Positions 1 through 64,000 of a stretch of 64,000 bases of DNA are shown here, piece by piece. The notes below the pieces were generated by a model. It saw only the letters and a list, made by a program, of their open reading frames with translations, did not search any database and was not told the DNA's origin. The stretch covers positions 1 through 64,000 of the forward strand of contig JAOUFI010000003.1 of NCBI GenBank assembly GCA_029858305.1. The letters run 5' to 3'. The stretch's first letter is position 1. Each line of letters begins with the position of its first letter. The stretch comes from Candidatus Thorarchaeota archaeon (GTDB lineage: Archaea > Asgardarchaeota > Thorarchaeia > Thorarchaeales > Thorarchaeaceae). The position numbers and the translations under genes were made by a program.

Positions 1-378
1 GAAGAATCCTAGCTCTGCATTGAACTGACCCCACCAAAATTGGATACTGTGGAGACGAGACATTTCCATCATGATGGTTCTCATGATTTTAGCACGCTCT
101 GGTACCTCGAGTTCAGCTATTTTCTCAACTGCAGCGACATAGGGATATTCAGCTAAAAACGCCTCGAGCATGCACATCCGTTCAAGTACAAGTGCTCCCT
201 GCCTGAAGTTCTTGTATTCTAGAACCTTCTCAGCAGAACGATGGAAGTACCCAGCATTCGGATCACATTCAACTACATAGTCACCAACCAGCGTCAGTTT
301 TGTTGCCCATCCATGTGCGCTGACATGCTGTGGTCCGAACCAGATTTCCATTGCTTCATCAAGTATGTCAGGACTCAC
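1..378 (-). CDS. nuoD: Complex I/MBS-like catalytic subunit D (NuoD/MbxL family), N-terminal part; runs off window start
   Basis: Not in the ORF track. Manual translation from GTG at 378, overlapping the nuoC stop: MSPDILDEAMEIWFGPQHVSAHGW...NAGYFHRSAEKVLEY...LERMCMLEAF...EVPERAKIMRTIMMEMSRLHS. The GPQH, G-x-x-HR-x-x-EK and VPERA motifs are typical of NuoD. Confidence 0.9.
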   Translation of the reverse strand, partial: MSPDILDEAMEIWFGPQHVSAHGWATKLTLVGDYVVECDPNAGYFHRSAEKVLEYKNFRQGALVLERMCMLEAFLAEYPYVAAVEKIAELEVPERAKIMRTIMMEMSRLHSIQFWWGQFNAELGFF

Positions 379-902
379 TCGCTTTCGCCTCCTGTCTTTG
401 GTCTCGCTTTTGGTGGAGTGATACCTGCTTCATCCAGCCTGCTTTGGTCAGTCTGGAATCTTTTGCGGAGAGGAAACACACCTGCAAGCTCATCTGGGAG
501 AAGCAATAATCGAGGGTCGGGATGATTCTTGAAGTCGATTCCAAACATCTCACGAGTTTCTCGTTCATGCCATTCAAAACCTGGAAAGATGTCACAAGTA
601 CTATCAATCTCAGGTCGCTCTCCTTCCAGAGAAACTCTCAACTGCAGTAACATTCGATTGGAGTGAGACCAAAAGATGTAGATTAGTTCGTATTTGTCAT
701 TTTCAAGATCGATACCAAAGATTGACTCGGGCAAAGCGTCATGAACATTCTCATCAATCATGGTCACGATATCACGAATTATGTTGGAAGGCACTGCAAG
801 CTCGATCTCATTCGCTCCCAAAGGTCTTGATGCAACCTCAGGATGCTTATTGATGATCTGTCTTGCGAGAGTTGAAGCTGTGATGCTGGTTGTTTCTGAC
901 AA
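375..902 (-). CDS. nuoC: NADH-quinone oxidoreductase subunit C-like
   Basis: C-terminal motif WHERETREMFGIDFKNHPDPRLLLLP...FPLRK. Start placed at TTG 902, just after the nuoK stop; the ORF track extends it to 950. Confidence 0.9.
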   Translation of the reverse strand: MSETTSITASTLARQIINKHPEVASRPLGANEIELAVPSNIIRDIVTMIDENVHDALPESIFGIDLENDKYELIYIFWSHSNRMLLQLRVSLEGERPEIDSTCDIFPGFEWHERETREMFGIDFKNHPDPRLLLLPDELAGVFPLRKRFQTDQSRLDEAGITPPKARPKTGGESE

Positions 903-903
903 T

Positions 904-1215
904 TTATTGACCCTCCATCTCCACTGATGTACCGAGGTCAACTGAGCCATATCGGCGGTTGTACATCAACATCAGGACCATTGCTAGAGCAGTATGTGCT
1001 GCAGCAACAGAGATTACAAGGATGATAAGTCCCTGACCAGTGAATGAAAACGCGGGATTAAACAGAGCAATAGCAACAATTGCAATCATGACTCCATTAC
1101 CCATTATTTCAGCTCCAATCAGGATTCTGATGAGGTTTCTTTTCACCATCATCCCATATCCACCTAAACCAATTAGCATGAACGCTAGTACTAGATACCA
1201 AGAAAGAGGAACCAT
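904..1215 (-). CDS. nuoK: NADH-quinone oxidoreductase subunit K-like
   Basis: 103 aa, 3 TM helices, KRNLIRILIGAEIM motif. Confidence 0.88.
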   Translation of the reverse strand: MVPLSWYLVLAFMLIGLGGYGMMVKRNLIRILIGAEIMGNGVMIAIVAIALFNPAFSFTGQGLIILVISVAAAHTALAMVLMLMYNRRYGSVDLGTSVEMEGQ

Positions 1216-1862
1216 TATTCATCAACCTCCTTCGGTTCAGGGACAGACTGCCCATCTTCAGCGCTTTGCAAGTCATCAATTAATACTGGTTTAGCTTCTA
1301 CTCCGAACTCTCCTGTGATGGCACCGAGCTGCTCGGCTTTGTCCATTCTCAACAGCGATATAGCACCAACTAATGATGTAATCATAATCAATGCAATCAT
1401 CTGCACATAGATGCCATTCTCAAACCATAGCCACTGTGCAAGACCATTCAAATCTTGAGAGATACTGACAAAGGCCTCATTGAAGGATTCTGCCCAAGGA
1501 AAGAGAACTGCAAGAAATCCGGTCATCACGGTTACTACGACAGCAATAACAAGGCTGATCTGACGAGCTCTGGGTGTGGCGAACTTTTCAAGAGTTGAGT
1601 CTTGTGCTCTTGGTAGTAGTAGAACTGCAAAGATAATCAGAGTACTGATGCCTCCAGTATACACTGCGATTTGCATACCTGCAATGAAAGGTGCTTCAAG
1701 AAGGAGAAAGAATCCTGCCACAAATGATGCCATAAAACCAAAGAAAAATGCGGCGTAAACAATCTCCTTGTGCTCTAGAGCAAGATATGCGAGCACTAGC
1801 ACAATGCCTGCCAAGAGTAGGAACTCTATCTGTTCAAAGAGTGCTGGATCAAATCCTTGCAT
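1215..1862 (-). CDS. nuoJ: NADH-quinone oxidoreductase subunit J-like
   Basis: 5 TM helices, LEAPFIAGMQIAVYTGGI motif, adjacent to nuoK. Confidence 0.88.
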   Translation of the reverse strand: MQGFDPALFEQIEFLLLAGIVLVLAYLALEHKEIVYAAFFFGFMASFVAGFFLLLEAPFIAGMQIAVYTGGISTLIIFAVLLLPRAQDSTLEKFATPRARQISLVIAVVVTVMTGFLAVLFPWAESFNEAFVSISQDLNGLAQWLWFENGIYVQMIALIMITSLVGAISLLRMDKAEQLGAITGEFGVEAKPVLIDDLQSAEDGQSVPEPKEVDE

Positions 1863-1864
1863 GA

Positions 1865-2332
1865 TTAATGACCTCCTGTAGGATATTGTTCTTTTTCTCG
1901 TTCAGCTTTAGCTCTCCTGTATACATCTAGAGTTTCTTTTCCATCAAGGAATGAGCGTGGAATCATTTTCATGACAAAACCAACTCCACCCATTACTATG
2001 AGAATAAACACAACAACCTGCCAAACAACCTCATACTTGGTTGCATTAGCCCACAAAAGGGTAGAAGAGGATAGCAGCCAAAGGAACGCTCCCATTACGT
2101 CAATGACGACAAACAGTACGGTGTAAACGAAATAATTGTACGGATACGATATGCGTGCAGGACCTACTGGTTCCTCACCACATTCGTATGTTGAAGTCTT
2201 CTCGGAGTTTTGAAGCACATGCGGTCTCAACACCCATGAGGCTAGTAGCATTATAATGACAAGAGCCATCGCAAGTAGCGCCCAAATTATAACCGGAATG
2301 AAATCTAGAAACAATCTACTAGTTTGCATCAT
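1865..2332 (-). CDS. nuoA: NADH-quinone oxidoreductase subunit A-like
   Basis: KTSTYECGEEP loop and 3 TM helices. Confidence 0.9.
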   Translation of the reverse strand: MMQTSRLFLDFIPVIIWALLAMALVIIMLLASWVLRPHVLQNSEKTSTYECGEEPVGPARISYPYNYFVYTVLFVVIDVMGAFLWLLSSSTLLWANATKYEVVWQVVVFILIVMGGVGFVMKMIPRSFLDGKETLDVYRRAKAEREKEQYPTGGH

Positions 2333-2684
2333 AGTTTGAAACCATCCTCTGAAAAGATTCCTATTGTTCTAACGCTTGCGCAGGACCTTACACGGTGATT
2401 ATTGAAGATACCTGTGGAATAGGCCATATCGAGTAGATTCCTGTTTTCAGTCATAGGATTCATCCTGCGCTAGCTGTGTCTCCGTCATTCCAGACCGTAT
2501 CCGCCAGATGATAAATCTTCATGATTCTTAACTTAGCATCATCACAGATTTTGGCCTACAATGTACATTGAAACTTACCGGCTTAGAAAAGTTGCATGAT
2601 AAAAACACTTCGGGAAACCGCTCAAAGAAGTTATATACTACAAGGTTTCGAAGAACAACTCGATACATGTATCCACGATTGTAG

Positions 2685-3050
2685 GTGATTTATTTGACCC
2701 GTGGTGAAGAAGGAACATTCTTCTATTATCTGGCGCTCTTACTAGGGATGGCTCTATTAGGAGCCTACTTATGGAATATTTTGACAACGACATTGGCTCC
2801 TCAATACATGTTCTTCCACTGGATCCTTGTCATGAGTTGCATACTACTCATCACAACTGCTTTTGGATTCGTTGCAGCCAACACACGATCAAGTAGGATA
2901 TCTCTAACAATGATATCTGGAGTAGTAGGTGGTATTCATGCCTATCTCATCTTTGTGCTATTTGATTTGATAATGGGAATTATTCTGTTCGCATGGATGG
3001 CTTTAGGACTTCTGGTTGCATTCGCTGCATTTAACTGGATTTACGAATAA
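2685..3050 (+). CDS. Hypothetical 4-TM membrane protein
   Basis: 121 aa hydrophobic ORF with a GTAGGTGA SD-like sequence at its start, between the nuo operon and the NuoB-fusion operon. Confidence 0.65.
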   Translation: MIYLTRGEEGTFFYYLALLLGMALLGAYLWNILTTTLAPQYMFFHWILVMSCILLITTAFGFVAANTRSSRISLTMISGVVGGIHAYLIFVLFDLIMGIILFAWMALGLLVAFAAFNWIYE

Positions 3051-3060
3051 GTCATTACGT

Positions 3061-3603
3061 CTATTCGTTCGAAGACTCAGATGGAGTATCAGCGGATTCA
3101 CTGGACTCCTCAGATTTTACCTCGGCTTCAGGCGCAGCTTCCACAATTGGCTCAGGCTCGGGCTCAGGCTCAGGACCATAGTGTAGCTTACTAGTATCCA
3201 AGATACCGGGTGAGTAGCTCTCTTCACTAGTATGCATTATTGCAAAGCCTGCAGCAGTAAGGATTGATCCTCCAAGACCCCATGCAGATAGATAGAGTGT
3301 GGTTCCAGCTGCTGGAAGAGCTGTCACAAACTGGTCAATGAAGACGACGAAGAAAAAGCCAGCCAGAACAGATAGGGACATCATTAGGTTTTTTCCTTTT
3401 CCTTTCTCGGGTCTGAAGTACCCAATCAATAGGAAGACCATAAGAATGGAAACGCCACCCAGAAGAGTGAAGGCACTTCCAATTACAATTGCTGAAGCTG
3501 GCATCATGAACCCGAGATATACAAAGTTGAAGATGAATGATGTCAGAATAATGAGACCGAGCCAAAGCAGACAATATGGATCACTATCTTGCCGGATTGC
3601 CAT
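3061..3603 (-). CDS. Hypothetical 4-TM membrane protein with Pro/Glu-rich acidic tail
   Basis: Start overlaps the stop of the 3603..5543 gene; four hydrophobic segments; PEPEPEPEP tail. Confidence 0.7.
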   Translation of the reverse strand: MAIRQDSDPYCLLWLGLIILTSFIFNFVYLGFMMPASAIVIGSAFTLLGGVSILMVFLLIGYFRPEKGKGKNLMMSLSVLAGFFFVVFIDQFVTALPAAGTTLYLSAWGLGGSILTAAGFAIMHTSEESYSPGILDTSKLHYGPEPEPEPEPIVEAAPEAEVKSEESSESADTPSESSNE

Positions 3604-5543
3604 TACTGCATCATCCCCATCGCATCTTGATTCTCATATCTTTGTTGCCAGTGAGTCGTCCCAGCTCGTATCTTGTTCTGCAAAATCAGGTGTGCTCGGA
3701 TAAAGTCCGCGGGTTTGGGAGGACATCCGGGGAGATAGACATCGACTGGTACAATTTTGTCAGGAGGTGTTGCCAAGCTGTATCCTTCCCAGAAGAGCCC
3801 CCCGGAGGCAACACATTGACCGAAGGCAATGACATACTTGGGCTCTGGCATCTGTTCATAGATTCTCCTGAGTCGTGGTGCCATCTTCTTTGTGAGAGAG
3901 CCTGAGATCCATAGGACATCAGTCTGTCTTGGGCCAAACAGAGGTAGCATTCCGAACCTCTCAAAGTCCCATCGAGGGGCGATTCCTGCGGCACCATCCA
4001 CCATGCAGCATCCTATTCCATACTGCATTGGCCAAGGACTATGTGCCCTTCCCCATCTAAGCACCCATTTCAGCGGGGGTACATTCTGCAGCCATTTCAA
4101 GAGGATTGGCGCAATTCGGCCCCAACCATTCCTGAATAGGTCGAAGAAGACCCACATGAAGTACTTGCCGATTCTTAATATGAAAGGAAGCCAGTAAGCA
4201 AATATCTTTCCAGGATTCGAAATCTCCTTCTTATCCCATTCTAGCTTCGCAGCTCGAATTCGAGATAAACGCTGCTTTCCAAAGTACTGATTTGCGTAGT
4301 TTGCAAACCAGATTCCTGTTGAGTGCACATGGCCCCCGTGACGTTGTGCAATTTTGAATATGACAAAGCTCTGTGACCAGGAGAGCATGAAGAAGTGCCG
4401 TCGCTCATCCTCCAGAAAGTATCCCATCATCGTCACGCCAGTCTTCGAGTTAACATAGCCATCAATTCCAGCTCTTGCAGAGGCTTGTTCAAATTGAAAG
4501 TCGTCAAGGATTGCGGCAAGGTTCTCTAGAGGTGCAAATGCCTGACCGACAACTAGTGTTGGACCTTTCTTTTTGATCTTCATGGGATAGTATCGCTCAT
4601 GCCATTCATGATCTGCAACTTCATCATCGTAAACGCGTCCACGATACATCTCAGTGACTTCGCGTACGACTCTCAGTCCCTCTTCAATCTCTTCCTCATT
4701 ACCTTCATATGCAACCATCAATGAACAATGGTGAGCAGGAATCGGGAATGGCTTCTTGCCCTCCCAGATAGCCTTCTTGAGGTCTGTGTATTTTGATTCT
4801 TCGAATTTTATCGTGTAGGGAATTGGTCCATCTTCAAGGATCTTCTCAATCGCAAGGACCATCTGATAATTCTCTTCAAAGCTGGAAACTATGACTTTCA
4901 TCGGCGTTAGAGTTTTGATCTTAATAGTAGCCTTAGTGATTATACCCAAAATTCCCTCAGTATCGCAAAAGAGGTCGAGATCTTTCGTCTTGACTATTTT
5001 TCCAGTTGGCAAAACAACTTCTAATTTAACGACGTTCTTATTGATGTTCCCGTATTTCAAAGAACCAATGCCATCGCCACCTTGGGCAATCCAACCACCC
5101 ACAGTTGCCGATACACCAGATGAGGGATAACATCGTACATCAAGACCTTGCCTATTCAACTCGAATTGAAGATTAGCCCATGATATCCCGGGCTCAACTG
5201 TGACAGTCAAATTCTCACTATCAACTTCGAGTATCTTATTCATACTGCGCAAATCAACGATGATTCCACCCTTGCGCGGAATGGCACCACCATAACCAGA
5301 TGTCCCAGCTGCTCGGGGAACAAGAGGAATCTTGTACTTGCGCGCAATTTCGTAGAGTGTCTGTATCTCCTCAGGAGTCAGAGGCTGTGCTATGGCATCA
5401 GCCTTCGTGTTCATGAGCCAACCAACCTGCTTTGGGAGAGAACCAACATCTTGTCCAAACAAAATCAGTTCATGCTTCGCAGTAATCAGGCGGTCTCCAA
5501 AAACCTTCTCGAGTTCATTTTGTGCTATTTGCTTAAGGACCAT
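3603..5543 (-). CDS. Fusion: FAD-linked oxidase (GlcD/Dld-type) + NuoB Fe-S subunit
   Basis: N-terminal PRAAGTSGYGG, PSSGVSATVGGWIA and EGILGIITKA (FAD_binding_4 type). C-terminal GCCMVD, FERFG...PRQTD, SGSLTKKMAP, GQCVASGG and VDVYLPGCPP (NuoB). Confidence 0.92.
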   Translation of the reverse strand: MVLKQIAQNELEKVFGDRLITAKHELILFGQDVGSLPKQVGWLMNTKADAIAQPLTPEEIQTLYEIARKYKIPLVPRAAGTSGYGGAIPRKGGIIVDLRSMNKILEVDSENLTVTVEPGISWANLQFELNRQGLDVRCYPSSGVSATVGGWIAQGGDGIGSLKYGNINKNVVKLEVVLPTGKIVKTKDLDLFCDTEGILGIITKATIKIKTLTPMKVIVSSFEENYQMVLAIEKILEDGPIPYTIKFEESKYTDLKKAIWEGKKPFPIPAHHCSLMVAYEGNEEEIEEGLRVVREVTEMYRGRVYDDEVADHEWHERYYPMKIKKKGPTLVVGQAFAPLENLAAILDDFQFEQASARAGIDGYVNSKTGVTMMGYFLEDERRHFFMLSWSQSFVIFKIAQRHGGHVHSTGIWFANYANQYFGKQRLSRIRAAKLEWDKKEISNPGKIFAYWLPFILRIGKYFMWVFFDLFRNGWGRIAPILLKWLQNVPPLKWVLRWGRAHSPWPMQYGIGCCMVDGAAGIAPRWDFERFGMLPLFGPRQTDVLWISGSLTKKMAPRLRRIYEQMPEPKYVIAFGQCVASGGLFWEGYSLATPPDKIVPVDVYLPGCPPKPADFIRAHLILQNKIRAGTTHWQQRYENQDAMGMMQ

Positions 5544-6119
5544 GAGTCCACTCTCCAGCTCATGAACAGAGCCGCTAGTATTCTGAGGCTGGGAAAGTAG
5601 TAAGATAAAAACCTAACGAGGCAGTGAAAATACTTCTGAGATTTCATTATGTTGAAAGAACAGCACTTTATCTTCGAAATATCTGAGAGCTCTATGGAGT
5701 TATTTACAAAATGAGATGATGTATAGAATGTCATGAAGATGATAAGCTACACTCATACTCACTGTTGAGATGTTGTGGTTACGTCTTGAAACTTACTAAA
5801 TTTTTCAAAATATCTTTAAAAAGGCCTCAAAAGTGGTCAACCCCCTAGTCCTGCATTTGTTACACCAGTTACACATGTTGTAGGTACATGGGCAGTCATC
5901 ATAGTTGTTGGTATTCTAATTTCAGAGATTCTTGTCAGGAAAGGAAAATGGTAACACTGTTCAACCGATATCAAAAATGGTTTTAGTCTGTTATAGCATG
6001 TAGCTATATTAATTTCAGAGTATAGCAATTCATTACTTACTGAGATATAAGCAGTGTATTTTCGTTTCATTTTGTAATTTAGATGATTCAATATTCGAGT
6101 GCGATCTGGTGATTGAAAT

Positions 6120-9100
6120 ATGAAGACCTCTAATAAACTAACAATTACCATTGTTCTTTCTGTTTTCATCATTTTAATTGCTGGAGCCTACTCAGCGGCA
6201 GGCCAACCGAGTCGAACCAGTGAATGTGCACCATGTCATACCCTCGACCTGGTTCATATGACGATTTCATCGAACGCAACCGGAACAGTCGATGCCAAAG
6301 TGGGAAACCAATTCTCGTTAATCATTAATGCGGCATCACTTGATACAAATCCACAAACAGGAAGTATGGCTGTTAAAGTCTATAGTGGATGGGCTGATAA
6401 CAGTCAGTTCTCATTCACAGACCCGTTGCTAGTAATCGATAATGGAGCTGGAGATTCAAACTCGAATAGCGTTCAGATAACTACCACGTTCACATTTACG
6501 CCCCTGGCAGTTGGTACATGGACACTTAGAATCTGGACAGCCGCGTCCCAAGGTGATTCAGGAAGAATATCTCAAAAGCTTGATGTAACAGTATCGGTCA
6601 CACTCTCAGATTCTACTCCACCAACAATCGACAGTCCAATAGACATGATAATCGATGAAGGAGATAATACAAAGAACATTACCTGGAGCCCGTCTGATGC
6701 AAATCCAAGCAGCTATCAAGTTTTTGATGATTCTGTGTCATGGCAGAGTGGGCCCTGGGATGGATCGACTATAACTGTACAGCTTGGTTCACTCGGATTA
6801 GGGACCCACAACATCACTCTTGCTGTGTGGGATGCAGCTGGAAACTCGGCATCAGATCAAGTAGATGTGACAGTTCTCGATGGAACGTCACCTAGCATTA
6901 ACAGTCCAGCAAATGTGACTTACAGCGAGGGTTCCTCCGGATACTCAATAACATGGGATCCAACTGATACCCATCCATCAAGTTACGTAATCTATCGAGA
7001 TGGAGTGTCTGTCAAATCAGGGACTTGGAATGCTAGTATCGAAACAATTTCTGTTTCAGTTGATAGCCTCGCAGTTGGCACGTACAACTACACAATTGTT
7101 GTATCAGACGTAGGAACGAACACCATTGCTGACACAGTGTATGTCATAGTATATGATGGGACATTCCCCACAATCGATAATCCTGCAGATGTAACCTATG
7201 ATGAAGGTGATACAGGATACAGCATCACTTGGAACCCCGCCGACTTGAATCCGGTTAGTTATATCATTTACAAAGACGCAGTACCAGTGAAATCAGGTTC
7301 CTGGAACTCGAGTGCAGAATCCATCAGCATCATAGTTGATGGCCTTGCTGTTGGAAACTACAGTTATGTATTGGAGGTGACTGATATCGGATCTCTTACT
7401 GCGTCGGACCTAGTTTTGGTCATTGTTTCTGATGGGACTCTACCGACAATTAATAGTCCAATCGATATAACATTAAACGAAGGAGTAATAGGATACTCTA
7501 TTACTTGGAACCCGACAGATCTGAATCCACAAAACTACACAATCTACAGAGATGGAGTTCCTGTAAAATCAGGCCTTTGGAACTCTAGTGGTGAGTCAAT
7601 CTCAATTTCAGTTGATGGTCTCGCAATGGGTTCATATACATACCTGATTATTGTTGAGGATGTTGGACATAATCCAGCAACAGATTCAGTTCTTGTCACT
7701 GTAGTTGACGCAACAGATCCTACAATTGATACTCCAATTGACCAAAATGTAGTTGAGGGATCAAGTGGTAATCAAATCACCTGGAGTCCTTATGACCTTC
7801 ACCCATCATCTTATCAAATCTATCGTGAACATGTACTTGTCAAATCTGGAACATGGAATAGCAGTTCAGAAACAATCACATTCTCGGTTGATGGACTCAC
7901 ATTGGGAGTCTACAATGTTACAATAGTTGTATTTGACACAACATCAAGAAAAGCTATTGATACTGTTTTTATCACGGTCTATGATGGAACACCACCAATT
8001 GTTGATCATCCAGCTGACATTGACTATCCAGATGGTGACATAGGATATTCAATCACCTGGTCCCCTACAGACCTGCATCCAGTAAGCTATCAGATTTTGC
8101 GAGAGGGCGTGCAGGTGAAATCGGGTATGTGGAACTCTTCGAGTGAAACAATATTCATATCTGTTGACTGGCTTTCTATTGGATCTTACAACTACACGAT
8201 TGTTCTCGTTGACATCGGTGGCAACATAGTACTTGATGAAGTCATTGTTACGGTGTATAACGCAGACTTACCAACTATTAATCATCCCACCAACCAGACC
8301 ATTTCTGAAGGAGCTGCTGGTCTTTTAGTGATTTGGAAGCCATTAGACCTCAATCCCTCTTCATATGCAATATACAAAGACGGAGTTCTCGTCAAGTCTG
8401 GAGCGTGGAACTCAAGTGCTGAAACAATCAGCATTTCACTCGATGGATTATCTCTGGGCGAGTATAACTTTACTGCCTTGGTTACTGACCTAGACAGCAA
8501 TACAGCGAGTGATACAGTGTGGGTCACTGTCGTTGATGGTACACCTCCTGTTCTTAATCATCCAAACGACATCACGTACGATGAAGGAAGTCCTGGAGGA
8601 ACCCTAACTTGGATTCCAACAGACTTGCATCCTGTGAGTTATACGATCTACTTCGAAGGGTCTCCAGTGAAATCCGGTCTCTGGAACTCTAGTGGTGAAT
8701 CTATCTCGATATCAGTCGATGGACACCTAGTTGGAGGTTATAATTACACAATAAGAGTCGTGGATGTTGATGGAAACATTGACACTGATACAGTGTTCGT
8801 CTATGTGATGGATGGCACACTTCCAACAATCGATACTCCAAGTGATATTAATTATAATGAGGGTGAAGCAGGAGGAACAATCACTTGGGATCCTGCAGAC
8901 TCATATCCAGCGAGCTATGAAATCTTTAGAAATGATGTTCTTGTGAAATCTGGCTTATGGAACCTAACATCAGAAACTATCTCAATATCTGTGACTGGAC
9001 TATCTGTTGGATCTTACAATTTCACAATATTAGTATACGACGTGGGAAGTAATTCTGTTCTAGACACGGTATGGGTCACAGTATCCGATGCAACACTTCC

Positions 9101-10364
9101 AACGATTGATACACCAGTCGATAGACAAATCGACGAAGGTCAGACTGGAGAAATAATTACATGGGATCCATCTGATTTGAATCCGATAAGTTACGAAATC
9201 TACAGAAATCAAGTCATTTTCAGAAACGGTTTATGGAATTCAACTTCGGAAATGATCTCAGTTTCACTTGATGGACTTGGTCTAGGTGTTCACAACTTCA
9301 CATTGGTTGTATTCGACATCGGCTTGAACTCTGCGAATGATACTGTGCTGGTAACTGTCATTGATGGTACATCACCAACTATTGATAGTCCATCCGATGT
9401 CTTCTATGCTGAAGGAGTGATAGGTTATTCTATAACATGGAATCCATCAGACCTTCACCCAGTAAGTTATGAAATACTCAGAGAAGGGGTCCAACTAAAG
9501 ACGGGTCCATGGAACTCATCATCTGAATCCATCACTGTCAATGTGGATAGCCTGACCCTTGGATCATACAACTTCACAATCTATGTCACTGATGTTGGTG
9601 GAAACATTGCAAGCGACACCGTATTTGTTATCGTTTCTGACGGTAATGCACCGACAATTGATAGCCCTCCAGATGTGACATACGATGAAGGAGATACTGG
9701 CTTCTCTATTCAATGGAATCCAGCTGATGCACATCCATCAGGGTATGAGATATACAGAGAGGATGTCCTGATATTCTCTGGACTATGGAACTCATCTTCG
9801 GAAACAATCACAGTATCAGTTGATAGCCATCAAGTAGGAACATACAACTATACGATACGTGTCTTTGATATTGGCGCTAGCAGTGTATCTGATACGGTGA
9901 TGGTCATTGTTCAAGACGGGACATTACCCATGATCGATAGTCCAGCTGATATTGTCTACAATCAAGGCGATACTGGAAACTCAATTACTTGGAATCCCTC
10001 AGATTTGCATCCGATGAGCTATGAGATATTTCGAGATGGAGTGTCGATTAAATCAGGATTGTGGAATTCAAGCAGTGAATCAATTGTTATTATAGTGGAC
10101 GGGCTCACTCTTGGCGTTCATAATTATACGCTTGTTGTTATCGATATTGGTACTAATTCAGCACTTGATCAAGTGAATGTACTAGTCCAAGCCTCAACAT
10201 CTCCAACGACACCCACAACAAGTACACAGACAACAACTCCCGAGAATCCCAATGTACCGCAAATACCCTTGGAGCCAATTTTGATGATACTTGTCACCTG
10301 GATTGGCGTTGGTGTACTTGCGTTTGTCATTGCCGATTTTCTAGTTAGACGATATAGAGGATAG
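6120..10364 (+). CDS. Large surface protein: signal peptide, mono-heme c (CxxCH) beta-domain, 13 Ig-like repeats, C-terminal TM anchor
   Basis: ECAPCH near the N-terminus; repeats of ~92 aa; Thr/Pro-rich linker; TM helix followed by RRYRG. Confidence 0.9.
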   Translation: MKTSNKLTITIVLSVFIILIAGAYSAAGQPSRTSECAPCHTLDLVHMTISSNATGTVDAKVGNQFSLIINAASLDTNPQTGSMAVKVYSGWADNSQFSFTDPLLVIDNGAGDSNSNSVQITTTFTFTPLAVGTWTLRIWTAASQGDSGRISQKLDVTVSVTLSDSTPPTIDSPIDMIIDEGDNTKNITWSPSDANPSSYQVFDDSVSWQSGPWDGSTITVQLGSLGLGTHNITLAVWDAAGNSASDQVDVTVLDGTSPSINSPANVTYSEGSSGYSITWDPTDTHPSSYVIYRDGVSVKSGTWNASIETISVSVDSLAVGTYNYTIVVSDVGTNTIADTVYVIVYDGTFPTIDNPADVTYDEGDTGYSITWNPADLNPVSYIIYKDAVPVKSGSWNSSAESISIIVDGLAVGNYSYVLEVTDIGSLTASDLVLVIVSDGTLPTINSPIDITLNEGVIGYSITWNPTDLNPQNYTIYRDGVPVKSGLWNSSGESISISVDGLAMGSYTYLIIVEDVGHNPATDSVLVTVVDATDPTIDTPIDQNVVEGSSGNQITWSPYDLHPSSYQIYREHVLVKSGTWNSSSETITFSVDGLTLGVYNVTIVVFDTTSRKAIDTVFITVYDGTPPIVDHPADIDYPDGDIGYSITWSPTDLHPVSYQILREGVQVKSGMWNSSSETIFISVDWLSIGSYNYTIVLVDIGGNIVLDEVIVTVYNADLPTINHPTNQTISEGAAGLLVIWKPLDLNPSSYAIYKDGVLVKSGAWNSSAETISISLDGLSLGEYNFTALVTDLDSNTASDTVWVTVVDGTPPVLNHPNDITYDEGSPGGTLTWIPTDLHPVSYTIYFEGSPVKSGLWNSSGESISISVDGHLVGGYNYTIRVVDVDGNIDTDTVFVYVMDGTLPTIDTPSDINYNEGEAGGTITWDPADSYPASYEIFRNDVLVKSGLWNLTSETISISVTGLSVGSYNFTILVYDVGSNSVLDTVWVTVSDATLPTIDTPVDRQIDEGQTGEIITWDPSDLNPISYEIYRNQVIFRNGLWNSTSEMISVSLDGLGLGVHNFTLVVFDIGLNSANDTVLVTVIDGTSPTIDSPSDVFYAEGVIGYSITWNPSDLHPVSYEILREGVQLKTGPWNSSSESITVNVDSLTLGSYNFTIYVTDVGGNIASDTVFVIVSDGNAPTIDSPPDVTYDEGDTGFSIQWNPADAHPSGYEIYREDVLIFSGLWNSSSETITVSVDSHQVGTYNYTIRVFDIGASSVSDTVMVIVQDGTLPMIDSPADIVYNQGDTGNSITWNPSDLHPMSYEIFRDGVSIKSGLWNSSSESIVIIVDGLTLGVHNYTLVVIDIGTNSALDQVNVLVQASTSPTTPTTSTQTTTPENPNVPQIPLEPILMILVTWIGVGVLAFVIADFLVRRYRG
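6609..10190 (+). repeat. 13 diverged tandem intragenic repeats (~276 bp / ~92 aa, Ig-like beta-sandwich)
   Basis: Consensus DGTxPTIDxPxDxxYxEGxxGxSITWxPxDLxPxSYxIYRDGVxVKSGxWNSSxExISISVDGLxxGxYNYTIxVxDxGxNxAxDTVxVxV. Unit starts at 6879 and 7155 are 276 nt apart. Confidence 0.9.
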
Positions 10365-10457
10365 GGGCATTGACATTTTGTGAGACAAAGTGGAAAGATT
10401 TTAAGGCGCCCTGCAAAGGTCCACTCTAATCATTCACTAGTTTCGGAGACCTAAACC

Positions 10458-11684
10458 ATGGATTTTCCAGCTCTGAAAGAACATGAACTCCAAGATTACG
10501 CCTTTACTTGTGCCCAATGCAGTTTTTGTCAGGTAGGTCATGGTGCGTGTCCAACCTACAAGGTAAAACGACGAGATACATATTCAGGAAAGGGCAAGAT
10601 GCTATTGACCCGTGCTTTGATTCAAGGTCGGCTAAAACCATCTGAAGGACTCGAAGGTCTTAGAGATGGAATCTTTGGTTGCACACTCTGTGGAGGCTGC
10701 GAGGAAGTCTGCCAAGTAGATATCCCCTTTGTTAAAATCTACCAAGTAATGCGCTCTGAATTCAAAAGGCGCAACATGTGGCCAGAACAGCTCCAGATGG
10801 CTAAAGACACTGTCTTGAAGAGCTTCAATATTCAAGGTCAAGCACAAATGGATAGAATCGAGGGCTGGTCGTACTGGACTCCAAATGAGGATGAATTACT
10901 GGATAGACAGGGAACCAAAGCAAAGACTGCATTCTTCTTCGGATGTGCATCATCATTCCGAGGTGTTTCCATTCAGGCTACAATTGCTACAACACTAATC
11001 TTCGATAAAATTCAAGAAGAGTATACCGTGCTGGGAGAAGAAGAGTACTGCTGCGGTGCTCCTCTCATAATGACAGGAGACTTCGAAGGGGCGAGAGTTC
11101 TTGCTGAACACAATATTCAGAAGTACAGAGAGCTTGGTGTTGAGAGGATAGTGACCAACTGCCCAGGTTGCTATAAAATGTGGGCTCATGAATATCATGA
11201 GTTCTTGGGCATAGATCATGGTTTTGAAATAGTCTATGGTTATCAGTATCTTGCTGATCTCCTTGATAAAGGCAAATTGACAGGCTTCAATACGCCACTC
11301 GATGTCACAGTGACCTACCATGATGGTTGCGATGCTGGCCGAAATGCCGGATTCTATGAAGAACCTAGAAAGGTACTTGAGTATCTTCCAGGAGTTACTT
11401 TTGAAGAACTACCCCATAATAAGGCCAATTGCTATTGTTGTGGCTCTGGTGGAGTCCTAAGAGCAATCGATGCAGACTTTGCAAATCAAATCAATAGACT
11501 CAAAGTAGAAGATATCGAGGCAACAAATGCAAGTATTGTGTCGTCTGGATGTCCCTCCTGTGTTGACTTTATGCATGATCAACTTCCTCAAGCTGGTTCT
11601 AATAAGACCGTGAAGGACCTAGTTGTTCTTACTGCACAGGCGCTCGGTCTCTCTTGGGATGGACTTGACGAGATTTATGGTTGA
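10458..11684 (+). CDS. Fe-S oxidoreductase, GlcF/GlpC/HdrD family (2x[4Fe-4S] + 2 CCG domains)
   Basis: CAQCSFC...CP, CTLCGGCEEVC, YCCGAP, NCPGC, YHDGC, YCCGSGG, GCPSC. Confidence 0.9.
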   Translation: MDFPALKEHELQDYAFTCAQCSFCQVGHGACPTYKVKRRDTYSGKGKMLLTRALIQGRLKPSEGLEGLRDGIFGCTLCGGCEEVCQVDIPFVKIYQVMRSEFKRRNMWPEQLQMAKDTVLKSFNIQGQAQMDRIEGWSYWTPNEDELLDRQGTKAKTAFFFGCASSFRGVSIQATIATTLIFDKIQEEYTVLGEEEYCCGAPLIMTGDFEGARVLAEHNIQKYRELGVERIVTNCPGCYKMWAHEYHEFLGIDHGFEIVYGYQYLADLLDKGKLTGFNTPLDVTVTYHDGCDAGRNAGFYEEPRKVLEYLPGVTFEELPHNKANCYCCGSGGVLRAIDADFANQINRLKVEDIEATNASIVSSGCPSCVDFMHDQLPQAGSNKTVKDLVVLTAQALGLSWDGLDEIYG

Positions 11685-11739
11685 GCTACAAACAACCAAT
11701 TCGACAAGCTATTAACAGAAAAAGAATACACAATTTCTA

Positions 11740-13002
11740 ATGAACAGGAAGTCGACGGTTCAAAGTAGGTATCAAAGGAAATGGATCTATGAGGAGATTG
11801 TAGACCGAATACCGCCATTTAGATGGATCCCACGGACATATGATGTCATCGCACAATTGCTTCTTGTAGAAACTGTCGGTGTCTTTGCATTCATTTACTT
11901 TCAGATGCCGTATGAAGCCGCAGTATTTGGTTCGCTAGCAATAATCTATACTGTAGTTTGGTCTTCTGGATGTCTCTATATCGTTCCATGGCTAAGAAGA
12001 CTTCGTGATCCAACGAATGAGATTGAATTTGAAGTCCTTAGAGATTACAAGAGTCGTATTCTTTTGGATCGAAGGCTAGAACTCATTGGGGGCATAATTT
12101 GCTTTGGCGCAGTCATGTCGTATCTTTGGATTGATACTGATTATCTCAGATATTTTCTAGGAAACGGATTCGGAAATCCACTATTGATTATATTGATTAT
12201 AGTGTTAGCTTGGGATATTAGTTACCGTCTTGGACTATCATTAGTGACCACGTTCTTCGCAGCGATAAGATCCATATCATTAAGCCAAGCGGCTAGAAAA
12301 CGAAGGGGTCTAGCTTATACTGCTTATTCAGAGGTTAGAACACTCAAATACCTCGATTTGATCAATCTGTATTGGGGAATCAGCGCAGTTCTACTCTTGC
12401 CCTTGACTCTACGATCCTATTTCTTATTGCTGGGGCTTGCAGGATTTCTTGCAGGCATAATTGGACTTTCTACCTTGAGTCTGCTAGCAATGGAAACCGT
12501 CCCTTGGTTTCCTCCCGATGTTGAGAGTATTTTGCATAACGAAGGATTCGCGTATGTAAGTGTGTGTTCAAAGAAACAACCGCATGTAACACCTGTAATC
12601 TTCGTATATGATGGAAAATACCTGTATTTTGCCATATCAGTTGCCTCGGCTAAATACAGAATAATAAAGAAGAATCCCAAGATTGCAGTCTTGGTTGATA
12701 TGCGCGATAGTAAGTTTCCGATGAAGAATAGGGCTGTGCTTCTGAGAGGAAAAGGGATGATTCTTGGAGACCTATCGATTATGGGATTTTTCAAGCTTTT
12801 CTTGCACGGCCTTTGGCTAATTCGAGTGAGAAACATGTTTGCTAAGAAATATCCTATGTACATGAAATTTTATGAAGATCAGGCTCAGGAACTTCCACCT
12901 GCTTGGCGAAACAAACCGTTCCTCTCCAGGGTAATCGTACGTCTAGAGCCTGAAAAGATAACATACTGGCGTGAGGCCAGACCAACAACCCTACGAGCGT
13001 GA
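11740..13002 (+). CDS. Multi-TM membrane protein fused to a flavin/F420-binding split-barrel (PNPOx-like) domain
   Basis: ~6 TM helices in the N-terminal part; C-terminal QPHVTPVIFVYDG...SAKYRIIKKNPKIAVLVD...AVLLRGK. Confidence 0.75.
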   Translation: MNRKSTVQSRYQRKWIYEEIVDRIPPFRWIPRTYDVIAQLLLVETVGVFAFIYFQMPYEAAVFGSLAIIYTVVWSSGCLYIVPWLRRLRDPTNEIEFEVLRDYKSRILLDRRLELIGGIICFGAVMSYLWIDTDYLRYFLGNGFGNPLLIILIIVLAWDISYRLGLSLVTTFFAAIRSISLSQAARKRRGLAYTAYSEVRTLKYLDLINLYWGISAVLLLPLTLRSYFLLLGLAGFLAGIIGLSTLSLLAMETVPWFPPDVESILHNEGFAYVSVCSKKQPHVTPVIFVYDGKYLYFAISVASAKYRIIKKNPKIAVLVDMRDSKFPMKNRAVLLRGKGMILGDLSIMGFFKLFLHGLWLIRVRNMFAKKYPMYMKFYEDQAQELPPAWRNKPFLSRVIVRLEPEKITYWREARPTTLRA

Positions 13003-13006
13003 AACC

Positions 13007-13492
13007 ATGACACTAAGATTGCCTCATTATGATAGCACCAAGAAGACAACTAAGATTCCAGATGATGCCTTGAACATCCTTCGAGATGGATTCTTTGCGT
13101 ATTTAGGTACGGCTGACCTAGTCTGCGAACCTCATGTAACGGCTATGTTCTATATTTGGGATGATGATTCTAAGACAATCCATCTTATTACTTCAAAAGA
13201 AAGTAAAAAGGTGCTAAATATCAGACGAAATACAAGAGTGAGTGTTACTATCGATCAAAGAGACCCTAAATCACCAGCTCGTAACTCAGGTGTAATGGTA
13301 AAGGGAAGAGCGCTCCTTGTAGAGATGGAGCTTATTGATGATGAACTGACAGTGAAATATCTTGAGAAGTATGTTGAATTTCTAGGAACTGGATATCCTT
13401 TGGGGCTCAGGATTGCGATTCGAGTAGTTCCACAGACAATCTCCTATTGGAAGGGAACTAATTTCTACCGATGGAAGAATCGGAGCTCCTAA
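13007..13492 (+). CDS. Pyridoxamine 5'-phosphate oxidase-like split-barrel protein
   Basis: FAYLGT...PHVTAMFY...SKKVLNIRRNTRVSVTID...GVMVKGRA; paralogous to the C-terminal domain of the upstream gene. ATG at 13007 preferred as start. Confidence 0.8.
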   Translation: MTLRLPHYDSTKKTTKIPDDALNILRDGFFAYLGTADLVCEPHVTAMFYIWDDDSKTIHLITSKESKKVLNIRRNTRVSVTIDQRDPKSPARNSGVMVKGRALLVEMELIDDELTVKYLEKYVEFLGTGYPLGLRIAIRVVPQTISYWKGTNFYRWKNRSS

Positions 13493-13496
13493 ATTC

Positions 13497-14600
13497 TCAA
13501 TTGCTTGAAGATGCAGCACTTGCTGCTTTTCTTGCCTGGCGCTCTGTTTGATAATAAAAGGCAAGAGATATTGCAAGACACAAAACACTCAAAATAACAA
13601 CGAACCATGGAGGCGTTGATAGACCAATTAACAGGTACGACAGAGAGAGGAAGAGACCTGTAAACAAGTGATTTGCTACAGTTGAGGCGTAGGCGGGAAT
13701 CAATGGTTGCGAGTATTCATAGTATTTCAATGCATACTTGCATCCAAGCGCTGCAGCAGGCACAGTTGCTAGTCCTAGAAATGTATACCAGTCTGTAAGA
13801 TTGAGAATGATTGGAATTAATATTGACAAATATAGTGAAGCCATCAGAACAACATAGCCCTTAGCCGCTCGTTCGCGTCCAAGCCGCACGACCACTGTTA
13901 GCTTTCCAACTGCTTTATCGGCTTCATAGTCAGGAAACTCATTGATGTATAGAACCGCTGTAATTAGTATGGCAATTGGAATTGAAGGAAAAACAGCCTC
14001 CCAAGCAAGAACTTGTGTTTGAACGAAATAAGCACCAAGAGTCATGAGAACACCAAAGTTGAGACCAATAAAGATCTCTCCAATCCCTCTGTTCACCAAT
14101 CTCAGGGGTGGAGCAGTATAGAAGAAGCCAGAACCTACACCAATGATTCCTAGAATCAGAACTTCAATGCCCCTTGTGTAAGCAAGATATAGACCAATCC
14201 CACCTCCAATTGAGAAGAACACGATTGATTCTGCAAAGACCTCACGGGGAGACATCCAACCTCTCTGTATCATCCTGCTCCCCCCAGTGAATGGACGAAC
14301 ATACTCCACGTTGATATCGTCCGTCCCACTCTTGTGGTCGAAGTAGTCATTGGCCACATTAGATCCAATGTGCACGCAAATTCCAGCTATGAGTGTCAGC
14401 AGGAAAACATCCAGAAGGAACACTCCTGTCGAAGCCCATCCAACACAGGTTCCTAGAATTACTGGAACAATCGCTCCGGTTAGAAAAGGAGCACGCATCT
14501 CAGCCATCCAGATTCGTATTCTCGAAGGTTTTTCTACGCTCACGACTATCACAACATACAGGATTGAAACCATTGCACATTGCACAAAAGACTTACTCAA
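13497..14600 (-). CDS. menA: 1,4-dihydroxy-2-naphthoate polyprenyltransferase (UbiA family)
   Basis: RAPFL, NVANDYFDHKSGTD, FTGGSRMIQ, YTAPP...GIGE, INEFPDYEADKAVGKLT. Confidence 0.88.
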   Translation of the reverse strand: MSKSFVQCAMVSILYVVIVVSVEKPSRIRIWMAEMRAPFLTGAIVPVILGTCVGWASTGVFLLDVFLLTLIAGICVHIGSNVANDYFDHKSGTDDINVEYVRPFTGGSRMIQRGWMSPREVFAESIVFFSIGGGIGLYLAYTRGIEVLILGIIGVGSGFFYTAPPLRLVNRGIGEIFIGLNFGVLMTLGAYFVQTQVLAWEAVFPSIPIAILITAVLYINEFPDYEADKAVGKLTVVVRLGRERAAKGYVVLMASLYLSILIPIILNLTDWYTFLGLATVPAAALGCKYALKYYEYSQPLIPAYASTVANHLFTGLFLSLSYLLIGLSTPPWFVVILSVLCLAISLAFYYQTERQARKAASAASSSN

Positions 14601-14682
14601 TGGATTCAGAAAATAAGTATCTATAAGACAACTGCTTTAAGGCACAAACGAATTAACATGAGAGATTCTAGGAGCACTTCTA

Positions 14683-15723
14683 ATGACAGAACGACCAACT
14701 GTTAATCTTGATGCCGACAACCAAATAGAAGAAAGCACAAGTCCAATATATTCATCTGACCTGTTAGAGAATGAAAAAATACACACTAGAATAAATCTCA
14801 TAAATGAGGAGATTAAACGTTGTCTTCTGGATGAGGATGGTGAACCAGCACTCCTCTATGAAACAGCACGACATTTAATTCTTGCAGGTGGCAAGAGACT
14901 GAGGTCATTATTATTGGTACTCTCCTGTGAAGCTGTAGGCGGAACAGTGATTGATGCTCTACCATTTGCTGTTGCTACTGAGTTCGTGCAAACTGCTAGT
15001 CTTATCCATGATGATGTCGTTGATGAGGATAATATGCGTCGGGGAGTAGAAACCACTCATAAGAAATTTGGTGGGAAGATGGCAATTATCGCTGGAGACT
15101 TATTGGTCGCATTAGCGATCAAATTGATAGGAGAGAGATCAACTCCTCAGCTTCTTACATACGTTGCGGCTGGAGGCATTAGAATGTGTGAAGGTGAGGC
15201 CGCTGATCTTCTTATGAGTCAAAAGAAGGACCATTCCTACACGACAAAAGCTGCACTTGAAATCATAAGAATGAAAACAGTCTCGTTTATGGTTTCTGCT
15301 GCAAAGGTAGGAGCTATGTTAGGTCACGCGAATGAAAAACAAATGGAAGCGTTGGTCAGGTATGCAGAGATGTTGGGATATTCATTTCAAATCCGTGATG
15401 ATATTCTAGACATAGTTGCGACGCAGAATGGAACTGGTAAGACAGTATTATCCGATTTAAAAGGAAGCAGAAGCAATTTCGTTCTAGCTCACGCGATTGA
15501 AAACTGCTCACCTGATCAGAGAAAAGATTTCGCGAAGAAACTAAGCGATGGTGATGTTGATTTTATTCTTGAACGAATAAAGGAAGGCAGGTCTGTTGAA
15601 TATTCAACTGAGATCGCAAGGGAATACTTAGAATCAGCAAAACGTGCAATTCAAGGACTTAATTTTGCCAATGAAGAATTATTGACGCTTCTTGCAGACT
15701 TTGCAATGAACCGCCTCTACTAA
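14683..15723 (+). CDS. Polyprenyl diphosphate synthase (GGPP synthase/IspA family)
   Basis: GGKRLR; FARM SLIHDDVVDEDNMRRG; SARM FQIRDDILD. Confidence 0.92.
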   Translation: MTERPTVNLDADNQIEESTSPIYSSDLLENEKIHTRINLINEEIKRCLLDEDGEPALLYETARHLILAGGKRLRSLLLVLSCEAVGGTVIDALPFAVATEFVQTASLIHDDVVDEDNMRRGVETTHKKFGGKMAIIAGDLLVALAIKLIGERSTPQLLTYVAAGGIRMCEGEAADLLMSQKKDHSYTTKAALEIIRMKTVSFMVSAAKVGAMLGHANEKQMEALVRYAEMLGYSFQIRDDILDIVATQNGTGKTVLSDLKGSRSNFVLAHAIENCSPDQRKDFAKKLSDGDVDFILERIKEGRSVEYSTEIAREYLESAKRAIQGLNFANEELLTLLADFAMNRLY

Positions 15724-15734
15724 TTTTGTAGGAA

Positions 15735-16925
15735 CTAAAGGAACCAATTCAAAGCTTTAACAAGCGTTTTTGATGCGAGAGATATTGGAAGAGGAAGTCG
15801 ACATCGAATAAGCGGTTCGAGAAATCTAACTCCAGCAAGATTCATACAGATATCAGTTAATGTATCCGAGGGCATGACTGTATCAGCGACTCTAAGAACT
15901 TGAAGTGCAGTTTCCAGCTCAAGACCATATTCAGATCTCCACTTTCGTTCATAAAGGGACAAAGAAGCATTTTTTGTCAAATGGTTTACAACGTTCTCTC
16001 CGGCTATCTGACCACCGCATAATGCAGTCGGAATTCCACCTCCATTCGAAGCCATCACATGACCAGCTGCATCTCCGACTAGTATCACATTGTTTGACCA
16101 AGTTGTTTTAAGTGGGCCACCAACAGGGATAATCGCGCCTACTCTTTGCAGTATCTTTGCGTTTTTCGTTTTTTGAGCCAAAGTATTGAATGCAAACCGT
16201 TCAATATACCTCTTCAGTGGAGTCATATCGCCTCCGATGCTTCGTCGCATCCCGAAACCAATATTGGCTATGCCCTCACCCTTAGGTATGACCCATGCAT
16301 ATCCTCCTGGTGCAATCGAACTGCCAAAATACATCTCAACAATAGTTGGATCAATATCAACATCGCTCATGACATATTGTAGTGCTGGGCTTAGATCTGA
16401 TTCAGGCTGGATGAATCTAGGACCAAGGGAACGAGCCACAACTGACTTTGACCCATCAGCTCCAATAACTAACCTTGAGTTTATTGTTTGTACTGAATTC
16501 TTTGTTTTGACTTTCAATTCGTTCGTTATGGAGCGATTAATTACCGTAGAATCTAACTGAATCTCAGCACCAACATTTTCAGCTGAATCTGCAAGATATT
16601 GATCATATCGAGATCTATCAACAATGTTCGCTTCGAAAGGAAACTCGAAAGATTTTCCGTTTGGAGAAATCAGTCTTATGACTTGGGTCTGGTTTGTTAT
16701 AAACTCCGCTGGTACATTAACAGCTTTGGACATCCTCGTCGAGTTAGGAAAAAGTCTTCGTGCCTCTGATGGTGTAGGAATGAGCTCTCCACATTGCACT
16801 GGCGCACCAACTTTGCGGCGACGATCAAGAACGAGAGTATGCAGATCATTTCTTGCTGTCACTTCTGCTGCAGATGTCCCAGCTGGTCCAGCGCCAATCA
16901 CTGCGACATCATATATGATCTTCAT
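15735..16925 (-). CDS. Geranylgeranyl reductase family FAD oxidoreductase
   Basis: GAGPAG, VQCGE, DRSRYDQ, IGADG, APGGYAWVIPKG, GDAAG...NGGGI. Confidence 0.88.
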   Translation of the reverse strand: MKIIYDVAVIGAGPAGTSAAEVTARNDLHTLVLDRRRKVGAPVQCGELIPTPSEARRLFPNSTRMSKAVNVPAEFITNQTQVIRLISPNGKSFEFPFEANIVDRSRYDQYLADSAENVGAEIQLDSTVINRSITNELKVKTKNSVQTINSRLVIGADGSKSVVARSLGPRFIQPESDLSPALQYVMSDVDIDPTIVEMYFGSSIAPGGYAWVIPKGEGIANIGFGMRRSIGGDMTPLKRYIERFAFNTLAQKTKNAKILQRVGAIIPVGGPLKTTWSNNVILVGDAAGHVMASNGGGIPTALCGGQIAGENVVNHLTKNASLSLYERKWRSEYGLELETALQVLRVADTVMPSDTLTDICMNLAGVRFLEPLIRCRLPLPISLASKTLVKALNWFL

Positions 16926-16990
16926 ACTAGAGTATACTCCATGGATTCAACTAAGAAATCGATGGGCACAGGTATAAACCCTTCTTGCTA

Positions 16991-17029
16991 GAAAAAAAGA
17001 AAGTTGGTCAGACATTCAATCCGACCAAC
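16991..17029 (-). terminator. Hairpin + U-tract downstream of ccmF
   Basis: GTTGGTC...GACCAAC stem followed on the minus strand by TTTCTTTTTTTC. Confidence 0.45.
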
Positions 17030-17048
17030 ATCGACTTTTTCAAGAACT

Positions 17049-19121
17049 TTAATTTTCAACAGCTAGTTCCTCAGAGTCTTCAGGAATGTCTTCATAGAGA
17101 TCCTTCTCTTTTCCCTTAAAAGCCCTAAGAAGGGCCTGAGTTTCAATTCCAAACATTGGAAGCATTGCTGAGATCATCAAGAATGCACCCAGCCAAACGA
17201 AAGACACGAGAGGAAGTATTTTTGTATGAACTGTCACTTGGTATATGTTTGGTGCAACGAGTGTAAAACCAGTGACTGCGATGAATATATCTCGAAATGC
17301 GTTTGTCTGCAGGTATACTTGGTGAGTTATCATGTTCCAATCAGGATTGCCCGTGATTACAGCATAGCCTATTCCTACTATTATACTATTATTTGAACTA
17401 TCTATTTCAATAACCTGTAATGTCACAACCATATTGAAATCTCTCTCATTCACCCAGTATTGTAAATTGATGTCAGTCACTTGAATGTAGGTGCCTGGCG
17501 CAATCTCTTGAACACTGTTTTCTACAAAACCAGCATTACTTTCATACACGACGTGCTCGCTCATGAAGACACCTAGAAGTAGTATGATAAGTCCAAGGTG
17601 AAGCATTAGACGACCTATTTCACGAGTACTCACAATCTTGTCCTTTCCTATCATCTGCCTGACGAATGCAATTACAAGAAATGCAATTGCTCCGACCGCA
17701 GGCAACACAAGTAGGTTAGCTGGCCAGAAGTTCGTGGGCAAAGGTCCAGCTCCACCAAACACTGAAAGACCTGCCATTATGCCACCAATGGTGAATAGAG
17801 AAAGCATAATGATTAGTCGTACACGGTTGTTCAGAAATCTAGATTTCAAGCAGAAGAATGCTGAACCTACAAGAAACACACATGCAGCATAGAATCCATA
17901 TTGAAAGAACTCAATTCCTATTCCAATTTGATTGTCTGCTAGATTGGCAGGATCAAGAATTGCCATGCCCAAATTGAAAACCGCTGGATATGCGACACCA
18001 ACTGTGGATGTTGCTGCTACTATGAGCAGACCGATGAAAGCTGTTTTGATTGAGAGTAATCGAATATCTTTCTCCTTGAAAAAGCCAAATACTTCTTCAG
18101 TTTCATCATCAGACATATCACGATAACCAGAATATGTAGTTACAAGCGATCCAAGTATCAAGGTGAAAAGAAGCGTCGCAAGCATGGTCCAGCTCACGAT
18201 GGAAATTCCAAAACCATGGACAGAATTCAGAATTCCACTCCTTGTAACCCATGTTGCGAAAATAACGGTGACATAAGCCATGACAAGAAATGAGTCACGT
18301 AAGACATCATTCTTCCTGAAAATAGGTCTTGCATGATAATATGCAGTTAATAGTAGCCATGGTATTAGTGATGTTGTTTCGACCGGGTCCCATGCCCAAT
18401 AGCCACCCCATCCCAAGACAATATAAGCCCAATACCCACCAATCGCGATACCAGCTGAGAGCATCAACCAAGCAAAGACTGTTGTGAAGCGCACATAGGC
18501 ATTGATCACTGGAATTGGCTCCTTATTACGCTCCTCGCTGCGAAGGGTGAATCCCGCAATCTTTATTGAAAAAGGCACTAAAATCAATGCATATGCAATG
18601 AATATAATCGGTGGATGAATCACGTTCCAGATAGTGGAAAGTAGTGGATTTAGCCCATGTCCATCCGACGGAACTATTCCTTCGATTAATCTAAAGGGAT
18701 CAGCTGCTAATGCATTCACAGCAACAAGGACAGATGAGACCACCATGATAATAGCTGCTCGGTATACGAGCTTATCATCTTCGTATCCTCGACTTAGTAG
18801 TCTAAATCCAAAGTACAGAATGAATGATAGAAATGTCCAAAAGATGAGCGACCCTGATTGTCCAGCCCACAAAGCCGAGATTTTCAACAAAAGACTTGCC
18901 TCGATATTTGTTACTTGGGTAACATATTCGTATTGAAACTGATTTAGGAAAATCATTGTGCCCATCCATAGCAGAGTTCCTGTTGCAGCTATAAAACCAA
19001 TAAAGGAAGCAATGATTGAATACCGTTCATAGTTCTCAATTTTTGGACCCACCACCAGAATGAGGGCATCCAAAATTCCTGCTACAATCGTAGCAATTAG
19101 TAATATTGTACCAATATCCAT
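17049..19121 (-). CDS. ccmF: Cytochrome c biogenesis heme lyase CcmF
   Basis: WAGQSGSL, GLNPLL...HPP, WGGYWAWDPVE (WWD domain), TRSG...SVH, MLHLG. Confidence 0.95.
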   Translation of the reverse strand: MDIGTILLIATIVAGILDALILVVGPKIENYERYSIIASFIGFIAATGTLLWMGTMIFLNQFQYEYVTQVTNIEASLLLKISALWAGQSGSLIFWTFLSFILYFGFRLLSRGYEDDKLVYRAAIIMVVSSVLVAVNALAADPFRLIEGIVPSDGHGLNPLLSTIWNVIHPPIIFIAYALILVPFSIKIAGFTLRSEERNKEPIPVINAYVRFTTVFAWLMLSAGIAIGGYWAYIVLGWGGYWAWDPVETTSLIPWLLLTAYYHARPIFRKNDVLRDSFLVMAYVTVIFATWVTRSGILNSVHGFGISIVSWTMLATLLFTLILGSLVTTYSGYRDMSDDETEEVFGFFKEKDIRLLSIKTAFIGLLIVAATSTVGVAYPAVFNLGMAILDPANLADNQIGIGIEFFQYGFYAACVFLVGSAFFCLKSRFLNNRVRLIIMLSLFTIGGIMAGLSVFGGAGPLPTNFWPANLLVLPAVGAIAFLVIAFVRQMIGKDKIVSTREIGRLMLHLGLIILLLGVFMSEHVVYESNAGFVENSVQEIAPGTYIQVTDINLQYWVNERDFNMVVTLQVIEIDSSNNSIIVGIGYAVITGNPDWNMITHQVYLQTNAFRDIFIAVTGFTLVAPNIYQVTVHTKILPLVSFVWLGAFLMISAMLPMFGIETQALLRAFKGKEKDLYEDIPEDSEELAVEN

Positions 19122-19142
19122 AGTAGTTTCACCTGAGCAATC

Positions 19143-21317
19143 TTATCTCGTTCTACTTGATCCTCGCCGCCTCGCTCTTCTTTTTGCGTCTTTCTTTCCT
19201 TCGCGTTGGGCTTCTCTATATCTTCCCCTCTTCCTCTGAACATAGATATAGCCCACACCCGGTGCAGATACGAGCCCTAGTGTTGTAACAATCTGAAAAG
19301 CTGTCCATGGTGATATATAGAAAACGGGTCCAATTACTGTGAGTATATAGAGCCTGCTTTCACCGACATTACCAGACTCATCCATCACCAGAAAGAAGAA
19401 TGCTATTTGATCATTTGCGTTGAATTGTCCAAGTCCAGTGCGCCATATTATTATCTCATCTTCAATCCCTATTGGCGTCATATTTTTGACTATATATGAG
19501 CCTCCATTCAGTTTCCACCAAATCTCACAAGAATTCGTATGGCTTTGTACTGGAAACTCGTAGGTTTCTATGTCTATTATAATATCATCACCTGCTCGGA
19601 CATCACCAGTAGGATAGATGGCGCGAAGCTCGACTGTAGGGGGAAATGTGTCAGTACGTACAATGAAATAGTAAATCCCAGCAATGAAAACACGACCTGT
19701 TGTATCATTGGCAAAGACCTCGAAATTCACTTGAGTGCTATCCTCGAAAGATTCAATCGAATTGTTGTAGACTCCTCCAATCTGTGGATTTGCCAATAAA
19801 GGAAGAATTCCTCGCGTCTCAACACCACCTAAGTTCATTGTATAATTGACAAATACAGTGTCTATGCCATCAGCATCAAGTGCACTTACAGAAAAATCAA
19901 CATTATCCTGAGGCCGAGGATTTGTTGGCGATATCCTGACACGACTGACAATGGGTAGCCCGTAGCCCCATATGCGTTCCAAACCAACTATAGCTTGGGC
20001 TTGCACCGCAGTATAATGAATTTCCCATTCGGGAGAAAAGACCTGCCATTCCTGGTTACTATTAGCTAGAAAACCCTCATGGTCATAGTCCCACAGCCAA
20101 TTCAAAACAAGCTCTAGAGTATCAACAATCAGTCTAATAACATAGATTGAATCGCTTACTTCATACAAATCCTCAAGTGCCGTTGTCATCTGGAACTGAA
20201 TCTCAGTATACTTGTAGTACTTCACATCTTCATCTTCGAGGGGATCATACGGAACACCATCAACCGTTTCTGTATACCAACCACCATTCGGGCCGTCCCA
20301 GTTATTGGTGAGGAGCACTTCAAAGATCTGGTTAGCCGCAGCAAGATATGTCGCGTTTCCGGTTACATTGTATCCATTTACTAGTGCTCTAATCGCCATC
20401 GCATTAAGGTCAGTTACGATTGAATGCCCGACGCTAGCTCCAGCAGGCACAACAACAGTCCCGCCGCTACGATCTACTACCAGCTTTATGCCCATTAACT
20501 CCATTTCATAGTAGTACTTCATATGAAGTAACATGAATGACATTGCGCTATCTGCCATATCAACAAGTGTTGCATTTCCTAACGAAAAACCAGCATCATA
20601 GAGGACCGCGGCTCCAAGAGCAAGGTGATCAAGTCTTTTTCCGTCATTTGGATATGCTTCATCAAAGGATGAAGACACATTCAATGAACCATTTCTCATT
20701 GTATAGTAAAAGAAACCTCCGTAGATTGGATCATAGAGCATATCGGCAAGACAACTCACAGCACTCGCCTTTTCATCTGTGAAATCAAGAGACGAGTTTG
20801 TAGACTCTGCAATTTCAAGAGCCCAATAGGCATATGCTTGGACTCCTGGTCTCTTTGTTTGCCTTACTTCAATTCCTGAGAATTCATTGACATAATAACC
20901 GGAATATATAGGATCCATGAAGGTGCTGACCATTCTATTTGCTGCCCTACTCATCGCAATTCGGTAGGTTTCATTGTTTAAGACTTGGTACGCTTTTGAT
21001 AGAGCGGATATTGCCCAGTAGTAGCTGGCAAGACTAGTCTCCTCAAGAGGACCTATCGTTTGATTGGCACCGCCATCATGAAAGACTCTTCCTGTTGTCA
21101 CATTCATGTGATGATTAATCATAATATCGGCAGTAACCTCTAAATAATCACGGTATGAAGATATGTTGTACTCTGGTTCTTGCGATAATACTATTGACCT
21201 TGCGCTTTGATTGATATCCAATCTATACTCAGGAGTATCAGCTAGATTTGCACCCTGAGCTGGTGCGTTCAACATTAAAGTGGCTAATATTATCGTGACG
21301 ATGATTATTTTCTTCAT
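19143..21317 (-). CDS. Secreted/membrane-anchored (alpha/alpha)6-barrel protein (AGE/YyaL/glycoside hydrolase-like) with Ig-like domains
   Basis: Signal peptide MKKIIIV; recurring DPIYSGYY / DPIYGGFF / WDGPNGGWY / WDYDHEGF motifs; C-terminal TM helix and basic tail. Confidence 0.6.
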   Translation of the reverse strand: MKKIIIVTIILATLMLNAPAQGANLADTPEYRLDINQSARSIVLSQEPEYNISSYRDYLEVTADIMINHHMNVTTGRVFHDGGANQTIGPLEETSLASYYWAISALSKAYQVLNNETYRIAMSRAANRMVSTFMDPIYSGYYVNEFSGIEVRQTKRPGVQAYAYWALEIAESTNSSLDFTDEKASAVSCLADMLYDPIYGGFFYYTMRNGSLNVSSSFDEAYPNDGKRLDHLALGAAVLYDAGFSLGNATLVDMADSAMSFMLLHMKYYYEMELMGIKLVVDRSGGTVVVPAGASVGHSIVTDLNAMAIRALVNGYNVTGNATYLAAANQIFEVLLTNNWDGPNGGWYTETVDGVPYDPLEDEDVKYYKYTEIQFQMTTALEDLYEVSDSIYVIRLIVDTLELVLNWLWDYDHEGFLANSNQEWQVFSPEWEIHYTAVQAQAIVGLERIWGYGLPIVSRVRISPTNPRPQDNVDFSVSALDADGIDTVFVNYTMNLGGVETRGILPLLANPQIGGVYNNSIESFEDSTQVNFEVFANDTTGRVFIAGIYYFIVRTDTFPPTVELRAIYPTGDVRAGDDIIIDIETYEFPVQSHTNSCEIWWKLNGGSYIVKNMTPIGIEDEIIIWRTGLGQFNANDQIAFFFLVMDESGNVGESRLYILTVIGPVFYISPWTAFQIVTTLGLVSAPGVGYIYVQRKRGRYREAQREGKKDAKRRARRRGSSRTR

Positions 21318-21403
21318 TCTTTTTCTTTCCTTGTGAAATGTTTCGCGCAATTGCGATGTGCTTTTAAAATTCGGGTTGTGGCTGTATCGGATTGCCTAGA
21401 GCT

Positions 21404-21447
21404 GAAAGAAAAAGGGGTTCCAGATGCCGAAGCATCTGGTATTGCCC
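21404..21447 (-). terminator. cUUCGg hairpin + U-tract after the multiheme cytochrome gene
   Basis: Minus strand CCAGATGC-TTCG-GCATCTGG (21420-21439) followed by AACCCCTTTTTCTTTC. Confidence 0.7.
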
Positions 21448-21473
21448 GTACGTGTGTTTGTTTCTCGCAGCGT

Positions 21474-22847
21474 CTATCGACGTCTGCCAACCAATACTCC
21501 TAGGAGCAAGCCAACAAGAATACCACCAGCGGCTCCACCAACAATAATCAGAGTGTCTGCGCTAAATCCAGCAGGTGCTGGTAGATTCTCATAGTAGTAT
21601 GCCTTAGCATCTAGGAGATCTCTAAACGCAGAATTGATCGCATCAAATGTCTCCATTGGATCGTGGAAACCAGATGAACCATCATAGCCGTAATAGCCAA
21701 CAGTGGTTGAAGCAGCGTCAATCTCATCTTGCACATAGTTGGCAAGAGTGATATTTGCGCCAGCTGTCGCATTGTAAGCTGCTACTGCTGTTTCGAGGGC
21801 TGATGCTTCAGCTTCGAAATCTGCTACGAGGGCATCGTATGATGACATAATCTCTTCTAGTTGGTTGATAGCCCACGCTTCTTGTCCTTCATGGCACTCA
21901 GGTGCCTGACCACAGGCGTCTTCTGGGAGAACAGCAAAGGTATGGTTCATTTCAGGTCCATGTGAACCTTGTACAAAACCATGACAATCTGTACACTCAA
22001 CAATGCCGGTCAAGTCATGTGCGCCACCCGTCCATACATTGATGGTCGTGTGACGGGCTGAATTACCGTGGCAGAGACCACAGAGTTCTGTGGAATTCTC
22101 AGCCCATATCTGAGCTGGGTTCACTACCTGTGCGTCATGGATAGCGTGACATGCGGGACAAGTGATAGCGTTGTAGTTGCCTTCGGGATCAAGGTCATCG
22201 TCTTCACCGAAGAAGCCGTTGTAACCGAGGAATCCCTCAGCTGACATGCAGTGCATACAGTCTGATCCTGCATGGCTACTTGTTCTTAGATCTGTAAGTG
22301 AGTTGGCATGAGCCGATTCGGTGTAACCTTCGAGGCCACCGTGCCCTTCATGGATGTGACAAGAGGCACAAACACTACCATTTACTGAGTAGTATGGTGT
22401 GGATGTGTCATGACATGTCAGACAGTTGGTTCCAAATCCATCATGTGTATATGGATAGTCCGTGGCGTTACGCTCCGGAGTCCAACCAATTGCATGACAC
22501 TGAGCACATGTCGCGTTCCAAGCCAAATAGGTTCGTTCGCGAGCACCATTGACCGTGACGTTGCCTGATGTTTCATTATAGTATATTAGGTAACCTGAGT
22601 GGGTGGTCATATTCCAATATTCCCATGTCTGGTTATGACATTCACCTGTCAGGCATGAAACACCATTTTCTTGGTCAGGGGTTGCGAGTTCATGCGCCTC
22701 ACGTACTCTGTCAACGGATAATGTGACAGGTATTCCAGATCCCGTTGGTCCTAGGAGAATGGCGAAACCGATTAGGCAGAGGAACAGGTAATAACCCGCT
22801 ACCATCCGCTTATTGACCCCAGGGGTCTCTTCAGTGTAGTACACCAT
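21474..22847 (-). CDS. Membrane-anchored multiheme c-type cytochrome (NrfA/ONR/HAO-like superfamily)
   Basis: Six CxxCH (CAQCH, CLTCH, CASCH, CPACH, CGLCH, CTDCH), plus CLTGECH, CGQAPECH and CMHCM. Helical C-terminus with DGSSGFHDP; N-terminal signal/TM and C-terminal TM followed by RRR. Confidence 0.88.
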   Translation of the reverse strand: MVYYTEETPGVNKRMVAGYYLFLCLIGFAILLGPTGSGIPVTLSVDRVREAHELATPDQENGVSCLTGECHNQTWEYWNMTTHSGYLIYYNETSGNVTVNGARERTYLAWNATCAQCHAIGWTPERNATDYPYTHDGFGTNCLTCHDTSTPYYSVNGSVCASCHIHEGHGGLEGYTESAHANSLTDLRTSSHAGSDCMHCMSAEGFLGYNGFFGEDDDLDPEGNYNAITCPACHAIHDAQVVNPAQIWAENSTELCGLCHGNSARHTTINVWTGGAHDLTGIVECTDCHGFVQGSHGPEMNHTFAVLPEDACGQAPECHEGQEAWAINQLEEIMSSYDALVADFEAEASALETAVAAYNATAGANITLANYVQDEIDAASTTVGYYGYDGSSGFHDPMETFDAINSAFRDLLDAKAYYYENLPAPAGFSADTLIIVGGAAGGILVGLLLGVLVGRRR

Positions 22848-23162
22848 TGGTTTTCACCAAACTCTAAGTTTAGGGTTTGTAACTTCCCGACGTATCGCAA
22901 TAAAAAGATGTTCCTTCTAAGGGTATATTAACTATAGATTTTCTTACAAGTTGTAATATTTTGGTTTCAAAATGGTATATAAATTATTATCACGCAAAAT
23001 AAAAAATGCGACTTTAGATATTCTCAGTTACAAAAATGACTGTATTTTGCTTATTATAACAGTCAAATTGAAATCATTTAGTGTTTCAGTAGGATATATA
23101 GATGTATGTTCCGTAACATTTTAAGCAGGGTCGATTACTGACGGAACCCAATAACAAGGAGA

Positions 23163-23187
23163 TATTTCTCGGATAAAACCGAGAATA
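23163..23187. promoter_or_regulatory. Inverted repeat in the divergent promoter region
   Basis: TATTTCTCGG-ATAAAA-CCGAGAATA, ~20 bp upstream of the 23208 start, in an AT-rich divergent intergenic region. Confidence 0.35.
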
Positions 23188-23207
23188 TACGATTCGGTGG
23201 CCACCAT

Positions 23208-24404
23208 ATGAAACGTAAAGTCAGAATTGGACTTGTTCTAGTTGCGGCAATAGTCATTATTATGCTTGCAGCAGGCAATGCCTTTGCTCATAGCGAATAC
23301 GAAGTAGACTGTTCAACATGCCACGATGTTTCATCAGGCATGTCAATAACCACAGTATCGACAATAAACACAGGCCCAGGAGAAACTTTTCAGGTTGACG
23401 TTGTTGCGACTGGGTTGGCTCAAGATGTCTTTGTGCTACGCATACCGACTGATGTGGCCGATAATGACCAATTCACAATAAATGTGCCAGCGAACACAGA
23501 GAATCCAGGACTTGTTGAAGACAATGATGCACTAGACTTGGATTCGAACAACAATGGAATTCATGCAATCTACAATATTACAGCTCCCGCATTTTCTGGA
23601 ACATACACACTAATCATCTGGGCAGCTCAACATACTGACAATGGAATCAGTAGATCAATAACTGTAAATGTGATTGAGGGAGGTCCAGGTCCGTCAATTG
23701 GAGCACCATCAACAACGCCACAAGTTCCACTTGCGAACGAAGAATTCACTGTCACGGTTACTATTTCATCCTCAGATACTATAACCTATGTCAGACTGCA
23801 GTATAGTATTGATGGTGGGATTAATTGGCTGAATGTTACAATGTCTGAGTCAGGTGGTTTATATTCTGGTACAATACCCGGATTACCGAATAATCAGGAA
23901 GTGCACTGGCGAATCGTGGCAGCTGATTCTTCTGGAGAGAGAGTTAGTGCTACCTTAACATTCACTGTCGGCGTAATTCCGATAGAGCCTATAGAGATTC
24001 CCCAATTTCATTATGGATGGTTGCTAGGGGCGCCAGCTTTGGTTATTGCCTACATTGGCACGGCTCTCGAGTATTATGATGAAGAGCGATTCACGAGAAT
24101 CCATGGTATGATGCTAGGCATCGCTTATGTATTAACATCCATTAACGTTGTAAGTCTAGTAATGGAACCTGCAGGCGTTTGGGCCGCGATGAATCCTGTC
24201 TATCTGTTCGATCTGAGTAACATGCTCATATTCATGCATGCTTGGCATATCTGGCTTGGCATAATCAGCATGGTTCTGGGCACTCTTGCACTCATAACAC
24301 ATCTTGGAGGGTGGAAGACATGCAATCTTGGATTACCAGCAGTTGTGCTATGGACTATTCTGGGAATAATGGGCTTCTATCTAGGAGAGGTATTTGTTCC
24401 GTGA
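23208..24404 (+). CDS. Mono-heme c beta-domain + Ig-like domain + His-rich multi-TM (cytochrome b561-like) membrane domain
   Basis: Signal peptide, DCSTCH; C-terminal TM helices carrying RIHGMML, FMHAWHIWLG and LITHLGG. Confidence 0.75.
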   Translation: MKRKVRIGLVLVAAIVIIMLAAGNAFAHSEYEVDCSTCHDVSSGMSITTVSTINTGPGETFQVDVVATGLAQDVFVLRIPTDVADNDQFTINVPANTENPGLVEDNDALDLDSNNNGIHAIYNITAPAFSGTYTLIIWAAQHTDNGISRSITVNVIEGGPGPSIGAPSTTPQVPLANEEFTVTVTISSSDTITYVRLQYSIDGGINWLNVTMSESGGLYSGTIPGLPNNQEVHWRIVAADSSGERVSATLTFTVGVIPIEPIEIPQFHYGWLLGAPALVIAYIGTALEYYDEERFTRIHGMMLGIAYVLTSINVVSLVMEPAGVWAAMNPVYLFDLSNMLIFMHAWHIWLGIISMVLGTLALITHLGGWKTCNLGLPAVVLWTILGIMGFYLGEVFVP

Positions 24405-24414
24405 GGTGATTGAA

Positions 24415-25875
24415 ATGTCAAATACTGATATAGAAACTACAATCACACAAACTCCCGAGAAAGCAACAATAATAGAGATGCTGAAGGGAGTAGTGGGAGA
24501 AGAGAGAGTTTCAGACTCTGAGTTAGAAAGAGTGGTCTATAGTGGAGATCCTGCAGTACTACCTCAGTATCACTACAGATGGAAGAGAAAATACCTTGCT
24601 GATTACGCTGTCCGAGTTGAAAGTGAAGAAGAGATAGAAGGTATTCTGAAAATCGCACGTGAACATAACATACCTGTTGTCCCCAGAGGTGGAGCCTCAA
24701 GCTGTATGAGTTCTTCAAGCCCTAGCCGTGGAGGAATATCTCTCGATCTCAAGCCAATGAACAAGATACTAGAGATTAACAAAAAGGGTATGTTCGTAAG
24801 AGTCGAACCCGGAGTCACGTTCGAAGGACTTGCAAATAGCTTAGATAAAGAAAATCTCACTTTAGGTATCTATCCATCCAGTGCAAAGTCTGCAGTTATC
24901 GGAGGCTGGATTGCATGTGGAGGCAGAGGTGGAATCGGCACTCCATTCTATGGTGGACTTAAGGACCATATCTTGTCATTATCCGTCATAGGAGGAGATG
25001 GCGAAGTCAAGTTGTTAGAGGGAGATGATATCGACATCCTTCTACATTCCTATGGAATATTGGGTGTCATCTTTGAAATCAAACTGAAGGTACATGAGAA
25101 CGTTCGTGAATACAAGTCATTTAGTTATGGATTTAGAACAACCGATGAACTCTGCAATGCAATGGTGGAAATCACTAAGCTTGAGGTCAAGCCAATTTAT
25201 CTAAAAATTGCAGATGACGAGCTGCAGAAATTCAGCAATCCACTCGAAATCGGTAAGTACGTTCTATCAGTGACTTATGTCGATACACCATCAGATATCC
25301 CGCTCGAGGACTTGAAGTCGATCACTGGAAAATATGATGGCGTGTATATCAGCGATGAATTCTCCAAGAAGGAGTGGGATTTGAGGTATGATGCAGAATT
25401 CAATCCCAAAGAACATACAGAGACCTTGATGTTTCAAGAATTCTGGATGCCTGTTGAAAAAGTATCTAAGATGCTTTCAAAATATGAATCATATCGACGT
25501 TCGCACAGGATTCCAGCCCTATGGTTTGGGATGCTTGGTTCTCATAACGAAATGAGACTAGAACTCATGGCAATGATAGATGCAGCTCAGTACCTCAAAT
25601 TCATCTCAAGTAAGGGAATCTTGCACAAGATGATGAAGAGAGCAATCAAATTGGGAGGAGGACCATATACGATCGGTCTTCAGAATTCAATATACATGTC
25701 TCGTGCCTATCCAGCACGATTGACAGAGATGCAAGAGGCGAAGAAGAAGTGGGACCCTAACGGAATCATGAATCCGGATAGAGTCACAAGTTGTTTGACA
25801 TCATTCAGAAGAATAGATGTGCTCTTCTTGCTTGCTACTGCGTTTCGAAGACTCTCAAAATATGTAGGTGGGTGA
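24415..25875 (+). CDS. FAD-linked oxidoreductase (GlcD/Dld-like)
   Basis: VVPRGGASS, YPSSAKSAVIGGWIA, YGILGVI, WDPNGIMNP; GAGGTG SD before ATG 24415. Confidence 0.88.
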   Translation: MSNTDIETTITQTPEKATIIEMLKGVVGEERVSDSELERVVYSGDPAVLPQYHYRWKRKYLADYAVRVESEEEIEGILKIAREHNIPVVPRGGASSCMSSSSPSRGGISLDLKPMNKILEINKKGMFVRVEPGVTFEGLANSLDKENLTLGIYPSSAKSAVIGGWIACGGRGGIGTPFYGGLKDHILSLSVIGGDGEVKLLEGDDIDILLHSYGILGVIFEIKLKVHENVREYKSFSYGFRTTDELCNAMVEITKLEVKPIYLKIADDELQKFSNPLEIGKYVLSVTYVDTPSDIPLEDLKSITGKYDGVYISDEFSKKEWDLRYDAEFNPKEHTETLMFQEFWMPVEKVSKMLSKYESYRRSHRIPALWFGMLGSHNEMRLELMAMIDAAQYLKFISSKGILHKMMKRAIKLGGGPYTIGLQNSIYMSRAYPARLTEMQEAKKKWDPNGIMNPDRVTSCLTSFRRIDVLFLLATAFRRLSKYVGG

Positions 25876-25884
25876 ATCGTTACA

Positions 25885-27009
25885 ATGAATATCGATAATC
25901 TTTCAGAAATACTACGGAATTGTGGTTCATGTAATTATTGTAGAGACACATGTCCTATGTATATCGAGCTAAAATCGGAGCTTGACAGTCCAGGAGGAAA
26001 ACTACGAGCTCTACGAGCATATGCCACTAAAATGAGGAATCCACCAATCGAGCTCCTACAGAGACTCTACTGTGCAGACTGTCGTCGTTGTGAAGCAATA
26101 TGTCCTGCTGGAGTCCCTGTCACAACCATCTGGCATGATGCCAAGAAACAACTACTAAAAACAGGAGCAGAGATGACAGAGTCACTTCAGAAAGTCCTCG
26201 ATTGGATAGAGAAAGAAGGGACACCCTTCATCGGATATGAATCTGATGATAGAACTTTATGGGCTGAAGATCTAAAGCTTCCTCCAGAATCAAATACAGC
26301 GATATTTTCAGGTTGCATGGGTTCATTCTGGTATCCAGATCAACCTGAAACAGTAGTCGACATGTTGCATAAATTAAATGTCAATGCAGGCTATGTGCCC
26401 AGCGAAGTCTGTTGTGGTCTATTCAACTACTGGGCAGGTGATGATGAGGGATTCGAAAAAGTAGTTCGCAAGAATTACGAGATGTTCAAGAAAGCAGGAG
26501 TCGACCATATTGTCACCGGTTGCGGTGGTTGCTATGGCACACTGGCAGAACATTATCCCCACATAATTCCCGACTTTGATATCAAGATTCTGCATACAGT
26601 AGAAGTCTTGGCGGATATGGTTCGCAACGGAGTTCTCACGTTCGAAGAGTTGGAAGGGAGCTATACTTATCACGATAGTTGTCATCTCGGAAGAGCTTTG
26701 GGTATCTATGAACCCCCAAGAGAGATCATAAAGGCGATTCCCGGACTTGAGTTCGTTGAGATGAAAAACAGCAGAGAAAGTTCGAACTGTTGTGGTGGTT
26801 TCCTTTCAGTTCTCGATCCAGATTTAGCTGAATCTGTAGGAAGACGGAGAGTTGCAGAAGCAGAAGAACTAGGAGTTGATGGGATTATCACGACATGCGT
26901 GTCGTGTTATAAGAACCTCAGCTATAATGCAAGGGAAACAAAGCTGAAAGTCATTCAGCTTGATGAACTAATACTAGATAAAGCTAGATCCTCTCAAGTA
27001 GGGGGGTAG
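25885..27009 (+). CDS. Fe-S oxidoreductase, GlcF/HdrD family (CCG domains)
   Basis: CGSCNYCRDTCP, CADCRRCEAICP, VCCG, YHDSCHLGR, NCCGG. Confidence 0.9.
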   Translation: MNIDNLSEILRNCGSCNYCRDTCPMYIELKSELDSPGGKLRALRAYATKMRNPPIELLQRLYCADCRRCEAICPAGVPVTTIWHDAKKQLLKTGAEMTESLQKVLDWIEKEGTPFIGYESDDRTLWAEDLKLPPESNTAIFSGCMGSFWYPDQPETVVDMLHKLNVNAGYVPSEVCCGLFNYWAGDDEGFEKVVRKNYEMFKKAGVDHIVTGCGGCYGTLAEHYPHIIPDFDIKILHTVEVLADMVRNGVLTFEELEGSYTYHDSCHLGRALGIYEPPREIIKAIPGLEFVEMKNSRESSNCCGGFLSVLDPDLAESVGRRRVAEAEELGVDGIITTCVSCYKNLSYNARETKLKVIQLDELILDKARSSQVGG

Positions 27010-27028
27010 GAAGAGTTACATAGAAACA

Positions 27029-28372
27029 ATGGAGATGTTAGTTATGAGCAAAGAAAAAGGCACACGAGTTGTTGTCGTAGGTGGCGGAATTTCAGGATTC
27101 AGTTGTGCACTAGAATTGAAAGGTCTGAAGGCACGTTGTACGATTCTTGAAAAAGAGAAGACTGTCGGTGGTCGAGCAAGATCCTACACAGAATCGGGAT
27201 ATGTATTTGACCAAGGTCTGCACTTTTTCGTAGGTGGCTTCAAATCACTTATCCCAATTCTTGAGAGAAGTGGAGTAAAAATGACCACTGTCGGTGAGGG
27301 TGCAGTATGGTTGAAGGATGGGAATAGGCATCTCATCCGTAGATCAGCTGTTGAGCTCGCAAAATTCGGACTTCTTCCTACAGCCGATAGGGCTAAACTA
27401 GGATTACTAGTTCAGGAGAATATAAAGCGAAAGGAAGCCGAGTTCAAAGAACTTGACAAAATGACCTTTTCTGAATATGCCGAGGATAAGAAGATTCCAG
27501 AGTCTATTCAGAATGATTTCTATGAACCTCTTATTAAAACAGTCACCTTCATGCATCCAGATGAGGTTTCTGCAGGACAATATCTATACTCAGAACACTT
27601 GAGATTTGCATATGAGGATGGCTTTAGTGCTATGTATCCAGAACGTGGAGGATTAGGGAGTGTAGCATATACCCTGATGCTTCAAGCACGCAACTTTGGA
27701 GTAGAGCCACAAGTCAACTGTGCTGTCAAGCAAGTAATAATCGAGGATAGTAAAGTCGTTGGTGTTGATTATGAACAGGATGGGGAGAGCAAACACCTCG
27801 ATACCGATGCTGTTGTGATAACTGTTCCAATTGACCTCTTGCCCAACTTTGTGAAAATGAGTGATTTGCCAAAAGAGTTTACACAGAAGATTTCAAAATT
27901 CGAATATACTCCCTCTACTGTTGCTTACTTCGGTCTGAAGTCAAGAGTTTTGGATTTCAATGTTGGAGCCTTTGTACCAGGAAGAAAAATCAACATTGTT
28001 GCTGAAGCAAAGAGAGTATCAGGAGTTTTGGCACCAATTGGTGAGTCCCTCTTAACAGTAACCGGTATTGATAAAGAACTTCTCAAAATGAGTGATGAGG
28101 AAGCTACTCAAGAAATACTTGATGAGCTAGAGATTCTTATTCCCGGAGTAAAAGATAAGGTCACATGGAAGAAGAGTTGGAAAATCTGGAAATCAGTTCT
28201 TAAGCAGCCACCAGGAATCATGGATGACCGCTTGAAGTCTAACCGAACAGGTATACAAGGACTCTATGTTGCTGGTTCATATGCGAACTGCGGCATGTAT
28301 TATGCCTCTATGGAAGCAGCTTCTAGATCCGGTATTGCTTGCGCGGGCGAGATGATTGAGGATCTTAAGTGA
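27029..28372 (+). CDS. FAD-dependent oxidoreductase, phytoene desaturase/HpnE/protoporphyrinogen oxidase superfamily
   Basis: VVVVGGGISG...LEKEKTVGGRARS...FDQGLH; GLYVAGSY...SMEAASRSG. Confidence 0.8.
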   Translation: MEMLVMSKEKGTRVVVVGGGISGFSCALELKGLKARCTILEKEKTVGGRARSYTESGYVFDQGLHFFVGGFKSLIPILERSGVKMTTVGEGAVWLKDGNRHLIRRSAVELAKFGLLPTADRAKLGLLVQENIKRKEAEFKELDKMTFSEYAEDKKIPESIQNDFYEPLIKTVTFMHPDEVSAGQYLYSEHLRFAYEDGFSAMYPERGGLGSVAYTLMLQARNFGVEPQVNCAVKQVIIEDSKVVGVDYEQDGESKHLDTDAVVITVPIDLLPNFVKMSDLPKEFTQKISKFEYTPSTVAYFGLKSRVLDFNVGAFVPGRKINIVAEAKRVSGVLAPIGESLLTVTGIDKELLKMSDEEATQEILDELEILIPGVKDKVTWKKSWKIWKSVLKQPPGIMDDRLKSNRTGIQGLYVAGSYANCGMYYASMEAASRSGIACAGEMIEDLK

Positions 28373-28463
28373 CTCTAAGTTCAAATTGATATAGCCAAGG
28401 GTGAGACTACCCTTGGCATAACTATATACTGCAAGTATGAAATTCAGGACTAGATAGATTCCT

Positions 28464-29672
28464 GTGGTGTACTTTGAGATGACCAAACTGGACTTCATTG
28501 AGAGATACGGGCAAGAAAACGAACCGTATATCTGCGCATCATGTGGGAACTGCACTCTTGTGTGTCCAGTTTACAGCGAATTGAAATGGGAATCCTACGG
28601 TCCCAGAGGAAAGCTCCATGTCGTTAAATCGATAATCGAAGGAGAAGGTGAATTTGGAAAGGATTTCGCTCACAAAATATTCCTCTGCAATCTTTGTGAG
28701 CATTGTACTTCTGTTTGCACAACTGGTATTAGTCTTGACAGATTTTGGGAAGTAGCTAGAGCAGAGGTCAGAGAGAGGGGTCTCTTGCCAGCACCAGCAC
28801 AATTCGTTCTAAAGTCGGTCAAAGAACGTGGCGACATCATGTGGATGGGTTCTGCGGATAGACTCCTTTGGATGGAAGGTATTGATGAGCTGGTCAAAGA
28901 TCGCATCCTGAAAAAAGCCAAAGTTGCGTATTTTCTTGGTTGCAATGTTTCATTAAAATCGCAGCTACATGATGTTGCACAATCAATGGTTAAAATCATG
29001 GACTATGCTGGTATCGACTTTACCCTACTAGGTGAGAAAGAAGTATGTTGTGGTGCTCCTCTGAGTTGGGCTGGAAATCTTAAAGACATCAATGAAATGG
29101 CTGAGAAGAATCTGTCACTGATTCGTGAACTAGGTGTTGAAACTGTAGTTTTTAGCTGCCCCTCCTGTATTCAGACATGGTCGGAATACAGCAAATCTGT
29201 AAAAGAAGACAAGAGTATTGAGCTGTTGACAGCATCTCAATTCATCAACCGTCTAATTCGAGAGAAACGACTTCATTTCGAAGAACAACCTATGATTACG
29301 ACAACATTTCATGATCCATGCATATCTGCGAGGGTCTTGAAAGCGACTGAGGAACCGAGAGAGATAATGGATGAGATTCCCGGAGTATATCATGTCGAAA
29401 TGAATCCATCCCGACAAAACACGAGGTGCTGTGGCGCTCATGGTTTACTTGATGTTGTTGATCCAGTTCTTTCATCAAGAATTGCTGAAAGACGCCTTAG
29501 AGATGTTACTGTTACCCCGGCCACTCGAATTGTCACTGAGTGTCCGCGATGCATTCTAGCATTTGACCTAGCAAAATTTACAACTGGTTATGAGATGTTG
29601 GTACAAGATATTACACAACTTGTAGAAGGTGCTTTGTCGCCAAAAGAACAGGGAGGTGGCAAAGACCACTGA
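28464..29672 (+). CDS. Fe-S oxidoreductase, GlcF/HdrD family (CCG domains)
   Basis: CASCGNCTLVCP, CNLCEHCTSVC, VCCGAP, FHDPC, RCCGAHG. Confidence 0.9.
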   Translation: MVYFEMTKLDFIERYGQENEPYICASCGNCTLVCPVYSELKWESYGPRGKLHVVKSIIEGEGEFGKDFAHKIFLCNLCEHCTSVCTTGISLDRFWEVARAEVRERGLLPAPAQFVLKSVKERGDIMWMGSADRLLWMEGIDELVKDRILKKAKVAYFLGCNVSLKSQLHDVAQSMVKIMDYAGIDFTLLGEKEVCCGAPLSWAGNLKDINEMAEKNLSLIRELGVETVVFSCPSCIQTWSEYSKSVKEDKSIELLTASQFINRLIREKRLHFEEQPMITTTFHDPCISARVLKATEEPREIMDEIPGVYHVEMNPSRQNTRCCGAHGLLDVVDPVLSSRIAERRLRDVTVTPATRIVTECPRCILAFDLAKFTTGYEMLVQDITQLVEGALSPKEQGGGKDH

Positions 29673-31390
29673 AAATCAATGAACTCCAAATTGGTGACAT
29701 CGTTGGGGCTGACAATGTATCCACGACTCCAGAAACTTGCATGATATATTCAAAAGATGTGACAAGTCTGCCTGATCTAGCTCATCAAATTGTGAGTCCG
29801 AGATTTGATGTGGTGACTCAGCCTGTGGATGTGCTATCACTTCAAAATCTAATCATCTATGCCATAGAGAACGGGATACCTATTGTACCTCGGGGGAATG
29901 GCACCTCTGGCTGGGGTGGGGCAATTCCCACCAGAGGAGGTCTTTGTATCTCTCTTTCAGCAATGTCGGGAATTTTGTATTTTAACGAATTTGAGTCTGC
30001 TGTGACAGTGGAAACTGGAATTACTTGGAGAGATCTGTTGGCATTCTTGGAACGACTTGGGTTTACATTGCCGGTTTACCCATCAAGTGCCACTGCAGCT
30101 ACAGTAGGGGGTTTTGTCGCCAGTGGAGGTCTTGGAATAGGCTCAACTCGTAATGGAGACATTCTGAAGCAGGTTATTGGAATCGAAGCCATCTTACCAA
30201 ATGGGAAAATTGTCAGATTAGGTAGATTATTGTTGGATTCGAAAACTGATCCACTCAGGGAGAAAGTTGAGGAAGGCAACTCCTGGTTAAGTGAGAAGCT
30301 ATCTGATGCTGGACTTGGCTCTCCAGAACAAGAAACCAAGCTTTTCACTGGGACATATGGCACACTTGGCATCATAACTAAAGTTACACTCAAGACAATA
30401 CCCAACCTCCAGCTCATCCCCTTTTCATGCTCATTTGATCGTATGACTGACCTAGTAAGAGCAGCTGATAGAATACTCTCTGAGGTCAAACCATACTACA
30501 TGAGATTTCTTGCAGATAATTACACTTCTAAATTAAGAGCCTTGAGTGAATATGAAAATGAGAGTGGAAAGTATATTCTCACAGGAGCTCTTCTTGATAC
30601 TATCTACCAAAATGAGGATAACATTGAGATAATCAAGACTGTAACAAACGAGGAAAAAGGATATGTACTAGATGATAAGCGATCATGGTTTTATTGGTCT
30701 GAAAGGCTCTATCCTTTGAGAATCAAGCGACATGGACCAAGCCTTGTTCCTGCAGAAATGCTCGCGCCTATGAACATGCTTCCAGAAATACTTGAAAAGA
30801 CAAAGGCAGAACTTCGAAATTCAAAGGTAGCAATTGAGGGGACACTAAGCAACGATGGCACAACATCATTCATGGTCTGGATTTTGGATGATGAGAGAAA
30901 AAAAGTTTCATTCACCATTGGCTGGTACAGATCTTTTCAGATTGCATCACTCGCTGAAAGGTTCGGAGGGCTCCCATATGCAGTAGGGCTTTGGAACGGG
31001 AGGCATGCAAGAAAATTCTATGGAAATGACTCTTATAAAAATCTCAAAGTAATGAAGAAGAAACTTGATCCATCTAACATAATGAATCCGCTGAAGGTCT
31101 TTGGAGGTAGAGTTACGATTGGTCGTGAATCAATGCTCCTCGGATTTCTATTGGGATTTATTGTAACAATGATTGGAGGATGGTTATTGCCAGGATTACT
31201 TAATCTTGATTGGCTGAATCAATTTCTAAGCTTGAGTCTGGTACAGTTCTTATATTTCCCTAATCTGTGGCTTCTTGGACTAGCTGGAGGTTTGATAGCA
31301 GTCATGATAATCCGATTCATGAGATTAAGCCAGGCACTCGCAATTGGAATTCCAATTCTTAGGATTCTGAGTAAACTGCTTCGACGATAG
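29669..31390 (+). CDS. FAD-linked oxidoreductase with C-terminal TM helices (probable CTG start at 29669; first ATG at 29741)
   Basis: PRGNGTSGWGG, YPSSATAATVGG, YGTLGIITKV, LDPSNIMNP. The upstream in-frame extension KINELQIGDIVGADNVS matches paralog N-termini. Confidence 0.85.
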   Translation: MKINELQIGDIVGADNVSTTPETCMIYSKDVTSLPDLAHQIVSPRFDVVTQPVDVLSLQNLIIYAIENGIPIVPRGNGTSGWGGAIPTRGGLCISLSAMSGILYFNEFESAVTVETGITWRDLLAFLERLGFTLPVYPSSATAATVGGFVASGGLGIGSTRNGDILKQVIGIEAILPNGKIVRLGRLLLDSKTDPLREKVEEGNSWLSEKLSDAGLGSPEQETKLFTGTYGTLGIITKVTLKTIPNLQLIPFSCSFDRMTDLVRAADRILSEVKPYYMRFLADNYTSKLRALSEYENESGKYILTGALLDTIYQNEDNIEIIKTVTNEEKGYVLDDKRSWFYWSERLYPLRIKRHGPSLVPAEMLAPMNMLPEILEKTKAELRNSKVAIEGTLSNDGTTSFMVWILDDERKKVSFTIGWYRSFQIASLAERFGGLPYAVGLWNGRHARKFYGNDSYKNLKVMKKKLDPSNIMNPLKVFGGRVTIGRESMLLGFLLGFIVTMIGGWLLPGLLNLDWLNQFLSLSLVQFLYFPNLWLLGLAGGLIAVMIIRFMRLSQALAIGIPILRILSKLLRR

Positions 31391-31613
31391 ATTCAAACCA
31401 TCATGTTTGCCTTAGCAAAAGATTGAAGTAAACAATGTAGTTTGCATCTCTAATCCTAGATGTATATTTGTATATTGAAGTTTCAAATGATATCCAAGAA
31501 TGTAGTTTAACCAATATGCTCAAATATGAGACATATGTTCCAAAACGAAACTTAGCCAAGGTATTTCAACTAGGTAAAGGTACAAAAAGAAACCAAAATA
31601 GGGTGCAAATGGA

Positions 31614-32210
31614 ATGAAACGAAACCGTGTATCGAGAGTCGCCGTCGCCATTGGCTTCTTGCTATTATTAGTTGCTACTGCTGCGGGATCAGTCGGAGCT
31701 TTTCCAAGCCAGACAAACGAATGTGGAACAACTGGCTGTCATGATACGCTCGGAACTTTGACTATTGCCTCTAATTCGACGAGCATGAGTGCAACAACAG
31801 GAGAACCTTTTGCTCTTCTTCTAGATGCAGGAAATGGTGCGGATTGGATAGCTATCAGGAATGGGTGGGCGGATAATTCTCAATTCTTGATTTCTGTAGA
31901 GGAGGTAGAGGATGGTTCTGCGAATGACACAAATACAGCCTCAGGAGCAATATCTGTCGAGGTAACATTCACACCATTATCCTCTGGTGATTTGACAATT
32001 CGTATTTGGACAGCTGCTGGAGGCGATTTAGCATCTTCATTAGATATCACTGTCACAGTGACAGGTGAATCAATAACAACAACAACACCACCGCCCAACA
32101 ATGAAGCAGATTTACTTTGGACCTGGAGAATAATGATGATAATACTACCTGTTTCAGTAGGTGTAGTTCTTCTGATTCTAGGTTTTACTGTATTCAAGAG
32201 GAGATCATGA
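31614..32210 (+). CDS. Small membrane-anchored mono-heme c (CX4CH) beta-domain protein
   Basis: Signal peptide, ECGTTGCH, GWADNSQF and IRIWTAA shared with the 6120 protein; C-terminal TM. Confidence 0.8.
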   Translation: MKRNRVSRVAVAIGFLLLLVATAAGSVGAFPSQTNECGTTGCHDTLGTLTIASNSTSMSATTGEPFALLLDAGNGADWIAIRNGWADNSQFLISVEEVEDGSANDTNTASGAISVEVTFTPLSSGDLTIRIWTAAGGDLASSLDITVTVTGESITTTTPPPNNEADLLWTWRIMMIILPVSVGVVLLILGFTVFKRRS

Positions 32211-32224
32211 AGTAGGTGATATGA

Positions 32225-32728
32225 ATGGCATTACATCCAGTTTTTGTTCACTTCCACACTGGAATCCTAGCAGCTGCGGCCGCTCTAGCATTGATCAGTC
32301 TAATCTTGCGATTCTTGTTTCGGGATAACATTCGCACTCCTGGGACACGGCTAGCTCGACTGTTTCATTATATTGATGTGTTTATCTTCATAGGTAGCAT
32401 AATCGGCTTCATCGGATTAATTGCAGGTATGATGACAGGATTCATGGAACCAGATTATTCTCTAGCAACACTTGAAGCATTACCGGCTATGAGGTTCAAA
32501 ATTCTCTGGTCCATAGTATGTGTTGAAATATACCTCTTCCTAATGGTTGTCCGAGCTAGACTAGGAGATCGGGTTTGGGTAGGCACGGCTAGCTCCCTAA
32601 TCTACGGTATTCTTGTTATAGTCGGTGGTCTGCTCATAATCATTATTGCTGCACTTGGAGGAATTGCAGTATATGGAGAATCCATACTATCACCCATCCT
32701 TGATTGGTTGGGACTACCATGGCCATGA
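32225..32728 (+). CDS. 4-TM membrane protein, DUF2231-like (possible heme b binding)
   Basis: N-terminal LHPVFVHFH motif, four hydrophobic helices, LGGIAVYG. Confidence 0.65.
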   Translation: MALHPVFVHFHTGILAAAAALALISLILRFLFRDNIRTPGTRLARLFHYIDVFIFIGSIIGFIGLIAGMMTGFMEPDYSLATLEALPAMRFKILWSIVCVEIYLFLMVVRARLGDRVWVGTASSLIYGILVIVGGLLIIIIAALGGIAVYGESILSPILDWLGLPWP

Positions 32729-32743
32729 TAAGGAGATTCAGTC

Positions 32744-33922
32744 ATGACAAAACCCTATGAACCTCTCAAAATTGAGGGACTTGATATTGAACCAACAGTG
32801 TGTGCGAGATGTGGTTTCTGCACCTTCGTGTGCCCAGCATATCTTGACACACTTTGGGATTCTCAATCACCGAGAGGAAAGCTATACCAACTGAGAGACC
32901 TTATTAAAAATAAGAAGAAAATCCCTGCTGACTTTGCAGCCAGGATATTCAATTGTACCTTGTGTGGAGCATGCCAGGAAATTTGTCAGACAAACATACC
33001 TCTTTTGAGATTCTGGCAACTTACGAGAGAAGAGATTGGCAATCTTGAAGAATGGCCAGAAATCGTGAATTATATCGATACCGCCTTACAAGAGACCCAA
33101 AACATCATGGAAATGGACCAGGATGACAGAACTCTCTGGACCGATATGGTTGATGACCTTGTAGAAAAGAGAACTGGAATCAAAGCTGAAGTTGCGTATT
33201 TTGCAGGCTGCAACATTTCATTCAAAGGCACCCTCGCTCATCTTGGTGAGAATACGATAAAAGTAATGGATGCAGCAGGTGTCGATTTCACAATACTTGG
33301 CAGCGAGGAGTTCTGCTGCGGCAATCCATATTTTGTAGCTGGTGGCTTCGATAAAGCTCGAGAGCTTGCAATGCATAATCTAGCAGCGCTCAAGGAATTA
33401 GGCGTGAAGACGGTTGTATTCAACTGCCCTGGATGTCATCGAGCCTTTGCAGAGGAATATCCCCATCTACTCGGAAAGGATTCGGTAGAGGGATTAGAGT
33501 TTCTGCCTTTCTCCGAGTTTACCCTAAGACTTCTCAAAGAAGGAAAAATCAAGTTCACAAAGAATTACCCTCACACAGTCGCATGGCATGATCCATGTGA
33601 ACTTGGACGTCATCAGAATATCTACAATCCTGCTCGAGAAGTCCTTAATGCAATTCCCGGACTCAAACTGCGGGAGATGAAGCATGCAAGAAACAAGGCA
33701 AGATGCTGTGGCGGTGGAGGACTGCTGAAGGGGACTAATCCAATGATGTCGGTGAGAATATCGGGTCGGAGAGTTGAAGAAGCGGAAAAGACCGGAGCAG
33801 AATTCATAGCTAGCGAATGTCCATCGTGTACGATGTCATTCAATGACGGAATTGAGCACAAGAATTCCAAAATGAAATTCAAGGATTTGTCACAGATTGT
33901 CGTGGAAGCTCTTGGATTATAG
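32744..33922 (+). CDS. Fe-S oxidoreductase, GlcF/HdrD family (CCG domains)
   Basis: CARCGFCTFVCP, CTLCGACQEIC, FCCGNP, WHDPCELGR, RCCGGGG. Confidence 0.9.
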   Translation: MTKPYEPLKIEGLDIEPTVCARCGFCTFVCPAYLDTLWDSQSPRGKLYQLRDLIKNKKKIPADFAARIFNCTLCGACQEICQTNIPLLRFWQLTREEIGNLEEWPEIVNYIDTALQETQNIMEMDQDDRTLWTDMVDDLVEKRTGIKAEVAYFAGCNISFKGTLAHLGENTIKVMDAAGVDFTILGSEEFCCGNPYFVAGGFDKARELAMHNLAALKELGVKTVVFNCPGCHRAFAEEYPHLLGKDSVEGLEFLPFSEFTLRLLKEGKIKFTKNYPHTVAWHDPCELGRHQNIYNPAREVLNAIPGLKLREMKHARNKARCCGGGGLLKGTNPMMSVRISGRRVEEAEKTGAEFIASECPSCTMSFNDGIEHKNSKMKFKDLSQIVVEALGL

Positions 33923-33933
33923 GTGGTGAAGAG

Positions 33934-35655
33934 ATGTTACGAAAACAACATTTCCAGAAACTTGCAGATATTGTGGGTGAAGATTATTTCTCTGCTGAAG
34001 GATATATGACTCACCTCTACTCACACGACATAGCAGCGCTCCCAGGAATTGTAAACGATGTTCTCAATCCCCATGCGGAAGCAATAGCGCAACCAACTAC
34101 CTCTGAAGTTGTATCAAATCTGCTGAAATACTGTAAAGAGAATAATATCCAGGTTGTCCCGCGAGGACATGGTACATCTGGATATGGTGGAGCGTTGCCT
34201 ACCAAGGGTGGCCTGGTTGTTGAAATGACCAGGATGAATGAGATATACAATATTGACAAAGGTAGCATGACAATTGAGGTAGGTGCCGGTATCATTTGGG
34301 GGAAACTGCTAGAACTCCTCGAGGATGAAGGCCTCTCTGCGGCTGCGTATCCATCAAGTGCACCTTCTAGTACTGTAGGCGGCTGGATTGCAGCTGGGGG
34401 CTCAGGCATCGGCAGTACAAAATACGGGGGAATCAGGGAGCAAGTAGTAGAATTGGAAGTTGTCTTGCCTGATGGAGAGATCATAAGGACAAGTCAATCA
34501 GAAGATTCTGTATTCAATGAAGGAAAAACAAAACCATTCTTTGGTGGTGATGACTCATTCTATTGGGAATCTGAAGAAAGCTCTGCCCCCAATAAAGAGT
34601 CTACTTCATTATTTGTAGATAGCAATGGCACCTTGGGAATAATAACGAAGGTGGTAATGAAGGTCATTCCGCTTCGCAAAATTAAGCCTTTAACAATATC
34701 ATTCCCGAATAAAGAACAGACAATGGGTGCAATGCAGGCTATTCTTCGCATCACACAGCCTTTCTACCTTCACTTCATAACAGACGAATTCTTTGGTATG
34801 TTGAAGGAGGTAGGAAAAGCCCCTGATGTGGCGGGTGAATGGTTAGTTCTCTGTGCTTTAGAGGGAACAGATGAAGAGAATGACGAGGTTGCAGGAAAAA
34901 TCGCTGAAGCAATGGCGATGTATCATGGGACAGTTGAGTCAGACGAGATAGGACATCATGAATGGGATGAACGGTTCTATCCCATGAGAATTAAAAGACT
35001 GGGTCCAAGTCTTGCACCTTCCGAGGTCTATGTACCCTTGGAGAGAATGGTCGATTTCATCGACCACTGCTACAAGCACTTCAAGGGGGAGAGAATGGCG
35101 ATGGAAGGAGCTGTCAATCACCGAAATGAAGTTGCGGTACTCACTTGGTTCTTGGATGATGAACGCCGGAGAATTCCATTTTTGTTTGGATGGTATCGTT
35201 CTCTAGATGTCATCAACATTGGCATAAAGAATGGAGGACGTGCCTATTCCATAGGTATGTGGAATGTAGCTCATTCACGCAAGTTCTACGGAAAAGAAGA
35301 CTACACAAAGATGGCAAAACTCAAACAGAGAACAGATTCTAAGAATTACCTCAATTCGCATAAAGTATTCCCAGGACCGCTATATCTGAGTACAAGAATA
35401 GGATTACTAATCATGTTTGCAGCCGCATTCGTGGTGCCTATCGTAATCATGTTTGCATGGTGGTTAGCTCCAAGTGTAGTTGCGGCTTATGTTCCATGGG
35501 TCGTTGTCAATGACATTGCTAGCTTCTTGCTATGGTTCATAGTCGGACTGGGAGTCGGATTTGTGGTCCAAGAATTTGCCAATCTCATACCGATATCGGT
35601 CGTACTTTCGATTGGATTACCATTCCTCAGATTGGGAAGGAAGATATTTCACTAA
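33934..35655 (+). CDS. FAD-linked oxidoreductase with C-terminal TM helices
   Basis: PRGHGTSGYGG, YPSSAPSSTVGGWIA, NGTLGIITKV; hydrophobic C-terminus. Confidence 0.88.
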   Translation: MLRKQHFQKLADIVGEDYFSAEGYMTHLYSHDIAALPGIVNDVLNPHAEAIAQPTTSEVVSNLLKYCKENNIQVVPRGHGTSGYGGALPTKGGLVVEMTRMNEIYNIDKGSMTIEVGAGIIWGKLLELLEDEGLSAAAYPSSAPSSTVGGWIAAGGSGIGSTKYGGIREQVVELEVVLPDGEIIRTSQSEDSVFNEGKTKPFFGGDDSFYWESEESSAPNKESTSLFVDSNGTLGIITKVVMKVIPLRKIKPLTISFPNKEQTMGAMQAILRITQPFYLHFITDEFFGMLKEVGKAPDVAGEWLVLCALEGTDEENDEVAGKIAEAMAMYHGTVESDEIGHHEWDERFYPMRIKRLGPSLAPSEVYVPLERMVDFIDHCYKHFKGERMAMEGAVNHRNEVAVLTWFLDDERRRIPFLFGWYRSLDVINIGIKNGGRAYSIGMWNVAHSRKFYGKEDYTKMAKLKQRTDSKNYLNSHKVFPGPLYLSTRIGLLIMFAAAFVVPIVIMFAWWLAPSVVAAYVPWVVVNDIASFLLWFIVGLGVGFVVQEFANLIPISVVLSIGLPFLRLGRKIFH

Positions 35656-35733
35656 TACATATCTGATGAATCCGAATCATGTAGACAGACTAAAAAGATA
35701 GTCAGTGGGACATCAGAACAGAAGATGATGTAG

Positions 35734-36414
35734 ATGTCGGCAAAAGCAGTCGTTGTGAGAAATCTCACTCGAAGATACGGTTACAGAGTGGCATTAAAAG
35801 ATATATCACTAGATTTCTCAGAGAATGGGATTCAAGGATTATTTGGAGCTAATGGAGCAGGAAAAACAACACTAATGCGAATCATATCAACGCTGCTACG
35901 CCCTCATAGTGGAACAATCTCCGTTATGGGATTTGATCCGCAAGAAGAACCAGAAGAAGTGAAGAAGTATCTTGGTTTGGTGGGTGACAAAACGCTTCTA
36001 TACGATGAACTATCAGGCATTGAAAATCTTCGATTCTATTCCAAGCTCTATGGATTGCATCGCGACTTCTTTGAAACTCAAGTTGAGGAATTATCTCAAC
36101 GTTTTGCCATCAAAACCTGGCTTGAGGAACCTGTGAAGAATTTATCAACAGGGCTCAAGAAAAGACTGGATATTGTTCGAAGCTTGATTCACAATCCTAT
36201 GCTACTACTTCTGGATGAGCCATTCAGCGGACTAGATAAAGATACTACTGAGGATTTTTGGGACTACCTCAATGAACATAGAAACACAAGAACAACAATT
36301 GTGACAACTCACAATTTAGCCCTTGGTGCTAATTTGTGCGACGAATTTGTCACTCTCAGGAAAGGAGTAGTAATTAATCAAGGTCCAATTTCTCAGTTTG
36401 ATCAGACACTCTGA
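35734..36414 (+). CDS. ccmA: Heme exporter ATP-binding subunit CcmA
   Basis: Walker A GANGAGKT, LSTG, LLDEPFSGLD; first gene of the ccm cluster. Confidence 0.85.
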   Translation: MSAKAVVVRNLTRRYGYRVALKDISLDFSENGIQGLFGANGAGKTTLMRIISTLLRPHSGTISVMGFDPQEEPEEVKKYLGLVGDKTLLYDELSGIENLRFYSKLYGLHRDFFETQVEELSQRFAIKTWLEEPVKNLSTGLKKRLDIVRSLIHNPMLLLLDEPFSGLDKDTTEDFWDYLNEHRNTRTTIVTTHNLALGANLCDEFVTLRKGVVINQGPISQFDQTL

Positions 36415-36423
36415 GGTGATATT

Positions 36424-37104
36424 ATGACGTCAGGCCTAGGCGCAGCATTAGCAATCGCAAAGAAAGACATCATCATTCAGTTACGTAAGAAGTTTGAAGC
36501 ATTCTCAATGTTCCTATTTGCCCTCATCGCAGTCCTCGCATATTCCTTTGCGTTGGTTTCACAAGGATCTATACCAGCAGATGTAGGTAGTGCAATGCTG
36601 TGGGTCATCATTTTCTTCATGGGGATGTTTGGCTTCGCTCCCATTTTCCTCTCCGAGTCAGAAACTGGCACATTACGCGGTCTCGCTACTGCGCCGATTC
36701 CCGCATGGGCGGTCTATGTTGGTAAGGTGATCTATGGTTTTGTTCTGATGGGAATAGTTGAGGTCTTTCTGGTACCGATTATTTCTATACTGTTTGGTTT
36801 TTCTTTTCTAAATGATATTCCACTTACTGTTGCTGTACTCGTAGTTGGAACACTAGATTTGTCAGCAGTTGGTTCAATGGCCTCGGCTCTAGTAATGCCT
36901 TCAGAGGCAAAAGCAACAGTATTCCCCCTTGTCTATTTCCCTACTGCAACGTCAGGTCTAATTCTCCTCATTGAAATCACCAAGATCATTGTATTGGGTC
37001 CAGGCGTTGTGCCGATTATGTTACTATTTGAAATACTTCTTGCTCATCTGATTGCAATGCTGACACTATCGGCTTCTGTGTTTCACTTTGCACTTTCACC
37101 TTGA
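36424..37104 (+). CDS. ccmB: Heme exporter permease CcmB
   Basis: 6 TM helices, FLSESETGTLRGL...VGK; lies between ccmA and ccmC. Confidence 0.85.
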   Translation: MTSGLGAALAIAKKDIIIQLRKKFEAFSMFLFALIAVLAYSFALVSQGSIPADVGSAMLWVIIFFMGMFGFAPIFLSESETGTLRGLATAPIPAWAVYVGKVIYGFVLMGIVEVFLVPIISILFGFSFLNDIPLTVAVLVVGTLDLSAVGSMASALVMPSEAKATVFPLVYFPTATSGLILLIEITKIIVLGPGVVPIMLLFEILLAHLIAMLTLSASVFHFALSP

Positions 37105-37172
37105 ATGCGTGTCTTCAGCAAAACGTTCATATTGCAAGTAGTAGGGGAATCAGCAGTTCGAGTTGAAAAGCC

Positions 37173-37841
37173 GTGAGCAATACCAGACTGATATTTCTCG
37201 CAGTAGCAGCAGTGATATCATTACTCTATGTCTACATGACATGGATCTTTTCCCCGCCAGATGCGATACTTGGAGAAAACGTTCGCATTTTCTTCCAGCA
37301 CATTGCACCCGCTCTTGTCGCATACGGATTATTTGGAGGGACGTTACTGTGCGGAGTGATGTATCTGTGGAAGGGAGATCTAAAATATGACATCATCGGA
37401 GCAGTATCAATCAAACTTGGACTGTTGTTCACTACGATTACCCTATTGAGTGGAATGTTGTGGGCTAATGCAGCATGGCATTCACCTTGGAATTGGGATC
37501 CCCGCGAAACGACCACTCTCATCTTATGGATTGCATATGCATGTATTCTGGCATATCGAGCTTCTGTAACCGATAGGGAAGCGAGAGCTCAATTTGGTTC
37601 CATTTTCGGAATTGTCGCGTTCCCGATGGTGTTATTGAGCTATCTTTCAATTCGAATATGGAATACTCTTCATCCAATCGTAATTGATGAATCTGGATTC
37701 CATATGGGAATCGAACACATGATGACTCTGTTCGTAGCTATGATTGCTGTCACAATGATTGCACTGATTATGGTCGAGCTAGCGTACAAAGTTGATTCAG
37801 CATATGAAAAGTTGATGAGAATAAGAATGTCAAGGAGTTAA
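37173..37841 (+). CDS. ccmC: Heme chaperone/exporter CcmC
   Basis: RIFFQHI, GMLWANAAWHSPWNWDPRET (WWD), TLHP. Confidence 0.92.
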   Translation: MSNTRLIFLAVAAVISLLYVYMTWIFSPPDAILGENVRIFFQHIAPALVAYGLFGGTLLCGVMYLWKGDLKYDIIGAVSIKLGLLFTTITLLSGMLWANAAWHSPWNWDPRETTTLILWIAYACILAYRASVTDREARAQFGSIFGIVAFPMVLLSYLSIRIWNTLHPIVIDESGFHMGIEHMMTLFVAMIAVTMIALIMVELAYKVDSAYEKLMRIRMSRS

Positions 37842-37845
37842 GAAT

Positions 37846-37986
37846 ATGCAACAGTTTGAACTATTCATCGTAGCCACAATATTTTGGGGTGGTATTTTCA
37901 TTTTCCTATTATACCTTCTAATGAGAATGGCTGGAATCGAGAAACAACTCAAAGTTGTAGAAGCACAGATCGATGGAGAACAATAG
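37846..37986 (+). CDS. ccmD: CcmD-like small membrane protein (46 aa; below the ORF-track cutoff)
   Basis: MQQFELFIVATIFWGGIFIFLLYLLMRMAGIEKQLKVVEAQIDGEQ: one TM helix plus a charged tail, exactly between ccmC and ccmE, preceded by AAGGAG. Confidence 0.7.
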   Translation: MQQFELFIVATIFWGGIFIFLLYLLMRMAGIEKQLKVVEAQIDGEQ

Positions 37987-37988
37987 AA

Positions 37989-38375
37989 ATGAGAAAGAAA
38001 ACTCGGATGGCACTTGTTGCAGTCATCTTGGTAGTTACTATTAGTATTGTCGGATATCAAATGTTGAATCTTTATGTCGACCCCTACCTGAGTGTAGATG
38101 CCGTAGTCGAGCATCCTGAATCATTTATGGGTCGTACAATACAGGTCAAAGGAGAGCTTCAGGCAGGATCTCTGACCATTGGTCAAGATAATGTGACATT
38201 AGTATTAGTGGGAGATAATCACACGATCATAGTGCTGTTGCTAGGTGAAGTTCCTGATATGGTGGATGGTCAAGATATTGTTGCGATTGGTACGCTAGAA
38301 TCAGCCACTCTCATAAGAGCAACTCAGATTCTAACTTCATGCCCAAGTAAGTACGAAGCCCCAACTACAACATAG
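37989..38375 (+). CDS. ccmE: Heme chaperone CcmE, CxxxY variant (system I*)
   Basis: N-terminal TM, OB-fold-like body, C-terminal TSCPSKYE. The true start is ATG 37989. Confidence 0.9.
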   Translation: MRKKTRMALVAVILVVTISIVGYQMLNLYVDPYLSVDAVVEHPESFMGRTIQVKGELQAGSLTIGQDNVTLVLVGDNHTIIVLLLGEVPDMVDGQDIVAIGTLESATLIRATQILTSCPSKYEAPTTT

Positions 38376-38380
38376 AGAGT

Positions 38381-39007
38381 CTATTTCCATTCATCCCCAA
38401 AACGAGCCTTATGACCAGGAGGTCTCGGCTCATGCAACCAAGGAACTGGTTCTTTCACTAATATTGATGCCAACTGTGCAACACGTTTTCCCATCTGTGA
38501 TGCCATGGCCATCGCCTCAGTGTCTGCCCTGATATCACCAGGATTCAATGCGAATCCAATTGGCCAATAGACGCCGCCAGGTAGAATCATTTCTTTCACC
38601 ATCATATAGAAGATAATTGTAGATAGAGAATGATCCACACCAGACCTCCGACCTACGGCAAACCCACAGCCTACTTTTCCTTCTAAATGAAGAAATCTAC
38701 CTGTTCGGTCTATTAAATTCTTCAAAGGTGTAGCTACAGAAGCGAAATGGTCTGGAGAACCAAAAATAATACCATCAGCAATTGCCATTCTTTCTGCAAC
38801 CTGATTCAGATCATCATCTTGGACACATTTGCCGAGTGGAGTGCATTCGTTGCAATGTTTGCATTCTCTGATATCAAGGCTTGCAAGGCCGATGAATTCA
38901 ATCAATGCATCTTCCTTTCTTGCAGATTCAAGAGCAGTTTCAATGAGTGTTGATGTATTGCTATTTGTTCTAGGGCTGCCAGAGATTCCAAGAATTCGTG
39001 TTTTCAA
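38381..39007 (-). CDS. Iron-sulfur flavoprotein / flavodoxin-like (NADPH-dependent FMN reductase family)
   Basis: GISGSPR...NT, CKHCNEC....CVQDDD, ADGIIFGSP. Confidence 0.88.
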   Translation of the reverse strand: MKTRILGISGSPRTNSNTSTLIETALESARKEDALIEFIGLASLDIRECKHCNECTPLGKCVQDDDLNQVAERMAIADGIIFGSPDHFASVATPLKNLIDRTGRFLHLEGKVGCGFAVGRRSGVDHSLSTIIFYMMVKEMILPGGVYWPIGFALNPGDIRADTEAMAMASQMGKRVAQLASILVKEPVPWLHEPRPPGHKARFGDEWK

Positions 39008-39376
39008 ATCAGGTACCTCGATGTTAAAGAATTCGGTTCAAAGGCGTACTTAATTGTTGTTTTTTAATCCGTATATTGTTATTGAGTACGAAAAGTAACT
39101 ATAGCAGGTTCTATGTGCAAAAAAAATTACATTCTGTAAAGAAATCATGAATGAAAACAGCCATTATTGAAAGAAATGTGAAAATCGCCTTTTTGACCTT
39201 TGAGCGCTTCCGACTTTTAGTGGAAACTAAAAAATCAACCTTTGGAATAAGAGAAAGCTTCTGGTTTCTTGGGATGGGGGAAATTGCCCATCTCGTCCTA
39301 ATAAGGAGGTGCAAATTGACTTGGCGATGCTATTATTAGAGAGTCAGATAAATCTAAAAGAAGTAGGGAAGCCACT

Positions 39377-41977
39377 TTGACCAAGCAAACTCCTATGCAG
39401 CGGCAGTATCTTCAGCTGAAGAGACAATACCCAGACTGCATACTAATGTTCCGTCTTGGCGATTTTTATGAGATGTTCAATGAAGATGCAAAAGTGGCTA
39501 GTAAAGCACTTGACATTGTTCTCACTGCACGAGGAGAAGGAGTCAATCGTTGGCCTTTATGTGGAGTTCCCTATCATGCTGTAGATGGATACGTTGCCAA
39601 ACTACTGCAACAAGGCTTTACCGTAGCCGTTGCAGAGCAGGTTGAAGATCCCTCACAGGCCAAGGGTCTTGTAAAAAGGGATGTTGTAAGAGTAATAACT
39701 CCAGGCACTGTTCTTGAGAGCTCTATGCTTGAAGATTCATCAAATAACTATCTGACAGCAATGATCGAGGAGGGTGGTATCACAGGAGTTGCATCTGTCG
39801 ATGTTTCCACCGGGGAATTCCTTGCAGCACAAATAGAAGGTTCTCTAGACAGCGAAGCAGTGATGAATGAGATTGGGAGGCTGGGGCCTTCTGAAATTTT
39901 GCTGCCTGATGGATTGGCGAAGTCAAGTATTTGCAAAGTTTTGCAAGAAACTGGGATTCATATAACATTAAGAAATGCTCTAGATTTCTCAGCATCGAAT
40001 GCTGAAGATTTGCTTAAAGAGCAATATGGAGTTTCCATAATCGATGGCTTTGGAATTGCTGACAAACAGATAGCTCTTGGAGCTGTTGGAGCTGTGCTTG
40101 TGTATCTACAAGACGTTCACAGAACAAGTAAGATCTCTCTCTCAGGACTCAGGACTTATACTGTCGAAACCCACATGGTCGTAGATAGCCAGACCCAGAG
40201 AAATCTAGAGCTTATCAAAAACGCTAGAGATGGAACTCCGCGCGGCACACTTCTCAGTATATTGTCAAAGACAGTCACACCTATGGGAAAACGCAAATTA
40301 AAACAATGGATTCTACAGCCACTAAGAGATGTTGCAGCAATTGAGATGAGATTGGATGCTGTTGAGGAGTTGGCACGAAACGCGCTTATTCGGCAAGGGA
40401 TTGCAAGCAGCCTCAGAGATGTTGGAGACCTTGAGAGAGCAACAAGTAGAATTGTCTTTGGAACATCTAGTGCAAGAGATCTCCTCGGACTGAGAAATTC
40501 TCTATCCAGACTACCAGCGTCTAAAGAAGCTCTTGCATCATGTTCGAGTAAGATGATGAGGGATTCCGCGAATTCTATTGATCCCTTAACTGAGCTTCAT
40601 CTCACGCTCAAAGAAGCCATTCTGGATGATCCTCCTGTCTCAGTTAGAGATGGTGGGATGATTAAGAAAGGATTCAGTCGGGACCTTGATTCTTTGAAGG
40701 AAACAATTTCATCTGATAAAAAATGGATAGCATCGCTTCAAGAAACTGAGAGAAGAAGAACAGGTATTAAATCGTTGAAGGTCGGATTCAATAAGGTCTT
40801 TGGTTACTACATTGAGATCACTCGTTCGAACCTCAACATGGTGCCTGAAGAATATGAGAGAAAACAGACGCTTGCCAATGCGGAGAGATTCATTACACCT
40901 GAGCTCAAGGAGAAGGAATCTGCAGTTCTCGCAGGAGAGGAGCGTATCAATAAACTCGAGTTTGAAATCTATGAGGAACTACGAGAAAGGGTTCGAGAGG
41001 CATCAGCTAAATTACGTCAGAATTCCAATGCAATAGCTATTACTGATGTCTTGGTATCTCTATCTGAAGTTGCTGTAACGAGAAGATATTGCCGACCATC
41101 TCTTAAGACAGACACTCGGATTAAGATTGTAGATGGCAGGCATGCCTCACTAGAGGTGATGCTTGGTCCGAATGAGTTTGTGCCAAATAGTATTGAGATT
41201 GGTGATGGTGGTACTACGCTAATTATCATCACAGGTCCAAATATGGCTGGAAAATCAACTTGGATGAGGCAATGTGCCATCATCGTGCTCCTTGCACAGA
41301 TGGGTTCCTTCGTACCCGCTAAGAGTGCTGAGGTAGGTCTCGTCGATAGGATTTTCACTCGAGTCGGAGCGTTCGATGACCTCACAGCGCGTCAGAGTAC
41401 TTTCATGGTTGAAATGATAGAAACAGCGAATATACTCAATAATGCCACTGAGAAAAGCCTAGTCATCCTTGATGAGATAGGTCGAGGGACATCGACTTTT
41501 GATGGAATGGCTCTGGCTTGGGCAGTCGCTGAACGCATTATTCAAATGAGAACACGTACCCTCTTTGCTACTCACTTCCATCAACTCACCGATATGGCAG
41601 CACAGTTTCATGGTGTAAAGAATGTGCATACCTTAGCGAAAGAGTCAGGGGACACAATAATATTCATACATAGAGTTGTGGACGGTGGAACGGACAAGAG
41701 CTATGGAGTCCATGTTGCCGCTCTAGCAGGAGTTCCTGAATCGGTCGTGAAACGAGCTAGTCAAATCCTCCAGAAGATTGAGAAGGAGAACAGGCTCACT
41801 GTGAGAGATACTATCCCTGATTTTAAATCGACAGAACAGACTAGCTTAGAGTCCTTAGTTATAGAGGACCCTCTTGTTGATAGAATAAGGCACATAGATC
41901 TTGATAGAACTACTCCAATCGATGCACTTATGCAATTGAGGGAGATACAAGAGGAAGCAAAGAAAAGAAAGGACTGA
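39377..41977 (+). CDS. mutS: DNA mismatch repair protein MutS
   Basis: TPMQRQY, FRLGDFYEMF, TGPNMAGKST, STFMVEM, DEIGRGTST. Confidence 0.97.
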   Translation: MTKQTPMQRQYLQLKRQYPDCILMFRLGDFYEMFNEDAKVASKALDIVLTARGEGVNRWPLCGVPYHAVDGYVAKLLQQGFTVAVAEQVEDPSQAKGLVKRDVVRVITPGTVLESSMLEDSSNNYLTAMIEEGGITGVASVDVSTGEFLAAQIEGSLDSEAVMNEIGRLGPSEILLPDGLAKSSICKVLQETGIHITLRNALDFSASNAEDLLKEQYGVSIIDGFGIADKQIALGAVGAVLVYLQDVHRTSKISLSGLRTYTVETHMVVDSQTQRNLELIKNARDGTPRGTLLSILSKTVTPMGKRKLKQWILQPLRDVAAIEMRLDAVEELARNALIRQGIASSLRDVGDLERATSRIVFGTSSARDLLGLRNSLSRLPASKEALASCSSKMMRDSANSIDPLTELHLTLKEAILDDPPVSVRDGGMIKKGFSRDLDSLKETISSDKKWIASLQETERRRTGIKSLKVGFNKVFGYYIEITRSNLNMVPEEYERKQTLANAERFITPELKEKESAVLAGEERINKLEFEIYEELRERVREASAKLRQNSNAIAITDVLVSLSEVAVTRRYCRPSLKTDTRIKIVDGRHASLEVMLGPNEFVPNSIEIGDGGTTLIIITGPNMAGKSTWMRQCAIIVLLAQMGSFVPAKSAEVGLVDRIFTRVGAFDDLTARQSTFMVEMIETANILNNATEKSLVILDEIGRGTSTFDGMALAWAVAERIIQMRTRTLFATHFHQLTDMAAQFHGVKNVHTLAKESGDTIIFIHRVVDGGTDKSYGVHVAALAGVPESVVKRASQILQKIEKENRLTVRDTIPDFKSTEQTSLESLVIEDPLVDRIRHIDLDRTTPIDALMQLREIQEEAKKRKD

Positions 41978-42015
41978 TTACTGTCTTTAATTGTAAATCA
42001 CAAACCCATAATCCA

Positions 42016-43419
42016 TCAGCCAGTTTCTATGGCTTTCTTTGGAGCCCTTAGCTCTGCTTCAAGTTCTTCAATGTTCACTCTTGGTTCTATGCTCTTGGTC
42101 GCGAGTATTCCAAGTATAACAAAGTTGAGAATAATAGCTCCAAGTATTAGCGGGATACCTTCGTAATATGTATAGATGAAACCTGAAAAGATAGGTGCAA
42201 TTGTACCAACAAGCAGGACTAGAAGCGTTGACAGCCCCAGCATCTTCCCTAAGTCTGCTCGCGGCAGGGATTTCTGGATATAGGCACCCATAGTGGTTGC
42301 CCAGAGATTGTCATTTGTCGATTTCATCGCCGTGGCAATGAACGCAAGCGAGAGAATTACTCCGAGACCGGGATAGATGCTATCAAGCGTGGCAACCCAT
42401 TCCACTGGTGCAACATATTTTACATATTGTGCAATGATCAAGAGACCAAGTGCAAGAGGCATCACAGAATACACTGCAATTGTAATTCTCTTTCCACCTT
42501 TCTTATCAAATGAACGTCCGAGTAGAAGTGTTAATGGTACAGACAATGCAAGGGTGATCAGCATCATGAGGAAAATCTGACCAATATTAAACTCCAGAGT
42601 TTCATTAACATAGAATAAGCTTGAGAAACCATACATGTTATCACTCAGGGCATCTATCATCATAACTGCAACAAAGATAGGAAACACTCTAATCAGTAGT
42701 TTCAGGCCTCGCTTACTCTCTGAAATAAAATCCCTGATGATTGATGCGTTTCGATCCCTCTCTGGTATTGGGGTTGATTCCAACCATATCAACCGAATAA
42801 TGGTAGTAGCTAGGAATCCAACTGCACCGATAAAAAAGATCGTTCGCATTATCTGAATAAATGCCCATCCATTGTTGAACATTATACCCATGGCTAAGAG
42901 AGGACCTAGACCGAATAGAGCTCCCAGAGTGAAAAGACTGACCGCGACCCCTCCATATTTTCTATCGATGACTTGATAGATGTAAGCAGTACCCCCTTGA
43001 CCTGTAAAGTTTGACGTTGCAAGTGTAAGGAGCCCCATTGCAACAATCTCGATTCGATCAGCAAATGAGAGAATGAGAAAACCAATCCCGTTTATCACCA
43101 TGGTAATGATCGCGAGGTTTCTACGATTGTAGTTATCTGCAAGATAACTTGCAACCAGTGTCCCTATGAGCGTCACTATGGTCATTGAAGAAAAGAGAAT
43201 ACCTAGAATGAGGTAGGGGATTCCCAAGTCTCGAAGAAAGAGACTCAGGAAGTTCCAAACAACATTTAGACTTGCCATTATCCAGTTTGTTATTATGAAG
43301 ACTCTGAAGTTCTTGTTTGCCATCAGACTCCTGACTGAGTGACTCCAAGAATCATCGGCAACTTGCTCAAGAGGTACTTGGGGAGTTACTGTAGTCACAT
43401 CAATCGGGTCTTCGCTCAA
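42016..43419 (-). CDS. MFS transporter
   Basis: ~12 TM helices, YLADNYNRR and GRSFDKKGGK motif-A-like loops. Confidence 0.85.
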   Translation of the reverse strand: MSEDPIDVTTVTPQVPLEQVADDSWSHSVRSLMANKNFRVFIITNWIMASLNVVWNFLSLFLRDLGIPYLILGILFSSMTIVTLIGTLVASYLADNYNRRNLAIITMVINGIGFLILSFADRIEIVAMGLLTLATSNFTGQGGTAYIYQVIDRKYGGVAVSLFTLGALFGLGPLLAMGIMFNNGWAFIQIMRTIFFIGAVGFLATTIIRLIWLESTPIPERDRNASIIRDFISESKRGLKLLIRVFPIFVAVMMIDALSDNMYGFSSLFYVNETLEFNIGQIFLMMLITLALSVPLTLLLGRSFDKKGGKRITIAVYSVMPLALGLLIIAQYVKYVAPVEWVATLDSIYPGLGVILSLAFIATAMKSTNDNLWATTMGAYIQKSLPRADLGKMLGLSTLLVLLVGTIAPIFSGFIYTYYEGIPLILGAIILNFVILGILATKSIEPRVNIEELEAELRAPKKAIETG

Positions 43420-43537
43420 AAGATTTCATTCTTCCATGGTGGCTGTTTTCTTGCTTAAGATAATCAAATTGACTTATGCAAGTTTAATGAATATGATGAT
43501 GAAGGCATCGAGATGAGTGCGAAATACACAGAATCGT

Positions 43538-44680
43538 TTATTTTGCCGAAAGAATTTCATGTGCTTTCTTTAGTTGCTCTATAATGTCAATACCTTGTGG
43601 ACACTTCTCTAAGCACTCTCCACATTCTTCACACGCAGAAGCATCCTTTCCTTGAGCCCATGGAGTTTTGCCAATCGTTGAATAATAGGATTTTGCCTTT
43701 GCCTGATCCCCATAGATCTGATAGCGTTGCAACGATTCAAAAATGAAGTTGATATTGACTTCATTTGGACAAGGTTGACAATACTTGCATTGAGTACAGA
43801 CAAGGTCACACAACTCTTTGAATCTCTTTGCAATACCGTCAATTGATTTCTTTTCTGTCTTAGTTAGTACATTATAATCAGCACTCGAAGTGATGCTTAG
43901 GTTATCATTCAGCATATCGCCAGAGCCCATTCCTGATAGTGCAACTGAAACATTCGGATTACTCAGAACAAACTTGAACGCCAAATCCACGTAATTCTCG
44001 CGTCCGGGTGTCAGCCACTCCTTCATTTCTTCTGGCAGATTTTTTCCTGCAAGACGCCCACCACCTACAGATCCCATAGTCGCTACAGCTAGACCTTTTC
44101 TACCTGCATAATTGATCATCTCATGATTGACTTGGTCCACTATATTGTATTGCACAAGCATTAGCTCAAAATACCCAGAGTCAATAATTTCTTTTAGAAC
44201 TTCAGGCGTATCATGGAAGGAGAATCCTAGATGCTTTATTTTTCCATCCTCTTTTGCCTTCATGGCGCGTTCCAGTAAATTGAGTCCCAGCACCTTCTCT
44301 TCAAACGTCTTTTTATTTAAGGCATGAAACAAATAGAAATCCACGCTCTCTTCATCTAATCGTTGAAGCTGTTCATCCAGATACTGATCAAAGTGCTCCT
44401 GCTTTGTGAACTCCTGCCGACCTACAGGGCATTTAGTTACCAGCGTGACACGTTCGCGATACCCATCTTTTAATGCCATTCCCAAGACTACTTCGCTTTC
44501 ACCACCGTGATAGGTCCAAGCAGTATCCACATACGTAATACCATTGTCAATTCCTTTTCGAATTAGCTTAATAGCTTCTAGTCTATTGATTTTACCATCT
44601 TCAGTTATTGGAAGACGCATACAACCAAATCCAAGTGCTGATACTTTAGTTCCTAGTTTTCCCAGCATTCTATATTGCAT
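43538..44680 (-). CDS. Aldo/keto reductase with C-terminal 4Fe-4S domain
   Basis: LGFGCMRLP, DTAWTY, GFSFH; CTQCKYCQPCP and CEECGECLEKCPQ. Confidence 0.92.
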   Translation of the reverse strand: MQYRMLGKLGTKVSALGFGCMRLPITEDGKINRLEAIKLIRKGIDNGITYVDTAWTYHGGESEVVLGMALKDGYRERVTLVTKCPVGRQEFTKQEHFDQYLDEQLQRLDEESVDFYLFHALNKKTFEEKVLGLNLLERAMKAKEDGKIKHLGFSFHDTPEVLKEIIDSGYFELMLVQYNIVDQVNHEMINYAGRKGLAVATMGSVGGGRLAGKNLPEEMKEWLTPGRENYVDLAFKFVLSNPNVSVALSGMGSGDMLNDNLSITSSADYNVLTKTEKKSIDGIAKRFKELCDLVCTQCKYCQPCPNEVNINFIFESLQRYQIYGDQAKAKSYYSTIGKTPWAQGKDASACEECGECLEKCPQGIDIIEQLKKAHEILSAK

Positions 44681-44939
44681 GTTTTTTCAACTCGCGAGAT
44701 GTTTTTGCTATGCAACTTGCGCTTGTTAAATTCACGGTTTCTCGTGAGAGTTCATAATAAACCCATCAAGATGTGAATTGAATTCAATTGCAAAAGAAGT
44801 CATTATCCAAACATCGAGCACCTCTTTTTAATTCTTGCCTGGACTGTTTCACAATACACAATAAATGAAAACCAACAGATTTTATTTAGAGTAGGATATG
44901 AGTTGGATACCAAATCATCTGAGAAACACCTAATTTGGA

Positions 44940-45539
44940 ATGAGCTGCTTAGAATGGTTTGGTCATTGGAGGATTGAAAACGTGAGTCCTATAGAGATTC
45001 TTAGTGTGTTAGGCGCCTCTTTTCTCCTCTTCCGAATCTGGCTTGTTGAAATGAAGTTGCCTGATGAACTCCAATTTAGACGTAGATACTTCAGTCGTTT
45101 TTTCTCATATTATACAGGTTTCGCTCTCGTTTTTGGGCTTAGTTTCTATCCGTTTAATGTGATGGTAATGATCGCCTTCCCAATTATACTTGTGACATCT
45201 ATTTGGGACATCAACTTCTACCGCAGGTTCAAGACTCAGACATATTGGACCAAAAACCGTGCTTGGGTGTTAATTGAAAGACTCACTTTACACCCTCCTG
45301 TAGTCATAGTAGCTTTATTCATGATTTTTAATGATGCAAGAAATTACATCCAGCCCCCCAATCTCCTCATGATGATAGTAAGTGCTCTTATCCTCTTTCT
45401 TCCATTCTTCCTACTTGATGCACGGTGGACACGACGTTACAAATGGCCTGAGGCTGTAATTGTAATTGGACTAATGGTCGCATCTGGTGCATCGTTACTA
45501 CTTGCAGAAGCAATTCTTTGGGGTGTTCCATTTTGGTAG
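44940..45539 (+). CDS. Hypothetical membrane protein
   Basis: ~6 hydrophobic segments; overlaps the downstream GT87 gene. Confidence 0.7.
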   Translation: MSCLEWFGHWRIENVSPIEILSVLGASFLLFRIWLVEMKLPDELQFRRRYFSRFFSYYTGFALVFGLSFYPFNVMVMIAFPIILVTSIWDINFYRRFKTQTYWTKNRAWVLIERLTLHPPVVIVALFMIFNDARNYIQPPNLLMMIVSALILFLPFFLLDARWTRRYKWPEAVIVIGLMVASGASLLLAEAILWGVPFW

Positions 45540-46819
45540 CTGAAAGCCAAAAGACATCTGATTCATTCTTGGAATACTTCAAGAAATCTCGGCTACTCAA
45601 AATTGGCCTTGCTTTCAATCTCATTTACTTTGTTGGTGCAATTTTTGGTTTGATTTACTTTTTCTTTGAGGGAACAGTTCTTGAAACTGTCTATACTGTA
45701 GACTTTCGTGTTTTCTATGAGGCTGGCCAAGTATTCATAAGCTCTCCAAGCGAAATCTACTCCGTTAATCCAAATGGATTGCCATTCAGATACTTCCCCT
45801 CATTTGCCGCATATATGGCTATATTCACAGGTATTCCATTACTAACACTCTACTTGATCAACATCACGCTGATGATGATTTGTAATCTGGGCATAGTCTA
45901 TTTTGTATATCAAGTGAGCCAACAAAAGGGAGTATCCACTTCCACAAAGAATTTTGAAAGAACACTTCTCTTTGTTTTCATTGCACCTCAGCACATTGTC
46001 AATATCATGTTTGGACAAATCACACAGCTGGCTATACTTCTAGCATTGATCGTGCTGTTTCTATTGCAGTCTTCAAATCATGACTCGCTGGGGTGGTTTT
46101 TTGTTACAGGTATACTAATCGGACTAGCAGCAACCCTCAAACCTTTCTTTCTAGTATTCATTCCTTTTATGGTTCCAATAACTGCAATGGACAGGGTACG
46201 TTTCAGTGTAGCTTTTAGACAATTAGTTGGAGTAGCTCTTGGATTCATGCTAGTAATGCTTCCAAATATTGTGTATTTCTTCACATACCCTTCCGCATTG
46301 GATGGTTTCATCAGAGTGAATCTTTTTGAAGATCTAACTGGTCAACACAGCACAAGCATTACCAAACTAGTAATAGCCTTTGTACCATTCTCTGACACGA
46401 ATCTATTACAAATTATTATTATTCTAATTTTAGGTGGGTTCCTATTCTTCAGAAGTTATGTCCGGTTTGTCAAGACTCCTCCCAATCAGAAAGATTATCT
46501 AAGACACTTTGTAGAGATGACATTTCTCATTCTTCTTGTCTATCCCGATTCATGGTTTCTCTTTCTTGCTATTTGGTATGCATTCTTGGCGCCATCAATG
46601 CTTCATCTATATAATTCTGATTCAGTTTCAGAAATGAATTTGCGGAAACTAGATTATCTATGGTCAGGTGCAAACAATTTACTAGCTTTCTTTTCTATTG
46701 GGATTATTCTACATTACCTAATACTCGGATTTGACCCAATTATCCCAATATGGCTGACAATCCTATTCATTCTATATGACCGTATCTCACAATTAGATAC
46801 TATTTCTACAACTTCATAA
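45518..46819 (+). CDS. GT-C glycosyltransferase family 87 (DUF2029-like)
   Basis: VDFRVFYEAG, FRYFP, GQIT, LAATLKPF; multi-TM. Confidence 0.8.
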   Translation: MGCSILVAESQKTSDSFLEYFKKSRLLKIGLAFNLIYFVGAIFGLIYFFFEGTVLETVYTVDFRVFYEAGQVFISSPSEIYSVNPNGLPFRYFPSFAAYMAIFTGIPLLTLYLINITLMMICNLGIVYFVYQVSQQKGVSTSTKNFERTLLFVFIAPQHIVNIMFGQITQLAILLALIVLFLLQSSNHDSLGWFFVTGILIGLAATLKPFFLVFIPFMVPITAMDRVRFSVAFRQLVGVALGFMLVMLPNIVYFFTYPSALDGFIRVNLFEDLTGQHSTSITKLVIAFVPFSDTNLLQIIIILILGGFLFFRSYVRFVKTPPNQKDYLRHFVEMTFLILLVYPDSWFLFLAIWYAFLAPSMLHLYNSDSVSEMNLRKLDYLWSGANNLLAFFSIGIILHYLILGFDPIIPIWLTILFILYDRISQLDTISTTS

Positions 46820-46871
46820 TTGGCATACCGTATGATTCTTATCAAAGAATAGCGGATAATCTACGATTGTT

Positions 46872-47693
46872 ATGACCGAAGACATAAGCTTGGAGAACTC
46901 GTCTGGCTCACCGATTTCTTTTTCATATTTGAAAAAATTCAATATCTATGCCGGTGTTCTTCATCTAATAACTGGAATACTCATGCTATTCTTGGGTTTA
47001 AATTTGGAGTGGGAGCAGGATGTTTATGCCTTCTATCTCGATTTTCAAATACTTCCTGTTGATCCATTCTTCGTAGTGCAACCGACACCTGTTGTCATAT
47101 TCACACTTTCATACATCGGAGTGATTCTGGCATCATTCCCGTTAATGTCAGCTCTAGCTCATTTCTTAATCGCGTTTCCACTGAAAGACAAGTATGTGGC
47201 AAATCTCCAGAAAGGTATGAACCCATACAGATGGTATGAGTATGCAGTATCAAGCTCAGTGATGATTTTCCTGATCACATTCCTCTTGGGAATTTGGGAT
47301 ATATGGTCACTTGTGATGATTGTTGTTCTGAATGCTATGATGATTATGTTCGGATATCTAATGGAGTATGTTAATCAGTATACAGAGAAAACTACCTGGA
47401 AACCTTTCATATTAGGATGCATTTCTGGTGGAACACCTTGGGTTGTCTTATTCGGATATTTCGCGGCCGCAATTAGTGCTGCAGAAACCAATCCTCCAAC
47501 CTTTGTGTACATTATCATATTCATGTACCTAATCCTCTTCAACATCTTTGCACTGAATCAATTCCTGCAATACAAACGAGTCAGTAAATGGAAAGACTAT
47601 CTCTATGGAGAACGAATGTACATTATTCTAAGCTTGATTGCGAAAACTCTACTTGCATGGATTGTTTTTGCTGGAATATTTGCACCATTCTAA
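46872..47693 (+). CDS. Heliorhodopsin
   Basis: NIYAGVLH, SALAH, NPYRWYEYAVSSSVM, GYLME, YLYGERMYIILSLIAKTLLAW (retinal-binding Lys in SxxxK). Confidence 0.93.
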   Translation: MTEDISLENSSGSPISFSYLKKFNIYAGVLHLITGILMLFLGLNLEWEQDVYAFYLDFQILPVDPFFVVQPTPVVIFTLSYIGVILASFPLMSALAHFLIAFPLKDKYVANLQKGMNPYRWYEYAVSSSVMIFLITFLLGIWDIWSLVMIVVLNAMMIMFGYLMEYVNQYTEKTTWKPFILGCISGGTPWVVLFGYFAAAISAAETNPPTFVYIIIFMYLILFNIFALNQFLQYKRVSKWKDYLYGERMYIILSLIAKTLLAWIVFAGIFAPF

Positions 47694-47709
47694 TAAGATT
47701 AAACCAAAA

Positions 47710-47762
47710 GAGAGTATAATTGATTGAATCAGCAGCATTATACTCTCATTCCATTTCTTATT
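47710..47762 (+). terminator. Hairpin after heliorhodopsin
   Basis: GAGAGTATAAT...ATTATACTCTC 11-bp stem followed by a T-rich tail. Confidence 0.5.
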
Positions 47763-47948
47763 TGACTGATTACGATTTGACTTGCTTACATTTTAGTATA
47801 TTGAACTCATTATTCCTATCGAACATATTTGAAGTATTTTGAACCTTTAAATTACAAATAGAGCGTTATGAGCAGATATTAAAATTTAGATTTTTATGTT
47901 ACGAAATCTTGCTTATTAATAATAAAATATTGTTAATTTTGTGATTCA

Positions 47949-49004
47949 ATGATGAAGTACGCTATTCTTAACAAAGCGCTTCTTGGAATGGTACTACTAT
48001 TGCTGGTATCATCCATAGTGGTTGTCAGTGCAACAACAACAACTGAGGATGAAACCACAGAGACTGAAACCACGACAGAAGACGAAACTACAACCTCTAT
48101 CAACGATGATGATTCCAATGACCGTGAAGTGACCGTCATGACGACATCTACACATGCTGAAATTGAATCAAAGCTTGAATCAGGAGGTACTGAAGACTCC
48201 TTCAAGATCGAAGTCGATGTTGGTGTTAACGGCGTTGAGTTCAAAATCGCATTTGAAGCTGAAACGGCAACAAATGAAACCGAAAGAGAGTTTGAGGTCG
48301 ATTTCAGCCAGCTAGTTGAGTTCATTGATGAGAACAGCAATGGTGTCTATGATGATTCAGTAGATACTGATGTTCAGACACTAGAGCTGAATAGTTTTGA
48401 ACCAATCGCATACACGACTGAGAACATTTCAGGGATCACCGTACATGTGTTTGATGTTTCAACTACCGATGGCATCTTTGGTGCAAGGATTTATGCGACT
48501 GGAGATTTCACCAATATCAACGGCAGTCTCATTGCTCCTACTCAGGTGAAGATTGATGTGTTCATTCACGACTTCAATTTCACAGACGTGGATTCACAGC
48601 TCGCCTTGAAGGTGGAACTCAGTAGTGAGTTGGAAACCTCTTTCAATGACCAGACCGAGGATGAAGAGGATGGGAGAGCCACCGATGAAGCAGCAGTTGA
48701 CATTCTCATGACAGACACCAATGGTTTCTTCTCTTGGAAGGAATCTGCTGAAATCGATGGAATCGCCCATCAGGTCAACTCTAGCATTCATGAAGTCTCA
48801 GCAACAGAACAAGAAATCTATCTGAACTACCCACAGGGTAGCGAGATAGTTCATGATCCTAAGATTGGTTTTGAGAATCTCCTTATCATGGGGGGGAATC
48901 CCTTGCCAATTGCGGACTTCATTGCTGACAACTTGCTTCCTATCTCCATTGGCCTTGCTATTGTCGTTATTGGATTAGTTGTAGTGGCTAAGCGAAGGTC
49001 GTAG
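47949..49004 (+). CDS. Acidic secreted/surface protein with C-terminal TM anchor
   Basis: Signal peptide, T/E-rich N-terminus, beta-rich body, TM helix followed by KRRS. Confidence 0.8.
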   Translation: MMKYAILNKALLGMVLLLLVSSIVVVSATTTTEDETTETETTTEDETTTSINDDDSNDREVTVMTTSTHAEIESKLESGGTEDSFKIEVDVGVNGVEFKIAFEAETATNETEREFEVDFSQLVEFIDENSNGVYDDSVDTDVQTLELNSFEPIAYTTENISGITVHVFDVSTTDGIFGARIYATGDFTNINGSLIAPTQVKIDVFIHDFNFTDVDSQLALKVELSSELETSFNDQTEDEEDGRATDEAAVDILMTDTNGFFSWKESAEIDGIAHQVNSSIHEVSATEQEIYLNYPQGSEIVHDPKIGFENLLIMGGNPLPIADFIADNLLPISIGLAIVVIGLVVVAKRRS

Positions 49005-49022
49005 TTTAATCATCGTGGATAT

Positions 49023-49056
49023 GGAGAAGAGATAGAATCTCTTCTCCTAATTTTTT
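49023..49056 (+). terminator. Hairpin + U-tract between convergent genes
   Basis: GGAGAAGAGAT-AGA-ATCTCTTCTCC followed by TAATTTTTT. Confidence 0.65.
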
Positions 49057-49065
49057 CTATAAAGC

Positions 49066-50964
49066 CTAGATGATGCCGAAGTCATCCAATTCCGTGGTGG
49101 AATCCTGCTTCAGAGCCAATTGATATGCTGGTTGCATCATCTCAGCAGTACTCTTCTTTGTGAGCCTAAATGGCGCCTCCGTCTGCCGAATCAAGCCTCT
49201 CTCCACGAACTCCCTCATATCTATTGGTAGCCAGATTTCACTGAAGTGATCCTTTAGATCGTAGTGTGTAATCTCATCCTCTTTTTCGAGTAATCTCTTG
49301 ACTGGTTCGATAAAGGTCTTCAAGTGTTCATCTAGGTAGCATTCCATCTTCTCCAAAACAGTTTCAACGAGGTCAAATGTTTTCTTTGGAGCATGAACAA
49401 ACTCAGTGAATATTGAATTGAAGAATTCTGGATTGAACTCCAATGCTTGAGCAGTAGACTCTCGTAACGGAATTGCCCTATTCAGAAGAACCTCAATGTT
49501 TGCCATGCGACGTATTCCAGAGGTCATGAAGTTGAGTGCGAAGTGAGGGTCATCTTTTACATCGAGCGCTTTGTATGCCTTGTTGATCAGGTCCTTGCAA
49601 AAGACATAGTTGAGCAATAACAAGTTCTCAAGGTCTCTGGAGCCTATGTTCTGGAGGTCTTCATAGAGATCATGAATCGTGTCATCTCTAGTGAACAGTA
49701 ACGTACTCTTTGAGAAGTACGAATGGAAAATGCTTCCATCTCTTACTCTGTGAACCAATTTTCGAAAGGCATCTCGTGTGAAGAGATAGGTATCAACATA
49801 GACATCCTTCTCAACTAGCGCCTTGTAATGCTGATAGATGTCGTCTCTTGTAACAATAAGTACATCGAGGTCTGACTTTTCCCAGACTGTATCGTAGGAT
49901 AGACTTCCCGCGAGCATGAGTGAAAGGACATATTCATCAGTCTTCACCTTCTGCACTAATTCTTCAGCTGCCACTCTATAATCATCCTGTACTTGCTTGC
50001 GTTCCACCTTCGAAGGTCCAACTAGAGTTGGTATAACCTCATCAGGAAGGAACGACTTCCAATTGAAGTGATACTGAGCCTCATTATACTCAACCACTCC
50101 TTTCTTGGTGATTTTAACTGGATTGATAGTCCGACGGAGAATTCGACGCCTGTGCAAGTGCTCAAGGTCTATGGTTTCCCAGCCACCCTGAGCGAATCTA
50201 TCGTTTATCTCTGTCTGCGTAGCCGTACCTTCATTCTCGGAGATGAAGTCTAGTACAGGCTTGTAAATGTCAAGGTCAAGTGTATCAAGAAACTCATACG
50301 ATTTCCTTAACGTTCGTTCAAGAGATTCGTGCGTCACTTTTGTATCAATGAAACCATCAAAAAGCTCGGGAAAGAGGTCTGGTTTGAGCTCCCTTCCTCG
50401 AAGGATGACTTCTCTGGGGGGGTAGATATCATTCAAGTAGCACAACAAGTATCCTAATTCGCTTAGGGCATGTATAAGAAAATGAAAACTGTGCGGGAGG
50501 TCTCTCTTGATATAGAGATACTTCTCTGACTTTGAGAGGTCGTATCGCACGGCAAGGTCGTATCCCATCTGTTGTAGCTGACGGTCTCGTGTACCAACAT
50601 TCTTGTTCAGGTTTTTGTAGAAATCAGTCAGTGAGCAATCTCGTGAGAAGACCAATTTACTATATGTCAAGAATTGCAGCAGTCCAAGACCTCTTGGTGA
50701 TTGAACATGTCGCATAAAGTCATCACGACTATAGATTTGCACGTCGATTGGAACTCCAAATTCGACAAGTCTTGCTGTGCGGTGCTTTCCATCATCTGTT
50801 ATGACGAAAGCATTTATGTTAGACCGCTCGGTGACCTCATCGTAAGCCATACTTCCGTAGACGATGATTCCCAGGACGTGTGTGTCCTTCTTCGCTCGGG
50901 CGATGAAGCTTGACAAAGCATCATCGAACTGCTTCCGTACTTGCGGATCTTCCATCTGCAACAA
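49066..50964 (-). CDS. Internally duplicated nucleotidyltransferase-fold protein
   Basis: Two homologous halves, GSMAYDEVTERSNIN and GSLSYDTVWEKSDLD, each ending in a ...KITKKG/RLTKKS...Y segment. Confidence 0.72.
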   Translation of the reverse strand: MLQMEDPQVRKQFDDALSSFIARAKKDTHVLGIIVYGSMAYDEVTERSNINAFVITDDGKHRTARLVEFGVPIDVQIYSRDDFMRHVQSPRGLGLLQFLTYSKLVFSRDCSLTDFYKNLNKNVGTRDRQLQQMGYDLAVRYDLSKSEKYLYIKRDLPHSFHFLIHALSELGYLLCYLNDIYPPREVILRGRELKPDLFPELFDGFIDTKVTHESLERTLRKSYEFLDTLDLDIYKPVLDFISENEGTATQTEINDRFAQGGWETIDLEHLHRRRILRRTINPVKITKKGVVEYNEAQYHFNWKSFLPDEVIPTLVGPSKVERKQVQDDYRVAAEELVQKVKTDEYVLSLMLAGSLSYDTVWEKSDLDVLIVTRDDIYQHYKALVEKDVYVDTYLFTRDAFRKLVHRVRDGSIFHSYFSKSTLLFTRDDTIHDLYEDLQNIGSRDLENLLLLNYVFCKDLINKAYKALDVKDDPHFALNFMTSGIRRMANIEVLLNRAIPLRESTAQALEFNPEFFNSIFTEFVHAPKKTFDLVETVLEKMECYLDEHLKTFIEPVKRLLEKEDEITHYDLKDHFSEIWLPIDMREFVERGLIRQTEAPFRLTKKSTAEMMQPAYQLALKQDSTTELDDFGII

Positions 50965-50973
50965 CTCCTACTC

Positions 50974-53805
50974 TCAGGAAGATACCACAACACTTTGGAG
51001 GAACTTGCCAGTGTAAGACTTCTCACACTTGATTATGTCTTCTACGGTGCCCTCCGCGATGACCTCTCCACCTTCGGCTCCACCTTCAGGGCCAAGATCT
51101 ATCACCCAGTCCGCGGACTTGATGATATCGAGGTGGTGTTCAATGACGATAACAGTGTTTCCCGCGTCCACAAGCCTATTGATGGTCTTCAGAAGCATCT
51201 GGATGTCCTGCATATGAAGACCCACACTGGGTTCATCCATAATGTACAGATTATCCTTCAGCTTCTTCAGTTTTCCAAGCTCCTTTGCAAGCTTGATTCT
51301 CTGGCTTTCGCCTCCTGACAAAGTTGGCGCAGGTTGTCCAAGTTTGAGGTATCCCAGCCCAAGCTCCATCATGGTCTTTGTCTTGTGTCGGATGAGTCGT
51401 ACATCCTTGAAGAACTCGCAAGCCTCCTCAACACTCATGTTTAGGACATCTCCAATGTTCTTCCCATTGTACTTGATTTCAAGTACTTCTTCAGAGAAGC
51501 GAGCCCCCTTACACACGGGGCAGACAGTCTGTATATCGGGCATGTACTGCAATTCTATGCGAACAAGTCCCTCGCCGTTACACTCCACACATCGCCCTTC
51601 AGTAGAGTTATAGCTGAATCGCCCAATGCTGTATCCACGTTCCTGTGCCATCTTGGTGTGAGTATAGAGACTCCGTATCTTGTCAAAAAATCCAACATAC
51701 GTTGCTGGCGTCGACCTTGAATGCCTTCCAATGGGTGACTGGTCCACAATCCTGACATCAGAGATATTCTCAATTCCTTCGAGTCTCTCGAGTTTTCCAG
51801 GGAGGATACGAGGGTCATTCATATCATGAAGGAGCTTGTTCCCAAGGACATCCTCGATCAAGGTGCTCTTGCCCGAACCGCTCACTCCGGTGATACAAAT
51901 GAAGACACCGAGGGGGAACTCCACTGAGATATTCTTCAAGTTGTTCTCCGTGGCTCCAACAACCTTCAGAGTCTTTCCATTCGGCGCTCGTGCTTTGCCG
52001 AGGTACGGAATGCTCTTCGTCCCAACGATATACTTTCCAGTCAAGAACTTGGGATTGTTGAGAATCTCTTCCAGCTGACCCTGAGCGACAATCTTCCCTC
52101 CGTGCAGACCAGGTCCAGGTCCTATCTCTATGATATTATCAGCCTGTTTGATAGTTGCAAGATCGTGTTCAATAACTATCACAGTATTGCCCGTGTCCCT
52201 TAGGCGTTTCAGAATGTCCACTATTCGGTTACTATCTCTCATGTGGAGACCTATACTAGGTTCATCAAGCACGTACAGCATTCCCATTAGTTCAGAACCC
52301 AGTTGAGTCGAGAGCTTGATTCTCTGAGCCTCGCCCGCGCTTAGAGTCCTTGCTCGCCTGTTGAGTCGGAGGTAATAGAGACCAATGTCTATGAGGAGTT
52401 GGATACGTTTCCGCAACTCACCAATGACCTGATTCCCTGCCTTCTCTACATCTTTGGGGACTTTTATGGAATCTGCAAACTCCAGTAACTGATTGATAAA
52501 CAGCTCACCAAGTTCGTCGATATTCCTCCCATCCACAGTGACAAGGATTCTCTGCTTGATGAGCTTCTGTCCCTTACAGTCTGGACAGAGATGCTCTGCC
52601 ATTATCTTCCTATACCACTCATAGTGTTCACCCTTCTTCCGGTCATGCTTGTAGAACCTGTCAATATAATTGCAGACACCCATGTACCGGACCTTCTTTC
52701 CCACATCACGATGCCTGTATTTGTTAGGCCAATCCGGAGGCTCTTGAAGTATGAACTCCTCCTTGATACCCCATAGTATCTGATGCTGAATATCCTCTGG
52801 AAGTTCTCCAAACGGAGTGTCCATATCGAACCCCAAATGCTGGCTAACGCTGTACATCCAATACTTGGCATACCACGCAAGAGCCCCGTGTTTCAGGCTC
52901 TTCTTTGGGTCAACGATGATAAGCCTAGACTCCGCCTTCAGGAGTGTACCAACACCAAGACAAGTGGGACAGGCATTCTCTGGCAAGTTTGCTGAGAATG
53001 CTCCAGGAAGAAGTTTGTGCATAATGATATGATGGTCTTTACACCCAAAGCCCTTGTAGAACTTCTCCAATACATCATCAGTGACATTTTCATCTAGTTC
53101 GAACCGGATGAATCCGCTACCAACATTCTTAGCGTTCTCTATAGAAATCGCAAATTGATGATACAAGTCTTGCTTAATGATGATTCTATCGACAAGAACC
53201 TCAATCCGATAGTCTTTGTCCTCATCCAGCTCTATCTTGTCATTGATGCTGAATGGTTCACCATCGATTCGAATCCGTTTGTACCCTTTTTGTCGTATCT
53301 CATCGAACAGGTAAGGATAGTCCTCATCATAGAACTTGTTCACTGGAGCAAGAATCTCAACACTTGTCCCCTCAGGTAAAGTCATGAGGTGATCAACAAT
53401 TTGGTTTGCATTACGTGTGTGGACCTTCCTATTGCAGTAAGGACAATGAGCTTGCCCTAGAACTGAGAAGAGAATTCTCATGTAGCTTGAGATATCAGTC
53501 ATTGTCGATACAGTAGACCTTGGATTAAGAGTCCCAGTCTTTTGTTCGATTGCGACGACTGGTGACAATCCAATGATGGAGTCTACATCAGCACGCTCTA
53601 GCATGGGCAACATGGTTCGAGAAGTTGCTGACATTGATTCGAAGAACCTGCGCTGCGCTTCACTGAAAATAACGTCAAAAGCTAGCGAAGTTTTTCCCGA
53701 CCCCGATAAACCCGTGATGACGGTCAGTTTATCGCGGGGGATATCCACATCGATATTTTGTAGATTATTTGTCCTAGCACCCTTTACACTAATGTATTCT
53801 CTCAT
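50974..53805 (-). CDS. uvrA: Excinuclease ABC subunit A
   Basis: Two ABC ATPase modules ([33 protein letters not shown]), zinc fingers, UvrB-binding insertion. Confidence 0.93.
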
Positions 53806-53993
53806 TCATTCATGCCTCCCTACATCAGTTCAACCCAGTGCCTCCCTATGACAGGTTACAACGACCCTATGAGAGTTATCGGGCCTGATGATAGCTTGAG
53901 GTTTCTCACGATATGAGAAAGTGTTCTGAGCGGGACTCGAATCGTATTTAGAAGGTTCGATTTCAGCAGGATATTCGAATAATTAAAAGGAGG

Positions 53994-54022
53994 AAGTCAA
54001 TGAGTGTTGACTTATTGGTCAA
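53994..54022. promoter_or_regulatory. Overlapping inverted repeats, candidate operator
   Basis: AAGTCAA-N6-TTGACTT and TTGAC-N6-GTCAA, ~50-75 bp upstream of the wHTH regulator gene. Confidence 0.4.
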
Positions 54023-54069
54023 GTACCGTAGGATTATATCTCTCTAAAACAAGTCATTCCTGATGAACA

Positions 54070-54522
54070 ATGACTTCTGATGAAGTGTTTGAAGCAATAT
54101 CGCACCCGATGAGAATTGCTATTCTGAAGGAATTGGCTAAGAAACCAATTCGATTTGCTGATCTCAAACGGAAATTAAGAATCAAGAGTGGCGGACTCTT
54201 GGACTTTCATCTCAAGAAAATGGAGGCAGTAATAATCACTGATAAGGACGGGCTCTACACACTGAATAATCGAGGATTCGCTGCTCTTCGTGCAGTTCAC
54301 ATTGTTACAAATTATGGCTGGCAGAGAAGATCATGGTGGCTTAATGTATTGATGATGTTTATGCTTAACATCTACTTCTTCTTTACAGCGTTTGAATTTT
54401 ACATCTTTGTAGCAATTCCGACATTTGGTTGGCTTCTTTTCTATAGTTACTGGACCTTTGTGAAGCGAAGAGTTAGTCTAAGAAGTAATGGTGCAGACCA
54501 AGAAAATGTGGAGGTATCATGA
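54070..54522 (+). CDS. ArsR-like winged-HTH regulator with 2 C-terminal TM helices
   Basis: VFEAISHPMRIAIL...FADLKRKL...LDFHLKKM...GLYTL; hydrophobic C-terminus. Confidence 0.8.
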   Translation: MTSDEVFEAISHPMRIAILKELAKKPIRFADLKRKLRIKSGGLLDFHLKKMEAVIITDKDGLYTLNNRGFAALRAVHIVTNYGWQRRSWWLNVLMMFMLNIYFFFTAFEFYIFVAIPTFGWLLFYSYWTFVKRRVSLRSNGADQENVEVS

Positions 54523-54593
54523 TTTGAAATTTTGGCGTTGTTGTGAAATAATATATTCATTCTGTCGAAAAAATTTGTACTCGAAGGAGAATC

Positions 54594-55379
54594 TTGAATT
54601 TGGTAGCTGTCAGTGTTGAGAGACTTGTAAAATCGTTTGGAAGTCTGGTAGCAGTAAATAATGTCACGTTCGAAGTACGCGAGGGTGAAATCTATGGATT
54701 ACTTGGACCTAATGGGGCAGGCAAAACGACGACAATAAAGTGCCTAATGGGACTCTTGGATCCTGATAGTGGTTCAACCCATATTTACCATGTGAATTCT
54801 CTAGAGAATCCAATTGAGGCCAAGAAACTTGTAGGCTATGTGCCCGAAGAGCACCAGCTCTATGACTCACTGACTCCGCGTGAACTGTTCGAATTCATTG
54901 CTTCAATTAGACAACTTCCTAAAGATAAAACTAACAAACGCATTGGAGAGATGGTGAAAGCACTCGATTTCGAGAAGTATTATGATTCAATGATTGTGAC
55001 ACTCTCGCAGGGGAACAAACAGAAGACAATGCTAATCTCTGCTTTACTTCATGCGCCAAAGCTCCTTATTCTTGACGAACCATTCTCGGGACTTGATGTA
55101 AGGACATCTAAGATAATCAAAGACATCATCCAGATTCATGTGGACAATGGAGGCTCCGTTCTTCTGTCTACGCATGTCATGGAAGTCGCTCAGGGACTTT
55201 GTGATCGAGTAGGGATTATTGACGATGGCGTATTGGTAGGTGAGGGAACACTATCTGAACTCAGAGCTCAGGCAAAAGAAGAGAGTGCTACTCTTGAGAA
55301 ATTATTCCTCCGCCTTACAGAGCAGGAAGAGGAGGTCCAGGTCGGTGTCGATGCTCTTCGGGAGGCACTCTCAGAATGA
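54594..55379 (+). CDS. ABC transporter ATP-binding protein
   Basis: GPNGAGKTT, LSQGNKQK, LDEPFSGLD. Confidence 0.92.
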   Translation: MNLVAVSVERLVKSFGSLVAVNNVTFEVREGEIYGLLGPNGAGKTTTIKCLMGLLDPDSGSTHIYHVNSLENPIEAKKLVGYVPEEHQLYDSLTPRELFEFIASIRQLPKDKTNKRIGEMVKALDFEKYYDSMIVTLSQGNKQKTMLISALLHAPKLLILDEPFSGLDVRTSKIIKDIIQIHVDNGGSVLLSTHVMEVAQGLCDRVGIIDDGVLVGEGTLSELRAQAKEESATLEKLFLRLTEQEEEVQVGVDALREALSE

Positions 55380-57019
55380 ACTTCAGAGAGCGCTGGAGAT
55401 TAGCAGGCATCATTGCACTACAGATGAGATTCGATGGGTTTCTCAAGAACAATCCTGGAAATATGGCTCGGATAAAGGAAAATCCTGAGAAAATCTCGAG
55501 AAGTATTCGATCTTCAAGCAGGGTGAACAGCATTCTGAGTGTCTTCATGATTATCATGTTGGCAGCACTCACTATTGGTGTCACTGGTTTCGATGCCTCA
55601 ATTGGAGACCTCAATGTCCGACTTGCTGTAGGATTTTCATTCTTCATGGTTCTTGCCTTTGTCTTAATTTTCCTCCTAAATCTCACAACTACAACTGGAT
55701 TCTTTACATCCGGGGCTATGAAATTGCCAAGTATTTTACCTCTTAGTAGAAAGGAACTTGAGAGCCTTGCAGTACTTGCATTTACACGCGTCTTCATTGC
55801 TCCAGCTATCCTCACCGTTACATTGTTCCCAGCGGCGTGTTTTGTTCTATTTGGGCCATTAGCAGGTTTTGTTGCGCTTATTGGATGTCTTGCCACGGTC
55901 TCAGTATCTCTACGTTCGTTGATTGGGTTCTCACGATGGTTCGAAACCAAGATGCTCTCATCAGATGAGTCGAAGATTGGGACTATAGTGAGGATAGCAG
56001 CCACTATAGGGCTTGTTGTTGGAATCATGAGTGTCTATATGCTGTCCAGCTACATCCCGTATATTGTTCAAGGAGTTATCATGTTCGCAGAATCTTTCAA
56101 TGGAACATACTTGGTGCTCTCAGTCCTTTTTCCATTCTCATTTGGTTTCTTAGCCTCAGCTGTGACGCCAGGAGTAACTTTTCAAGATTTGATGATTCCT
56201 TTGGTTTCAGGGGGTATGTCCCTCCTATATGGTTTGATTGCATTAGTATTCTATAGACAAAGCGGAAAATTGCTAAGGGGTCTTGCTATTGGAGGAGTTT
56301 CAACAGGAAGAACTGGGCCACTGAGAGAAATTAGCATCGAAACGCGAACGCCCATAATAGCAGTAATTCGAAAAGATTTGAAGATGGCTACAAAGAGTGT
56401 TGGATCAGCAATCGTCTATGCAATTCCAATCTTTCTGATGATCATGTTGTATCCAATGATAAGAGGGATGTCACAAGACGGGCCGCTCCACAGCATCACT
56501 GCAATGACTGCGATAGCATATGCTAATCTCTTTGGGGGACTAACCGTGGTCTCAGTGATGATGTTTGATACACAAGGGGCGTCTATTCATGAGGGATTGC
56601 CCCTGAGTTCAAGACTAGTCCTTAAAGGAAAAACTGCAATCTCTATCATTCCATACACCATGACAATGCTGTTTATCGCCCTCTTGCTCTCTTTGTTTAA
56701 TCCAATTACACCACTTGTCATCCTTATACCAATTTTAGCTATACCACTCGGATATGCAGTACCGATGTCTGTCGGAGCAGCCATGTATCGCTACAAGGGA
56801 GGTGGTCGTGCTGTAGCTATCAATCTAGCTGCTGACCAAAAAATGGCGTTGATCGCAGGATTTGTAGGAGCAGTTGTAGGACTTGGGCCTCTTCTCGGAT
56901 TTGGGATTGTCATGATAATGACAGGTTCACAGATTTTCAGTTTAGCAACTCAAGCACTTGTCACATTTGGCATCGTTTTAATGGCACATTTCCAGATTCC
57001 AAAGCTCCTCAAGGATTGA
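55376..57019 (+). CDS. ABC-2 type exporter permease
   Basis: Polytopic membrane protein overlapping the ATPase stop (ATGA); LPLS and RKDLK motifs. Confidence 0.8.
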   Translation: MNFRERWRLAGIIALQMRFDGFLKNNPGNMARIKENPEKISRSIRSSSRVNSILSVFMIIMLAALTIGVTGFDASIGDLNVRLAVGFSFFMVLAFVLIFLLNLTTTTGFFTSGAMKLPSILPLSRKELESLAVLAFTRVFIAPAILTVTLFPAACFVLFGPLAGFVALIGCLATVSVSLRSLIGFSRWFETKMLSSDESKIGTIVRIAATIGLVVGIMSVYMLSSYIPYIVQGVIMFAESFNGTYLVLSVLFPFSFGFLASAVTPGVTFQDLMIPLVSGGMSLLYGLIALVFYRQSGKLLRGLAIGGVSTGRTGPLREISIETRTPIIAVIRKDLKMATKSVGSAIVYAIPIFLMIMLYPMIRGMSQDGPLHSITAMTAIAYANLFGGLTVVSVMMFDTQGASIHEGLPLSSRLVLKGKTAISIIPYTMTMLFIALLLSLFNPITPLVILIPILAIPLGYAVPMSVGAAMYRYKGGGRAVAINLAADQKMALIAGFVGAVVGLGPLLGFGIVMIMTGSQIFSLATQALVTFGIVLMAHFQIPKLLKD

Positions 57020-57079
57020 AAGCGCGATTGAGTCCCTTGAGCGAAGATTAAAATCGAGCATCTGTAATCAAAACACAAG

Positions 57080-57736
57080 ATGAAGCCATTACTTACTCCA
57101 TCAATACTAGCAGCAAACTTCGCAAATCTTGAGGAAGACATCAGAGCAGCTGAGAGAGGTGGTGCGGACTATTTTCATCTGGACATAATGGACGGTCATT
57201 TTGTCCCAAACATATCTTTTGGACCGTGGATAGCCAAACAGATGAAGAAGATTACGGATAGACCTCTTGACGCACATCTGATGATAACAAATCCCAGAGA
57301 GTACATTCCAAAGTTTATTGACGCTGGCGTAGAGCTGATCTATCCTCATGTAGAGGCATCATATGATGTCTACAGAACCGTACAGATGATTACGGACTAT
57401 GGAGCAAGAGCAGGCATTACACTCAATCCAGCCACACCGGTTTCTTCTTTGGAGGGCGTAATCGACCTTATCGACTCGGTTTTAATTATGTCAGTTTGTC
57501 CAGGTTTCGGGGGGCAGAAATTCATCCCCTCATCGATGAAGAAAATAACCGATCTTCGAGCTCTTCTCGATGAAATCAAACCGAGTGTTCGCATTGCAGT
57601 TGATGGTGGTGTGACTCTTGAGAACATTCGAGACCTTCGCAAAGCTGGAGCTGATTTCTTCATTGCAGGTTCAGCAGTGTTCAAAGCACCTGATATCGAA
57701 GAGAGAGTACGTGCAATGAAGAAGGCCATGGAATAG
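57080..57736 (+). CDS. rpe: Ribulose-phosphate 3-epimerase
   Basis: PSILAANF, HLDIMDGHFVPNISFG, DAHLMI, MSVCPGFGGQKF, VDGGV. Confidence 0.96.
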   Translation: MKPLLTPSILAANFANLEEDIRAAERGGADYFHLDIMDGHFVPNISFGPWIAKQMKKITDRPLDAHLMITNPREYIPKFIDAGVELIYPHVEASYDVYRTVQMITDYGARAGITLNPATPVSSLEGVIDLIDSVLIMSVCPGFGGQKFIPSSMKKITDLRALLDEIKPSVRIAVDGGVTLENIRDLRKAGADFFIAGSAVFKAPDIEERVRAMKKAME

Positions 57737-57843
57737 AATTTTATATACACGATTTTTCTCCCAACCCTACGTTTTAAATCATGAATGAATGTTAGACAAC
57801 CTAGTAACAACTTAATCTAGGTCGAAATAGGAGAGAACTATAA

Positions 57844-58494
57844 TTGAAATTCTTCATAGATACTGCCAATGTTGATGAGATTCGAAAGGCTCATGAGAGA
57901 GGAATGGTTGATGGTGTTACCACAAACCCATCACTGGTTGCAAAGGAAGGAAGAGATTTTCGCAAGATTATTGATGAGATTGCATCGTTTGTAGAAGGAC
58001 CGATCAGTCTTGAGGTCATCAGCGAAGATTCAGAAGGAATGATGAAAGAAGCCAGAGAGCTAAACAGCTGGATTGACAATGCAGCCATTAAGATACCCAT
58101 GACCTGGGAAGGTCTGAAGGCAGTCAAGCAGTGCGCAGATGAGGGTATCCAGACAAACGTCACACTATGCTTCAGCGCAAATCAGGCACTTCTTGCAGCC
58201 AAAGCAGGAGCAACCTTCGTTTCTCCATTCATTGGTAGACTTGATGATGTTGGGCAAACAGGGATGGACTTGATTGAGAGCATTGGTCAAATCTATGCGA
58301 ATTATGGAATTGATACAGAGATTATTGTTGCCAGTATCAGGCATCCGATCCATGTCTATGAAGCAGCACTTATTGGAGCAGATATTGCTACAATTCCTCC
58401 TGCAGTTCTTGATAAAATGGTGAACCATCCACTCACAGATGTTGGTATCAAGAAGTTCCTAGAAGATTGGGAAAAGGTAAAGAAAGCAAAGTGA
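57844..58494 (+). CDS. tal: Transaldolase / fructose-6-phosphate aldolase family
   Basis: [41 protein letters not shown]. Confidence 0.93.
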
Positions 58495-58540
58495 TTGCTA
58501 TCTGTGTTTAATTAAGAACATTAAAGGTAAAGAAGTGGAA

Positions 58541-58569
58541 AGAGGGGATGAAGAGCTCCTCTTTATTTT
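58541..58569 (+). terminator. Weak hairpin + U-tract after tal
   Basis: AGAGGGG...CTCCTCT followed by TTATTTT. Confidence 0.4.
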
Positions 58570-58680
58570 GATTACAGCGCCTTGCCAATTGCTATTAAGA
58601 TGAGAGGAATTATACCGTAAAGATTAATGACAAGAATGATATGCCGTTGCGTTGTCTATCAACACTCTGTGGGAAGGCCT

Positions 58681-60234
58681 ATGAAGATCGAAGCTGACCT
58701 TGTTATCTTTAATGGGAACATCATCACTATGGATCCTCAAAAACCGAATGCCTCAGCTATGGCGGTGAAGAGCTATAAGGTCCTTGCAGTCGGTGAAGAA
58801 GATGCGGTAATCGATCTTGTTCCGGATGCAAAGCGGGTCATCGATCTTGGAGGTAAAACAGTCGTTCCAGGTTTCATTGATTCACACACTCATCTAACTA
58901 GTAGTGGCGTTAAAGAAGCCCATATCAAATTGAACGAGGCCAAATCAATTGATGAGGCTTTACAAAAAATTAGAGAAGAATTGCATCGTTACTCCAATGA
59001 AGAGTGGATACTAGGGTATGGTTGGGATGAAAGCGAGTGGCCGATTAAACGGTATATTGACGGTAAGGATTTAGATAATGTTAGTATGACCCAACCAATT
59101 ATGGTAACAAGAGTAGATGGCCATCTTGCAGCGGTGAATATGATAGGACTGAAGAAACTCGGGATACCATTGAATCAAGAAGGAGTTCAGAAAGACAAGA
59201 AAGGAAAACCAACTGGCATTTTGAAGGATATTGAGGAAGTCTGGGAGAAGGTGAGACCAAGTCCAGAGAAGATACAAAAAGGTGTCAAAGCAGGGAATAA
59301 AATTGCTAATGGGCTAGGTATCACCACTGCTGTTGATAATGCAAGCAGTGGAACTTTGAAGTATATTCGTGAAGTGGAAACTATGGATAAACTCACTACA
59401 CGGATGATAGTGAATTTCCCTGTTGAGCAGATTGACCATCTTATCGCCCTTGGCATGACCTCAGGAATGGGCAGTCCACTCGTAAAAATTGGGGGCGTCA
59501 AGATATTTACTGATGGGTCCATTGGTGCAATGACCGCAGCAGTATCGAGAGGATACAAAACAGATCCCAAGAACAAAGGGATGCTACTCTTTTCAAAAGC
59601 CAAATACAGCAAAATCGTGCGAAAAGCTGTTGAGAATAATATTCAGACTGTTACGCATGCTATTGGAGATGAGGCCATTGAGATGGTCATAACAACCTTC
59701 GAAGACATTGAAGACAAAAGCATACTACGCGACCAACGCCATCGAATTGAACATGCTGAGCTGATAAATGAGTACCAAATTCGGAGAGCTGTAAGTCTTG
59801 GCCTTATCCTTTCGATGCAGCCCAACTTCGTAGGGCGTTGGCAACATGAGGGAGGTCTTTATGATTCGAGGCTGGACGAAGAAACTGTTCGTGGAATGAA
59901 CATGTTCAGGGTTGCACTAGATAATGGTGCCAGATTGTGTTTTGGTTCTGACGGAATGCCGTACGGACCTCTCTATGGCATCTGGTCAGCAACAACTCAC
60001 CCCAACGAGAGAGTTAAACTCACAGTTGAAGAAGCATTACGATGCTATACAATGGAGAGTGCGTATTCTGTTTTCCAAGAGAGCACACTAGGCAGTTTGA
60101 CTGTCGGTAAGAGAGCTGACTTTGTTGTACTATCAGAGAATATTCTGGAGATACCACCAGATAGAATCAAAGATGTAGATATTGATATGACAGTTGTTGG
60201 AGGTATCGTCGAATATTCCGCAGCGAAACTCTGA
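58681..60234 (+). CDS. Metal-dependent amidohydrolase (YtcJ/Amidohydro_3)
   Basis: PGFIDSHTH, KIFTDGSIG, HAIGD, HRIEHAE, FGSD; start probably ATG 58681. Confidence 0.92.
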   Translation: MKIEADLVIFNGNIITMDPQKPNASAMAVKSYKVLAVGEEDAVIDLVPDAKRVIDLGGKTVVPGFIDSHTHLTSSGVKEAHIKLNEAKSIDEALQKIREELHRYSNEEWILGYGWDESEWPIKRYIDGKDLDNVSMTQPIMVTRVDGHLAAVNMIGLKKLGIPLNQEGVQKDKKGKPTGILKDIEEVWEKVRPSPEKIQKGVKAGNKIANGLGITTAVDNASSGTLKYIREVETMDKLTTRMIVNFPVEQIDHLIALGMTSGMGSPLVKIGGVKIFTDGSIGAMTAAVSRGYKTDPKNKGMLLFSKAKYSKIVRKAVENNIQTVTHAIGDEAIEMVITTFEDIEDKSILRDQRHRIEHAELINEYQIRRAVSLGLILSMQPNFVGRWQHEGGLYDSRLDEETVRGMNMFRVALDNGARLCFGSDGMPYGPLYGIWSATTHPNERVKLTVEEALRCYTMESAYSVFQESTLGSLTVGKRADFVVLSENILEIPPDRIKDVDIDMTVVGGIVEYSAAKL

Positions 60235-60245
60235 GGTGTGATAAT

Positions 60246-62060
60246 ATGGGGAAGGTCAGAGTACTGACCGAGGATCTTGTGTCCTTGATTTCAGCTGGAG
60301 AGGTCATCGAGAATCCTTCTTCTATCGTAAAGGAATTGATTGAGAATTCATTGGATGCAGGAGCAGACATGGTAGATGTAATGATCGAAGGAGGAGGAAT
60401 AAAGACAATCTCGGTTTCAGATAATGGAAGTGGTATCCTCAAGGAGGATTGTCGAATCTGTCTCCAACGTTATTCGACAAGTAAAATCAGTACGAGAGCT
60501 GATCTTGATAGGATAGTTACTTATGGATTCAGAGGGGAAGCGCTTGCAAGCATCGCTTCCGTTGCTGATATAAAGATTGTAACGCGAACAGAGGAAGAAG
60601 AAACAGGAACACTCATTCAGTCTAGGTTTGGAAAAAAACCAACCTACAGCGAGATATCACGTCCAAGAGGGACAACTGTAGAGGTCAGGGATCTGTTCAG
60701 AAATATTGCAGCTCGCCGAAAGCATCTAGCTGATGCAAAGGTAGAATCACAGAGAATCCAGGAGGTTGTGATGAAACATGCAGCTATTCGTCCGGAGATC
60801 GGTTTTCGTCTAATTAGAGATGGAGAAACCATCATCGACAGCCCCCCTAGTCAGACAGCAACAGATAGGATTGCATCTTTATGGGGCAGTGAAATTGCGA
60901 AGGCTCTAATCGATGTCGACTTCGCTGTGGATAATGTAAGAATCCATGGTTTTGTTGCAAGACCTCCCGTATCTCGAGGTAATAGGTCTCGCGAATATTT
61001 CTCAGTGGTCAAGAGACCGGTAACTGATGAGAAGATGAGCCAAGCTCTTGAGTCTGTTTTTTCTACAACCTTGATGAAAGGACAATATCCAATATGCGCG
61101 CTAGATGTTTCAATCGATCTCTCGAAAGTTGATGTCAATGTACATCCAACAAAGAGGGAAGTAAGGATTCTTGACATCAATGAAGTTTGCACAATTTTGA
61201 AAAAAGCGGTTCGTTATTCTTTCGGAGAGCGCGATTTACCGGAAGAGGTAACATCCTTAGAAGATACGATTGGTGAATCTCTTCAGGCAATCTCAACCGA
61301 TATTGTACAAAGTACTACGCCGAGCATGAGCCCAATCTCCCATGAGGATCAGATAGCAGCAGTGCCACTAGTTGAGCAAATGCTACTCAAGCCGATATCT
61401 GATGATGAGCATGAATCTCTCGATGTTGCCATATTAGGCGGAGTCTTCAGAATAATCGGACAGATTCACAATCTCTACATCCTTCTTGAATTCGATGATG
61501 GGCTCTTGATTGTGGATCAGCATGCTGCTCATGAGAGAGTTCTTTATGAGCAACTGCGAAAAGAAATGAATGATGGAACAATAGCCATTCAAGAACTACT
61601 CCAACCCTTTGTACTTAGCTTGAGTCGAAAAGATGCAGAACAGATACTAGGAATCTCAGATATTCTCGATGATATTGGATATACAGTGAGTAGCTTTGGT
61701 GGAAATGATATTTCAATCTCTACACTCCCGGAAATCTTTGGCAGAATAGCATCCGAAAAGGAGCTAATGGCTCTAGTAGACAGGATTATTGATCTTGGGC
61801 AGCATACTGCACGAGAAACCTTCATGGATGAATTAGTCAAAGTAACAGCCTGTCATTCTGCTATACGCTCCGGTCAGCCACTCAATACTGAAGAGATTCG
61901 TAATCTTCTTGTAGATTTGTCAAAGACGAAAAGTAAGTACAATTGTTGTCATGGCAGACCTTCCATGCTCAAGATACTAAAAGATGATATCGATCGCAGT
62001 GTTGGTAGGATGGGACCTGATGCTATTAGTAGATATAGAGCAAGGCATGGTTTGAAATAG
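60246..62060 (+). CDS. mutL: DNA mismatch repair endonuclease MutL
   Basis: ISAGEVIENP, ENSLDAGA, GFRGEALASI, DVNVHPTK, DQHAAHER, ACHSA, CCHGRP. Confidence 0.97.
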   Translation: MGKVRVLTEDLVSLISAGEVIENPSSIVKELIENSLDAGADMVDVMIEGGGIKTISVSDNGSGILKEDCRICLQRYSTSKISTRADLDRIVTYGFRGEALASIASVADIKIVTRTEEEETGTLIQSRFGKKPTYSEISRPRGTTVEVRDLFRNIAARRKHLADAKVESQRIQEVVMKHAAIRPEIGFRLIRDGETIIDSPPSQTATDRIASLWGSEIAKALIDVDFAVDNVRIHGFVARPPVSRGNRSREYFSVVKRPVTDEKMSQALESVFSTTLMKGQYPICALDVSIDLSKVDVNVHPTKREVRILDINEVCTILKKAVRYSFGERDLPEEVTSLEDTIGESLQAISTDIVQSTTPSMSPISHEDQIAAVPLVEQMLLKPISDDEHESLDVAILGGVFRIIGQIHNLYILLEFDDGLLIVDQHAAHERVLYEQLRKEMNDGTIAIQELLQPFVLSLSRKDAEQILGISDILDDIGYTVSSFGGNDISISTLPEIFGRIASEKELMALVDRIIDLGQHTARETFMDELVKVTACHSAIRSGQPLNTEEIRNLLVDLSKTKSKYNCCHGRPSMLKILKDDIDRSVGRMGPDAISRYRARHGLK

Positions 62061-62125
62061 CTCTGAGTACTTTCCATAGATTGACGAAGGTGCATACTGA
62101 TAAGAGAATCTAACCATAGAAAGAA

Positions 62126-62199
62126 TGGCAGTCGATGAGGCTAACAATACTGTCAGAGCCTTGAGCGATGATGAAACGGTGAGCAGCTGAGACTTGCCA
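62126..62199 (+). ncRNA. Candidate archaeal C/D-box sRNA
   Basis: Terminal stem TGGCA/TGCCA; box C-like TCGATGA (62132-38); D' TTGA (62161-64); perfect C' ATGATGA (62168-74); 12-nt spacer; box D CTGA (62187-90). Intergenic between convergent genes. Confidence 0.5.
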
Positions 62200-62211
62200 C
62201 CCTATACACTC

Positions 62212-63249
62212 TCATCTGAGCAATTCATCAACAAGTAAGTCGATTTTGGGAATAATAATCCCTGTTAAATCTTCGAGTCTATCGCGTACACCTTTTATGT
62301 GGTCCACTCTTGACTTAATCATCTCTATGGCATCTGGTCGCATTCCCAACTCATCAGCGCCCAGACTCAATGACGTAGAAATATCAAAAAGACGTCTAAG
62401 AATTGCTGTTACTTCAAAGAATTCAATTTGTTCAACCGGTTTCTGCGCAGCTTTTTCATAGTTTTTGAGAATATCTTCACGCAACTTCATACTACCAAAG
62501 GTCCCAGATAATAGTAAAGTCCAAGCGAGATCCTTACGATAGTCATCAATGCTTGAAGCTCCCCAATCTATTACGTACGGCTTATCACTACTATCAAGAA
62601 GAATGTTGAATGGATGATAATCTCCGTGTGTAATGGATGGTGTAACACTAGAAATACCATCAACTCGTTTCATTAGCCACTCATATATTGGAGTCAATTC
62701 TTTCTTTTGATACTCCTTGAGTGCAATCTTATACCGAGTAAGACGGGAGAAAACTAGACCACGCGTATCGGACAAGGATTGCTTCTCTGAGTCAGTTGCA
62801 AAAGATGTCCAATCTAATCGATGCAAATTCACAAAGAGTCTACAGAAAATTTCCATCCACCTTTTATATTCAAATTCAGAGGCACCTAGTTTTTCATCAA
62901 GAAGCAATCCATCAATTCGCTCCATGAGTATGAATGGATTACCAATAACGCCAGCATCTTTCTCAACGAGATAAACCTCTGGAACAGGATATCCCAAATT
63001 GTAAAGTTGCTTCATCTTTGAAAATTCGGCTAGCGCCTTTGCAGTTGCACCTTTACCAGGGAATATTCGAGCGATAATGCCTTGATCGTGCGATTCGCCA
63101 TTAGATTGCCAATTAAGGTCGAGAGAGATGATTTCTGTTTCCCACCCACTGGTAATATTACGAAGATTGTTGACTTGGAGATTGTTTCTATCTGAATAGT
63201 ATTGGCGAATGTAGTTAATTAACGGTGCAGATTCCATGAAAATACACAT
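62212..63249 (-). CDS. Aminoglycoside phosphotransferase-like (APH/choline kinase family) protein
   Basis: GYPVPEV, ILMERIDG, THGDYHPFNIL, VIDW. Confidence 0.85.
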   Translation of the reverse strand: MCIFMESAPLINYIRQYYSDRNNLQVNNLRNITSGWETEIISLDLNWQSNGESHDQGIIARIFPGKGATAKALAEFSKMKQLYNLGYPVPEVYLVEKDAGVIGNPFILMERIDGLLLDEKLGASEFEYKRWMEIFCRLFVNLHRLDWTSFATDSEKQSLSDTRGLVFSRLTRYKIALKEYQKKELTPIYEWLMKRVDGISSVTPSITHGDYHPFNILLDSSDKPYVIDWGASSIDDYRKDLAWTLLLSGTFGSMKLREDILKNYEKAAQKPVEQIEFFEVTAILRRLFDISTSLSLGADELGMRPDAIEMIKSRVDHIKGVRDRLEDLTGIIIPKIDLLVDELLR

Positions 63250-63280
63250 ATTATTACACTAAATTAGTTATTCCTATCGA

Positions 63281-63328
63281 CAACAAAAAAGAAAGGAAGA
63301 GAGAGGGCTTTCCAAGAAGACCTCTCTA
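63281..63328 (-). terminator. Hairpin + U-tract
   Basis: AGAGAGG...CCTCTCT stem followed on the minus strand by CTTCCTTTCTTTTTTGTTG. Confidence 0.5.
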
Positions 63329-63333
63329 TAGGT

Positions 63334-63999
63334 TTACTTTTTCTTGGTCGACTTCTTCTTTGGCTTAGGTGCAGGTGCTGAAGATCGTCGCCTCATGACT
63401 AATGCGATGATAACTATCAATGCGATAGCTGCACCGCCAATTATGAGTAGAGTCGTTAAATCAAGTGGGAATCCGCCTCCACCTGGAGCTAGCATGTATG
63501 TAATCTCATTTTGCCAGAGCTCAACTCTATCCTCATAGGTTGAATCATCCTCATCAGTTCCGAAGTTATCGATTAGAAAACCATTGAAGAGAGTCTGTTT
63601 GACGTTGCTTACCACAATAGCTGCATTTCCATCTTGGACATCCACAGATATGCCTGCGAGTGCAGTAAAACCGGGTCGAACTGTCATAGCATCTCCATCA
63701 TCACCGAAAAGCACTACGGATGTGTAATTATGCCCTCCATGATCATTTGGTTCTGTGAAGATAGGATGAGAGGCATCCCAAATATACATTGATGGAGTCC
63801 CAGAAAGCGAGGAGGAGTATTCTACGCCTAACTTTGACCAGAGTGGATGTGTTGGATTGTCATCCAAGTTCCAGTAGGTCATGATCAACTTTCCGCCGTC
63901 ATCTGCGTATGCATAGAGTTCATCCAGAATGATAAGTTCCTGCAAATGGTTCACTGCATTGTAGATTATGAGATCCCATGTCTTAGAATCAATGAAGTC
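63334..63999 (-). CDS. Hypothetical surface protein, C-terminal part (TM anchor + Lys-rich tail); 5' end outside window
   Basis: Frame is open to the window end; C-terminus LLIIGGAAIALIVIIALVMRRR...KKKSTKKK. Confidence 0.75.
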   Translation of the reverse strand, partial: DFIDSKTWDLIIYNAVNHLQELIILDELYAYADDGGKLIMTYWNLDDNPTHPLWSKLGVEYSSSLSGTPSMYIWDASHPIFTEPNDHGGHNYTSVVLFGDDGDAMTVRPGFTALAGISVDVQDGNAAIVVSNVKQTLFNGFLIDNFGTDEDDSTYEDRVELWQNEITYMLAPGGGGFPLDLTTLLIIGGAAIALIVIIALVMRRRSSAPAPKPKKKSTKKK

Positions 64000-64000
64000 A

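Follow-up and report, generated by a model that had tools for sequence, protein, structure and literature searches.

A two-module redox island in Thorarchaeia with a flavoenzyme fused to the NuoB of a complex-I-like pump

Gene content of the island

The window analysed here, a stretch of 64,000 nucleotides from a Thorarchaeia archaeon, carries at its beginning an island of redox genes (Table 1) that a first-pass annotation had described as a self-contained respiratory system of a probable Asgard host. All the genes named in that annotation were found where it had placed them, and its Asgard assignment holds, the related loci bearing Thorarchaeota or related Asgard labels. By our own sorting, 30 of the 33 genes in positions 1-38375 serve redox chemistry or cofactor assembly, in agreement with its view that nearly every gene is redox-related. 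The GC content of the island equals that of the genome (0.428), which is 89% complete. The island is real and conserved among genomes of the Thorarchaeia family, yet it is not self-contained, and it consists of two modules, a core pump and an accessory block. No description of the arrangement was found in the searchable literature.

Table 1. Features of the island (positions counted from the first letter of the window)
Feature	Position	Strand	Remarks
NuoD, N-terminal part	1..378	-	contig start cuts the operon within nuoD
NuoC	375..950	-	PF00329
NuoK	904..1215	-	PF00420
NuoJ	1215..1862	-	PF00499
NuoA	1865..2332	-	PF00507
Small membrane protein	2685..3050	+	no family; position conserved
Three-helix membrane protein 3' of the fusion	3061..3603	-	no family; position conserved
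FAD1-NuoB, VAO-fold flavoprotein plus NuoB	3603..5543	-	the genome's only NuoB
Surface protein, CXXCH Ig-fold tip on ~13 PKD/Ig repeats, C-terminal anchor	6120..10364	+	variable among relatives
CCG1, 2x[4Fe-4S] and two CCG domains	10458..11684	+	likely FAD1-NuoB partner
DUF7530 membrane domain fused to PPOX-type split barrel	11740..13002	+	
PPOX-type split-barrel protein	12971..13492	+	
MenA-family prenyltransferase	13497..14600	-	TIGR00751, 118 bits (cut-off 102)
Polyprenyl diphosphate synthase	14683..15723	+	PF00348
Geranylgeranyl-reductase-family protein	15735..16925	-	TIGR02032 above cut-off
CcmF heme lyase	17049..19121	-	
Exported, membrane-anchored protein, weak epimerase-barrel matches	19143..21350	-	travels between multiheme gene and ccmF
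Multiheme cytochrome, membrane-anchored, 8 CXnCH and conserved CMHCM	21474..22847	-	OcwA/NrfA superfamily
Exported CXXCH Ig domain, second Ig domain, four-helix membrane domain	23208..24404	+	five invariant His
FAD2 flavoprotein	24394..25875	+	
CCG2	25885..27009	+	
HpnE/phytoene-desaturase-like flavoprotein	27029..28372	+	highly conserved, inside block
CCG3	28464..29672	+	
FAD3 with C-terminal membrane helices	29741..31390	+	open frame reaches back to 29669; probably starts upstream of 29741
Anchored surface Ig domain with CX4CH	31614..32210	+	
DUF2231-like four-helix membrane protein, conserved His	32225..32728	+	below Pfam cut-off
CCG4	32744..33922	+	
FAD4 with C-terminal membrane helices	33934..35655	+	
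CcmA, CcmB, CcmC	35734..37841	+	
46-aa single-helix ORF in ccmD position	37846..37986	+	no Pfam match
CcmE with CXXXY motif	37989..38375	+	
NADPH-dependent FMN reductase family	38381..39007	-	after ccmE in most relatives

Past nuoD, the nuo order continues in relatives with H, I, M, L, M and N; in the genome of the window, M, L and the beginning of a second M lie on contig C41. Together, the window (A, B, C, D, J, K) and the relatives (H, I, L, M, N) give the 11 subunits of a headless complex, with no NuoEFG in the locus. NuoB has the four N2 cysteines when aligned to NdhK and scores above the TIGR01957 cut-off. NuoD keeps GPQH..HG in 35 of 35 sequences, while in the same 35 the Tyr of the Tyr/His positions that we take to be the complex I quinone-binding site is replaced by Met or Leu. 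The large subunit of a group 4 [NiFe] hydrogenase was rejected as an identity for NuoD, whose two CxxC motifs are not kept, one Cys being left. Both NuoM copies exceed the TIGR01972 cut-off (300 and 403 bits against 263.8), and the NuoL helix motif is repeated at 26 residues in 24 of 25 sequences, the remaining one being truncated. A second NuoM and a 26-residue NuoL helix insertion are described as the signature of 2M complexes, as in Nitrospira and Manganitrophaceae (10.1101/2021.11.15.468770). Compared with the enzymes described there, the island pump is archaeal, has the order A-J-K-C-D-H-I-M-L-M-N without NuoEFG in the locus, bears a NuoB fused to a flavoenzyme and lacks the usual Tyr in NuoD. 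The complexes of Asgard archaea related to group 4 hydrogenases and complex I are likewise headless, some with a heterodisulfide reductase domain, but they are read as H2-evolving, with fewer antiporter subunits than the island pump, whose NuoD also lacks three of the four NiFe cysteines; Thorarchaeia are absent from that paper's passages discussing these complexes (10.1101/2024.07.04.601786).

The FAD1-NuoB fusion, the extra NuoM and the His-rich four-helix part of the repeated unit described below are additions to the first-pass inventory. The fusion is full length in 20 of 24 genus relatives. CCG1 is likely its HdrD-like partner, as suggested by gene position: it directly adjoins FAD1-NuoB in 33 of the 44 loci showing both, a surface protein lying between them in 8 of the 44. 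For this reason the stretch at 6120-11684, formerly counted among the copies of a repeated cassette of surface protein and flavin/CCG genes, does not repeat the other cassettes; CCG1 probably pairs with FAD1-NuoB, and a membrane partner gene is missing. The headless Fpo-like complex with HdrD and the proposed Fpo-HdrD-GlcD complex (10.1101/2022.08.18.504445) are precedents for coupling such a pump to a CCG protein and a flavoprotein of the GlcD fold. Their link is a proposal, whereas in the island the genes are fused; the island pump also has one subunit more, and its flavoprotein is devoid of the GlcD metal motif.

Flavin/CCG enzymes, surface proteins and cofactor supply

The four FAD oxidases and four Fer4 plus CCG proteins of the first-pass annotation are present, and each of the latter carries 2x[4Fe-4S] and two complete CCG sites with all ten CCG cysteines kept, a pattern that is general among CCG proteins. 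The VAO fold of an island flavoprotein matches mouse LDHD (TM-score 0.84, by target), and the AGPS fold matches too. A D-2-hydroxyacid dehydrogenase (GlcD/LctD/LDHD) was rejected because GHxGDxNxH and EHG, presumably the metal-binding motifs of these enzymes, are absent in all four proteins; both are present in the paralog C205:24972. Alkyl-DHAP synthase (AGPS) was also discarded, since the C-terminal His-rich motif that we take as its hallmark is absent; an AGPS-like His motif occurs in the paralog C166:56080. Lactate and glycolate are improbable as substrates of the flavoproteins. Elsewhere in the genome, pairs of FAD and CCG genes are frequent, 9 of the 11 other FAD paralogs having an adjoining CCG gene. 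The FAD1-NuoB fusion is divergent. The nearest relatives outside are FAD-Fer4-CCG single chains of ~1020 aa, which group with FAD1, FAD3 and FAD4 (SH-aLRT 99, quick tree). At 80 metagenome loci of these fused relatives, 76 lacked cytochrome neighbours, none had nuo neighbours and no MenA or prenyl-synthase neighbours were found.

The island units resemble EtfD of mycobacteria (PMC13083937), HdrDE and DsrMK, which are fed by a flavoprotein and combine two CCG and two cubane domains with a His-ligated membrane heme, whose counterpart in the island would be the putative heme b of the four-helix proteins. By comparison, the island unit is split into three genes, uses a VAO-fold flavoprotein instead of ETF, and has a membrane subunit of an unrelated four-helix family with an exported CXnCH domain.

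Two of the surface proteins carry CXXCH and the third (31614-32210) carries CX4CH instead, each after a signal helix; on this point the first-pass annotation has to be corrected. CXnCH, with a spacing of CX2-5CH, is invariant in 100 of 100 homologs together with five membrane His; the stand-alone four-helix form lacks the fifth His, and one of 16 DUF2231-like homologs lacks three. The surface domain is modelled as a beta-sandwich with no conserved sixth ligand rather than as an all-helical fold, and class I cytochrome c was rejected on these grounds. The longest surface protein was discarded as a wire, having one motif at the tip of ~13 heme-free repeats. Exported CXXCH proteins in a genome that encodes Ccm, the combination by which surface mono-heme c-type proteins are recognised, were found here (co-occurrence 34/41). 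Among 86 genomes, which are kin and not independent, the surface domain and CcmF are both present in 34, both absent in 41 and found one without the other in 11. The CXnCH proteins are predicted to carry heme. As a search for a known family or diagnostic fold of the four-helix domain found none, heme b in these proteins is what we infer. Among the loci fetched from two further Asgard families, FAD and CCG genes follow the membrane module in 16 of 16, and the module keeps four His; the form with the surface domain lies beside ccmF in 8 of 9 cases and the stand-alone form in 0 of 8. In the surface-domain form from another Asgard family, the first motif Cys is His in 9 of 9.

Of the assembly genes reported earlier, MenA, the prenyl synthase, the geranylgeranyl reductase, CcmA, B, C, E and F and the multiheme cytochrome stand, and the ccmD position is occupied by the small ORF of Table 1. 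CcmABCEF with CXXXY in CcmE is the set that marks archaeal Ccm System I (PMC9084895). In one genome, a single contig at 86% completeness, the block is present but CcmF gave no match. Among proteins of known structure, OcwA matches the multiheme protein best (E 5e-9, residues 103-342, a weak similarity). The non-standard CMHCM, conserved in 9 of 10 multiheme sequences, could be catalytic. CXXCK, which we take to be the NrfA active-site motif, occurs in 0 of 10, and a nitrite reductase of NrfA type was rejected. OcwA of Thermincola potens (PDB 6I5B; PMC6703420) belongs to the NrfA superfamily and is a multiheme protein of the cell surface. The island protein, a putative reductase, would share this location, the C-terminal helix bundle and as many as nine heme sites; it differs by its C-terminal membrane anchor and its CX4-5CH and CMHCM sites. 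Contigs from three RNA runs of one sediment study cover the multiheme gene, and one of these runs also contains pieces of nuo, fusion and block genes.

MenA occurs in 65 of 86 genomes, and MenA and the tail enzymes flank the fusion in many loci. Above cut-off, MenD was found in 0 of 86 genomes; MqnA was found in 0 of 86 and HemB in 1 of 86, and no MenB match exceeded the cut-off in the genome of the window. The cells therefore probably scavenge heme and the quinone ring, and without markers for either synthesis the island cannot be called self-contained. A locus with a comparable logic is FLEET of Lactiplantibacillus plantarum, where a fermenter combines a dehydrogenase, quinone-finishing genes, surface carriers and naphthoate from outside; as described, FLEET is flavin-based, without hemes or a pump, and its dmkA and dmkB are largely dispensable (PMC9888254). 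The 89%-complete genome, which has an acetyl-CoA synthase, gave a single molybdopterin-family match and no match for an oxidase of the heme-copper or bd type, and no NapC/NrfH- or NrfD-type quinol oxidase was found within the window.

Distribution of the two modules

The distribution is nested. Of the 86 family genomes, 59 have the Thor-type NuoB region, which in 57 extends across the fusion junction. Downstream of the fusion, nuo genes follow in 42 of 52 loci; among the remaining 10, the sequence of 8 stops within 1.2 kb. Fusion and nuo genes are apart in 2 loci that offer 9 kb of flanking sequence. The accessory module, found in ~45 of 86 genomes, comprises a ten-gene block of fixed order (three FAD/CCG pairs, two His-rich four-helix proteins and Ig-fold CXnCH surface proteins, among others), the OcwA-like cytochrome and the Ccm genes. 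In 20 relatives' loci the block was full in 12, lacked one gene in the ORF call in 2, was cut by contig ends in 6 and was reordered in none; menA was inserted in one. The HpnE-like gene is 73-91% identical among relatives, more than FAD2. This order is far from random, synteny across relatives is supported, and the scattering of genes that the first-pass annotation had named as fatal to its proposal is not seen. In the long contigs the block adjoins the pump, and it was not found in 15 genomes of genera without the fusion. Conversely, 21 of the 59 fusion-bearing genomes (9 among the 23 best) have the pump but no cytochrome marker at all, a further reason against self-containment, so the pump needs another outlet.

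A possible route for electrons and its alternatives

Our preferred reading, which we hold tentatively and at slightly less than even confidence, is that the pump and the optional block form a quinone-linked chain discharging electrons through surface cytochromes to acceptors outside the cell. Each flavoprotein and its CCG neighbour would be one enzyme, in which electrons may pass from the flavin to the CCG clusters, the cubane clusters and a membrane acceptor, as in EtfD, which shows the order of such a wire (PMC13083937). For FAD2/CCG2 and FAD4/CCG4 the acceptor would be heme b in the four-helix proteins; for FAD1/CCG1 it may be the NuoB cluster or a quinone beside it. MenA, the prenyl synthase and the reductase would turn scavenged naphthoate into a menaquinone-type carrier, which the pump may reduce from ferredoxin or its own flavin head while moving up to five ions, the 2M complex I value being five per two electrons. 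From this carrier, electrons would then cross the membrane by way of the four-helix/heme-c proteins and reach the OcwA-like cytochrome, for which Fe(III), humics or a partner cell may be the acceptor; OcwA itself is a terminal reductase at the cell surface that uses solid as well as soluble acceptors (PMC6703420). The earlier idea of a flavin-to-surface conduit is in this respect plausible, and made more so by the invariant membrane His, the co-occurrence of surface domain and CcmF and the OcwA-like cytochrome, while its form as a single self-contained system is not supported. The 2M features, the recurrent membrane-flavin-CCG triplet, the lack of oxidase matches and the RNA contigs also speak for the chain. 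Against it weigh the genomes with a pump but no cytochrome marker, the NuoD substitution of Tyr, the lack of a known family for the four-helix domain with its partly missing His, the sixth-ligand-free beta-sandwich with variable motif spacing and a His-for-Cys form, the scarcity of cytochrome and nuo neighbours in the fused relatives, the missing quinol oxidase and the genome with the block but no CcmF match.

Electrons may also flow in the opposite direction, the surface cytochromes or the flavin heads feeding the quinone pool and a reversed 2M pump spending the gradient on ferredoxin for the Wood-Ljungdahl pathway. The acetyl-CoA synthase, the proposal that 2M complexes run backwards to ferredoxin (10.1101/2021.11.15.468770) and the wide potential window of OcwA (PMC6703420) are in its favour, but neither a terminal oxidase nor a further respiratory pump was found in the genome as a source of that gradient, and the pump persists where cytochromes are missing; we consider this unlikely. 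Rather unlikely, too, is that two independent systems cluster through a shared quinone, the cytochrome block serving a soluble surface acceptor (an N or S oxyanion, or an oxidant to remove) instead of solids or partner cells. The patchiness of the block, the NrfA/OcwA superfamily membership with a possibly catalytic CMHCM and the two loci with fusion and nuo apart would fit; the missing CXXCK, the adjacency of block and pump and the lack of the block in fusion-less genera argue against it.

Another role for the flavin/CCG enzymes would be in lipid chemistry: together with MenA, the prenyl synthase, the HpnE-like protein and the geranylgeranyl reductase they would make a new membrane carrier, an isoprenoid lipid or other lipid-soluble compound, or cycle it between redox states, hemes only balancing the chemistry. 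This seems improbable to us. It would explain the lost 2-hydroxyacid dehydrogenase motif, the match to lipid-handling AGPS, the conservation of the HpnE-like gene inside the block and the missing ring pathway for standard menaquinone, but the AGPS motif is lost as well, the fused relatives lack MenA or prenyl-synthase neighbours, and three modules have dedicated membrane or pump partners. Finally, the CCG proteins might be HdrD-type disulfide reductases and the pump might drive heterodisulfide reduction with no quinone reduced at NuoD, which we regard as about equally improbable: the ten kept cysteines point there, yet their pattern is not specific to such enzymes, MenA and the tail enzymes flank the fusion, and a disulfide substrate is not evident, although NuoD without its Tyr and with one kept Cys is consistent with it, and an Fpo-HdrD-GlcD complex has been proposed for Methanomethylicia (10.1101/2022.08.18.504445).

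To return to the preferred quinone-linked chain, a wider version of it, which we consider doubtful, would make it a modular chain of new design, in which metal-free flavin/CCG heads dock either on NuoB, as part of a pump for five ions, or on a new family of four-helix heme proteins that bear an Ig-fold cytochrome, so that Asgard archaea respire minerals or pass electrons straight to partner cells without hydrogen, using the heme and quinone rings of neighbours, with a His-for-Cys form in other Asgard families. Given their small size, the multiheme protein and the membrane unit of three genes lend themselves to expression and assay. With the NuoB fusion, the attachment of a GlcD/HdrD-type module to a complex-I-like pump, so far only proposed, gains direct evidence at the gene level. 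Asgard groups including Thorarchaeia have been regarded as fermenting organisms that lack cytochromes with which to export electrons (10.1101/763623, PMC8163825). If the chain is true, a quinone-linked pump and surface cytochromes in about half of the family genomes would mean hydrogen-independent electron disposal, and this would bear on syntrophy models of eukaryote origins.

Two nested modules in a conserved redox region

The first-pass annotation described the start of the window as one self-contained respiratory island in which nearly every gene is redox-related. We found every gene that it had named, and by our own sorting 30 of the 33 genes are redox or cofactor genes. Instead of one self-contained unit, the region consists of two nested modules, a pump (module A) and a cytochrome block (module B), and markers for the synthesis of the quinone ring and of heme are missing. 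A contig of 102.7 kb begins with the 64 kb of the window. The GC content of the island equals that of the genome. Synteny among relatives, proposed as a check, was observed: the gene order of the block is retained at identities down to about 45%. A recent foreign origin of the island was considered and rejected. The genes beyond it are included in the table; mutS is the border gene in most relatives.

The first-pass annotation also knew of no description of the arrangement, and a full-text literature search gave none. Neither the fusion of a flavoprotein with NuoB (FAD1-NuoB), nor the complex I with two NuoM copies (2M), nor the block is described for Thorarchaeia in the full texts searched; subscription papers and preprint supplements lay outside this scope and may list these genes. 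The works compared, in excerpts, included 10.1101/2024.07.04.601786 (section 7), PMC11237513, PMC7997004, 10.1101/763623, PMC13374861, PMC8163825, PMC9723677, PMC6737245, PMC9888254, PMC9084895 and 10.1101/2022.08.18.504445. The arrangement is real and conserved, made of known kinds of parts and apparently undescribed.

Positions of the features discussed (in the window unless a locus from a relative is named)
Feature	Position	Strand	Remark
Island	1-38375
FAD1-NuoB fusion	3603-5543	-
1414-aa surface protein	6120-10364
CCG1	10458-11684	+	two CCG and two [4Fe-4S]
735-aa exported protein	19143-21350	-	weak epimerase-barrel matches; in relatives stays between multiheme gene and ccmF
Multiheme protein	21474-22847
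Flavin/CCG block	23208-35655
398-aa protein	23208-24404
HpnE/phytoene-desaturase-like gene	27029-28372	+	one of the block's best-conserved genes (73-91%)
FAD3, upstream frame	29669-29741	+	open upstream of the called ATG
46-aa single-helix ORF	37846-37986	+	between ccmC and ccmE; no Pfam match
MutS gene	39377-41977
Heliorhodopsin gene	46872-47693	+
632-aa protein	49066-50964	-	two similar nucleotidyltransferase-like halves; Pfam match for the second only
UvrA gene	50974-53805
MutL gene	60246-62060
Fifth FAD/CCG pair (example)	L021:12789-15908
Second complex of one relative	L034:17010-20000 and L035:1-7593		true group 4 NiFe hydrogenase directly after ccmE; has the two CxxC motifs and subunits L, M and N

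The pump and its flavin-NuoB fusion

In the fusion gene a single frame joins a flavin domain of VAO fold to an entire NuoB, the sole NuoB found in this genome, which is 89% complete. Of 24 relatives of the genus, 20 have the fusion at full length, and a match of the Thorarchaeia type is present in 59 of the 86 family genomes surveyed and in 0 of 15 genomes of four genera; an assembly artefact was rejected. In one locus (L088) the fusion, nuoD and menA are each broken into two ORFs, probably by sequencing indels. Only the flavin part of the AlphaFold model is confident, and since the NuoB part has pLDDT <50 the domain placement was not interpreted. CCG1 directly adjoins the fusion in 33 of the 44 loci showing both, and the nearest outside relatives are single chains of FAD, Fer4 and CCG from Thermincola, Chloroflexi and Methanoperedens; on these grounds we read CCG1 as the putative partner of FAD1-NuoB. 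The 1414-aa protein carries one motif beyond about 13 heme-free repeats and just 8 of 44 loci have its gene between the fusion and CCG1, so the protein cannot be an electron wire. MenA, found in 65 of 86 genomes, often flanks the fusion together with a prenyl synthase and a reductase.

The complete operon in relatives reads A-J-K-C-D-H-I-M-L-M-N; in this genome M and L, together with the beginning of the second M, stand on a separate contig (C41). Each M copy scores above the NuoM cut-off, and in 24 of 25 NuoL sequences the helix motif occurs twice, at a spacing of 26 residues, which is the mark of 2M complexes according to 10.1101/2021.11.15.468770. NuoL from the second complex of one relative does not serve as a one-M control because its helix region is likewise long. 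NuoD keeps one of the four NiFe cysteines and both His of GPQH..HG, and all 35 sequences have Met or Leu at the position where Tyr is usual. A hydrogenase reading of the pump was rejected.

The flavin/CCG block and its surface proteins

Of the 35 genomes that have a full-length match, 20 supplied a block locus: all ten genes are present in 12 loci, one gene is missing in our ORF call in 2, and 6 are cut short. Many relatives have a fifth FAD/CCG pair, absent from the window and led by a stand-alone 136-aa four-helix protein. Any block marker was found in 45 of 86 genomes; 21 fusion-bearing genomes have none, including 9 of the 23 best assemblies. CcmF (38 of 86) and the surface domain (41 of 86) agree in 75 of 86 genomes, and one single-contig genome (G049, locus L180) has the block with no CcmF match. 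The 46-aa ORF recurs in 10 of 10 Thorarchaeia loci, from 9 genomes, that hold ccmC and ccmE, and in metagenome locus L149 the ORF that follows ccmC is weakly similar to it; PMC9084895 describes archaea as lacking ccmD.

The model of the 398-aa protein (pLDDT 86) combines two beta-sandwiches with a four-helix bundle. All 100 homologs keep its five membrane His and its CXnCH motif, the latter with varying spacing (CX2CH 59, CX3CH 3, CX4CH 32, CX5CH 6). A full-length copy occurs in 35 of 86 genomes, a partial one in 3. Fold searches returned generic Ig/FnIII and four-helix matches (best Z 11.7 and 11.5, below the bar for bundles); cytochrome b, cytochrome f and Reeler/DOMON were not among the matches listed, an absence that excludes nothing. 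Reeler was the single Atlas lead for the surface Ig domain (0.82, 27% of members), and an FRRS1-like reading was not adopted. A likeness of the four-helix domain to DUF420 found no support in Pfam. A complex prediction of FAD2, CCG2, the four-helix domain and heme, with a score of 0.00 and no controls folded, speaks neither for nor against such a complex.

The four-helix domain also occurs in two other Asgard families, in 19 of 68 genomes of one and 4 of 7 of the other; it was found in none of the remaining families sampled. In these two families its gene precedes FAD and CCG genes in all 16 loci examined (16 of 17 gene copies), taken from 14 of the 23 genomes with the domain; the real repeated unit is therefore the triplet formed by membrane protein, flavoprotein and CCG protein. 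There ccmF adjoins the surface-domain form in 8 of 9 cases and none of the 8 stand-alone copies. In one other family (L203, L205, L207, L210, L212-L214, L216, L217) the surface domain has HXnCH, with His for the first Cys, and ccm genes adjoin; this variant possibly attaches heme by a single thioether.

In fold, the island flavoproteins resemble D-lactate dehydrogenase and AGPS, and they have the catalytic motif of neither; identities as lactate/glycolate dehydrogenase and as alkyl-DHAP synthase were rejected. FAD1, 3 and 4 group with fused chains in a quick tree, FAD2 and 5 standing apart, unplaced, and a CCG gene also neighbours 9 of the 11 other FAD paralogs of this genome. FAD3 likely starts at a CTG or ATT, since its frame is open upstream and homologs have about 573 aa. 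Among 80 metagenome loci with fused homologs of bacterial type, ccm neighbours occur in 4 (L117, L123, L135, L149), 3 of them with multiheme genes (10-12-heme), and nuo neighbours in 0; a scan of 60 neighbours of our choosing gave no substrate clue. In L117 the fused FAD-Fer4-CCG homolog has an NrfD/Fe-S pair nearby as well.

The multiheme protein carries eight CXnCH sites plus a CMHCM site that 9 of 10 sequences share, and its best solved relative is 6I5B, OcwA; a nitrite reductase identity was rejected. Its gene is covered by contigs of three RNA runs from one study; one of these runs also contains short fragments from nuo, from the fusion and from several genes of the block. The runs were picked with a stretch containing the multiheme gene, and their contigs leave most of the island uncovered and give no ranking of its genes; they may reflect transcription of island genes.

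Cofactor supply and a proposed electron route

MenD over cut-off was detected in 0 of 86 genomes, MqnA likewise in 0 of 86 and HemB in 1 of 86; in this genome HemC is absent and MenB and AhbD are not over cut-off. The quinone-ring and heme profiles matched their positive controls in model genomes. Because these markers are missing, the cell probably scavenges both heme and the naphthoquinone ring, or else a different ring is the substrate of MenA. Searches of this genome gave acetyl-CoA synthase and three genes resembling NiFe large subunits, and no heme-copper or bd oxidase.

Section 8 of PMC13083937 describes EtfD as a wire from flavin through CCG clusters, cubane clusters and heme b to menaquinone. 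We took this wire as model for the flavin/CCG heads of the island. The triplets of the block would connect a cytoplasmic flavin reaction to a membrane carrier or a surface heme, and the fusion would connect the same kind of flavin head to the pump; the mechanism as a whole is one that we infer. Its direction and end point may be read in other ways. Reverse flow to ferredoxin seems unlikely, and a soluble acceptor for the cytochrome block a little less likely still. It is improbable that the flavin/CCG enzymes act in lipid-carrier chemistry, and disulfide reduction is the least probable of these uses. We tentatively favour outward electron disposal as the most likely use of the island, because no other terminal reductase was found and the multiheme protein resembles OcwA, which the available part of PMC6703420 places on the cell surface.

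What the first reader, a model, noticed from the sequence alone, without database searches (positions are those of the whole stretch)
3603..5543. NuoB fused to an FAD-linked oxidase: a possible new electron-input module for a complex-I-like enzyme
Seen: one 646-aa ORF joins a complete FAD_binding_4/FAD-oxidase_C-type protein, via a hydrophobic/amphipathic linker, to an intact NuoB (tandem CC, GxC and GCPP ligands of cluster N2, ~3660-4060). nuoB is missing from its usual place after nuoA. Established: complex-I-like enzymes take electrons via NuoEFG, FpoF/FqoF or ferredoxin, not a GlcD/Dld-type flavoprotein. Inference: substrate oxidation by the flavin domain, perhaps through the nearby CCG subunit at 10458, is wired directly to the pump.
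Basis: partly seen in the sequence, partly recalled or inferred. Interest (0 to 1): 0.85.

Follow-up and report, generated by a model that had tools for sequence, protein, structure and literature searches.

The report
Flavoenzyme fused to complex-I NuoB
In this Thor-type Asgard archaeon the only NuoB iron-sulfur subunit of a complex-I-like ion pump is made as one protein with a membrane-hugging flavin enzyme that has its own HdrD-like iron-sulfur partner, a real and conserved design whose substrate and electron route are still unknown.

Summary
ORF 3603-5543 (-) encodes 646 aa carrying PF01565, PF02913 and PF01058. All four cluster-N2 cysteines are kept in 45 of 45 full-length relatives.

It is not an assembly artefact. 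The same fused frame stands in 52 species genomes. Independent DNA contigs and one RNA-library contig cross the junction without a gap.

It is the only complex-I-type NuoB in the genome. It sits beside nuoA-J-K-C-D, and no NuoF or FpoF was found.

The flavin part belongs to a membrane-tethered GlcD/LDHD-fold branch whose partner is an HdrD/GlpC-like CCG protein. That partner is encoded divergently in 32 of 34 loci and is fused to the flavin part in other phyla. One sister genus has the flavoprotein unfused and lacks this Nuo type.

A direct FAD-to-N2 wire driving the pump is not shown. The tether is an amphipathic membrane-surface linker, NuoI is intact, and NuoD lacks the quinone tyrosine.

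No paper I could search describes the fusion, but a "Fpo-associated HdrD/GlcD" unit has been hypothesised. This scan noted the same fusion before on other genomes.

The parts
3603..5543 (-). FAD-linked oxidoreductase::NuoB fusion gene (646 aa)
   Evidence: same 646-aa frame in 52 species genomes
4986..5399 (-). FAD_binding_4 domain (res 49-186), with the PRxxGTSGYGG motif at res 76
   Evidence: E 7e-40; motif in 44 of 45 relatives
4203..4898 (-). FAD-oxidase_C / cap domain (res 216-447), with GGHxHSTG at res 403 where GlcD/LDHD enzymes have GEHG
   Evidence: whole flavin part matches mouse LDHD with TM 0.84
4065..4202 (-). Conserved amphipathic membrane-surface linker (res 448-493); it ends in PPLKW, where the unfused g14 protein ends
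   Evidence: 82% mean pairwise identity against 73.5% for the flavin part
3654..4064 (-). NuoB core (res 494-630) with N2 ligands C512, C513, C577, C607
3061..3603 (-). 180-aa polytopic membrane protein with an acidic PE-rich tail; its start overlaps the fusion's stop; no known family
   Evidence: a homolog lies directly downstream in 43 of 44 loci
2685..3050 (+). 121-aa membrane ORF on the opposite strand between the fusion unit and nuoA; conserved in position
1865..2332 (-). nuoA
   Evidence: PF00507
1215..1862 (-). nuoJ
   Evidence: PF00499
904..1215 (-). nuoK
   Evidence: PF00420
375..950 (-). nuoC
   Evidence: PF00329
1..378 (-). nuoD, first 126 codons only (contig end); has GPQHVSAHG and ERMCMLE
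   Evidence: the full gene followed by nuoH, I, M, L, N is seen in relatives
10458..11684 (+). HdrD/GlpC-like Fe-S + 2xCCG protein, inferred partner of the flavin domain
11740..13492 (+). DUF7530 membrane domain fused to a PNPOx-like domain, followed by a PNPOx-like protein
   Evidence: present in part of the loci
13497..14600 (-). MenA-like UbiA prenyltransferase
   Evidence: TIGR00751 118.4 bits against a cut-off of 102.15
14683..16925 (.). polyprenyl synthetase (14683-15723 +) and geranylgeranyl-reductase-like flavoprotein (15735-16925 -)
   Evidence: syntenic in both fused and unfused genera

Best explanation
The gene makes the N2-carrying NuoB subunit of a head-less, 11-subunit complex-I-like ion pump (no NuoEFG, no FpoF). 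Its N-terminus is the flavoprotein subunit of a two-subunit, membrane-surface GlcD/HdrD-type flavo-iron-sulfur oxidoreductase. The second subunit (2 cubane-type motifs and 2 CCG motifs) is encoded divergently.

Shown: the fusion, its conservation, the sole-NuoB status, the partner relationship by synteny and by fused forms elsewhere, and that the free flavoprotein with its amphipathic tail came first.

Inferred: the fusion docks this oxidoreductase at the foot of the peripheral arm, where the NuoB N-terminal helix meets the membrane beside the carrier pocket of NuoB/D/H. There it acts as a side port at the N2/carrier end of the chain. It does not replace the distal NuoEFG head, and ferredoxin still enters through NuoI.

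Most likely route (inferred): a still unknown substrate is oxidised at FAD. Electrons pass through the clusters of the CCG protein to the same prenylated membrane carrier, or carrier pocket, that the pump uses. The pump and the dehydrogenase would then be coupled locally.
For: Fusion and NuoB identity: (N2 cysteines in 45 of 45 relatives).

Not an artefact: 52 species loci; about 46 clusters at 90% identity, all ~646 aa; junction bridged by two DNA runs and one RNA-library contig.

Sole NuoB. Operon A-J-K-C-D-H-I-M-L-N in relatives. No PF01512 or PF04432.

Strict co-occurrence: NuoD of this type (at least 69% identity) occurs only in genera g1-g12, the same genera that hold the fusion.

Partner: a CCG ortholog lies in 32 of 34 loci, directly divergent in 23. 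The order is CCG->FAD in tandem in g14. The CCG protein aligns over residues 14-399 with residues 505-880 of FAD+FeS+CCG proteins (29% identity, E 2e-56 and 3e-49). All 18 cysteines of the cluster motifs are invariant in 26 orthologs.

Membrane-surface tether. The tail pre-dates the fusion. In the tree, fused plus g14 unfused proteins form a 100/100 clade.

Link to a membrane carrier: the MenA-like gene passes its cut-off and is syntenic in both fused and unfused genera. A close relative, P0124, is NrfD+FAD. Window paralogs have true TM anchors.

NuoI is intact.
Against: No distance or contact between FAD, the CCG clusters and N2 could be computed (tool unavailable).

NuoD has Met or Leu where complex I has the quinone-binding Tyr. 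In 36 of 36 relatives the motif is ER[LMI]C[ML][LM]E, and its best solved relative is the sulfane reductase MBS (6u8y_L, E 1e-54). A classical quinone site is therefore doubtful.

No known menaquinone head-group pathway was found. PF02621 is absent from this genome. MenB, MenD and MqnC score over cut-off in 0 of 28 genomes of the genus. The carrier is therefore unidentified.

The substrate is unknown. The GlcD equivalog cut-off is not reached (139 against 568 bits), and the LDHD His405 and Glu-His positions are not kept in the profile alignment.

In 2 of 34 loci (L019, L025) the CCG gene is not nearby.

An opposite-strand ORF separates the fusion unit from nuoA, so the two are not one transcript by design.
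Confidence: 0.45

Rival explanations
1. One reading: the FAD/CCG module is the electron-input head of the pump. Substrate electrons go FAD -> CCG-protein clusters -> N2 -> acceptor and drive ion translocation.
For: There is no NuoEFG or FpoF. The flavoprotein is covalently attached to the N2 subunit. The CCG protein offers up to four clusters as a wire. The altered NuoD pocket leaves room for non-classical routes.
Against: NuoI is retained, so the normal entry exists. The tether starts at the membrane-surface end of NuoB. The module functions without this Nuo in g14. If the substrate were a 2-hydroxyacid (about -190 mV, recalled) and the acceptor a menaquinone-like carrier, the driving force would be small for a four-site pump (reasoning only). 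No geometry was available.
Confidence: 0.2
2. Output module: reduced ferredoxin enters at NuoI, electrons leave N2 to the CCG protein and FAD, and these reduce a soluble acceptor (a heterodisulfide-like thiol cofactor or a 2-oxoacid). This would be the Thor version of the hypothesised Fpo-like/HdrD(/GlcD) energy-converting unit.
For: Passages read in PMC10667645, PMC6783470 and PMC6421429 describe a proposed 'Fpo-associated HdrD/GlcD' or hdrD-glcD unit in Bathyarchaeia, Methanomethylicia and Korarchaeia. The CCG protein's best curated matches are TfrB, LdhH, GlpC and HdrB-type proteins. NuoD lacks the quinone Tyr. No known menaquinone pathway was found.
Against: No Mcr-derived heterodisulfide is expected here (not tested). 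The MenA-like, polyprenyl and cytochrome-c genes in the island point to a lipid carrier. The literature unit is itself only a genomic hypothesis.
Confidence: 0.2
3. The fusion is only a tether or assembly device (co-localisation, co-translation, stoichiometry), or the flavin domain has lost catalysis and serves as a structural or regulatory cap.
For: The canonical GlcD/LDHD catalytic signature is missing. The substrate is unknown.
Against: The FAD-binding motif is kept in 44 of 45 relatives and the GGHxH motif in 44 of 45. The flavin part shows 73.5% mean pairwise identity across genera. The model has high confidence and an intact fold. The partner CCG protein keeps all its cluster cysteines.
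Confidence: 0.1
4. Assembly or gene-calling artefact joining two genes.
For: None was found. One genome of 87 (G024) has a frame break at residue 435/436.
Against:: independent assemblies, including a closed 3.16-Mb chromosome (L044), and contigs bridging the junction.
Confidence: 0.01

Closest known systems
NuoB / Nqo6 / PSST (NDUFS7) / NdhK, the N2 subunit of complex I and NDH-1
   Same: Residues 491-627 align with NdhK and NDUFS7 at E 1e-43 to 1e-41. The curated NuoB family cut-offs are passed. All four cluster cysteines are kept. The gene sits in a nuo gene set.
   Different: It carries a 490-residue flavoprotein plus an amphipathic linker at its N-terminus. In my searches the only other NuoB fusions were with NuoA, NuoC and NuoCD, plus intein-bearing MbhJ and plant chimeras (NuoBC/BCD passages in PMC11237513 and PMC12361115).
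Head-less 11-subunit complex-I-like enzymes (cyanobacterial NDH-1; Fpo-like complexes without FpoF)
   Same: Subunits A, B, C, D, H, I, J, K, L, M, N are present, with no NuoEFG or FpoF. Ferredoxin entry at NuoI is the usual assumption (established knowledge; also stated in passages of 10.1101/2024.07.04.601786 and PMC9723677).
   Different: The gene order is B..A-J-K-C-D-H-I-M-L-N. NuoB is fused to a flavoenzyme. NuoD lacks the Tyr and has a conserved Cys and the C-terminus SLDPYPGWWDR. There is an extra conserved 180-aa membrane protein.
Hypothesised 'Fpo-associated HdrD/GlcD' unit of Bathyarchaeia, Methanomethylicia, Korarchaeia; Fpo-like + HdrD of Methanomassiliicoccales
   Same: The same three ingredients are present: a complex-I-like pump, an HdrD-like CCG protein and a GlcD-like flavoprotein (passages in PMC10667645, PMC6783470, PMC6421429).
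   Different: There the association is inferred from gene presence or co-location. Here the flavoprotein is covalently joined to the pump's NuoB. No methanogenesis context was seen in this window, and Mcr was not searched.
Two-subunit D-lactate dehydrogenase Dld-II (DVU3027-DVU3028) and single-chain Dld-II / FAD+FeS+CCG proteins
   Same: The domain set PF01565+PF02913 with PF13183+PF02754 is the same, either split or fused (passages of PMC4481167).
   Different: The GEHG-type motif named in that paper is replaced by GGHxHSTG, with a 3-residue deletion in the profile alignment. The GlcD and YdiJ equivalog cut-offs are far from met. The flavoprotein is attached to NuoB.
MBS, membrane-bound sulfane reductase of Pyrococcus furiosus (PDB 6u8y)
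   Same: It is the best solved match of the NuoD of this operon (E 1e-54, full length). Both keep a Cys in the ER.C motif and lack the quinone Tyr.
   Different: The NuoB part is closer to NdhK/NDUFS7 (1e-43) than to MBS subunit J (2e-28). The membrane arm here is NuoA/H/J/K/L/M/N-type.

Membership tests
NuoB (PF01058; TIGR01957/NF005012) | Score above the curated family cut-off | tested here: met
   NF005012 175.9 against 116 bits; TIGR01957 166.4 against 142.7 bits
NuoB (PF01058; TIGR01957/NF005012) | Four cysteines for cluster N2 (CC ... GxC ... GCPP; the motif is recalled) | tested here: met
   C512, C513, C577, C607; 45 of 45 relatives
NuoB (PF01058; TIGR01957/NF005012) | Encoded with the other nuo core genes | tested here: met
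   (NuoA in 38 of 40 loci with more than 3.5 kb downstream)
Canonical 14-subunit complex I | NADH-oxidising NuoEFG module | tested here: not met
   PF01512 gives 0 matches in the 88.9%-complete genome; none in the operon of relatives
Canonical 14-subunit complex I | Quinone head-group Tyr in NuoD (DRxDY; its role is recalled) | tested here: not met
   Met or Leu stands at that column in 36 of 36 relatives
F420H2 dehydrogenase Fpo/Fqo | FpoF/FqoF input subunit (FrhB family) | tested here: not met
   PF04432 gives 0 matches; FpoD model 246 against 600 bits
Head-less 11-subunit complex-I-like enzymes | Core subunits A, B, C, D, H, I, J, K, L, M, N without an N-module | tested here: met
Group 4 [NiFe] hydrogenase | Two CxxC pairs for Ni-Fe in the large subunit (recalled) | tested here: not met
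   Only one Cys (ER.C) remains; the C-terminus is SLDPYPGWWDR in 35 of 36 relatives
GlcD / LDHD / Dld-II D-2-hydroxyacid dehydrogenases | PF01565 + PF02913 and the VAO/PCMH fold | tested here: met
   TM 0.84 to mouse LDHD
GlcD / LDHD / Dld-II D-2-hydroxyacid dehydrogenases | Equivalog score | tested here: not met
   TIGR00387 139.1 against 567.9 bits; YdiJ 77.9 against 1350 bits
GlcD / LDHD / Dld-II D-2-hydroxyacid dehydrogenases | GEHG motif with the essential His (PMC4481167 passage) and LDHD His405 (named in PDB titles) | tested here: inconclusive
   In the profile alignment a His (H407) stands at the EHG His column, but the Glu falls in a 3-residue deletion and the His405 column holds Val. 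Identity is low, so the alignment is uncertain.
GlcD / LDHD / Dld-II D-2-hydroxyacid dehydrogenases | Fe-S/CCG partner subunit or domain | tested here: met
Proposed Fpo-associated HdrD/GlcD unit | Physical association of the three parts | not testable with these tools
   The covalent FAD-NuoB link is shown.

The most novel reading that the evidence does not exclude
The GlcD/HdrD-type module is wired by its CCG-protein clusters directly to N2. This would make a new class of respiratory machine: a complex-I-type ion pump whose electron port is an organic-substrate or thiol flavo-iron-sulfur enzyme rather than NADH, F420H2 or a quinone. It could run forward (substrate-driven pumping, or ferredoxin:acceptor pumping) or in reverse (ion-gradient-driven ferredoxin reduction from a weak donor). 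It would also be the first physical evidence for the long-hypothesised Fpo-HdrD-GlcD unit of uncultured archaea.
Probability: 0.25. Interest if true: 0.9.

Novelty: new variant of a known kind. Interest (0 to 1): 0.72.

Why it matters
How head-less complex-I-like enzymes of anaerobes and archaea take up or deliver electrons is a long-standing open question. Here evolution has welded a candidate partner enzyme to the N2 subunit. That names the partner and makes the question testable by structure prediction, by cryo-EM of enrichment cultures or by heterologous expression. The fusion also gives Rosetta-stone support to the purely genomic "Fpo-HdrD-GlcD" hypothesis used in many metabolic reconstructions of uncultured archaea. 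Finally, it bears on the energy metabolism of Asgard archaea, which matters for models of eukaryote origins. Public annotation calls the protein plain "NuoB", so reconstructions miss the flavin module.

Tried and rejected
- Searching the C-terminal 171 residues of the flavin part alone against PDB sequences gave only chance hits. A profile (A2) was needed instead.
- The search for related loci in metagenome contigs with the closest stand-alone NuoB (P0207, 57% identical) returned only generic NuoB genes at 44-54% identity, not its own contig. The context of the nearest free NuoB therefore stays unknown. The cluster look-up gave only 'NuoB' names.
- The ESM Atlas look-up of residues 1-500 added nothing beyond 'FAD linked oxidase'.
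- Transmembrane linker: rejected.
- Hydrogenase function of the NuoD: rejected.
- YdiJ or GlcD orthology: rejected on cut-offs.
- Rest of the operon in this genome: nuoD (remainder), nuoH and nuoI are not assembled. Two antiporter-like genes start contig C41.
- Literature searches that found nothing on the fusion: plus find-reads of PMC11237513, PMC9723677, PMC12361115 and 10.1101/2024.07.04.601786. Subscription-only papers are not covered.
- RNA-library contigs cover only part of the gene (10 and 5 of 30 bins). No expression level or transcript ends can be drawn from them.
Full report
**Observation.** The window is the first 64 kb of contig C148 of a 3.04-Mb assembly that is 88.9% complete. 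Relatives are labelled Candidatus Thorarchaeota. One ORF on the - strand, 3603-5543, encodes 646 residues without a stop. Pfam finds FAD_binding_4 (49-186, E 7e-40), FAD-oxidase_C (216-447, E 3e-10) and Oxidored_q6/NuoB (524-617, E 1e-22). NCBIfam NuoB family models pass their cut-offs. The four cysteines of the N2 motifs (C512, C513, C577, C607) are present here and in 45 of 45 full-length relatives.

**Gene order around the fusion.** On the same strand, downstream, lie a 180-aa polytopic membrane protein whose start overlaps the stop of the fusion, then nuoA, nuoJ, nuoK, nuoC and the first 126 codons of nuoD, which is cut by the contig end. A conserved 121-aa membrane ORF lies on the other strand between the 180-aa gene and nuoA. 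There is no separate nuoB.

**Artefact?** No.
- The same ~646-aa architecture is found in about 46 clusters at 90% identity. At 50% identity these collapse into a single cluster among 1.84 billion representatives.
- It stands in 52 species-level genomes, including a closed 3.16-Mb chromosome.
- In the GTDB class, 51 of 87 genomes hold a (near-)full single frame and 9 more hold pieces cut by contig ends. One genome (G024) has a frame break at residue 435/436.
- Laid contigs bridge the junction. The possible source run covers 3612-4368 with 0 differences. An independent sediment run covers 3531-4261 with 20 substitutions and no gap. A metatranscriptome-library contig covers 4057-4249 with 1 difference. 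DNA carry-over in RNA libraries cannot be excluded.

**Is it the NuoB of the pump?** The genome has 5 PF01058 hits. Three of the other four are followed by NiFeSe large subunits, and one is preceded by MvhD and cut by a contig end. These are soluble hydrogenase small subunits.
- In relatives the operon continues nuoD-H-I, then an M/N-type antiporter, then nuoL and a further antiporter.
- PF01512 (NuoF) and PF04432 (FpoF/FrhB) give no match in this genome.
- NuoD of this type (at least 69% identity) occurs only in genera g1-g12, the same genera that hold the fusion. The 16 genomes of g13-g17 have only paralogs of 38% identity or less, in other group-4-like clusters.
- The NuoB moiety resembles NdhK/NDUFS7 (E 1e-43) more than MbhJ (1e-28).

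**The flavin part.**
- The AlphaFold model (40-row alignment; mean pLDDT 77.6, about 90 in the flavin part) matches mouse D-lactate dehydrogenase over its whole length (TM 0.84). It also matches LctD and alkyl-DHAP synthase.
- By sequence, only the FAD-binding domain aligns to solved enzymes. A family profile aligns the full length.
- In that alignment, and in a MAFFT alignment with relatives, the GEHG-type motif of lactate-binding enzymes (passage in PMC4481167) is replaced by GG-H-x-H-S-T-G with a three-residue deletion. The column of LDHD His405 holds Val.
- GlcD and YdiJ equivalog cut-offs are far from met.
- The substrate is therefore unknown. The domain belongs to a distinct branch of the family.

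**Partner and origin.**
- The nearest non-Thor relatives (35-41% identity) are free proteins with hydrophobic C-terminal tails, ~900-1030-aa FAD+FeS+CCG fusions, and one NrfD+FAD fusion.
- The CCG protein at 10458-11684 aligns end to end with the Fe-S/CCG half of those fusions. It keeps all cluster cysteines in 26 orthologs.
- It lies upstream of the fusion in 32 of 34 loci that have more than 3 kb of upstream sequence, and is directly divergent in 23. In this window a 1414-aa surface protein gene is inserted between the two.
- In genus g14 the flavoprotein is free (499 aa, 57% identity) and ends in PPLKW, exactly where NuoB begins in the fusion. Its gene follows the CCG gene in tandem, and no nuo genes follow.
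- A maximum-likelihood tree puts fused and g14 proteins in one 100/100 clade. The fused rows group together at 83/99 (38 rows chosen by me, midpoint root used for drawing only).
- The module with its membrane tail is therefore older than the fusion.

**The tether.** Residues 448-493 form two predicted helices. They are followed by the ordinary N-terminal helix of NuoB. The highest 19-residue hydropathy is 1.28 and the hydrophobic moments are 0.56-0.63, which is amphipathic and not transmembrane. The stretch is more conserved (82% mean pairwise identity) than the flavin part (73.5%). The flavin domain therefore stays on the cytoplasmic side, at the membrane surface. That the NuoB N-terminal helix lies at the membrane interface next to the quinone entry is recalled from published complex I structures and was not tested here.

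**Context.**
- The MenA-like prenyltransferase (TIGR00751 118 against 102 bits), a polyprenyl synthetase and a GGR-like reductase are syntenic with the CCG/FAD genes in both fused and unfused genera.
- MqnA/D is absent from this genome. MenB, MenD and MqnC score over cut-off in 0 of 28 genomes of the genus. Any carrier is of unknown head group.
- NuoD keeps GPQHVSAHG but has ER[LMI]C[ML][LM]E where complex I has the Tyr, in 36 of 36 relatives. It ends in SLDPYPGWWDR, and its best solved relative is MBS.

**Mechanism.** I favour (0.45) a side-port model. A GlcD/HdrD-type dehydrogenase is permanently docked at the carrier end of a ferredoxin-type pump and exchanges electrons through a shared lipid carrier or pocket. 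A passive tether gets about 0.1. No tool here could measure cofactor distances.

**Literature.** Searches found no paper describing a flavoprotein-NuoB fusion. Known NuoB fusions are BC and BCD (passages in PMC11237513 and PMC12361115). A 'Fpo-associated HdrD/GlcD' unit has been proposed from genomes (passages in PMC10667645, PMC6783470, PMC6421429). I read passages only, saw no supplements, and subscription journals are not covered.

**Earlier notes of this scan.** Earlier notes on other genomes reached the same reading. One of them is marked 'part of it fell' without saying which part.

Noticed in passing
window 17049-39007: A ~22-kb stretch lies between the GGR-like gene and mutS and is absent at that place in relative L011. 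It holds a CcmF-like gene, a 457-aa protein with 6 CxxCH motifs and TM anchors, three further FAD_binding_4/CCG gene pairs (24394-27009, 28464-31390, 32744-35655; two of these flavoproteins have true C-terminal TM helices), an amine-oxidase-like flavoprotein and ccmA, B, C, E. Together with the Nuo locus it looks like a respiratory island. Paralog pairs lie 10-30 kb from the fusion in many relatives.
   Followed up: partly
window 6120-10364 (+): A 1414-aa secreted or anchored protein with an N-terminal CxxCH, about 13 tandem ~90-aa repeats and a C-terminal TM helix is inserted between the fusion and its CCG partner. It is not at this place in L011 or L044. The smaller ORFs 23208-24404 and 31614-32210 share a similar Cys-x-x-Cys-His-Asp start.
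   Followed up: no
L011:15017-16153 and 35 other loci; window 1-378: The NuoD of this operon has invariant motifs GPQHVSAHG, ER.C..E and the C-terminal SLDPYPGWWDR. It has neither the Ni-Fe cysteines nor the quinone Tyr, and its best solved match is the sulfane reductase MBS (6u8y).
   Followed up: partly
window 13497-14600 (-): The MenA-like prenyltransferase passes the menA cut-off although MenB, MenD, MqnA/D and MqnC were not found in the genus. Either the head group is unknown or a precursor is taken up.
   Followed up: partly
window 3061-3603 (-) and 2685-3050 (+): Two conserved small membrane proteins of no known family stand between the fusion and nuoA, one on each strand. The 180-aa one ends in an acidic (EP)n/Ser-rich tail.
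   Followed up: partly
P0124 (protein): A relative of the flavin domain (41% identity) is fused behind an NrfD/PsrC-type membrane anchor. This is another architecture linking the flavoprotein branch to membrane electron carriers.
   Followed up: partly
window 4293-4296: In the independent run X2 one contig carries a 1-base deletion and a 1-base insertion three bases apart (depth 22.4 of 41.6). This is a frame-restoring strain variant inside the cap domain.
   Followed up: no

Follow-up and report, generated by a model that had tools for sequence, protein, structure and literature searches.

We describe here a gene of a Thorarchaeota-type Asgard archaeon whose product may be a surface-displayed c-type monoheme cytochrome that trades electrons with outside partners and reaches the membrane cytochromes by motion of its stalk, a reading that we regard as evenly poised. 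A single heme placed atop 13 Ig-like domains would present a redox centre at a great distance from the membrane in a manner not described before. The gene lies within the 64,000-nucleotide stretch of DNA analysed here (the window), and its product consists, in order, of a signal peptide, a 137-aa head, 13 Ig-like repeats, a Thr/Pro-rich linker, one transmembrane (TM) helix and a basic tail:

6120..10364, + strand: stalk gene, a single 1414-aa ORF
6120..6203, + strand: signal peptide (aa 1-28), a hydrophobic N-terminus with predicted cleavage between AAG and QP
6204..6614, + strand: head domain (aa 29-165), a short N-terminal CAPCH peptide followed by a beta-sandwich (aa 47-161)
6615..10196, + strand: 13 Ig-like repeats (aa 166-1359), one of 90 aa and then 12 of 92 aa, with two conserved N-glycosylation sequons each
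10197..10277, + strand: Thr/Pro-rich linker (aa 1360-1386), assigned from sequence
10278..10364, + strand: C-terminal TM helix (aa 1387-1405; hydropathy 2.74 over 19 aa), basic tail RRYRG and stop

A Shine-Dalgarno-like GGTGA stands directly 5' of the ATG, and the N-terminus agrees with those of the orthologues. The cleavage site was placed by the -3/-1 rule, and the orthologues repeat the pattern of this region, namely A-[YF]-[ST]-A-x-[GA] before and X-P-x-x-T-x-E-C after the cut. They also end likewise, with a TM helix and a basic tail, while short (~200-aa) members of the head family likewise have a T-rich linker ahead of the anchor. These features support a topology of N-terminal head, Ig-like array and C-terminal TM anchor.

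The CAPCH motif occupies aa 36-40 (nt 6225-6239), about 8 residues past the predicted cleavage site. The initial annotation had called it the sole heme motif, which holds for the protein, where exactly two Cys are present and both fall within CAPCH; the window, however, contains further heme motifs, in a six-CxxCH protein and in two head paralogues (CSTCH and CGTTGCH). Conservation in orthologues, on which the initial annotation had made heme binding depend, proved complete: C-X(2-5)-CH is kept in 15/15. It is likewise kept in 142 of the 145 proteins matching the head HMM, the other three being N-truncated fragments that start inside the domain, and C-Xn-CH is kept in 67 of 68 matches to the short paralogue P0052 (P0052 itself counted). 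To judge from these alignments, such conservation across the family can hardly be due to chance. No Cys besides the motif pair occurs in the mature chains of the orthologues (15/15) or of the short-form matches (67/67). The Cys-Cys spacing drifts among the heads (CX2, CX3, CX4, CX5) while C...CH remains constant, so that a heme site fits better than a disulfide; the CX5CH spacing, found in 3 of 142 motifs, is to our knowledge without precedent in a characterised cytochrome. Six residues (C36, C39, H40, F65, N94 and F97) are invariant in all 128 aligned heads. In the same alignment no His, Met, Lys or Tyr column other than H40 reaches at least 40%, and in orthologues Ile, Val or Leu stands in place of Met47, which leaves a standard six-coordinate electron-transfer heme without an obvious distal ligand.

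The window also encodes a heme maturation system and a second type of cytochrome:

17049..19121, - strand: CcmF/NrfE-family heme lyase
21474..22847, - strand: P0004, a six-CxxCH cytochrome with a C-terminal TM anchor
35734..38375, + strand: ccmA, ccmB, ccmC and ccmE (CcmE with CPSKY)

Since the motif is invariant and supplies the only Cys of an exported mature chain, and since an archaeal-type Ccm set is present in the window, CAPCH is very likely a covalent c-type heme site. According to the accessible text of PMC9084895, a streamlined CcmABCEF suffices in an archaeon.

The initial annotation had pointed to a CCG oxidoreductase downstream and a divergent FAD-NuoB fusion as neighbours, and both are present, together with two head paralogues further along the window:

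3603..5543, - strand: GlcD-like FAD dehydrogenase (FAD_binding_4) fused to NuoB, heading a nuo-like gene row and divergent from the stalk gene
10458..11684, + strand: HdrD/GlcF/TmcB-like CCG and 2x[4Fe-4S] protein (Pfam CCG, Fer4_8), no TM helix
11740..13002, + strand: DUF7530 membrane protein (~5-6 TM helices) fused to a PNPOx-like flavin-binding domain
12971..13492, + strand: PNPOx/PPOX-class flavin (F420/FMN-type) protein
23208..24404, + strand: head paralogue P0002, with signal peptide, CSTCH, head, one further Ig-like domain and ~4 TM helices carrying His344/347/365
31614..32210, + strand: head paralogue P0052, the short form (198 aa), with signal peptide, CGTTGCH (CX4CH), head, T-rich linker and TM helix
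32225..35655, + strand: P0053, a 4-TM membrane protein (weak DUF2231), a CCG protein, and a GlcD-like FAD protein with C-terminal TM helices

The first CCG gene begins 93 nt downstream of the stalk gene, and this gap and the common strand suggest that the two may form one operon. The P0002 head shares 29% identity with that of the stalk protein (E 7e-12), and GlcD-like and CCG genes lie 3' of it; all three head genes of the window thus have HdrD/GlcF-like CCG genes and genes for membrane or flavin proteins as neighbours. The arrangement of short head, 4-TM protein, CCG and GlcD genes is also kept in a Thorarchaeota MAG locus (L002), while in another locus (L001) the short-form head gene lies outside a redox neighbourhood. 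A comparable set is seen in the Tmc, Hmc and DsrMKJOP complexes of sulfate reducers, whose genes jointly specify a c-type cytochrome outside the cytoplasm, a subunit integral to the membrane and an HdrD-like CCG iron-sulfur protein on the cytoplasmic side. The CCG proteins of the window match the TmcB, HmcF and DsrK models, and the one next to the stalk gene matches NCBIfam TfrB, LdhH, GlpC, TmcB and HmcF, in every case under the equivalog cut-offs. Here, unlike in those complexes, the cytochrome has a single heme and an unrelated fold, DUF7530 or weakly DUF2231-like proteins take the place of NarI-type membrane subunits, and GlcD-like flavoproteins come in addition. The redox modules of the window therefore resemble the Tmc/Hmc/Dsr complexes in their presumed way of working, which does not imply membership. 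We consider the chances about equal that the head has an electron-transfer role tied to these CCG/GlcD modules.

In the scheme that we propose, the stalk protein would be exported by Sec and its signal peptide cleaved, after which CcmABCE and CcmF would link Cys36 and Cys39 covalently to heme. His40 would be the proximal ligand, and the heme would be carried by the short N-terminal peptide packed against the beta-sandwich. The C-terminal helix would anchor the protein in the single membrane, with the 13 N-glycosylated domains and the Thr/Pro linker separating head from anchor. On the cytoplasmic side, 2-hydroxyacid dehydrogenases of the GlcD-like kind would, together with HdrD/GlcF-like CCG proteins, feed the membrane subunits, and these would reduce the membrane-proximal cytochromes, namely the six-heme protein and the short paralogues of the head. 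The stalked head would be the outermost electron-exchange site of this membrane redox system, trading electrons with the membrane-proximal cytochromes on one side and with a syntrophic cell, mineral, humics or a dissolved oxidant on the other. As the stalk itself is non-conducting, exchange would require the tethered head to move and collide with its partners. PgcA of Geobacter sulfurreducens reportedly has three heme domains linked by short Pro-Thr stretches and is shed by the cell, whereas the present protein carries a single heme and is tied to the membrane through a folded glycoprotein stalk of 13 domains. The accessible text of PMC10570954 describes PgcA, under the name 'hemes on a string', as an extracellular cytochrome of separate heme-bearing cytochrome domains. 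The likeness would lie in single heme domains on non-conducting tethers, with transfer via domain motion. The initial annotation had judged the heme too distant for direct tunnelling, which is sound on established physics. With static heme heights of 0, ~1, 6, 11 and 13 domains the spacing defeats tunnelling throughout, so that the coupling step rests wholly on an assumed flexibility, and we put forward the collisional shuttle only tentatively, as a somewhat doubtful mechanism.

The stalk is as the initial annotation had drawn it, with 13 Ig-like repeats of ~92 aa rich in sequons below the head and a C-terminal TM anchor, and structure prediction, which it had proposed, gives the repeats an Ig-like fold. 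The first repeat has 90 aa and the next twelve follow at an exact 92-aa spacing; pairwise identity among the 13 is 37-63% (mean 54%), which explains why a DNA tandem-repeat search detected none. AlphaFold2 (aa 28-440) gave all-beta domains, the repeats at pLDDT >90. For the head domain AlphaFold2 gave a mean pLDDT of 87.2, in which the sandwich is confident and the motif segment is a coil at 59-68; over the predictions together this segment is a low-confidence coil (pLDDT 36-68). Foldseek matched tandem Ig-like arrays (for example an RTX-adhesin extender, titin I65-I70 and macroglobulin/PapD-like domains), and Pfam K319L-like_PKD scored 103.6 bits against a cut-off of 27. Sequons (N-x-S/T) number 30, as compared with 17.4 +/- 3.5 in 2000 shuffles (shuffle maximum 30), and are fixed at repeat position 49 in 12/13 repeats and at 66/68 in 12/13. 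Among the 13-repeat orthologues the repeats are positionally 1:1 orthologous, while head identity is just 57-81%; in 7 of the 8, repeat conservation (76-82%) matches or exceeds that of the head (57-75%), the one exception being P0057 (head 81%, repeats 76%). On these sequence comparisons the 13-repeat stalk is old, and as the repeats are conserved like the head and keep their individual identity, the stalk is suggested to be more than a spacer. Tandem Ig arrays measure ~4 nm per domain; if the array is extended, as its fold leads us to infer, the heme would stand ~50 nm out, and distal display of the head on an extended stalk seems probable.

A comparison of repeat number, which the initial annotation had proposed, showed that the heme-headed proteins fall into classes of 0, 6, 7, 11 and 13 repeats. 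The number of 13 is conserved and accounts for 10 of the 125 complete head proteins, and 88 have none. The same repeat serves as a pan-Asgard stalk: all 10 other Asgard proteins scanned combine an N-terminal functional domain (SBP_bac_5, Peptidase_S8, NosD/beta-helix, Rhodanese, LVIVD or DUF2341), a repeat array of variable number (3-17) and a hydrophobic C-terminus, and by sequence the repeat stalk would be a generic Asgard display module. Solute-binding proteins stand on 4-6 repeats, and such heads would have to reach a membrane permease, which indirectly supports the view that heads on this stalk can return to the membrane.

The same stalk could instead belong to a structural envelope protein, whose Ig-like domains build a glycosylated coat, lattice or sheath, like those of S-layer glycoproteins, and whose heme has a local, non-conductive job, the five-coordinate iron at the outer face binding O2, NO, sulfide or CO, or removing peroxide or another oxidant. 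Archaeal S-layer glycoproteins share the architecture of signal peptide, many Ig-like domains, N-glycosylation, Thr-rich linker and C-terminal anchor, although no PGF-CTERM or other PGF-type sorting motif is visible in the stalk-protein sequence. Fusion of hemes to envelope domains is reportedly known from the S-layer-domain multiheme cytochromes of ANME archaea, which carry electrons across the envelope; with their many hemes a wire is possible there, unlike in the one-heme stalk protein. The individual conservation of the repeats is what position-specific contacts predict, and the absence of a conserved distal ligand suits an open coordination site. The initial annotation had supposed that the heme could reach beyond an S-layer, which is doubtful, as Ca. 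Lokiarchaeum ossiferum is described, in the accessible text of PMC9834061, as having many protruding surface proteins instead of an ordered S-layer; stalked proteins may themselves be the envelope. Nevertheless, we find this reading unlikely: repeats that bear peptidases, solute-binding proteins and a rhodanese in varying number look more like a display stalk than a lattice unit, the 88 repeat-free proteins indicate that the head works without a coat, the adjoining CCG/GlcD genes, in the window and at the L002 short form, point to electron transfer, and domain searches found no peroxidase-type or sensor output domain in the stalk protein.

Alternatively, the stalk could be a contact or adhesion device that brings the head up to a mineral or a partner cell. 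The exposed iron of the heme would take its missing ligand from a residue in a partner protein or in another head, with the heme serving binding or direct cell-to-cell electron hand-over in place of shuttling. The missing distal ligand in cis would agree with this, as would the plan shared with RTX-adhesin extenders (6xi1, the Aeromonas tetra-tandem repeat; Foldseek TM 0.40 in both directions), where a tandem Ig-like array likewise holds a functional head off the cell, albeit with a bacterial outer-membrane anchor and type I secretion. RTX-type extenders, however, usually have near-identical repeats in variable number, unlike the divergent, positionally conserved ones here. The Asgard archaea in culture live syntrophically and bear extensive surface proteins (accessible text of PMC9834061), but short family members could not reach a partner, and a contact device is distinctly improbable. 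Least probable of all is a non-heme site capping an ordinary Ig-like surface domain, in which the two Cys would either be joined as a disulfide or bind Zn, Cu or Fe as a Cys2-His metal site. Although the head fold is a generic beta-sandwich with no conserved distal ligand and no significant match to cytochrome families, the His after the second Cys is invariant (128/128) while Cys-Cys spacing ranges from 2 to 5, as is the pattern for heme c; a disulfide requires no His, and a metal site requires fixed geometry and usually a fourth ligand. A complete Ccm set and further cytochromes are, moreover, encoded in the same island as the gene.

For the surface cytochrome that we favour, close described counterparts are Igni_0759 (also printed Igni_0579) and Igni_1052 of Ignicoccus hospitalis, predicted monoheme cytochromes c with homologues in Pyrolobus and Hyperthermus (Kletzin et al. 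2015, PMC4429474). As far as the accessible text of that source goes, they too are archaeal, with CxxCH (residues 28-32) right past the signal peptide and then a beta-sandwich, some of the group have a C-terminal TM helix, and the distal ligand is uncertain. They differ in having no Ig-like stalk and in being modelled on a reelin-N/spondin template, whereas Foldseek with the Thorarchaeota head returned only generic Ig-like/MG/PapD-like folds and no cytochrome. The head matched no Pfam or PDB family, and its own family carries no annotation, named matches coming only from Thorarchaeota and related Asgard MAGs. A weak link, at a score of 0.86 where the tool draws its line at 0.9, connects the head to a Reeler-containing cluster of the Atlas.

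The stalk gene occupies 6120..10364 (+) as a single open frame of 1414 aa, with a GGTGA motif a few bases 5' of its ATG, and encodes a long protein (P0001) composed, from N- to C-terminus, of the following parts:

aa 1-28, hydrophobic signal peptide
aa 29-165, head of 137 aa
aa 166-1359, thirteen repeats, the first of 90 aa and the rest at an exact 92-aa spacing
between repeat 13 and the TM helix, Thr/Pro-rich linker
aa 1387-1405, single TM helix, followed by the tail RRYRG

Export of this protein is predicted from its N-terminal hydrophobic stretch with an AxG/AxA-type cleavage pattern, and its only two cysteines both lie within the heme motif CAPCH (aa 36-40). The initial annotation had described a single-heme head on 13 Ig-like repeats with a C-terminal TM anchor, an architecture confirmed by the ORF, the repeat count, the cysteines, the AF2 model and Pfam. 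A 111-aa ORF without family match, 5837..6172 (-), overlaps the start of the stalk gene on the opposite strand and is probably not a gene; a scan for sigma-70 promoters and terminators was uninformative for an archaeon. Archaeal S-layer glycoproteins are defined by a signal peptide, Ig-like domains, N-glycosylation, a Thr-rich region and a membrane anchor, and the stalk protein carries the corresponding features (signal peptide, Ig-like domains, sequons, Thr-rich region and TM anchor). No PGF motif was seen by eye in its C-terminal 60 aa, and no NCBIfam sorting-signal model matched it.

The repeat is recognized in Pfam as K319L-like_PKD (PF22352; 103.6 bits against a cut-off of 27), while HYR scored 15.9 bits, under its cut-off of 21.7. 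Structure prediction of head and repeats, proposed earlier as a check, gave a beta-sandwich head and all-beta repeats: with an alignment of 17 sequences, AF2 modelled aa 28-440 at a mean pLDDT of 88, the all-beta domains exceeding 90. The repeats matched, in Foldseek, tandem Ig-like arrays such as the RTX-adhesin extender (6xi1), titin I65-I70 and the neck of the grappling-hook protein, in addition to macroglobulin and PapD-like domains. They had been called rich in sequons, and the protein indeed contains 30 N-x-S/T sites against 17.4 +/- 3.5 in 2000 shuffles, with two positions fixed within the repeat (WNSS and YN[YF]T, each in 12 of the 13). The repeats are mutually 37-63% identical (mean 54%), too diverged to register as tandem repeats in the DNA of the stalk gene, where Tandem Repeats Finder returned 0 rows; this divergence makes assembly collapse an unlikely origin of the 7-, 11- and 12-repeat forms described below.

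Comparison of repeat number among orthologues, likewise suggested at the outset, showed that 8 of 15 orthologues of the long protein carry 13 repeats, two carry 12, two 11 and two 7, the remaining one being a fragment. In the eight 13-repeat orthologues, repeat k best matches repeat k of the window protein at 65-90% identity, with the next-best match at about 60%; the exceptions are repeat 13 of two of them (P0062 and P0063), which best matches repeat 9 by a margin of 1-2 points. This positional orthology implies that the array is older than the divergence of these lineages and was never homogenised. The 7-repeat forms keep repeats 1, 2, 6, 7, 8, 9 and 13 or repeats 1, 5, 6, 7, 8, 9 and 13 and, judged by this pattern, are internal deletions. 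Across 125 complete head proteins, in counts biased by the choice of queries, we found 0 (n = 88), 1 (n = 4), 2 (n = 2), 4 (n = 1), 6 (n = 8), 7 (n = 3), 8 (n = 1), 11 (n = 7), 12 (n = 1) and 13 (n = 10) repeats, the commonest classes of the family being 0, 6, 11 and 13. By these alignments stalk length is inherited and the 13-domain length conserved. Moreover, the mean identity of the repeats equals or exceeds that of the head in 7 of the 8 13-repeat orthologues (76-82% vs 57-75%), with one of them, P0057, as the exception (head 81%, repeats 76%); being as conserved as the head, the stalk is no neutral spacer.

The same repeat extends far beyond the heme head. A search with repeats 2-4 retrieved 209 longer proteins at E <= 1e-10, and the source names of the 120 matches listed span Thor-, Sif-, Kari-/Heimdall-, Hod-, Loki- and Odinarchaeota. 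The 100 matches that were new to the collection (P0137-P0236) each have at least 3 repeats (3-17 copies), and each of the 10 that were scanned with Pfam combines a recognisable domain N-terminal of the array with a hydrophobic C-terminus. The domains carried on such arrays comprise SBP_bac_5, Peptidase_S8, NosD/beta-helix, Rhodanese, LVIVD and DUF2341, with the SBP_bac_5-type solute-binding proteins sitting on 4-6 of the same repeats. As far as domain content tells, the array is a general Asgard head-stalk-anchor display module, of which the heme head is one cargo. Excerpts of the description of "Ca. Lokiarchaeum ossiferum" give it no ordered S-layer and a single membrane from which complex surface proteins protrude (PMC9834061). 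The display module fits this picture, and the 92-aa repeat stalk, common to peptidases, binding proteins and a rhodanese across Asgard lineages, offers a tangible molecular candidate for these proteins, which were seen by cryo-ET.

With the head itself, a full HMMER search (aa 1-165) of 1.84 billion cluster representatives yielded only 47 proteins at E <= 1e-3, to which word-indexed searches added 15 orthologues of the long protein and 68 matches to the short paralogue, including the window's own P0052. Wherever a source is named, the match is annotated as "hypothetical protein" and comes from a metagenome-assembled genome (MAG) of Thorarchaeota, Sifarchaeia or Promethearchaeota; these matches point to a Thorarchaeota-type Asgard archaeon as the origin of the window. 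The archaeal genome loci retrieved with the head were two (L001 and L002), both from Thorarchaeota MAGs and both with short forms. Weak partial tblastn matches in Burkholderiales and Chloroflexota MAGs (L003 and L004; 29% over aa 47-124 and 46% over aa 62-97) probably reflect mere similarity between Ig-like domains.

A motif C-X(2-5)-CH is present within the first 100 residues of 142 of the 145 proteins matching the head HMM, a figure that describes the collected set and is no independent test, as the HMM was built from the same sequences; the other 3 all start within the head domain and are N-truncated. The initial annotation had made its reading depend on conservation of CxxCH among orthologues, and C-X(2-5)-CH is kept in all 15 orthologues of the long protein. 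All 128 aligned heads share C36, C39, H40, F65, N94 and F97, and D107, D112 and G132 each occur in 127 of them. The spacing between the cysteines varies: (i) the 44 motif-bearing proteins among the 47 representatives have 32 CX2, 2 CX3, 8 CX4 and 2 CX5, (ii) the 15 long orthologues have 13 CX2 and 2 CX4, and (iii) the 67 motif-bearing proteins among the 68 short-paralogue matches have 56 CX4, 10 CX2 and 1 CX5. No further cysteine occurs in the mature chains of the long orthologues (15/15) or the short-paralogue matches (67/67). Because the Cys...Cys-His pattern is invariant, its spacing drifts and the mature chain has no other cysteine, the site looks like one for heme c, and heme is predicted to be attached there. 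A disulfide or a fixed-geometry metal site does not fit an invariant Cys...Cys-His of drifting spacing. On sequence grounds the head is a real, previously unannotated family, beyond chance, and very probably a heme-c one.

The head matches no cytochrome family, nor any other family, in Pfam, and none in NCBIfam. Sequence and profile searches of the PDB gave nothing significant, cytochrome chains appearing at E >= 0.28 and the best of them (E 0.28) aligning solely over the signal-peptide/motif stretch. The AF2 model comprises a confident beta-sandwich (aa 47-161), with the 20 motif-bearing residues as coil (pLDDT 59-68). The 50 best Foldseek matches include no cytochrome and are generic sandwiches of the Ig-like, macroglobulin and PapD-like kinds (TM <= 0.51); an Atlas search provided leads alone, the best being a "hypothetical" archaeal cluster (0.91).

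In the 128-sequence alignment no His, Met, Lys or Tyr column besides H40 reached 40%, and the lack of a conserved distal ligand weighs most heavily against reading the head as a simple electron carrier. Met47, which here adjoins His46, was considered as the distal ligand and rejected, other orthologues having Ile, Val or Leu at this position. The head heme may be five-coordinate, may be ligated by the backbone or the N-terminal amine, or may receive its ligand in trans. By analogy with cytochrome f, the N-terminal amine would be a low-probability sixth ligand; the predicted mature N-terminus reads X-P-x-x-T-x-E-C in most P0001 orthologues, while among the short-paralogue orthologues Pro2 is often substituted and one subgroup has a 5-residue insertion. 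A complex prediction with two mature heads and two hemes (score 0.00, mark 0.42) counts neither way on dimerisation.

The window contains a cytochrome c maturation system, two further head genes and several redox modules, as follows:

1..2332 (-), nuo-like row (NuoA, J, K, C and a NiFe-hydrogenase/NuoD-like fragment)
3603..5543 (-), GlcD-like/NuoB fusion (FAD_binding_4 + FAD-oxidase_C + NuoB), heading the nuo-like row
11740..13002 (+), ~5-6 TM protein (DUF7530) fused to a PNPOx-like flavin domain
12971..13492, second PNPOx-class gene, overlapping the fusion gene
13497..16925, UbiA, polyprenyl synthase and geranylgeranyl-reductase-like genes
17049..19121, CcmF/NrfE-family lyase
23208..24404, P0002, head paralogue with CSTCH after a signal peptide
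31614..32210, P0052, 198-aa short form of the head with CGTTGCH
35734..38375, ccmA, ccmB, ccmC and ccmE

CcmE (37884..38375 (+)) ends with CPSKY, which we take to be the archaeal CxxxY variant in which Cys replaces the heme-binding His of bacterial CcmE; the annotated TTG start of its ORF probably lies too far 5', and an internal Met near residue 36 stands before the TM helix. No WWD motif was found by regex in CcmF and CcmC, and their Pfam and NCBIfam assignments stand. According to excerpts of a study of Methanosarcina, CcmABCEF suffices for cytochrome c maturation (PMC9084895).

The head of P0002 is 29% identical to the stalk head (E 7e-12) and is followed by a further Ig-like domain and then by some four TM helices, which contain three histidines; this C-terminal membrane domain showed no similarity to P0053, the 4-TM protein (weak DUF2231, E 7e-4) encoded next to P0052. 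The gene for P0002 precedes those of a GlcD-like FAD protein and a CCG protein, and that for P0052 is followed by those of P0053, a CCG protein and a GlcD-like protein with C-terminal TM helices, a gene order that recurs at the Thorarchaeota locus L002. As had been noted, the stalk gene is adjoined downstream by a CCG protein gene and lies divergent from the upstream FAD-NuoB fusion. The former starts 93 nt on and encodes a CCG/2x[4Fe-4S] protein without TM helices; the DUF7530/PNPOx fusion next to it is a possible membrane flavoprotein partner. The GlcD-like/NuoB fusion points to a complex-I-like module that a 2-hydroxyacid dehydrogenase supplies without intermediary, and the UbiA, polyprenyl and geranylgeranyl genes inside this redox island would fit a pathway to lipids or to a quinone-type membrane carrier. 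A cytochrome with six CxxCH motifs and a C-terminal anchor (P0004) is also among the units of the window. Between it and the CcmF-type lyase lies the gene for P0003 (19143..21350 (-); 735 aa), an exported protein assigned to no family; it shows weak matches of the epimerase/(alpha/alpha)6 kind, its C-terminal part has Ig-like regions, and its tail is extremely basic. The region 24394..35655 (+) is a run of GlcD-like FAD and HdrD/GlcF-like CCG pairs, together with an amine-oxidase-like flavoprotein; the GlcD-like proteins at 29741..31390 and 33934..35655 have 2-3 C-terminal TM helices each, and synteny with L002 extends over 27029..35655.

At L002 and at all three head genes of the window, the gene of the presumed cytochrome c is accompanied by genes for a CCG protein and a membrane protein; this redox context is absent at the short form in L001. 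In the Tmc, Hmc and Dsr transmembrane redox complexes a cytochrome c on the outside, a membrane protein and a CCG protein on the inside are likewise found together. The CCG proteins match the TfrB, LdhH, GlpC, GlcF, TmcB, HmcF and DsrK models, all far under the equivalog cut-offs, and none qualifies as a TmcB, HmcF or DsrK equivalog (49-112 bits against cut-offs of 400-750). The recurring set of the window, in which a flavoprotein joins the outside cytochrome c, the membrane protein and the inside CCG protein, would, by analogy, be laid out like these complexes, its parts not being members of those families.

Tandem Ig arrays span ~4 nm per domain, and an extended stalk of 13 domains would measure ~50 nm. 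Electron tunnelling fails beyond ~2 nm, so that the stalk cannot conduct, and the earlier contention that the distance is too great for direct tunnelling holds. Given a non-conducting stalk, the heme acts locally at the tip or meets its redox partners by movement. Stalked heads may be able to return to the membrane, as indirectly supported by the solute-binding proteins on 4-6 repeats, which would need to reach a membrane permease. We propose that the stalked heme head exchanges electrons with the outside, a reading that we hold to be evenly balanced between right and wrong, and which comprises four steps: (i) electrons from cytoplasmic 2-hydroxyacid-type dehydrogenases would pass through CCG proteins to membrane subunits, (ii) cytochromes close to the membrane (P0002, the six-heme protein and the short head forms) would receive them, (iii) these cytochromes would exchange electrons with the stalked head by collision, and (iv) the stalked head would in turn encounter a partner cell or an acceptor outside. 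Which way the electrons flow is guessed from the dehydrogenase annotations, the coupling mechanism of the stalked head is speculative, and its biochemical function is one that we infer.

Were the heme to act locally, the protein could be a structural coat whose heme serves as ligand binder or oxidant scavenger, a reading that we consider unlikely: the absence of a conserved distal ligand and the strong conservation of individually distinct repeats agree with it, while the generic use of the repeat for display and the 88 complete head proteins devoid of any repeat do not. A contact or adhesion device, its heme being completed in trans, seems very unlikely. Set beside the invariant Cys...Cys-His, the view that the head is not a heme protein at all appears very unlikely as well.

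Returning to electron exchange by the stalked head, a broader version of it, collisional extracellular electron transfer in Asgard archaea with ~50 nm reach and no multiheme wire (a "redox brush"), is in our opinion quite unlikely. Here one monoheme head would be borne on stalks of several lengths within single genomes, electrons from cytoplasmic 2-hydroxyacid oxidation would leave through colliding tethered hemes by bounded diffusion, as in redox polymers, and the end point would be a partner or a mineral. The window's own head proteins have no repeat (P0052), a single additional Ig-like domain (P0002) or 13 repeats (P0001), and in three named genomes, judged by shared locus-tag prefixes (KGD60, RTV72 and ACFFCP), a head protein devoid of repeats is found alongside one with 6 or 7.

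Functionally near ideas are offered by the Tmc, Hmc and Dsr complexes, by the envelope-domain multiheme cytochromes of ANME archaea and, as outlined in parts of its source, by the "hemes on a string" of PgcA (PMC10570954). The closest published architecture, likened by description, is that of the predicted monoheme cytochromes of Ignicoccus hospitalis, for which excerpts of the report give a CxxCH at residues 28-32, a beta-sandwich and a C-terminal TM helix, all as predictions (PMC4429474). Unlike the window protein, these have no stalk. In the literature searched, with subscription journals outside its scope, the head family, a heme on an Ig-like stalk and c-type cytochromes of Thorarchaeota were undescribed; passages of the FESNov paper (PMC10849945) mention Thorarchaeia and ccm genes in unrelated contexts. 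The stalk protein combines, as read from its sequence, a head of a new and very probably heme-c family with a pan-Asgard stalk, and the head would be a new heme-c domain, with an N-terminal heme peptide on an Ig-like sandwich and no obvious distal ligand.

Asgard archaea are pictured mainly as fermenters handing hydrogen or formate to syntrophic partners. The window joins a full Ccm set, a nuo-like complex, prenyl/quinone-type biosynthesis genes, GlcD/CCG modules and a private monoheme family; if the heme is real and redox-active, these archaea would have a way to pass electrons to the exterior, and direct electron exchange could be part of such partnerships. The window also carries a heliorhodopsin gene at 46872..47693 (+) (Pfam E 4.8e-90).
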